Source of the DNA: Octopus sinensis | Lineage: Eukaryota | Length of the DNA: 32,317 nt | Direction of reading: 5' to 3' | NCBI RefSeq assembly: GCF_006345805.1 | Contig: NW_021832826.1 | Location: 1 to 32,317, forward strand | Shown here: positions 1-32,317 of the stretch, piece by piece | Layout of the letters: every line of letters begins with the position of its first letter | Numbering within the stretch: the stretch's first letter is position 1 | The notes under the pieces: model-generated | What the model was told of the DNA's origin: nothing | The model's database searches: none | What the model saw: only the letters and a program-made list of their open reading frames with translations | Made by a program: the position numbers and the translations under genes

Positions 1-102
1 ATAACCTAGCGGTTGGGAAAAAGACACTGATAATACTGGAAACTAGCAGGCTTGTGGGGTCATCAAGAGAAATTACACACACACACACACACACATATAT
101 AC

Positions 103-147
<45 letters not shown>

Positions 148-337
148 TAGATAGATAGATATAAGGCACAAAAAGAAAATGACTCTCCCCAGACACAACA
201 GAATATGCTTCAACACACGAACTCATATAAAGAATCTTGCAAACCAAATCCCAAAACGAAATGTATAAAGCATGATTATTTAAAATGTTTAAAATATCTT
301 ACGATCGGTTCATGAATGTATTACCTTCGAAATTTTA

Positions 338-384
<47 letters not shown>

Positions 385-810
385 ATATAGATAGATAGAT
401 AGATATAAGGCACAAAAAGAAAATGACTCTCCCCAGGCACAACAGAATATGCTTCAACACACGAACTCACATAAAGAATCTTGCAAACCAAATCCCAAAA
501 CGAAATGTATAAAGCATGATTATTTAAAATGTTTAAAATATCTTACGATCGGTTCATGAATGTATTACCTTCGAAATTTTATGATATATATATATATATA
601 TATTATATATATAGATAGATAGATAGATATAAGGCACAAAAAGAAAATGACTCTCCCCAGACACAACAGAATATGCTTCAACACACGAACTCACATAAAG
701 AATCTTGCAAACCAAATCCCAAAACGAAATGTATAAAGCATGATTATTTAAAAAGTTTAAAATATCTACGATCGGTTCATGAATGTATTACCTTCGAAAT
801 TTTATGATAT

Positions 811-884
<74 letters not shown>

Positions 885-885
885 G

Positions 886-916
<31 letters not shown>

Positions 917-990
917 AATTTCTCTTGATGACCCCACAAGCCTGCTAGTTTCCAGTATTATCAGTGTCTTTTTCCCAACCGCTAGGTTAT
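1..990. repeat. Inverted duplication: SINE-fragment plus microsatellite arms (1-~140 and ~860-990) enclosing a tandem array
   Basis: Bases 1-74 are the exact reverse complement of 917-990. The adjoining (CA)n/(TG)n and interrupted (TA)n tracts are also mirrored. The arm sequence (ataacctagcggttgggaaaaagacac) resembles the SINE body seen at 4988-5350. The left arm is cut by the window edge. Confidence 0.9.
161..807 (-). mobile_element. Three tandem ~180-bp copies of a 5'-truncated Penelope-like terminal repeat (161-340, 405-584, 628-807)
   Basis: Near-identical units separated by (TA)n(TAGA)n. The minus strand begins ...tacattcat-GAACCGATCGTA-agat, matching the 3' half of the hammerhead at 1676-1727 (GAAACGATCGTA), then an AT-rich tail ending in microsatellite. 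The tandem structure is certain; the PLE origin is inferred. Confidence 0.6.
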
Positions 991-1299
991 GGCGAGGTAA
1001 ACACAGCAACATCAGTTGTCAGAAAATTTTAATGACATTCACAGATTTTATAAAGGAGTTCATTCTGCAAAAGCATAAATCACCATTTTAGAATTATTTC
1101 CCTTTGAGTTGTTCCTCAATTTTCGCACTTTTTTATGAGAGCAAAATACAAATAGAAAAGGCCATCAAATAGCTTCCATAGTATTCTCAGTTGAAATTCT
1201 AACGACTGAAATAATTGTAAATGAAAGTCATAACATGCTCTTATAGTCTTCATTAATAATTTTCTTTAAATATCTCACATGTATTGATTTCAACCTTAA

Positions 1300-1356
<57 letters not shown>

Positions 1357-1569
1357 TATGTATATATATATATATATAATAATAATAAATATTAGGCAAT
1401 AAATCCAAATTTACAAGGAAAGATCAGATTTAAGATTGAATCCAATTTTATAGTAAAATATTATATTATATCAAATTAGAGACAAAACCACTATTATGCA
1501 AATCAAACAAAGAAAGACTTAAGCCAATACATAAAATAATTTATATAAATTAAAATTTAACATATGAAT

Positions 1570-1621
1570 AACCACTACGATCGTTTCGTGTCAGCACATC
1601 TTAGACATTCTTCAGGTGGTT
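1570..1621 (-). ncRNA. Type I minimal hammerhead ribozyme (mirror copy in the left palindrome arm)
   Basis: Exact reverse complement of the 1676-1727 motif. Confidence 0.8.
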
Positions 1622-1675
1622 TCAAAACCTTCTTAGCGAGTTTTAAATAATTTAAAACTCGCTAAGAAGGTTTTG

Positions 1676-1727
1676 AACCACCTGAAGAATGTCTAAGATG
1701 TGCTGACACGAAACGATCGTAGTGGTT
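1676..1727 (+). ncRNA. Type I minimal hammerhead ribozyme
   Basis: aaccac-CTGAAGA-a-tgtc(taagatgtgct)gaca-c-GAAA-cgatcg-TA-gtggtt. Stem I is 6 bp, stem II 4 bp, and stem III is short with palindromic CGATCG. Predicted cleavage after GUA (1721). The 10.1/11.1 pair is A:C rather than G:C. Confidence 0.8.
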
Positions 1728-2122
1728 ATTCATATGTTAAATTTTAATTTATATAAATTATTTTATGTATTGGCTTAAGTCTTTCTTTGTTTGATTTGCA
1801 TAATAGTGGTTTTGTCTCTAATTTGATATAATATATAATATATATATATATATATATACATTTTCCTTTACTACCCACAAAGGGCTAAACACAGAGAGGA
1901 CAGACAGTATATATATATATATATATATATGTTATATATATACTTGGCGGTTGGCGAAATACCGACAGAATAAGGACATGGGTTTTTTTGTTCGACTAAA
2001 TGAGATGCTCCACCTAGGCCGGAATCACATGACTGAAATCCATTTTAATCCCGGTTATCTCTGCTAATATCTCTCCTAATATGTGTGTATGTATTCATTG
2101 AAGCTTTCACTGATATTCAAAA

Positions 2123-2800
2123 GTAGAAATGTTATAATGTCTAAATCTCTCTAAAGTAGAGATACAACAGCAGTACTGGGTATTAATATTTATTGACAAA
2201 CAAATGTGGTAGTCTAGAGAAGTAGGACGAATGCTGCTGTTGATGAGCTCCGAGAAGGGATCGCATCTAACTAGCTACATGACGCACAAATCTGCGTGCA
2301 TAAGCCTTCGATAATGGGAAGTCATCGATTTCCCTCTGCTGGTTTCACACTCACTGACCAGTTTCGGGGTAATTGCCCTTTATCAATGTGGAGCAGCCGA
2401 GTTCACTAGGGGTCACTTGACTTCTGTTTGAAGATTCTATTCAGTGAAACACATTCCCTGATTTTCAGAAATAGAAATGTTATAATTTCAAAATCTCAGC
2501 AGTAAGAGGTATTAATATATATTGCCATACTAACTTGGGAGTCCAGAGAAATAGAACGAATGCTGAATAGAGGTCAAAAGTGACCCCTGCTGGCCTCGGC
2601 TGCTCCACATTGATAAGGAGCAACTACCCCGAAACCGGTCTGTTGATGCCAAGCCAGGAAGGGGAAGCTGATAACCTATCCCGTTCGAAGGTTTATGGAC
2701 GCAGGTTTGTGCGTTATATAGCTAGCTAGAGGCGATCTGAGCTAATCAACAGCAGAATTGGTCCTATATCTATGGACTACCTCATTAGTTTGGCAATAAA
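2123..2800. mobile_element. Older inverted/partial-tandem PLE terminal repeats
   Basis: ~2185-2425 is a diverged reverse complement of ~2570-2800. 2123-2235 is directly repeated at ~2470-2565. Each arm carries a degenerate hammerhead and an AATAAA-containing tail. Confidence 0.6.
2605..2645 (+). ncRNA. Degenerate minimal hammerhead (mirror copy at 2351-2391, minus strand)
   Basis: ccaca-TTGATAA-ggagcaactacccc-GAAA-ccgg-TC-tgttg. The core differs from CTGATGA at two positions. Stem II approximates ggggtaattacccc and stem III is palindromic CCGG. Probably inactive. Confidence 0.45.
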
Positions 2801-2944
2801 TAAGTACCAGTTGAACGCTGCCGTCGATGTAATCGACTAATTCCCTCCTCACCAAATGATGTTATATATAATATATTTATATGTATATAATATGTATGTA
2901 TGTATGTATATATATATATATAAAAATATATATATATATATATA

Positions 2945-3216
2945 TAGTGAAGGGAAGAAATGGAGCTGAACGAAGATTCTACAAAATTCCTTTTTATTAT
3001 TTTCTACACATGTTTCAAAGGCTGCAAAATCTCCAAACAAATGCTGCGCATTTGTTTTGAGATTTTAAATTCCTGGATTTTCCTGAAGAGAAAGCTGCAG
3101 AATGGTCTCCTTATTCAATCCGAATTTGGGAATTTGCAGCCTTTGAAACATGTGTAGAAAATAATAAAAAGGAATTTTGTAGAATCTTCGTTCGGCTCCA
3201 TTTCTTGCCTTCACTA
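2945..3216. mobile_element. Inverted PLE terminal-repeat structure (~84-bp arms 2945-3028 and 3133-3216) inserted in (TA)n
   Basis: The arms are near-perfect reverse complements. There is an internal 16-bp hairpin at ~3029-3063. The right part contains a full hammerhead, which argues against a simple MITE. Confidence 0.7.
3077..3162 (+). ncRNA. Type I hammerhead ribozyme with long stem-loop II
   Basis: attttc-CTGAAGA-gaaagctgcaga...tttgcagccttt-GAAA-catgtg-TA-gaaaat. Stem I is 6 bp; stem II is ~12 bp with one mismatch and wobbles. Predicted cleavage after GUA (3156). Confidence 0.75.
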
Positions 3217-3398
3217 ATATATAAAACTTCAATTATCCGCGCAAAAGCACGGGGGCGAAACCCCATGGTCGTAACCTCAACCGTGTCTTTTTGGTGTGAT
3301 TTTTGCTACACAGGTATCGGTTAATTTTGAATAACCCGTAACAAGATATTTCATTTATCCATTTCATTAAATATATATATATATATATAATATATATA

Positions 3399-3434
<36 letters not shown>

Positions 3435-3473
3435 ATTATGTATGTTGTATGTAAATGTATGTATGTATGTATG

Positions 3474-3506
<33 letters not shown>

Positions 3507-3593
3507 TTTGTTGTCGTTTTCATAAATAGTCAACATTTTAATGTCCTAAAATTGATGAAACTAATGTGCTTTTCCATTTTCTTATTTGCAATG

Positions 3594-3660
<67 letters not shown>

Positions 3661-3665
<5 letters not shown>

Positions 3666-4737
3666 TGGAGGTCAGTTGAGAAACAAGTGCTTGTGAACTG
3701 GTTTCGTGTTTTGGCGCCAGGCAGACGGATAAAGCCTTTGTCCTGTCGGTTTCTAGAGAGATTAGTGGGGTTTTGAAGAGACATCTGACCCTTTTCCGGT
3801 CAAGGAAAGTTTAAGAACCACCCTGTAATATTCGACGAGCTGGATTTGTTAGTCAGTTGGCATCGGGATCAGTTTGGCAACAGGTCAGTTCTGGCTGAGA
3901 CAGTGAGATGGCAACAGGGCCTTTTGGCAGTTCTGCCTGAGACACCAAAAGGTCCGGAAGAGACAGTCAGTTGGCAAGGGATAGCAGTCGATGCGAGGGT
4001 GGTGATGGCGAGAGGCAACGACAACGTTGAGAAAGACATACACAGAGGATTGAGGAGGTGAGGGAGATTGCGGCGTGAAGGCATGGATTGCTGTATAGTA
4101 GGAGTTTGTAACTAGAAAATGTAACGGTATGTCTTGTGTATGTTTTAATGTGAAATGCAAAAGAAACGAGATTGTGACGTAAGCTGCAATCTGTTGTAAA
4201 GAACTAAAAAGAATTGTGACAAAAAAGAGAAGGAAAAGAGGAAGAAAAGAAATGAGATTATAAAGAACATTGTGAATTATGTTAAAGGGAAAATGAAAGA
4301 AAGAGAAAGACTTTAATGTTGAACTTTTTCGAACTATATTGCATCAATTTGAACTGTTTTGATTGTCTGCGGACTTGGTGTATCGTGCATGCCTTTGATT
4401 GTTTTCGAACGACGTGTTATATTTAAATGCATTGGTTGTCTTTCATTTTAATTCTGTTGCATGTTATTTTCTTTAATGTATCTGCTATGTATCACATTTT
4501 ATTTATGTCGTAATAGTCGTATAAACTGTTCTTAAATGTAAACAAATTGCCTTCCGCCGTGTCTCTCTTCCCCCTGTTGTTGTTGTTGTTATCCTCCGGT
4601 CGCCGGTTCGAGTTCGCTGCCATCTCCACCACCGTTTCCTCTCTCTGTGTGGCGGATTCCGTTTGACTGATCTGGTCAATCGTCATCGCTCGACTTAGTA
4701 GGGTCTCGGGTTCGAGTTTGAGAGACGGCAGGTACGT

Positions 4738-4741
<4 letters not shown>
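3661..4741. mobile_element. Possible solo-LTR-like relic
   Basis: A GC-richer segment between (TA)n tracts, bounded TG...CA, with a recurrent CAGTT(G/T)GGCA motif and a minus-strand AATAAA near 4497. No TSD or PBS was confirmed. Confidence 0.25.
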
Positions 4742-4743
<2 letters not shown>

Positions 4744-4795
<52 letters not shown>

Positions 4796-4904
4796 TATAT
4801 ATATATATATAATATATGTATGTATATATATATATATATAATATATATATATGTGTTTATATATATATATATGTATGTAATGTATATATATATATATATG
4901 TATG

Positions 4905-4942
<38 letters not shown>
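4744..4942. repeat. (TA)n/(TATG)n microsatellite; representative of similar tracts at ~1285-1378, 3590-3659, 10762-10826, 11740-11920, 13266-13395, 14770-15083 and 28806-28866
   Basis: Read directly from the sequence. These tracts generate the YIYIYI-type spurious ORFs. Confidence 0.97.
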
Positions 4943-4945
<3 letters not shown>

Positions 4946-4987
4946 CATGTGTACCTGTGTGTGTTATACTCTCTTATTCTTCATTCC

Positions 4988-5350
4988 TTTACTTGTTTCA
5001 GTCATTTGACTGCGACCATGCTAAAGTACCGCTTCTTTACTCGAACAAATGACCCCATATCTTATTCTTTGTAAGCCTAGTACTTATTCGGTCATTTACG
5101 TTGCCGAACCGCCAGGTTACGGGGACGTAAACACACCAGCATCGGCTATTAAGCGACGGTGAGTGGACAAGCCCAGATAGACAAACACACACACACACAC
5201 ACACACACTCATATATATATATACACGATGGGTTTCTTTCAGTTTCCCTCTACCAAATCTACTCACAAGGCCTTAGTCGGACGGTGTCATGCAGTGGTAC
5301 TAAAGCCGGAACCATTTGGTTGGAAAGCAAGCTTCTAACCACAAAGCCAC
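4988..5350 (-). mobile_element. tRNA-derived SINE (Octopus-type), decayed, with internal (CA)n/(TA)n
   Basis: The minus strand runs from the head tggctttgtggttagaagcttgctttcc to the tail gcagtcaaatgactgaaacaagtaaa. The same tail occurs at 11700-11730. Confidence 0.85.
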
Positions 5351-5502
5351 TCTGTGTACGTGTGTATATTGTGTGGGGGTATGTATGTGTACATGTATAT
5401 ATTTACATACAGTCTCTCCTGATATTATGAGCAGGAGAGAATATCCCGAGTTCTCTTTATGGCAATAAGGCACATGACCTGAAATAGTGTGTGATGAGAT
5501 TT

Positions 5503-5672
5503 AGTTTATTACATCGACCGCAGTGTTCAATTGATACTTATTTTATCGACCCCGAGTGGGTTAAAAGCAAAATCGTTCTGGACAGAGTTTGAACTATGAC
5601 TGTAACGTTGCACGAAATGTTGCTGGGCGTTTTGTCCGGCGGGCCAACGATTGTGGTAACTCGTCGACCTTG
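5503..5672 (-). mobile_element. tRNA-derived SINE, second family, decayed
   Basis: The minus strand has a B-box-like agttcaaactc and the body ggggtcgataaaataagtatcaattgaacactgcggtcgatgtaat. A related tail piece occurs at ~2795-2845. Confidence 0.7.
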
Positions 5673-5803
5673 TCAGAGGTAATAACATAACAACAGAAGC
5701 AAGGAAGATTTTACTAACTTTGACATTGCGAGTATTCCATTATAGGTATAATTTTGCTTTGGTTATTGCCTGGATCTGTCTGACACTCGCCTCGGACACT
5801 CAC

Positions 5804-5887
5804 AGTTCTGCTGAATGTTGATTTAATATAATTTACCAAGGCTGCAGGTGACATCCACACATCATATCGTTATTGTTACTGAGGTAG
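5804..5887 (-). pseudogene. LRR C-terminal cap (LRRCT) exon with apparent 1-nt deletion
   Basis: Canonical tttcag| acceptor and |gtgagt donor, phase-2 start. Reads YLSNNNDMMCGCHLQPW* (xLxxN then CxC). Restoring one C (CTG CCA GCC) gives ...CGCHLPALVNYIKSTFSRT, open to the donor. Confidence 0.75.
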
Positions 5888-6729
5888 CTGAAATTATAAA
5901 CAAAGCCCTAAGTGAAAATACTTGAGAGGTAAATAGAAGCCGCTGTTGTATTTGACAAGAAAGAAGGATAATATAATTCCAGCAAGAATATAAAAATAAC
6001 GACATTCATGTTTCGTCCCAGAAGATGTTGATAACAGCAATAAATTGATGTGGTTTCTGGTGGAAACCGAAAATATGTTAAGTTCCTACCCTCTAATAGC
6101 TAATGTCTTGAATGATTAAAGTTCCTTTAAACAAGGAGAATATTTAGTACCACGTAAACCGATCCCTTTAAATGATGGATTAGGGGCAGTTTGTTGCCAG
6201 AAATTTGATGGGGGCAATTCGGGGCCTCAGGTATTGAGTAAAACATTTTAGACGCAATTTTCTGTCGCAAAAGCTTTGAGTGAAGATGAATCAGGAGAGA
6301 TTTGAACCTATAACAGGAAGGCATTAAAGTAAACTTAACTCACCATCCTGTGTAATAGAGAGAAGAACTGAGTAAATCACAATTTTTTAAAATATCGTTG
6401 ACGCTAAGAAAATGTATTTCACCAGGAGTGAAACATAAGGTAATCATATATATCTTATTTTTTGGTTTTAGTTTTTCTTCTTATTTAAATACGGCGATAA
6501 ATATACAAATGTTACTTTGATAGAAAATATTAAAACTTGCTCAAAAACAATAATTCATGTTATTATTTTGAAGGAATATCAATTTCGCAGTTATCAGGGA
6601 ATTAATTAAATCTACGTAGAATGCAGAGAGGGTATCTTCTTTTGATGATAGACGATTGAAACTTTTAAGACATGCGTAATATAACAAAACATAATCAGTA
6701 GACAGCTGACATATTCGAAAGTTTTGAGG

Positions 6730-7020
6730 TGTAGAGGATATAGAGGATATACGAAATATAGATGGCATGCGATATAGATAAAATACTGTATATAGCTGAT
6801 ATAGATGATATAGATGGCATGTTGGATATCGACGACATACTGGTTATAAATGACATACTGTATATAGATGACATACATAGTATAGATGACATGTGGATAT
6901 AAGTAATATAGTAGATATGGAAAAATACAAGTTGCAGATGACAGACGATATACAGACGTAGATGACATGCTTGATGATATATTTACTATAGATGATATAA
7001 ACAAATGTTGATGGCATACT
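6730..7020. repeat. Degenerate 9/18-bp periodic minisatellite (ATAGATGAC-like)
   Basis: Recurring tagatgacat / tagatggcat / tagatgatat motifs. Confidence 0.7.
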
Positions 7021-7090
7021 ATATTTTTATGCAATCTATAAATACTAGAATGTTTAATATCGTAAAACATTAAGAACTAAGTACAAAGTA

Positions 7091-7550
7091 CACCCTCACC
7101 TCGACGTAAAACCATCCGCACTTACGACTACAAAAAGTAATGCATCATTCAAGATGTTGTTCGTTGTTATCGTAAGATATATGACGAAAAAAGAAAAGAA
7201 CTATTCAAAGCTCAACATGTTCCTCGAAACACCGTCTACCTCAATCCAAGAACAAAACTGTGAAGGATGAAAATTTCTTGTCAGGTAAACTTTTTTCACA
7301 GAAACAAGTTTTTTGCCATTGTATATATGCAGAATTTCCTTTGTATTAATTTTTACATTAATTTTAGATTGTATTTTTCTTTAAAGTACAATAGAGTACA
7401 AATGCCTTTTTCACTTTATGCACAATAATTATGGATGAAATATTTGTGTTTTATAGCTTTATAATCTGTTGCAATGAAAATAGTTTTGACAAATAAATCC
7501 GACATACGACCAGATTGACTTACCGTCTGTCGTAAGTCGAGAACAGGGTG
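7091..7550. mobile_element. pogo/Tigger-like MITE relic
   Basis: Ends TA|CACCCTcacCTCGACgTA and, reverse-complemented, TA|CACCCTgttCTCGACtTACGAC. TA flanks both ends, and the CTCGACTTACGAC motif is typical of pogo-family TIRs. Confidence 0.55.
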
Positions 7551-9209
7551 TAATTATATACTATTCCCCTGAAATCTTTCGCAAATTTTTAACCTAGTTT
7601 AAAAGTAACTTTACTTTCTCACCCGTTTCATCACAGTTGGTGAGAGACACTAAATCATTCACTAAAACTCTATGTGTAACACAAAAAATATCAACATGCA
7701 TTAGTGAAATAAGATAACAGCTGCTCACACAGCTACTGGACACAACCAAAAGGATAAACAGACCTAGATTCGGAAGTGGCTTTTATCTTTCAAAGCTATT
7801 AACTGCCATATGACATATCTTCTAATTAAACATTTGATCTGAATTTCACGCGCGTAAATAATTCATGTTTTACAGTGATTTTTACAAACGATTCAAATTT
7901 GTTATAAACTCTAAACAGTTTATGAGTAATGTATATTTTTCCACATTTTTGATCACACTTGGAACATGGTACGAAGGAATGAATCCTTCACTAAAGTTGC
8001 ACCGAGCCGTCACCACAACTTAGATAAATAAGATTATAGCTGCCTACTCACACAGAGCTGCTTGACACAAACAGCATTCACCTATTGTTCTGTCCCATGA
8101 CAAATCTACAGGACTAAATCTTTCACGTAACTTTTACGCGTGACTATCACAAGATTGTAATAGACGGCCGCAACAGATAACAGCTCAAAGATCCCCTTAC
8201 CATACCACTTGACCATATTCAACCAATAAATCTGTACTTGACTGATTGTGATTTGAGACACATTCTTTCTATAAAAGTAATCGATTTCTAGGAATATTTC
8301 GCGACACAGCTCCACGTTTCTCATAAATTACACTTTTGAAAATCAACAAATGTGAAGCCAGTTAAATGTGTATACACAGAAAATTTCCAATCAGAATACG
8401 ACTGTGAGGACGTTGGTTATACGTAAGCAAAATTACGTTTGTGATGGACAGGTTGAACATTCGAACGTTATATGTAACGTTTTACTTTGTTTTACTCTCT
8501 AACGTTATATATAACTTTTTAATTCTGGCATCAATTTCTGTTTCTTCTGTTTACTTTGTCTCTTTTTTCTCGCCTTCCATCTGTCGTTTTCTCCTTCCAC
8601 TACTAACATTTTCCTCTGTTTGCTTCTTATCCTTCTTCATTCCACCATTCTTTGTCTCTCCTCCCACTACCACGTAACCGGTGATCATTCGCATCTCTCT
8701 CATCCATTTCCTTTTCCCCCTCGCCGTTGGCTCCATCAAAAGTGTACAATATAACAGTTAAAGGCACAGCATTTGTATGATGTCTTAGATGATCACTGTT
8801 GAGGAATTAGCTGCGAATTTTCCGTTTGGCGTATTTTTATTGTGTGTATGTATGAATGTATGTACGTATATATATAAATATATATAAATACTTTTTGATA
8901 GTTATATATATTTAATATTAAAAAAAAATTAATAAAAATGAAAAAAATTAATAATAAAAATATATAAAAAATAAATACATAAATAAAAAATAAATTAATT
9001 AATTAATAATTTTAATTTTCAAATTTTATATTTTATATATTATATTAATCATTTTGATTTTTATGTTTTGGTTTATGTTTTTCATTGTTTTATTTGCCTA
9101 ATAGTGGTTTTATCTCTAATTTAATTTATGAATATATATACATATATATATATATATTTCAATAGGCTTTTATAACGCCGCCTTGGCAAATGCCGGCTAT
9201 TAGGAGAAA

Positions 9210-10349
9210 GTGTCATACATATATTCAGCTCATTCTAAACCAGATACAATAATTACTTGTAATAGGAATAGTAGTTTTAATTCTAATAGTGCCAGCAACA
9301 CTATGGAAAATATAAATTCTTTTCGGACCAAGGGAGGTATGCGCCGTTCAACCCCAAATTTTCAACCCAGTAATTTTCCCCTTACTTTCACAAATAACTC
9401 TACGTACAAGTCAAAGGCCACTAAGAACTGTATCTGGTTCGTAATACCTTTCGGTAAACAAATTAAATCGAACCTTCCCTTACAGTTCCGTGAAGCCGTC
9501 GCTAGGAACTTTCCCAGAAATTCTAGATATTATTCTACTATCAATTCCCACATAGTAAGAATCGCCTTCTCTAACACTAGAAATCTTTCACAAATTATAT
9601 CTTCTCACAATACCAAGCTGATAAATAGAGGTTCTTCACCCGGGAGTTCCTACATAAATCTTACTAATTCCAAGCCATCATACAGTCATACTAATAGGAA
9701 TAGTATTAATAGTAATAGCAATGGTAGTAGCGACAGTGTTAACAATGATAACATTAATAATAGTACCAATCGTGTTAATAACAATGGTAATGTTGATAAT
9801 GATAACAATAACGGAGAAATTACTGATTGTATTACCATTAATAATACTAACAATAATACGAATAGTGGAGTTGCTAGCGCTAATAATAATAGTAACAACA
9901 ATCATAGCAATAAAAACTTCGTTTCGATCTCGGAGGACAACCCCAACAGAAATAAATTTTTGTCTAGTAATTCTAAGATCGAGAATTCTATTTACCAGTG
10001 TAGAACCTCCTCTGGTACCGATGTCTTCTTGTATATAGGAGCGTCCTCTTCCCAGTTATCCAAGATAATTTCAAACCATTATTCAAAATTCAGGGATAGT
10101 AAAAAACGACATAGTACAGGGCTAAGTAAATTAGTTTGGCGTCTTAAAGACAATAATATAGATTTCAAGTTAGATTGGTTCATACTGTCTGTATCCTTTC
10201 CTTTTGATAAGGGCAGGAGATTTTGTAACATTTGCAACTCTGAGCTCTTCCATATCCTCTTCTCTAAGGTTCCCCTTGTAAACACACTCATAGAGAAATC
10301 CTATAAATGTGTGCACTGGCAGAAACATTCTTTTTACTTTTACAAATGA
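9210..10349 (+). CDS. PLE-type GIY-YIG endonuclease-domain protein (first ATG at 9303) with an Asn-rich insert and no RT
   Basis: IWFVIPFGKQIKSNL...ISSHNTKL matches the PLE post-RT segment (IIWFNPPF...IISSHNKK type). SIYQC...LYIG, NH, LSKLVWRLK, CNIC-SE, LVN and KCVH match the PLE endonuclease with its CCHH motif. Confidence 0.8.
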   Translation: MSYIYSAHSKPDTIITCNRNSSFNSNSASNTMENINSFRTKGGMRRSTPNFQPSNFPLTFTNNSTYKSKATKNCIWFVIPFGKQIKSNLPLQFREAVARNFPRNSRYYSTINSHIVRIAFSNTRNLSQIISSHNTKLINRGSSPGSSYINLTNSKPSYSHTNRNSINSNSNGSSDSVNNDNINNSTNRVNNNGNVDNDNNNGEITDCITINNTNNNTNSGVASANNNSNNNHSNKNFVSISEDNPNRNKFLSSNSKIENSIYQCRTSSGTDVFLYIGASSSQLSKIISNHYSKFRDSKKRHSTGLSKLVWRLKDNNIDFKLDWFILSVSFPFDKGRRFCNICNSELFHILFSKVPLVNTLIEKSYKCVHWQKHSFYFYK

Positions 10350-10620
10350 TTACGATAGCCATCTTGCTTTCAACAAATGGCTTAACATACACTCCACTTC
10401 AATAGTGAAATTCTTTCCTAAGCCTTTGAACATTCTTAATCAACATACCCTTCCCTTTCCACTGGTTCCTAACCTATCATTCCTTTAACCCTTCTCTTCC
10501 TTCTATCTAACTTAGACGTCAAATCTTCTAACGGTTTTTTTAAAATCACTTATTGTCGTTTTCTTTACCATGTAGGCAGTCATCGGAATTTCTGTTTGTC
10601 TTGTTGCCGAGAGAGGCTCG

Positions 10621-10711
10621 CTTTCTTTCCTGATGAGAAGATTGCATCATGCACCCTTTATTCCTTTGGAATGAAACCATGTGGTCTTCGAAACATACGT
10701 CGAGAGTAAAG
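10621..10711 (+). ncRNA. Type I hammerhead ribozyme with intact core
   Basis: ctttctttc-CTGATGA-gaagatt...ggtcttc-GAAA-catacg-TC-gagagtaaag. Stem I is 9 bp with one bulge and stem II is 7 bp. Predicted cleavage after GUC (10701). Confidence 0.85.
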
Positions 10712-10760
10712 AAATTTTGTTAACATCTTCTTCGACTCCATTCTTTCATTTATTCATATT

Positions 10761-10829
<69 letters not shown>

Positions 10830-11522
10830 TCTGTAGTACATGTATACGAAAGAGAAGCACCATTAATTTCGCACCTACAAAGCGATTAGCAGCAATGCCA
10901 CCTCGTCAGTGTCAAATGGCTGAAGACGCATAACCTCTCTGGAAACTGGAGGAAGAAATACGCAACGGTTACTTGGTTTTGTAAAGAAGAAATAAATTAT
11001 CGATGCTGCGGGCGGGACTGGATTAGCATGATTGTGTTGTCTCCATACATCGGCTTTGCTCTTGACGATATTCGAAGGAACTGTGGTAGGACAATTCAAC
11101 GAATGAAGAATTCCAAGTTTGAAGTAGGAAATGTCTTAGATGAGGGCATTGACTAAATATTTCTTTCTGGATCTTTTCCTACTTCAAATTTGGAACATTG
11201 GGTTAAAAACGATTTTCGATACAAAAATTCTAACGTTTATCGTGGGACACCGACCCAGTTCTGTAGACATAAAACTCAACCTTCGTCTATTTAAAGTTTC
11301 AATATTCCAAACAAAATATATGTGGACGCAAGTAAGGCTGTGTGGATAAGGATTTTGTAACTGTTATTTTGAATTTGTTCCCAGAGCGTGGAGCTTTTGG
11401 TAATTCTTTCCCTATAGTTACCAACCAGCCAGCCAGCCAGCAAGACAGCTAGCAAACGACTAACAAGCTAGTGGACAAACATCCACCCACCTAGCCAGCA
11501 ACCTATGAATTGTTATTTATAT

Positions 11523-11737
11523 ATGGCCCAGTGGTTAGGGCAGCGGACTTGCGGTCGGAGGATCGCGGTTTCGATTCCCAGACCGGGCGTTGTGTGTGTT
11601 TATTGAGCGAAAACACCTAAAAGCTCCACGAGGCTCCGGCAGGGGGTGGTGGTGATCCCTGCTGTACTCTTTCACCACTCTAAAGGCGGTGCTCCAGCAT
11701 GGCTGCAGTCAAATGACTGAAACAAGTACAAAAAAAA
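11523..11737 (+). mobile_element. tRNA-derived SINE
   Basis: A-box TGGCCCAGTGG, B-box GGTTTCGATTCC, tail ctccagcatggctgcagtcaaatgactgaaacaagt and a terminal A-run. Confidence 0.9.
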
Positions 11738-11807
11738 TGTATACATATATATCTATGCATGAATATATATACATATATGTATACATATATATATACATAT
11801 ATATACT

Positions 11808-11862
<55 letters not shown>

Positions 11863-11921
11863 TATATATATACATATATATACAATATATTTATATGCAT
11901 ATATATATATACATATATATA

Positions 11922-13260
11922 CAAACATAATTGCCCGGCGATGCTCGGGGCTGAATTGCTTGAAAGTACTGTTAATGATTGCACTGGATTATGATGATTA
12001 TTCAGGGAAATATTGATATAAGTTTACGGTAGGAGATAAGGACTTAACGATCAAACGTGTACTATTGCATTGTTTTGGGGGAACCAAATTTCTGATGAGC
12101 ATTATAGGGGCACCAACTTTAAGTTTAAGAATGTGTGGTGGTAGTCCGGGGTGCTCAAAGGAATTGAGTACCTCTATTGGATAGTTGATGACGTCCTCTG
12201 GGTCAGGAGTTGTATCGATAGACTGATATACATAGACTTCCCAGGAATGAGTTTTAGCACTTCATCATTAATATGGTGAACAGTTTTATTCCTCGGGGCC
12301 AGAATAGCCCTTTGGCCAATCCAATCCATATTCTGATAATTAGCTTGTAGATCTGGGAACACTGCATCTCTGAGATCAGAAGGCGTTTTAACAATGGTAC
12401 AAATGGAATCGATGGCAATATTACCATTTTCATCCCCTGGTATTTTGCCTTCGCCAAGTGCAAGGAGGGTGTGAGGAAATGCTGCTGATGTGATATTACG
12501 TCGCATATGAGCACACATATTGGTGTGAAGTTTGAGAGTCTTCACCTGTGGCCACAATGTGGATGACTTAAGACACGCACTTACTGCATCAGCTGTAGTC
12601 CCTTTGGGAATGACGGGAAGTGTTTGTCGGAAGTCCCCTGAAAGAAAAAGTGTTATGCCTCCCATGGGAGGTGAAGAGTGTTTGATGTCTGTGAGAGATC
12701 TATCTAGTGCCTCAAGGGCATGTATGTGGGCCATCGTTCATTCATCACAAACGATAAGCTTGCATCGTCTGAAGATTTCTGCCTGATCGGAGCTGTTACC
12801 GATGTTGCAAGTTGGTGTCTCAGTCTTCGCTAAGTCAAGCGGAAGCTTGAAAGTGGAGTGAGCTGTCCTGCCGCCTGGCAACAAAGTAGCCGCAATTCCA
12901 GATGATTCCACAGCTAGGGCAATGCCTTGTGTTTGCCTAATCTCAGCCAATATTAATTTGTTGACAAAAGTTTTCCCAGTGCCCCAGGAGCGTCCAGGAA
13001 AAAATCCTCCCAGTTTTGGCCTGGACTGAATTAACAACGGAGTTGTAAGCGAACTTGTGTTCTGGAAGAGCTTTGGCTCATTGTCGGCTATGTACTCGGC
13101 AAGCTCATCAACATTAAAACATGTCTCACACAGCAAATGTGAAGGCAGAGTGTTTGTGCCTTCCCGGTTTGTTGAAGGTAGGCCATAGACCGGCAAGGCA
13201 CTACCGCCCATATCAAGTACAGTATCTTCGAACGTAGTTTGTTACCACACAGCCACACCT
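11922..13260 (-). mobile_element. Helitron relic (3' end plus helicase region)
   Basis: 3' hairpin cccgagcatcgccggg at 11934-11949 and a degenerate terminus, followed by helicase remnants. Confidence 0.85.
12030..13250 (-). pseudogene. Helitron Rep/Hel PIF1-like SF1 helicase fragment
   Basis: FLDAP-GGTGKT Walker A (frameshifted), ESSGIAATLLPGGRTAHSTFKLP, CDE*TMAH (Walker B followed by a stop), GDFRQTLPV, ILAPRN and [21 protein letters not shown]. The C-terminal motifs are deleted. Confidence 0.92.
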
Positions 13261-13357
13261 GCCCCTATGTATGTGTGTGTGTGCGTGTGTGTGTATGGGT
13301 GGATATATTATGCATGTATATATGTGTATATATATATGTGTACATATTACATGTACA

Positions 13358-13397
<40 letters not shown>

Positions 13398-14005
13398 TAC
13401 ACATAAAATACAAAATACAAAGTTATATCTTGATATCGCTAGTGATAATACTCAAAATATATAACAGACTGGAATTGTAGGCCCGTCTCTTGCAATTTCG
13501 ATCAATTGGATCTTGTATAGAAGTATACGGCTGCAGCGAAATTCATTTTTCGACTTTCTTCTATGGAAGGCATTTTAACAAAAATGCTTCCGTAAAGACG
13601 GTGAAAATATTGTCAATTTCCCCAAACAGGGACACAATTCAATTTTGAAACAATAACCAAAGCCCCTTCTCCGAAAGGGGGAGGGGTACGGTTTACAATT
13701 ATTTAACAAATGCAACATAACAACGTTTCCTTGGCGAGGAACCAACAAACGTGATTACAATAGTCAAACAGTAATAATAACAACAAAACTGTTTAATTCA
13801 TCCCCATTTATGTGAAACCACTTATTCAAGTTCAAGTCATTGATGTAATTGTTTACGAATTGCTAATACACACACACATAATAAGGGTGAAAAATTGAAT
13901 ATTAATTTGATTAATATGAATTGATAACCAGTGGTGTAGCATATAAGACCATACCGGATCTAGCAAAAAGGATAACCAGTATGAATGGCTCATCCCTGTC
14001 ACACA

Positions 14006-14057
<52 letters not shown>

Positions 14058-14160
14058 CACACACACGTTAGCTTACAATTTTCTTTCAACAATTGACACT
14101 GCCATGTAAGTATATGTTTGCGTGTCTATGTGTGTAAAGAGGAAGTGGGAGTAATAGGCA

Positions 14161-14700
14161 GAGTAAAGCCTTTGAAGTGAAAGAGGGAAATCGTAAAATA
14201 TTGATTTTTCTCGAAATTTTGCTTAATTGGGGGTCAAATTGAAAGTAATGTGTATGCCATGACCGAATGGAAAGTACTTGGAAAAATCATAGGTAAACTC
14301 TAATTGAAGAAATTGTGTGAGGGTAAATCGTTATGTATCTATTTGTTTCTGTTTGCTGTGTATTTGTTTTGAGTAATGGTTTAAGGTACACTTGCAAAGA
14401 GAAAGTAGGAGAAATTAGGGTGATAGCATGAGTGAAGCAGTTGATCCCTGTTATATAAATACTTTCACTTTAATTGTTGCACACTTGCAAAGAGAAAGTA
14501 GCAGAAAGTGTTTTGGTAATGGTAGGAGTGAAGCACTTGAAATGAAAATGGGAAATCGTAAAATATTGAGTTTTCTCGAATTTTTGCTTAATTAGGGGTG
14601 AAATTGAAAAAAATTTATATGCCACGATCCGATGGAATCTACTTGTAAAAATGATAGATAAATTCCAATTGAACAAATTCTATATTGTAGAATTGTATAA
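14161..14700. repeat. Diverged direct repeat pair (~14161-14330 and ~14526-14700), with a shorter repeat at 14388 and 14480
   Basis: The blocks gggaaatcgtaaaatattga.ttttctcgaa.ttttgcttaatt.gggg and acacttgcaaagagaaagtag each occur twice. Family unknown. Confidence 0.7.
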
Positions 14701-14960
14701 AAAACGAACGGTTTGGGAGGCAGAGAAAATCTGCCTTTTATCATAAGAGATATATTTATATACATCAATACACACACACACACACACACCCATATATATA
14801 TATATATATTATATTATATATATATATATGTGGGGGTGTATATATATATATATATATATAAAGATGTATATATATACATATATACATATATATATATATA
14901 TAAAGATGTATATATATACATATATACATATATATATACATACATATATACATATATATA

Positions 14961-14991
<31 letters not shown>

Positions 14992-15008
14992 TTATATTTA
15001 TATGATAT

Positions 15009-15059
<51 letters not shown>

Positions 15060-15409
15060 TTTACATATATATACATATATATAGAATCGAACACACTCAA
15101 AACTTTGATGTTTGTTTATGAAAAATGCTTCCAAATTCCAAACGTTATAATTTAACTCTGTGAAAGGCACCGTTTAGTGTCAGTGATCATTTAGCTCAAT
15201 AGTACTGACTGCTCATGTAGAATTTGAATTGTGCAGAGTTTGAGTCTGCTTAATTGCTCCTTTTATCTCGTCTTGAAAGGGTATTTTCACTCAACCTTCT
15301 AACCTTTTCACTGCTATTCTCCAGATTTCGAATCTCCTAAATGTCTAATGTTTGTGTGTGTGTGTATTTGTATATGTATACTTCTGAACCAGCTTCAATT
15401 TATTTTATG

Positions 15410-16324
15410 TACGAAATGCATCCAAAATGTATGATTTTTTCGCCAAAATTTATGCTGCGTGAGCAAAATACTTTAGATGGGATGTGACGCCATCCTTCCT
15501 GCATATGCGTAAAGCTTTCCTCGCTAATATGCCGCGCCAGCCTGACGCCTTGGTATACTACGCCGGTATGACGCAACAGTGTACCACGCCGGTAGGCTGC
15601 ACCAGTGTCCGGGTGTTACGAGTACATCGAACAGAGATATTGCATTTAGTTTCGAAGAAGGCTGAGTGTTACTCAACCTGACACCAACGAGAAGATTCGG
15701 CAGGCTCTTATTAATGATGCCATGGGAAAAAGGTAGAACAAAGAGTGGTACAACTGCTTCAAACATGGCCGAACCTCAGTGGCGAGTGAAGCACGCTGAG
15801 GCAGGCCATAAAGAAGGCGAAACGAGGAGCTGATTGAGAAGCTTCGGTAATTAGTCATCGAAGATCGTAATGTAACAATCCAGGGAATTATTCACGAAGT
15901 TGAAATAAGCAGAGGATCAGTGTATTATATTTTAACGGAGGATTTGTGCATGCAGAGAATATCAGCGAAACCATAAATTCAGATACATTTTGAATGCACT
16001 TCGTAATCCAAGCTTTCATGATCAATAGTAACAGACCCCTTTTTTGATAGGCTCCCAAATCTCCCCACATGGCGCCATGTGACGTCTGACTCTTTCCAAA
16101 AGTAAAAACGACGCTGAAAGAGAAGCGATCCGAGTGGAGAGAGGACAGCAGAGCTGCATAACACTCTCAAGAAGGTGTTCCAGAAATGATAGAAACAATG
16201 ACAAAACTTGTGAGTGAAATCCCAAGAGGAGTATTTTGAAGAAGATTAAATAAAATTTATGAAATGTACAAAGGTTGGATACTTTTGTACCCAAATATTG
16301 GACGCCTTTTGAATACACCTCGTA
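15410..16324 (+). mobile_element. Mariner transposon relic, internally deleted
   Basis: TIR-like ends tacgaaatgcatccaaaa and (RC) tacgaggtgtattcaaaa. HTH remnant EWYNCFKHGRTSVASEAR*GRP...ILTEDLCMQRISAK. C-terminal SPHMAPCD (YSPDLAPSD-like). Multiple stop codons. Confidence 0.85.
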
Positions 16325-16611
16325 TTTCCGAACATGGATGAAACTATATCAAACCAACCTTCATGTAGTTTGAACACTGACGTTGCAATGACAAAACACA
16401 ATACTCAGAAATATTCATGGTGCCACATTAAAATTAAAGCCAAAACATTGCTATTTATTGTCAACTGAATTAAACAACTGTGAATTTGATGATATCATTT
16501 TTTATGATTTTTGTCTGATGAAATGTGTTTATGATTTTAGTCTGATGGCATCCATTCATGTGTTTACAAAGACTTTTCGTTTTCCAATAAAGAAAGAATT
16601 GTTGTACATAC

Positions 16612-16683
16612 ATGTAAGAAATACTGGGAAGGAATAAGAACGCGCCATCCTCATAGTTTTGTATTTGGTTGTTGCTCAAATAT
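16612..16683 (-). CDS. LRR exon cassette, 72 nt, phase 2-2 (YLSNNQIQNYEDGAFLFLPSISY-I)
   Basis: ttctttttccag| acceptor and |gtatgt donor. 1+69+2 nt, open, fitting xLxxNxIxxxxxxxFxxLxxLxxL. Confidence 0.9.
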
Positions 16684-17017
16684 CTGGAAAAAAGAAATAA
16701 GTATTCTATAAGTTAGAATATGTACAATTAATAAGTCTGTTTTCTACTGTTAATATACTGTCTAAATTAACCAAATAAAAGCTCATATTTACTGCAAAGA
16801 TGTTTATTTCTCTATGAGTTTTCTGCCTATAGTTTGGACAAGAGCAGTTTCCATTAATCTCACTTAGATATCCTGAGGGTAGAGAAGGTTTCTGTGATAA
16901 CCGATTAACAAAAGATGGACGAAAATAAGCTATAAGAATAACAAGACATCGAGACATTGTTTTGTGCACGATGTTGGTTTTACATCACATTCTCACCGAA
17001 TGTACAAATATTATATA

Positions 17018-17450
17018 CTAGCAGCATAGCCCGGCGTTGCCCGGGTATGTAAGAGCCCCTAGCAGGCAACGACTAATCCCAATTTAATCCTTTCCCTCTA
17101 GGGAACGAAGGCGCATGTGTAGGTTGCAATGTCTTCTCTTCACTCGAATACTTCTGTGTATACGATGTTCCTAGCTGTCCTTTGGGCGATAAAAAGGTCG
17201 AGTTGCGTCCCCTAGACAGAAAATGTGTTGCATATAAAAAGCTTAGATTCTCGACCCCATGTCGAATTTATCGATTTTTTTCAGAATTGGGGGAACTTTT
17301 CAAAATTTTCACTGCGTTAGATTTGAATTATGATATTGGGCTATGTGTGTGTCAAGTTTCATCAGAATCGGTTGAAAGCCGTGGTCAGAGTGAGGGTACA
17401 ACCTGACAGACACACAGACACACAGACAGACAAACTGCCGTTTATATAGA
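17018..17450 (-). mobile_element. Non-autonomous Helitron (~430 bp)
   Basis: The minus strand starts TC(tatataaacggcag) and ends with the hairpin cccgggcaacgccggg, then CTAG followed by T. It has an internal (GACA/CA)n tract. Confidence 0.8.
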
Positions 17451-17605
17451 GAGCAATATAATGACGACATTGCAAAAATTAATCATGAATAATTAAAACA
17501 CTTATCTTAACACCAATTCTTAACTTTAAGAAACATATTCAAAATATAAGTAGGAATTAATGTTTGTCTCTAAACTGTTTTGTAAAACATATATATCTTT
17601 CATAA

Positions 17606-18807
17606 TAGGTCGTCAAGTATGAAAATTATAAAAAACCAATGTTTTTTTAAATACAAGGAATAGTTTTATTCTTCAATATATGCACCCATATTTTCAATAC
17701 ACTTTTGCCATTTCAGCGGTAGCCTGTGTACCCCGGAACTGTAAAAGCCTGGCAGTCTAGAGAGAATAAATTCCTGGAAGGCTTGTTTTACAGCATCATC
17801 GGAATTAATTGTTTTCCTAACAAAAAGTTAGTGAAATTCTGAAAGATGTGGTAGTCAGTGGGGGCAATATCGGGTGAGTATGGTAGATGGAGAGCTTCCA
17901 ACTCGAAACCCTGTAGTTTCGCCAAAGTTATTTTTTCGATGTGTGATCCGGCGATGTCTTGCAGTAAAATAGGATTGATCTGTTGACTAATCTAGGTTGT
18001 TTTTTGTACTTTTCTGCATCATTTGTTCCAGTTGGCTGCAGTGTACTTCGGCTGAGATTAATGAGCCAGGGGTAATGAAATCATAACGGATCACACCTGG
18101 ACCAGACCACCAAACACACACCAACAGCTTCTTTTCCGTTTTGAACTGTGTTTTGGTGGCTCGTCTTGGTCCAGTCATTGTGGTTAACCTCTACAGTTGA
18201 GGCATTTGATCGATTTCTCATCACGTTACAATCTTTTGTAAAATAATTCTTTTTTGCGATGAGAAACTAGCATAATGTAGGCATCCAAACGTTGCTATTT
18301 CTGATTTTTATTGAATACATGTCGAAGCCACTTATCCAACGTTTTCACTTTACCGATTTGAACTAGGTGAGTCAATATTGTTTGCTAACACAAAACAACA
18401 ACAATAATTCACAGGCACTTTGAGATGGATCAGACTCGACGGTTGCTTTCAGTTCGAAAATATCCAACTTTGTTTCTGGTCGACCGCATTGCTCATTTGT
18501 AATATCAAATTTACCAGAACTAGATTTTGCAAACCAATTTGATACTGTTTGCTGTGTAATAACATTAGAATGAAATTCTCCATTAATATTCTGAGCTGTC
18601 AGTGATGCTGTATTTCCAAGAGAGAACTCATATTTCAAAACTGTACAAATTTCTTCTCCTGTTTTGAAACATGATACATTTACTGAATCCGGATGCCAGC
18701 ATACTAAAAAAGTACTTTCAAATTAAAGTCTAGTTATACAATACACAGTACTGCTATTGGTCAAAAATGGTCAAAAACTTTGTGGCATTCGGTTAATGAC
18801 AAAACTA
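17606..18807 (-). mobile_element. Mariner (D,D34D) transposon relic
   Basis: N-terminal MKYEFSLGNTAS...TVSNWFAKSSSGKFD...GRP, then KLLVCVWW, ILLQDIAGSH and PYSPDIAPTDYHIF. Frameshifts and stops present; the ends are approximate. Confidence 0.9.
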
Positions 18808-19029
18808 AGCATCATTTAGAACTAACTAATGTCCACATTGTTTCATTAACAGGTGTTCTTCCAAAACTCTTAAAGTAATAATGAAGCTTCTACCCTAGCA
18901 ATCATGATATAATATATATTTGGTCACGCCCACAATGTTCTGAGTGCAAGGAAAATCTGTTAATATTACAAATCTACGCACATTGAAACACTTCACAACA
19001 AATTAAAATCATTAACATGTTAATTGCAG

Positions 19030-19690
19030 ACTGGTTAAATATGGCTGATGTTGGAATACTGATGTCCAGATATCATCCATATTTGAAAAGTTCACCTGTT
19101 GTTTCAGTACCCAGTCACATTGCAGTAGCTGCTGAGTAAGACAACTCCTTCCTGGACAGAAGCCATTCTGTGTGTTAGTGAATAGGTTTTGTTCTCGAAA
19201 TGTAATCAACTACTTTCCGACAACGAGTCTCATAACTTGCATAATATGTGAGATCAGAGAATTATACCTGTAATATTTAGAGTTTTCTCTACTTCCTTCT
19301 TAATCAATATAACCTCTTCTAACACTTTGGAATGTTTGCCCACATGTACGGAAGCTCTGGAAACGTATCTGCAGTAGTTCTGGAAGGGCTTTCTTGCAAA
19401 TCTTTAAAAGCATTCCTAGAAAACCATTAGAGCCGTGACTAAGTTCACATCGAAATAACAGATGTTTTCTTTCTTTTCTGTAGGAACTTATCAAGCTTGC
19501 TTATTTGCATATTTTCTAATGAGGAATTGAAAGCATTTGCGAATTGTTAATTGAGTATTTCGCTTATCCTCCTGGCCATAGGCTGTAGCGCACTAAGGTA
19601 AATACTTTTGAAATCTGTAGAAGTCACTAGTGTTCGTTTTTATATTTTCATCTGATTTGGTTTCGCTTTTTCGCAGCTTCTTTTAACCAG
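19030..19690 (-). mobile_element. CR1-like LINE reverse transcriptase fragment
   Basis: GFLGMLLKICKKAL, GSRENSKYYR, QNGFCPGRSCLTQQL. Heavily decayed. Confidence 0.75.
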
Positions 19691-20155
19691 AGAATCTGAT
19701 GGTGGTGTTGGTGAAGGGGAGGAAGAGGAGGAGTGGTGGTGCCAGACGTCGTCGTCGTACATAGTTTTGAGTCTTAAGACAGGAAGAATGTGGTAGTGTT
19801 GAAGAAAAGGTTGCTGGTGCTGATTGTGATAATGATTCTAATGAGGATAATTATGAAGATAATGATGATGATTTTCATGTTGACGTTCGTGCTAGTGTAG
19901 TTTCTAATGATGATGATGGAGAATAGGTTAAGATTTGATACATTCACACGCACTCGCACATATACTTAGACATAAATATATAACATATGTAACAGCAAAA
20001 CTGCCATGCACAAACACTCTTGAAAAATTTTAAACTAACACAGTTTTTGATTTTTGTTAGTTGTTTTGGACATAAGACGACTGGACATACTGACACACGT
20101 TTTTATAAGAATTAGTGAAATACTATTTGAGATATTTAGCTAGAAAGGTAACAGG

Positions 20156-20590
20156 ATGAAATCGTTTTGTGTCAGCCACACCCGACTGAGCAAGTTTGAG
20201 AGGGTTAAGATCATTCAGTCCTTCAGTAATGGTAGCGAAATTCATTCTCTAGATTCCATCTTCAATGCCCATTCAATAATTATCAAGACAATTGTGTGTA
20301 CGTTTGAGAATGATGGAATAGTGGAGAGGAAAGCTACATAAAGAGGTCATAACCTCAAGAAGGATCATTTCAATCTGGAGCTGAAGAGATCGATCAGAAG
20401 AGATTCAAATCAATCCATAAGGTTATTGGCATCTGGTGACAGAAGACGTGAAAACAAAATTGCATATGAAACTTGTGAGGAGTCTTGATACTCCAGGACA
20501 AAAGTTTAGAAGATTGGAGAGGGCGAAGTTCATCTGCGACAAAGAGAAACACAACCTTCTAGAGATATTTCACATAGATGAGAAGATATT
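20156..20590 (+). mobile_element. Tc1/maT(DD37D)-like transposase N-terminal fragment
   Basis: LSKFERVKIIQ..., IRRDSNQSIRLLA, QKFRRLERAK and IFHIDEKIF (first catalytic Asp, xDEKxF). Truncated at the tandem-duplication boundary. Confidence 0.55.
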
Positions 20591-21161
20591 CAGCCAAGAT
20601 ATGCACAGAAACAGACGCGACAGCTGAGTTCTGGCTTCAGCTCACGAGAAAGCCAAAGTGTCATTTTAGGCGCAAAAACCTGACTAAGTGATACTTTTCA
20701 ACTGAATGATCTCTGATGGTAAGAGAATGTTCCTTGTCACACATGTGTAGTGAGACAAATGTTTCGCATGGATGAGTTTGCGAAAAGGTTTTAGGATAAG
20801 GACACTTGGCCTCATTCATCACCTGGCATGATCTGATCATTAAATAAGCTCGTGAGTAGCCCCACACTTACCTGGACGTGGGAATAGGACATTGATGAGA
20901 ATTTCCATAAGTAATCTTGTGGTAAGGCATGAAAAAGGTTGATAAAGTCTTTGGCAAACAAGGAGTAACTCATGATGCTTAGACAACCAGGTTTTGTGGC
21001 CAGAATTCTTACTCAATCTTTCAAATATCACTTTAAAACCTTCCGTTTGGACTTTATTCCAATGTTTCATGAGCTCCCAATCCTGAGCTATGTTAAAACA
21101 TAGAATTTCATCTTCGCCAATTCATTCATGATTATTCATGAGAGCTTGGAGAGGAACTCAC

Positions 21162-21350
21162 ATTTCGTCTTGCTCAAAATAGGGTCCATTTGTGTTAGAA
21201 AAGCCGCTGATAGTTCTGATACCTTTAAATAATACTGAGACACAACGTTTCGAATTTGTATCTAAAATTTGGACACTTTTTTCTGATATACTCGGTATCT
21301 GTACATCCATACACAAAAACTTATGACGATTAAAAGATAAGCTTAGAAAA
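21162..21350 (-). CDS. Candidate 189-nt phase 2-2 exon (copy 1), product unclear
   Basis: Long pyrimidine tract ending ttctag|, donor AAT|gtgagt. Open as FLSLSFNRHKFLCMDVQIPSISEKSVQILDTNSKRCVSVLFKGIRTISGFSNTNGPYFEQDE. Only weakly LRR-like. Confidence 0.35.
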
Positions 21351-21677
21351 CTAGAATAAAGAAGTAAACAACGAGAAAAAATGATGGAATAAAGTTGAAT
21401 AATGGGATTTTTTTATATTAGGTAAACGGATGTTTAAACAAGAACATGATTACCTATGCATAAGAAGTAAGTAAAAAAGAAGCTCATTCATCCACACACC
21501 TACACTTTCACAAACACGCATTCACACATACACTCAGAGAAAACTATGGAGAGAGTGAACGGGTGTTAGATAGATACACTCTTGAAAGAGAGAGAGAAAA
21601 AAACAAAGTTGGAGAAGATATTAACAATGTAGATATATGGGGAAATAGATGGTACGAACAAAAGCGACACAACTCAC

Positions 21678-21749
21678 AGTTCTTCTAAATTCGGAAGGTT
21701 TTCGAAGGTACCGCGTTGAATATACGTGATATTATTGTCATTCAAATTC
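21678..21749 (-). CDS. LRR exon cassette, 72 nt, phase 2-2 (NLNDNNITYIQRGTFENLPNLEE-L)
   Basis: ttttatgttacag| acceptor and |gtgagt donor. Matches the typical LRR consensus. Confidence 0.92.
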
Positions 21750-21844
21750 CTGTAACATAAAACGGAGTTCATAACAAACATATAGAAAAGATTAGTGACA
21801 AAATGTTAAATATTATGGCGAAAAAAATTAGATATAATTAAGAA

Positions 21845-23010
21845 ATTTAAATGGAGATGATGATGAGAGGGACGGCGAGAAGGAAGAATATGAAGAGGAG
21901 GGGAGGAAGGAAGAGAACAGAAGAAGACGGAAAATAACAGAAAAAGAAGAATAGAAGAGGAAAAAGAAGGAAGTAGAGAGATGTAGTAGAGGAAGAACAA
22001 AAAGAAAGGAGAGAATGAAGAGTTGAAGGAGGAGAGTAGAAAAATAAAACTAGACGAGACGAAGGAGTAGCAGAAGTAAAAGATGAAGAAGAAGAAGAAT
22101 AAAAGAAAAGGAAGAAGAAGATGACAAAGAAGAACGAGAGAAAGAAAAAGAAGAGCAGAAGGAAAACAACAAAATAAATTGCGAAAGAAAAAAGAGGCGA
22201 AAGAAGACGATGACAACAAAAGGAAAGGGAAGAAGAAGAAGCATCAGGAGCAGCAGCAGCAGAAGAAGAAGGAGGAGGAAGGGGAGGAGGAGAAGAAGAA
22301 GTAGAAGAAGAAGAAGAACAACAACAACAACAAAAGTGAAGAAGGACAGGGGCTTGTGAATGAGAATGAAGAGTAGGAAAGAACAAGCTGAAGAAGATTA
22401 AGAAAGAGAAGAAAGACAGAGGTGGAGGAGGAGAAAAGAGAAGAAGAGAAGCAAGATAGGTATATAGAGTAGAAAAAGGACATGGACAACAAATACAACA
22501 ACAACAAAGAACAAGTCATGCAGAAGAAGAAGAAGAAAGGAAATGAAAAATACAAGAGTAACAGGATGAAAATTTAGAAAAACAAAAAGGAAAAATATAG
22601 AGAAGAAGAAGAAGAAGAAGAAGAAGAAGAAGAAGAAGAAGAAGAAGAAGAAGATGAAGAAGAACAAGAACAACAACAAAAACAACAACAACAGCTACAA
22701 CAACGGCAATGAGTAGAAGAGGCAAGAAATGTAAAAGCCGGATAAAAAGAACAATGAGGAAGAGGAAGCGGGGAGAGATAAATTGATAGATGCAGAGGAG
22801 AGTGTGAAGAAAATGAAATTGAAGAATAAGAGAAAGGAAGGATATGAAGAATCAGAAGGAAAAATGTAGACGAGTAAAAAGACAAGGAAGAAGAAGAAGA
22901 ACAACAACAACGACAACAACTACAAGTAGAAGTATAAGTAGAGGTAGGAGGAGAAGAAGAAGCAAAGAAGAAGAAGAAAATAATAAGATGAGGAGGAGCG
23001 AGAAGAAGGA
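21845..23010 (+). repeat. Purine-rich (GAA/GGA/CAA)n low-complexity tract; paralogue at 24320-25160
   Basis: Read directly, including pure (GAA)n at ~22601-22655. Confidence 0.95.
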
Positions 23011-23632
23011 TATTCACCCTCGATATGCGCACAAACTGACGCGACAGCTGAGTTCTCGCTTCAGCTCACGAGAAAGTAATAATGTCATTTTAGGGGCAAA
23101 AACCTGACTGATACTTTTCAAATGCATGATCTCTGATGGTAAGATGATGTTCCTTGTGACACAAGTGTAGTGAGACAAGTGTTTCCCATGGATGAGTTTG
23201 CGAAAAGGTTTTAGGATAAGGACACTTGGCCTCATTCATCCCCTGGTTTGAGCACTTTAGACGTCAGCATCTGGCATGAACTGATCATAAAAATGTTTGT
23301 GAGTAGCCCCACACCTATCTGAAAGCCCTCGAAACATCCATTCTTAGGTCGTGTGAATAGGACATTGATGAGAACTTCCATAAGAAATTTTGTGGTAAGG
23401 CAGGAAAAGGGTTGATAAAGTCTTTGTCAAACAAGGAGTAACTCATGATGCCTAAAATCCAAGGGTTTGGCCAGACTTCTTACTCAATCTTTCAAATATC
23501 ACTTTAAAACCTTCCGTTTGGACTTTATTCCAGTATTTCATGAGCTCCCAATCCTGAGCTATGTTAAAACATAGAATTTCATCTTCGCCAATTCATTCAT
23601 GATTATTCATGAGAGCTTGGAGAGGAACTCAC

Positions 23633-23821
23633 ATTTCGTCTTGCTCAAAATATGGCCCATTTGTGTAAGAAAAGCCGCTGATACTTCTGTTACCTTTAAG
23701 TAATACTGAGACACAACGTTTCGAATTTGTATCTAAAATTTGGACACTTTTTTCTGATATACTCGGTATCTGTACATCCATACACAAAAACATATGAAGA
23801 TTAAAAGATAAACTTAGAAAA
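23633..23821 (-). CDS. Candidate 189-nt phase 2-2 exon (copy 2), product unclear
   Basis: Same splice signals as copy 1. Open as FLSLSFNLHMFLCMDVQIPSISEKSVQILDTNSKRCVSVLLKGNRSISGFSYTNGPYFEQDE. Confidence 0.35.
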
Positions 23822-24148
23822 CTAGAATAAAAAAGTAAACACGAGAAAAAATGATGGAATATAGTTGAATAATGAGAATTTGAATATTAGGTAAACGGAT
23901 GTTTAGAAACAAGAACACGATTACCTATGCATAAGAAGTAAGTAAAAAAGAAGCTCATTCATCCACACACCTACACTTTCACAAACACGCATTCACACAT
24001 ACACTCAGAGAAAACTATGGAGAGAGTGAACGGGTGTTAGATAGATACACTCTAGAAAGAGAGAGAGAAAAAAACAAAGTTGGAGAAGATATTAACAATG
24101 TAGATATATGGGGAAATAGATGGTACGAACAAAAGCGACACAACTCAC

Positions 24149-24220
24149 AGTTCTTCTAAATTCAGAAGGTTTTCGAAGGTACCGCGTTGAATATACGTGA
24201 TATTATTGTCATTCAAATTC
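24149..24220 (-). CDS. LRR exon cassette, 72 nt, phase 2-2 (NLNDNNITYIQRGTFENLLNLEE-L)
   Basis: Duplicate of 21678-21749 with a single change (CCG/CTG, P/L). Splice sites intact. Confidence 0.92.
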
Positions 24221-26622
24221 CTGTAACATAAAACGGAGTTCATAACAAACATATAAAAGATTAGTGACAAAATGTTAAATATTATGGCGAAAAAAATTAG
24301 ATATAATTAAGAATTTAAATGGAGATGATGATGAGAGGGACGGCGAGAAGGAAGAATATGAAGAGGAGGGGAGGAAGGAAGAGAACAGAAGAAGACGGAA
24401 AATAACAGAAAAAGAAGGAATAGAAGAGGAAAAAGAAGGAAAGTAGAGGAGATGTAGTAGAGGAAGAACAAAAAGAAAGGAGAGAATGAAGAGTTGAAGG
24501 AGGAGGAGTAGAAAAAAAACTAGACGAGACGAAGGAGTAGCAGAAGTAAAAGATGAAGAAGAAAAGCAGCAACAAGAAGAAGATGACAAAGAAGAAGGAG
24601 AGAAAGAAAAAGAAGAGCAGAAGGAAAACAAATAAATTGCGAAAGGAAAAAGAGGCGAAAGAAGACGATGACAACAAAAGGAAAGGGAATAAGAAGCAAG
24701 CAGCAGCAGAAGCAGCAGAAGAAGAAGAAGGAGGAGGAGGGGGAGGAGGGGGTGGAGAAAAAGAAGATGAAGAAGAACAAGAACAACAACAAAAACAACA
24801 ACAACAACAACAGCTACAACAACGGCAATGAGTAGAAGAGGCAAGAAAAGTAAAAGCCGGATAAAAAGAACAATGAGGAAGTGGAAGCGGGGAGAGATAA
24901 ATTGATAGATGCAGAGGAGAGTGTGAAGAAAATGAAATTGAAGAATAAGAGAAAGGAAGGATATGAAGAATCAGAAGGAAAAATGTAGACGAGTAAAAAG
25001 ACAAGGAAAAGAGAACAACAACAACGACAACAACTACAAGTAGAAGTATAAGTAGAGGTAGGAGGAGAAGAAGAAGCAAAGAAGAAGAAGAAAGAATAAG
25101 ATGAGGAGGAGCGAGAAGAAGGATGAAGAAGGAGGATGGGGACGATGAAGAAGAAGAAGCAGAAATAGAAGTCTAGAATGTTAACCAATACACAAACAGA
25201 CACATACACACACAACCAAAGCAGGAGAAAAAAAGAATTATGAAGGGGAAGTGGTTAGACATAAATTAACATACGCAGAAGGACATAGGGTAGGAAATGA
25301 AAGAAAGAATAAGAGGAAGAATATGACGAATAAGAAGAAAAAAGAAGTCAAAGACGTTAATCAGTGTTTAGGGAGGAATAAATACCGTACATGATATAGA
25401 AACCGAATTACAGATACATTTTGCTACACTCGCATACACGCATCCATGCACCAACTGATACAAACACGCACAGAGACACCATCGCACACACACACACACA
25501 CGGACATAACTATTTGCACCACATTTTCTCTTCAATTGTCTCAAACTTTTATATCAGAAATCTCACGAATTTCTCCCCGCAACATTCGCAGTGTTTCACA
25601 AACAATAACACAGTTCGGATAGAGAAAGATTGTAAACATACACAGAAATACACGCGCATGCACTCAATGGGTTTCGTCTTGTATCGTGCATTAACATATC
25701 CCATATTTTTAGAAATGGACCCACACTCACACTCTCACATTTACAAAAAATAAAACTGATCTTTGGAAGTATAGACAAGGGAGGTTAAAATGAAGGATAG
25801 GCACATATTACAAATTTAGAAAGATAACGTAATGAAATATTAAAGAAGATTTAAATATAAGAGGTTTCAGAGGAATAGAGAATTCAGCGGATGATAGAGA
25901 AAGAGAAAGTGATATGAAGAAATCATGAAAGAGAATTTTTACATAAAGGAGAAGAAGAAGGAGAAGAAGAAGAAGAAGAAGGAGGAGGAGGAGGAGGAGG
26001 AGGAGGAAGTGGAGGATAGAGGAAATGTAAATAATGTAAATAGTGAGATGGTAGTAGTTGTGATATTGATAGTAATGAATATGTTAATAAGGCAAGATGA
26101 AAATAAATGGTGGTACTATCCATAACGAAGAGATTATGATGATGATGACGAGAGTGATGTTGTTAATGCTGATTGTTATGATAATGATTGAGGATTATCA
26201 TTTCAATGGTGAATATGAATATGATATTGAGGATGATGACGATGATGGTAATGTATTTGTCGTCCAGGATCAGAATGGATTTCAAGATATTGTATCTCTA
26301 TCGTGGTGCTATTTGGTAATAAATGATCTCGATGATGAAGATGGCGACGATGAACTTGACGATGTTTATGAGTGAGAAATGTAACAATGAAGATGAGAAT
26401 AATGTGTCTGATGAGGACAGAGAGGAAGACGTCCATAGTTATCACGGTGGCAATGGAGGTGAATTAAATAGATTTAAAGGAATAAGAGACTTCAGCTGAT
26501 GATGGAGAAAGATAAAATGTTATGAAGAACGTACGGAAGGAAATTTTACACACACGAGAAATAAAGTAGAAGGAGGCGGAAGAGGAGAAGGTGATGAAGA
26601 AGAAGAAGAAAGAAGGAGCATT

Positions 26623-26763
26623 AGAAGAAGAAGAAGAAGAAGAAGAAGAAGAAGAAGAAGAAGAAGAAGAAGAAGAAGAAGAAGAAGAAGAAAAAGAAGA
26701 AGAAGAAGAAAGAAGAAGAAGAAGAAGAAGAAGAAGAAGAAGAAGAAGAAGAAGAAGAAAAGA
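26623..26763 (+). repeat. (GAA)n microsatellite, ~140 bp
   Basis: Read directly, with few interruptions. Confidence 0.97.
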
Positions 26764-26770
26764 AGTAGAT

Positions 26771-26842
26771 ATATATCTTAAACTGGACAAATTTCGGAAG
26801 GTGTCTCCCTTGATTTCCTTAATATCATTAGAAGACAAATAC
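26771..26842 (-). pseudogene. Dead LRR cassette (YLSSNDIKEIKGDTFRNLSSLRY-I)
   Basis: 72 nt and open, but the acceptor position reads AA and the donor position reads AT. The upstream intron is homologous to those of the other cassettes. Confidence 0.85.
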
Positions 26843-26919
26843 TTGGAACACAAAATGGAGTTAAGAAGCAATTTTATGAGACATTTAGGGAAAAAGTTTG
26901 GTTAAACAATTAGATTTTT

Positions 26920-27340
26920 TGCGCACCGTGCCTGAAAGGTGCAGCTCTATCTAAAATACTCCATGTCACGTTGAAAGGTCGGTCTTCTTTTAATTCCCAG
27001 GCATACTTTGCCAAGCTGGTCTTCATCCTACTTTCGGGGTTTCCGAAGGAATTTTTATGCGAATAAAATCGGGTTTTGAAAGAATTTTCAGAAGCCCCGG
27101 TACAAGTTCTATATTAGCGTGAGCCTTCTATCTGCACCTTGGCTCTATACACGATTCCTTTCTCCAGACATTTTCCTTCCAACGGACAGGAGGTTCCATC
27201 ATTTCAATTATAATTTTTAAAAAGAGAATAGGCACTATGATTATTAGCAGTTATCCTACTGTTGTGTTGGTTAAAAAAAGAGAGGCGAAGTGCACGGTGC
27301 ACATAAAAGACCCATCAAATCTGATTTATGCCTGCTGGAA
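26920..27340 (-). mobile_element. Penelope-like element fragment (canonical linker plus GIY-YIG)
   Basis: SCPLEGKCLEKGIVYRAKV...*...TGASENSFKTRFYSHKNSF...TSLAKYAWELKE...VTWSILDRAAPF. One in-frame stop; 3' truncated. Confidence 0.88.
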
Positions 27341-28802
27341 AAATATTTTATTTCATTCCAGGACAATAACTCTTTAAATCAAAGAAGCGAACTCTTGAAT
27401 TCCTGCAGACACGCAACTGAATTTAAAATGTCGGTTAGCGATATACCATATGGATAGTGTATATTTTATTGGTTCTTGGACTAGTTTGATTTATGACTAC
27501 ATGATTTATTTCGCATCGCAAAGTTATTGTATATATTTCGAGATATTTCTCAAGAAAAACCTTCGATTGTTATACGTAAATATTATTTTCTTGTTTAAGT
27601 TTCTACATTTATTTTATTTCATTGTATTTTTATAAACCCATTTTAATCGCTTAATTTATAGATAATTCGATTTAGAGTGTTCTAATTTGCATATCTTTTA
27701 TTCGAATTTTATTATTATGCACTCAGCAATTTTTTTAAAATGTTGTTTAAATATATACGTCAGGACGTAGAGATGCTTTTATGTGGATATTTGTATTGTT
27801 GGCATGCATCTATGTATATGTGTAGGTAAGCGTGTATGTTTATAATTGTGCACATACATACATGGATGTATATGTATGCACGTGTTCATTTAGATTTGTG
27901 CAGATGTATATTTACGCACTTTCTTCCATATATTTATAAATGTGATCTGATATGTGTATTTATGCTAATATACACTTTTGTATAAACATGTATACGTAAT
28001 TTTATTTTGTGTGCGTTCGTTGCACATATTCAGCCACCTATTTTTCTTTCTTCCTTCTTTTCCTTTCCTTACGGAAGGTATTTTTCTTTCCCCATTCGTT
28101 ATTTGTATACAGTCCTTTAACTTCTCACTTCTCTCCCTCCTCCCACTCACCACTTTCTCTCGCTAACCGTTATATCTAAGATCCTTTATTTTCTTTTTCT
28201 TTCCCCCTCTCTGCGTTTTAAAATTCACTTCTCATCAAGATTGTCTGTCATAACTTCTATATGTATACACCAAGTGATTTTTGCATGCTAGTATGATTGC
28301 GTACATATGTATACATGTGTATATGTATATGTGTATATATATTTACGTCTTATATATGTCTGTATATGCATGTAGTCTGTGTGCATCCATCTGTGTATTT
28401 TGATGTATATATGTATATTAATGGTTAAATATCGCTTTATATTGTTGTAAAATATTTCTCTAATGTAGTGTGAAAATTTTAATGTATTAATTGTATTAAT
28501 TGTATTATATTTCGTATATAATCATTTGCAATATGTATTTTGAATCAGCTCTTCAATTTAAGGTTTTCTTTGATTTTTATAATAGGATGAATTTATATTG
28601 AATTCATTTTTTATTTTGTTTAGTTTGTTTATTGCATGCATAAGACCGTTGATTGAAAGGACCAATGAAGCAAATCCATTTTTAAAAGTGTATCATTTAA
28701 CTAGATTTTATCATATGGTTATTTCTGTTCTATTTTAAGAAAACGGTCCGAGGAACGGGAAGGTGAAACTCCGAGTAACAGCTTTTGGCATATTTCTGCT
28801 GC

Positions 28803-28866
<64 letters not shown>

Positions 28867-28969
28867 CAGGCATAACTTGCACTACACTTTTCCCTTCAAT
28901 TGTCATACACTGATATATCCGAATTCTCAAGAATTGCCCTCTACAACATTCGCAGTGATTCACAAGCAA

Positions 28970-29008
28970 CCATCTTCGATTTCCATGATATCATTAGAAT
29001 ACAAGTAC
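28970..29008 (-). pseudogene. Truncated LRR cassette (YLYSNDIMEIEDG...)
   Basis: The acceptor ttttttgtcccag| is intact. After 39 nt the sequence jumps to downstream-intron sequence homologous to ~25540-25615, so a deletion removed the 3' half and the donor. Confidence 0.75.
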
Positions 29009-29151
29009 CTGGGACAAAAAATGAGTTAAGAAGCACTTTTATGAGACATTTATGACAGGCTTTTGGTTTAAAATTTACATGAAGGAAGAGAAGAACAGCA
29101 AAGAAGAAGAAAATGAAGATGAAGAAGAAGAAAATAAAAAAGAAAGATAAG

Positions 29152-29273
29152 TGTTGTGTGGACGCCTCCAGACGATGAAGTGGATTAGCCCAATACGTAG
29201 ATAGAGAGGGAGACGTCTAGACGTCAGAGAGGAGAAGGGTTGAGTAGAGGTCATCCGAACGTGCGATATAATA
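29152..29273 (+). repeat. 5' LTR
   Basis: TGTTGTG...ATAATA; 13 differences from the 3' LTR by manual count. Confidence 0.9.
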
Positions 29274-29339
29274 GTGGCGACGAGGTTTCGAATAGTAATG
29301 AAAAGGAAGAGTTACTGAAAGCAGTCGTAAATCAACGAG

Positions 29340-30930
29340 AGTAGCAGCAGCATCTACGGTTGTTAACAGAATTGTTACTGCAGTCGAGAAATACGACCGA
29401 ATCATTTTCAGCAGATGGTTTTGCAAATTCCATCGAAGAATTTCACTACAATCCGGATGAAGGAACTACTTTTGCTGCATATTACAGACGATAGGAAGAC
29501 ATGTTCCGAGAGGAATGCAAGGGATGGCCTTGTGAAAGGAAGGTAAGGCTCCTTTTCCGAAAGCTTGCGACTCCGGAACACGAAAGATTTTGTAACTTTA
29601 TTTTGCCGAGAAAGCCCGCGGGGTTGTGTTTTGATGAAGCCATAATTATTTTGACTAATACTTTTAGTGAGTAAAAACATTCGATGAGAATGTTTAAATT
29701 TAAAGAAAAACGAGTCCGATGATTTTTTTAACATGTTCCGGTATGCTTAATAAGGCTTGCGAAAGGTTTAAGCAGGAAGAATTAACGCCAAATATGTTCA
29801 AGTGCCTAATATTCGTTAAAGGGCTAGTGGCAACGGAAGACGCGGAAATTAGAAAAAGAATATTATCAAAGTTGAATCAAGATGTGAAACTCACTTTGCA
29901 GAAAGGGGCTGAGGAAGGCCAACAAATAATAAACCTTCGAGATGATACAAGAAAGTATGGTGCTATGGTTTCGGAGATCGACATTTGAAGAAAGATTGCT
30001 CCTTTAAAGATAAAACCTGTTTTAAGTGTGGTAAAATTGGACATATACTGACGAAATGCCGGTCAAAGAAAATGGTAAAACAGAAGAAAGTCTACTCAAC
30101 AAAAGTAAATTATATCAGACAAAATCGAAAATTTGTGTTGGTAGAAATAAATGGGTTTCAGACCAAAATGCAATTAGATTCCGGTTCGGACGTATCGATA
30201 ATAAATACAGCAACATGGAGTAAGATAGGCAGACCGTTGTATAAAACAAAAACTACTAGAATAGCCTACGGTGTGTCAGCGGAACGAGTTCAATTCTTGG
30301 GCGAAATTTCACCAGAAATAAAACTTAAAAACAGGACGCGGAAATGTAAACTAATGGTATCTAAGAATATATTGAATCTGTTTGGCACATATTTAGTACA
30401 AGGATTCGACCTGTAGGATCTATCACTGAATACATTATGTAACAAGGTGAATGCGTCACAGACCGTGTCAGAGAAAGCATGGGAACAAATGAAATTAAAA
30501 TTGAAAAAGATGTACCCTGTTATTTTTCCGAAAGAGCTCGGTATGTGTAAAAAATTAAAGTAAAGTTTGAGTTGAAAGAAGATGCGGTGCCGGTGTTCAA
30601 ACCGAAAAGAAATGTACCTTTCGCGGCGTTAAACCAGGCTGAAAACAAATACAAAGATTGGAAGACATGGAAGTTATTGAAAAAGTAGATTACTGTGAGT
30701 GGGCGGCTCCTACAGTATATATAAAAAAGAAGAACAACGAGGTAAGAGTATGTGCAGACTGGTCTTAATGATTGTTTAAAAAATTACACTTATCCGCTTC
30801 CAAACCCAGAAGACATATTTGCTAAGTGCAGTGGCGGGAAAATGTTTTCCAAGCTGGATTTGTCAGAGGCCTAATTCCAATTACTGTCAGATGAAGAATG
30901 TGCTAAAGTATTAACAATCAATACTCGCAA
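29340..30930 (+). pseudogene. gag-pol remnant: gag, CCHC knuckle, protease and start of RT
   Basis: FHYNPDEGTTFAAYYRR*EDMF, CFKCGKIGHILTKC (CX2CX4HX4C), QLDSGSDVSII, EWAAPTV..KKNNEVRVCAD, YPLPNPEDIF, FSKLDLSEA. The rest of RT, RNase H and integrase are absent. Confidence 0.9.
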
Positions 30931-31351
30931 ATATGACAACATTTTTGCAGGTGTATACAATAACACCGAATCCAAATACAGAGTTGGGTAGGTCACCAGC
31001 AGATATGCTGCTTTCCAGAAAAATTCGTTCTATTTTTGACAAATGGTTGCCGGGCAGGAAACAGAAATAGAAAATTCGGGAAGAAAAACGAAATTGTTTA
31101 ACATAGGTGACAAAGAGAGGCGAGAAGAACCAATGGATTTATGGTATGATTTGTTCCAGGTCCCAGGACTACAAACAAAAGTGTTCGAGGTCCCAGAACC
31201 ACAAGCAAAAGCAGAACCGACACGTAGGTCGAACAGGAAGAGAAAACCTACAGAAATGATGGAAATTAACGCTAAGAGAAAAAGATATGCCAGTTTCTCA
31301 CCGAGGAAATAAAATTGATAAATTTGGGTTTAAAAACTCAAAAGAGGCAGG

Positions 31352-31473
31352 TGTTGTGCGGACACCTCCAGACGATGAAGTAGACAAGCCCAATACGTAG
31401 ATAGAGAGGAAGAACTCTAGACGTCAGAGAAGTGAAGGGTTGAGTAGAGGTCATCCGAACGTGCAACATAACA
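31352..31473 (+). repeat. 3' LTR
   Basis: TGTTGTG...ATAACA. Confidence 0.9.
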
Positions 31474-31878
31474 AGAAGAAAAAGAGAAACGATAGAGATG
31501 TCAATAATGTAGATGATACCCAATTACACATATATTTTGATACAATCGCAAATCCGCATCTATACAGAAACAAACACACACGCACACAACCACACACACA
31601 CCGGCCCCTTCCCCCAAGCCATACATATAATATACGTAGTTTACTCAAAGCAAGTGTGTGAACATACACAGTTATATACACATGCATGCACTAAATGGTT
31701 TCGCCTTGCATCATGAACCCACACATCCCGTATTTCAGAAATGGACCCACACGCACGCTCTCAAATTGATGAACAATAAAACCTTTCTTTGGATGGACGG
31801 GTAAGGGATGGGCACATAATACAGATTAGGAAAGATATCGTCAATGAAATACTACAGAAGGAAACAGATTCAACTTAT

Positions 31879-31952
31879 AGATATGTGAACCTACACAAAT
31901 CTCGGAGGGTGTCATATTTGATTTCCTTGATGTCATTAGAATCCCCAAGTGT
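31879..31952 (-). pseudogene. Dead LRR cassette (HL..DSNDIKEIKYDTLRDLCRFTY-L)
   Basis: The acceptor tgttccag| is intact. The exon is 74 nt (a 2-nt insertion causes a frameshift) and the donor is mutated to ATAAGT. Confidence 0.8.
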
Positions 31953-32039
31953 CTGGAACATCAAATTGAGTTAAAAAGGAATTTTATAGAACATTTCTGA
32001 TAGAGTTTGTGGTAAGCAATTAGATGAAAGAAGAGATGT

Positions 32040-32317
32040 ACAGTAATTCAAATGGTGATTAGTTTGATTACGAAGACGTTGTCGATAATGATGATGATGA
32101 TGAATCGTATGAGAGAGGAGAAGAATGAGTGCGATGGGGAGGAAGAAAACTGTTGTGATAGTGATGGTAGGTGTTGTGATATTTATAGTGATGCATATGA
32201 TAAGGCAGAGGTAAAAATACATAGTGATACTATCCATAACGAAGAGATGATGATGATGAGGAGGATGAGAGTGATGTTGTTAATGCTGATTGTTATGATA
32301 ATAATATAATGAAATTA
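32040..32317. repeat. (GAT/GAG)-rich intronic block paralogous to ~26040-26200
   Basis: tactatccataacgaagaga...gagagtgatgttgttaatgctgattgttatgataat occurs at both sites. Confidence 0.85.

What the first reader, a model, noticed from the sequence alone, without database searches (positions are those of the whole stretch)
5804..31952. Hidden minus-strand array of 72-nt LRR exon cassettes undergoing birth and death
Seen: six paralogous 72-nt-type phase-2 LRR exons (three intact, three dead) plus an LRRCT exon, almost all invisible to the ORF track. The intact exons splice in frame: NLNDNNITYIQRGTFENLLNLEEL-NLNDNNITYIQRGTFENLPNLEEL-YLSNNQIQNYEDGAFLFLPSISYI-YLSNNNDMMCGC. Known: one-LRR-per-72-nt phase-2 exon architecture occurs in Slit/peroxidasin/LGR-type genes, and symmetric exons can be added or skipped without a frameshift. 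Inference: this is a lineage-specific LRR locus that varies its repeat number by cassette duplication and loss. It may allow skipping or mutually exclusive use, loosely analogous to Dscam or VLR-style diversification, in a possible immune or recognition protein.
Basis: partly seen in the sequence, partly recalled or inferred. Interest (0 to 1): 0.8.

Follow-up and report, generated by a model that had tools for sequence, protein, structure and literature searches.

The report
Octopus adhesion-receptor LRR exons, duplicated and decaying
The hidden exons are real: they are the leucine-rich-repeat part of an octopus adhesion G-protein-coupled receptor gene that gains and loses one-repeat exons by ordinary germline duplication and decay, not by a Dscam- or VLR-like diversification system, and this copy looks disabled.

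Summary
Three canonical 72-nt phase-2 LRR exons lie on the minus strand (24149-24220, 21678-21749, 16612-16683). There are also three dead copies, one unit whose exon is deleted, and an LRRCT exon.

The window is collinear with Octopus vulgaris OX597842.1. The exons belong to an octopod-expanded family of adhesion GPCRs with the architecture LRRNT, 4 to 14 LRRs, LRRCT, a Ly6/uPAR-like module, GAIN/GPS and 7TM. This family is probably the published "group 3" expansion.

- **Duplication:** the two NITYI exons come from a 2.4-kb tandem duplication with a microhomology junction. The O. vulgaris reference has only one copy, so cassette number does differ between genomes.
- **LRRCT exon:** It carries a 1-bp deletion relative to O. 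vulgaris and O. sinensis, which gives a premature stop.
- **Dead copies:** they are relics of former upstream LRRs.
- **Diversification idea:** nothing supports mutually exclusive splicing or VLR-style assembly. The two live duplicates differ by one residue.
- **Exon evolution:** the exons diverge twice as fast as the introns, mostly through nonsynonymous changes.

Verdict: an ordinary birth-and-death exon array in a known, fast-evolving receptor family. Interest is modest.

The parts
31877..31952 (-). Relic LRR exon E (..LGDSNDIKEIKYDTLRDLCRFTYL). It has a 2-nt insertion, and the donor GT is mutated to AT.
   Evidence: the same relic is in O. vulgaris L001 at 1766-1828
29140..31471 (+). Deleted LTR-retrotransposon fragment lying between relics D and E. 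It has 132-nt direct repeats at 29140-29271 and 31340-31471, and a zinc knuckle plus aspartyl protease at 29946-30413.
28970..29008 (-). Relic LRR exon D (YLYSNDIMEIEDG..). Its 3' half was deleted, and a stop follows.
26771..26842 (-). Relic LRR exon C2 (YLSSNDIKEIKGDTFRNLSSLRYI). The frame is open, but the acceptor is displaced by 1 nt and there is no donor; (TTC)n abuts it.
   Evidence: identical peptide in L001 at 7036-7107
25514..26188 (-). Unit C1. It is homologous to the E unit on both sides, but the exon is replaced by (CCT/CTT)n.
23004..25124 (-). Tandem-duplication copy B (2.1 kb), which carries LRR exon B.
24149..24220 (-). Intact 72-nt phase-2 LRR exon B (NLNDNNITYIQRGTFENLLNLEEL).
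20581..23011 (-). Tandem-duplication copy A (2.4 kb), which carries LRR exon A. The A|B junction is at 23004-23011, inside the microhomology GAGAAGA..GAT.
21678..21749 (-). Intact 72-nt phase-2 LRR exon A (NLNDNNITYIQRGTFENLPNLEEL). It is the ortholog of the single O. vulgaris exon at L001 10034-10105.
21213..21991 (.). Homogenised tract around exon A; its partner in copy B is about 23684-24460. A and B differ by about 0.4% here and share their differences from the reference, while the flanks differ by 6-9%.
16612..16683 (-). Intact 72-nt phase-2 LRR exon F (YLSNNQIQNYEDGAFLFLPSISY-I). It is the last LRR before the cap and the ortholog of L001 15040-15111.
5719..5887 (-). LRRCT exon: 169 nt here and 170 nt in orthologs, entering in phase 2 and leaving in phase 1, with donor GTTAGT. 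It encodes a four-Cys cap, ..NNNDMMCGCHL(P)ALVNYIKSTFSRTVSVRGECQTDPGNNQSKIIPIMEYSQCQ.
5833..5845 (-). Site of the 1-bp deletion (one C of CTGCCAGCC, between 5845 and 5844) and the resulting in-frame TAA stop at 5833-5835. The stop is 114 nt before the exon's 3' end.
   Evidence: (alignment with O. vulgaris and O. sinensis)

Best explanation
The window is the LRR-coding 5' part of one member of an octopod-expanded adhesion-GPCR family, from Octopus vulgaris or a very close relative.

**Family architecture.** Signal peptide, LRRNT, a variable number of 24-residue LRRs, a four-Cys LRRCT, a Cys-rich Ly6/uPAR-like module, a hormone-receptor-like/GAIN region, GPS and a 7TM domain.

**How repeat number changes.** Each LRR is one 72-nt exon flanked by phase-2 introns. 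A germline tandem duplication or deletion of an exon + intron block of about 2 kb therefore adds or removes exactly one repeat without shifting the frame. Repeat number thus evolves between paralogs and between genomes. This is an evolutionary process, not a somatic or splicing-based diversification system.

**State of this copy.**
- Three or four upstream LRR cassettes are decayed pseudo-exons. They are shared with the reference, so they are old.
- One cassette (NITYI) has been duplicated. The duplication has a microhomology junction, is absent from the reference, and has since been homogenised over about 0.8 kb, probably by gene conversion.
- The LRRCT exon has a 1-bp deletion that creates a stop 114 nt before the exon's end.

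**Consequence (inferred).** This haplotype probably cannot make the full LRR-LRRCT-LU receptor. Transcripts that include the LRRCT exon would be substrates for nonsense-mediated decay. An isoform that splices the last LRR exon straight to the GAIN-region exon, as in the O. vulgaris gene model, would stay in frame.

**Shown versus inferred.** Shown: the exon anatomy, the orthology, the copy-number difference, the deletion and the family architecture. Inferred: gene conversion, the functional consequence, and membership of the published 'group 3'.
For: **Exon anatomy and LRR identity:**

**Organism:** the best hits of a TE fragment are Octopus bimaculoides and O. sinensis.

**Homologs found with a query that included the mended LRRCT:**
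- P0043, an O. bimaculoides 'LRRCT domain-containing protein', at 67% identity over 96% of the query.
- P0045, P0046 and P0048, which consist of LRRCT plus a Cys-rich tail. P0046 is named ly6/PLAUR domain-containing protein 1-like.
- P0047, the O. vulgaris 'adhesion GPCR G6-like' model, which contains the orthologs of exons A and F spliced together.

**Orthology and synteny:**
- L001 (O. vulgaris OX597842.1) is collinear with the whole window.
- It carries, in order, relics E and C2, one NITYI exon, exon F, an intact LRRCT, LU exons 1 and 2, GAIN-region exons, and then a GPS + 7tm_2 gene.
- The same order from the LRRCT exon through the GAIN-region exons is seen in O. sinensis L002 and, with its LRR exons, in O. 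bimaculoides L004; a GPS/7tm_2 hit was seen only in L001, L002's downstream gene having only a weak GAIN_ADGRA3 hit and L004's no Pfam hit.

**Family architecture:**
- A profile search of 1.84 billion proteins finds only 36 relatives.
- The long ones have LRR_8 + GPS + 7tm_2, and one has a Death domain.
- They are named adhesion GPCR A3, G6 or GPR126-like and come from Octopus and Argonauta, with distant hits in Nucella and Mizuhopecten. One 1155-aa member sits on 4-kb Logan contigs, which implies it is an mRNA.
- The LRRNT-to-LRRCT distance varies from about 4 to about 14 repeats at a 24-residue period.

**Published context:** Ritschard et al. 2019 (PMC6408891) describe an octopus-specific adhesion-GPCR expansion. 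[quoted passage not shown]

**Duplication:** one copy in the reference, the junction microhomology, and the mosaic A/B/reference pattern.

**Deletion:**
Against: - No expression data could be examined, so use of any junction in this genome is unproven.
- No signal-peptide or LRRNT exon lies in the window, and only 1.4 kb more was available upstream. The 5' end of the gene is therefore unknown.
- The O. vulgaris and O. sinensis gene models are partial and disagree. One starts in the intron before the NITYI exon and skips LRRCT and LU. The other starts inside the LRRCT exon.
- In a paralog, the exon after LU appears to end in phase 0, whereas the GAIN-region exon is entered in phase 2. The exact exon chain joining LU to GAIN was not reconstructed at this locus.
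- The 1-bp deletion sits in a CC run and could be an assembly error.
- The Ly6/uPAR assignment is weak. It rests on the Cys pattern (..CCxGxLCN), the NCBI name, and PDB profile hits at E = 0.2-0.4 to ACVR1 and LYPD1. Pfam finds nothing, and the AlphaFold model failed with pLDDT 30.
- Membership of Ritschard's 'group 3' is inferred from matching domain content and was not checked against their gene list.
Confidence: 0.72

Rival explanations
1. The gene is functional and intact in this genome. The missing C in the LRRCT exon is an assembly or sequencing error. LRRNT and signal-peptide exons lie beyond 32317 and splice over the relics. The two-NITYI allele simply encodes a receptor with one more LRR than the reference allele.
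For: - All other exons and splice sites are intact.
- The deletion is in a CC dinucleotide.
- The structural residues (LRR scaffold, four LRRCT cysteines) are conserved, while the variable positions change faster than introns: pN 0.087, pS 0.055, exons 8.1% against background 3.8%, p = 4e-4. This looks like a protein under selection rather than a long-dead relic.
- The O. vulgaris and O. sinensis orthologs have an open LRRCT.
Against: - Three or four upstream cassettes are dead in both the window and the reference.
- The reference annotation found no upstream exon; its model starts inside the intron.
- An opposite-strand gene model starts about 1.4 kb beyond the window end in L001.
- No protein in 5.8 billion contains two NITYI repeats in tandem.
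Confidence: 0.3
2. The cassettes are used combinatorially, by skipping, by mutually exclusive splicing as in Dscam, or as donors for somatic assembly as in VLR, to diversify a recognition protein within one animal.
For: - The 72-nt phase 2-2 exons are symmetric, so any subset can be skipped in frame.
- The O. vulgaris model does skip the LRRCT and LU exons in frame.
- The family evolves fast.
Against: - Only two live alternative cassettes exist, and they differ by one residue.
- Their flanking introns are about 99% identical, so they carry no distinct selector sequences. They are 2.4 kb apart, so there is no steric exclusion. Both use GT-AG, and including both stays in frame.
- The relics have frameshifts, truncations and lost splice sites. 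They are few, and they are conserved as relics in the reference.
- The copy-number difference is germline, between genomes.
Confidence: 0.04
3. The second NITYI cassette is an assembly artefact, that is, two haplotypes placed in tandem. Under this reading there is no real copy-number difference.
For: - The region is unusually divergent from the reference (2-7%), so divergent haplotypes may exist.
- The A and B flanks differ by a similar amount, 6-9%.
Against: - The join is seamless, with no Ns, and lies in only about 8-10 bp of microhomology. That is too short for an assembler overlap and is typical of a real tandem duplication.
- B lacks a 300-bp segment that is present in A and in the reference.
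- Neither copy is reference-like throughout.
- A and B share about 4% differences from the reference across the central tract.
Confidence: 0.1

Closest known systems
Octopus-specific adhesion GPCR expansion ('group 3' of Ritschard et al. 2019, PMC6408891). Members are annotated as adhesion GPCR A3, G6 or GPR126-like in O. bimaculoides, O. vulgaris and O. sinensis.
   Same: - The window's exons are orthologous or paralogous to the LRR and LRRCT exons of these genes.
- The family has N-terminal LRRs, GPS and 7tm_2, with one member carrying a Death domain.
- It forms tandem clusters and evolves fast, matching the published description.
   Different: - The paper worked at protein level. It did not describe the one-LRR-per-exon architecture, the variation in LRR number, or the LRRCT + Cys-rich (LU-like) module.
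- This particular copy has dead 5' cassettes and a frameshifted LRRCT.
- Identity with 'group 3' is inferred and was not checked gene by gene.
Vertebrate ADGRA2/ADGRA3 (GPR124/GPR125): LRR, LRRCT, Ig, HormR, GAIN, 7TM.
   Same: - The overall ectodomain logic is shared: an LRR block capped by LRRCT, followed by a small disulfide-rich domain, then a hormone-receptor-like region, GAIN and 7TM.
- NCBI names one paralog ADGRA3.
- The gene downstream in O. sinensis has a weak GAIN_ADGRA3 hit.
   Different: - The module after LRRCT is not an Ig domain. It is a 10-Cys domain ending in CCxGxLCN, which is Ly6/uPAR or three-finger-like, and the evidence for that is weak.
- The LRR number is variable and reaches about 14.
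- Orthology to ADGRA was not tested.
Slit, LGR and glycoprotein-hormone-receptor genes, which encode one LRR per exon of about 72 nt with phase-2 introns (from established knowledge, not re-derived here).
   Same: The exons are exactly 72 nt with phase 2 on both sides, and the Slit-type four-Cys LRRCT aligns (CxCHL..L..Y......C..P....K.I..I.....C).
   Different: - The gene is not a Slit or an LGR. It has no EGF or laminin G domains and no rhodopsin-type 7TM.
- One paralog is merely mis-named 'slit homolog 1-like'.
- The LRR blocks here are single, not four tandem LRR domains.
Lamprey VLR loci and the Drosophila Dscam1 exon clusters.
   Same: The only shared feature is that similar LRR-sized or exon-sized cassettes lie in tandem near or within a receptor gene.
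   Different: - There is no large, diverse cassette library.
- The relics are degenerate.
- The live duplicates are nearly identical.
- The variation is germline.

Membership tests
Extracellular 'typical' LRR domain with cysteine caps | Tandem 24-residue repeats of the form LxxLxLxxNxIxxIxxxxFxxL | tested here: met
   Pfam LRR_8 at E = 6.6e-32 on the spliced exons. PDB hits to ALS, LRRC15, LRIG1 and LGR4/5.
Extracellular 'typical' LRR domain with cysteine caps | C-terminal four-Cys cap (LRRCT) | tested here: met
   The cap is contiguous at 5719-5887 once the 1-bp deletion is allowed for. It aligns to VLR and Slit LRRCTs and to intact orthologs. The Pfam LRRCT model itself gave no hit.
Extracellular 'typical' LRR domain with cysteine caps | N-terminal cap (LRRNT) and signal peptide | tested here: not met
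   No CxxCxC..C ORF on the minus strand of the window apart from low-complexity sequence. Full-length paralogs do have one. It may lie beyond 32317 or be lost.
One-LRR-per-72-nt phase-2 exon architecture (Slit/LGR type) | Each repeat is a separate 72-nt exon with phase-2 introns on both sides | tested here: met
   Three exons with AG/GT boundaries, 72 nt each, and split codons that complete to L, L and I. The orthologous exons are joined in the O. vulgaris model P0047.
Octopod LRR-LRRCT-LU adhesion GPCR family | LRRCT followed by the conserved Cys-rich module (NYSLFQRNLQCQTC...CCxGxLCN) | not testable with these tools
   The LU exons lie just outside the window. In the collinear O. vulgaris locus, the first LU exon is about 0.4 kb beyond window position 1.
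Octopod LRR-LRRCT-LU adhesion GPCR family | GAIN/GPS and 7tm_2 in the same gene, downstream | tested here: inconclusive
   - Same-strand GAIN-region exons follow in L001, L002 and L004; a GPS + 7tm_2 gene was seen only in L001.
- Full-length paralogs carry all domains in one protein.
- At this locus, however, the annotations are split and the exon chain was not closed.
VLR-type somatic assembly system | An incomplete germline gene flanked by many diverse, intact LRR cassettes used as donors | tested here: not met
   Only 3-4 flanking cassettes exist. All are degenerate and are conserved as relics in the reference. The live LRRs are ordinary spliced exons.
Dscam-type mutually exclusive exon cluster | Several alternative exons of equal length but different sequence, with a mechanism that enforces the choice of one | tested here: not met
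   There are two exons that differ by one codon. Their flanks are about 99% identical, they are spaced 2.4 kb apart, and double inclusion stays in frame. RNA docking and selector pairing were not searched for.
Unprocessed pseudogene or null allele | A frame-disrupting mutation relative to intact orthologs | tested here: met
   A 1-bp deletion gives a TAA stop at 5833-5835, whereas O. vulgaris and O. sinensis have open frames. Read-level confirmation was not possible.

The most novel reading that the evidence does not exclude
The live part of this receptor ectodomain gene might be held as ancient, strongly diverged haplotypes by balancing or diversifying selection.

- These haplotypes would differ in LRR number (one or two NITYI repeats), in many exposed residues, and even in null or functional state.
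- Divergence from the O. vulgaris reference is 2-7% across 1-25.1 kb, which contains all live exons. It drops to 0.2-1.7% exactly at the edge of the duplication, over the part that contains only relics.
- Exons diverge twice as fast as introns.

That pattern would resemble allorecognition or R-gene-like polymorphism at an octopus sensory or adhesion receptor.
Probability: 0.1. Interest if true: 0.6.

Novelty: new member of a known kind. Interest (0 to 1): 0.33.

Why it matters
- It gives a concrete DNA-level picture of how the octopus-specific adhesion-GPCR family changes its ligand-binding LRR domain. Single 72-nt exons are added by microhomology-bounded tandem duplication, homogenised by conversion, and lost through splice-site decay, deletion, microsatellite expansion and TE insertion.
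- It documents a one-versus-two cassette difference between two closely related genomes.
- It flags an unrecorded domain arrangement for this family: LRRCT followed by a Ly6/uPAR-like module ahead of GAIN.
- It shows that current octopus annotations split these genes into fragments.
- It removes the more exciting reading. This is not a somatic or splicing-based diversity generator.

Tried and rejected
- **Spliced-peptide search.** The 89-aa spliced peptide gave no hit in the 5.8-billion protein search. Adding relic C2 and the mended LRRCT found the family.
- **Exact-ORF look-ups.** Two window ORFs found nothing.
- **RNA genes.** Rfam and tRNA scans were empty.
- **LRRCT splicing models.** Both were rejected, because orthologs read straight through this stretch as one exon and the Cys spacing only fits the contiguous reading.
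- **Missing exons.** I looked in the window for an LRRNT exon, for a relic of the 'NENKIEN' LRR present in P0043, and for the LU exons. None was found.
- **Pfam.** It does not detect LRRCT or LU in the window product or in the homologs.
- **Structure prediction.** AlphaFold on the LRRCT-LU alignment gave pLDDT 30, so no fold search was run.
- **Divergence step.** I tried to explain the step at 25.1 kb as unequal crossing-over between a reference-like haplotype and a divergent one. This was rejected because copy B is not reference-like.
- **Direction of the copy-number change.** Whether the duplication is a gain in the window lineage or a loss in the reference could not be decided. Informative sites are split (A=B 74, A=ref 79, B=ref 52), and no outgroup sequence covers this part.

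Full report
**What is in the sequence**

The window is AT-rich (35% GC) animal DNA. It is full of (TA)n, (CA)n and (GAA)n microsatellites and transposon debris.

I scanned both strands for AG + 66-78 nt + GT/GC with an open phase-2 frame and an LRR pattern. The scan returned 18 candidates; three score as LRR exons and are genuine: 24149-24220 (B), 21678-21749 (A) and 16612-16683 (F). Each is exactly 72 nt and has good splice signals. The split codons complete to Leu, Leu and Ile. The spliced product is a strong LRR_8 match and resembles extracellular LRR proteins in the PDB.

Three further copies are dead:
- C2 (26771-26842) has a displaced acceptor and no donor.
- D (28970-29008) has lost its 3' half.
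- E (31877-31952) has a 2-nt insertion, and its donor is mutated.

About 60 nt of intron upstream of the acceptor is conserved among A, B, C2, D and E, so these are DNA duplicates of exon + intron blocks. A seventh unit, C1 (25514-26188), matches the E unit on both sides but has a (CCT/CTT)n tract where the exon should be. A deleted LTR element sits between D and E.

Downstream of '..NNNDMMCGCHLQPW*', the next reading frame continues directly with 'ALVNYIKSTFSRTVSVRGECQTDPGNNQSKIIPIMEYSQCQ'. Joined together, the two pieces form a four-Cys Slit/VLR-type LRRCT with correct spacing, and PDB alignments run across the join.

Homologs read '..MMCGCHLPALVNY..' in a single frame. A DNA alignment with the orthologous exons of O. 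vulgaris and O. sinensis shows that the window lacks one C of CTGCCAGCC, between 5845 and 5844.

The exon therefore spans 5887..5719. It is 169 nt here and 170 nt in the orthologs, and it ends with the donor GTTAGT in phase 1. In this sequence it contains a TAA stop at 5833-5835, 114 nt before its 3' end. This is either a real null mutation or an assembly indel in a CC run, and I cannot tell which.

**What gene this is**

A transposon fragment in an intron has its best hits in Octopus bimaculoides and O. sinensis. A protein search with relic C2, the spliced exons and the mended LRRCT found an Octopus family:
- P0043 (O. bimaculoides) has four LRRs plus LRRCT and is 67% identical.
- P0044, P0045, P0046 and P0048 have LRRCT followed by a conserved 10-Cys module ending in CCxGxLCN. 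NCBI names P0046 'ly6/PLAUR domain-containing protein 1-like'.
- P0047 (O. vulgaris, 'adhesion GPCR G6-like') begins with MFVMNSVLCYR. That peptide is the translation of the intron just upstream of exons A and B. The model then continues with the orthologs of exon A and exon F, followed by non-LRR sequence.

The genomic locus of P0047 is L001 (O. vulgaris OX597842.1). It is collinear with the entire window in reverse orientation. In order, it contains:
- relic E, relic C2, one NITYI exon and exon F;
- an intact LRRCT exon;
- two LU exons, the first only about 0.4 kb beyond the window's start;
- GAIN-region exons;
- a gene model with GPS and 7tm_2.

The same order, from the LRRCT exon through the GAIN-region exons, is seen at an O. 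sinensis locus (L002) and at a compact O. bimaculoides paralog (L004), which also shows its LRR exons. A GPS/7tm_2 hit was seen only in L001.

A profile of LRRCT + LU, searched against 1.84 billion representative proteins, finds only 36 relatives. The long ones carry LRR_8, GPS and 7tm_2 in one polypeptide, and one also has a Death domain. They are annotated as adhesion GPCR A3, G6 or GPR126-like in Octopus and Argonauta, with weak relatives in a gastropod and a scallop. One 1155-aa member lies on 4-kb Logan contigs and is therefore probably an mRNA.

This matches the octopus-specific adhesion-GPCR expansion described by Ritschard et al. 2019. That expansion has LRRs in 5 of 22 members and a Death domain in one. 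[quoted passage not shown] That the two are the same family is my inference.

The Ly6/uPAR assignment of the post-LRRCT module is only weakly supported. The support is the Cys pattern, the NCBI name, and top PDB profile hits to ACVR1 and LYPD1 at E = 0.2-0.4. Against it, Pfam is silent and the AlphaFold model failed.

**Does cassette number vary?**

Yes, at two levels.

*Between paralogs.* Models that contain both LRRNT and LRRCT have about 4 to 14 LRRs at a strict 24-residue period. Several contain runs of near-identical repeats.

*Between genomes.* Window copies A (20581-23011) and B (23004-25124) both map onto a single 2.7-kb stretch of the O. vulgaris reference, which has one NITYI exon.
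- The A|B junction joins the end of the unit to its start within about 8-10 bp of microhomology (GAGAAGA..GAT), with no gap. This argues for a real tandem duplication and against a haplotype mis-join.
- The copies are mosaic. Over about 0.8 kb around the exon, and in a second tract, they are about 99.5% identical and share about 4% differences from the reference. Elsewhere they differ by 6-9%, and each carries private changes.
- The simplest reading is a duplication about as old as the split between this haplotype and the reference, followed by gene conversion.
- Whether the window gained a copy or the reference lost one cannot be decided without an outgroup.

**What the dead copies are**

Relics C2, D and E read 'SNDIKEIK..TF..L..L'. 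This is the motif of the upstream LRRs in intact paralogs, for example 'GGNNIKEIKTGTFQHLTRL' in P0069 and 'MKEIKTELFQYLSSLKTL' at the start of P0043. They lie in the part of the window that is 98-99.8% identical to the reference and are dead there too. They are remnants of a formerly longer LRR domain. They are neither failed new births nor a donor library.

No LRRNT or signal-peptide exon is in the window, and the reference annotation found none either. The gene may have lost its 5' end, or its first exons may lie further upstream.

**Rate of evolution**

Across the 309 aligned coding nucleotides of exons A, F and LRRCT, the window differs from O. vulgaris at 25 sites (8.1%). Across 22.9 kb of surrounding non-coding DNA the figure is 3.8% (binomial p = 4e-4).

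About 22 of the 25 changes are nonsynonymous, giving pN 0.087 against pS 0.055. The LRRCT shows the same pattern in all three species pairs. The scaffold leucines, the asparagine and all four cysteines are kept.

The numbers are small. Still, the pattern fits positive or diversifying selection, or conversion from paralogs, better than simple neutral decay. It also agrees with the published omega > 1 on some branches of the family.

**Why the Dscam/VLR reading fails**

- The only two live alternatives differ by one residue.
- Their introns are near-identical, so they carry no distinct selector sequences.
- They are 2.4 kb apart and use the same GT-AG sites.
- Including both keeps the frame, so nothing enforces a choice.
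- The relics cannot be spliced in frame.
- The variation that I can see is germline.

In-frame exon skipping is possible in principle. The O. vulgaris model does join exon F (phase 2) directly to the phase-2 GAIN-region exon, skipping LRRCT and LU. That is ordinary alternative splicing at most, and I could not test it.

**Verdict**

The evolutionary half of the interpretation (a lineage-restricted LRR locus that changes repeat number by cassette duplication and loss) is supported and extended. The mechanistic half (combinatorial or exclusive cassette use, and an immune role) is not supported.

The locus is a member of a known, published receptor expansion, evolving in a known way. This particular copy has dead 5' cassettes and a frameshifted cap. 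Interest is modest. The unexplained step in divergence at the edge of the duplication and the fast exon evolution are the only features that could make it more than ordinary.

Noticed in passing
window 1-25100 versus 25100-32317: Mismatch rate to the collinear O. vulgaris reference is 2-7% per kb up to about 25.1 kb. It then drops to 0.2-1.7% for the rest of the window. The step coincides with the right-hand edge of tandem copy B. All live exons lie in the divergent part and all relics lie in the near-identical part. For scale, O. sinensis against O. vulgaris is about 3-9% in the same region.
   Followed up: partly
window 21750-21782 and 24221-24253 (minus strand): The O. vulgaris gene model P0047 starts at an ATG inside the intron immediately upstream of the NITYI exon (MFVMNSVLCYR). 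The same in-frame ATG is present before both window copies. This is either an internal start site or an annotation artefact caused by missing upstream exons.
   Followed up: partly
window 12174-13241 (-), 17669-18722 (-), 29140-31471 (+): The introns hold a PIF1/Helitron helicase fragment split by a stop, a mariner-type transposase remnant (HTH_48), and a deleted LTR element with a zinc knuckle and protease between 132-nt direct repeats.
   Followed up: partly
window 9204-10346 (+) and 26913-27113 (-): The longest open frame in the window is 381 aa, asparagine-rich, and has no Pfam family. Its C-terminal motif (..Y.G....F..R...H....L.K..W.LK....F...W.IL...C..C..E) is shared with a short ORF at 26913-27113. 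It is probably an uncharacterised transposon protein. The region is less diverged from the reference (about 2%) than its surroundings.
   Followed up: no
window 1-1303: The window has a 244-nt tandem repeat (3.2 copies, 95-867) and inverted repeats at 1-138 and 853-990. Window 803-1303 matches the O. vulgaris locus in the opposite orientation to the rest of the window. This suggests a small inversion flanked by inverted repeats, in the intron just before the LU exons.
   Followed up: no
window 1449-1848: A near-perfect hairpin with 178-nt arms (96% complementary) and a 44-nt loop. It looks like a MITE. A related sequence is at 9018-9157.
   Followed up: no
L001 31342-34441, L002 14150-17541, L004 2805-4923 (outside the window): The family has a conserved two-exon, 10-Cys module after LRRCT (NYSLFQRNLQCQTC ... 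CCxGxLCN), ahead of the GAIN region. A Ly6/uPAR-like domain in an adhesion GPCR ectodomain may not have been described before. The evidence for the fold is weak.
   Followed up: partly
L001, L002, L003, L004 gene models: NCBI models at these loci are fragments of what full-length paralogs show to be one receptor. Their names range from 'ly6/PLAUR domain-containing protein 1-like' and 'slit homolog 1-like' to 'adhesion GPCR G6-like'.
   Followed up: partly
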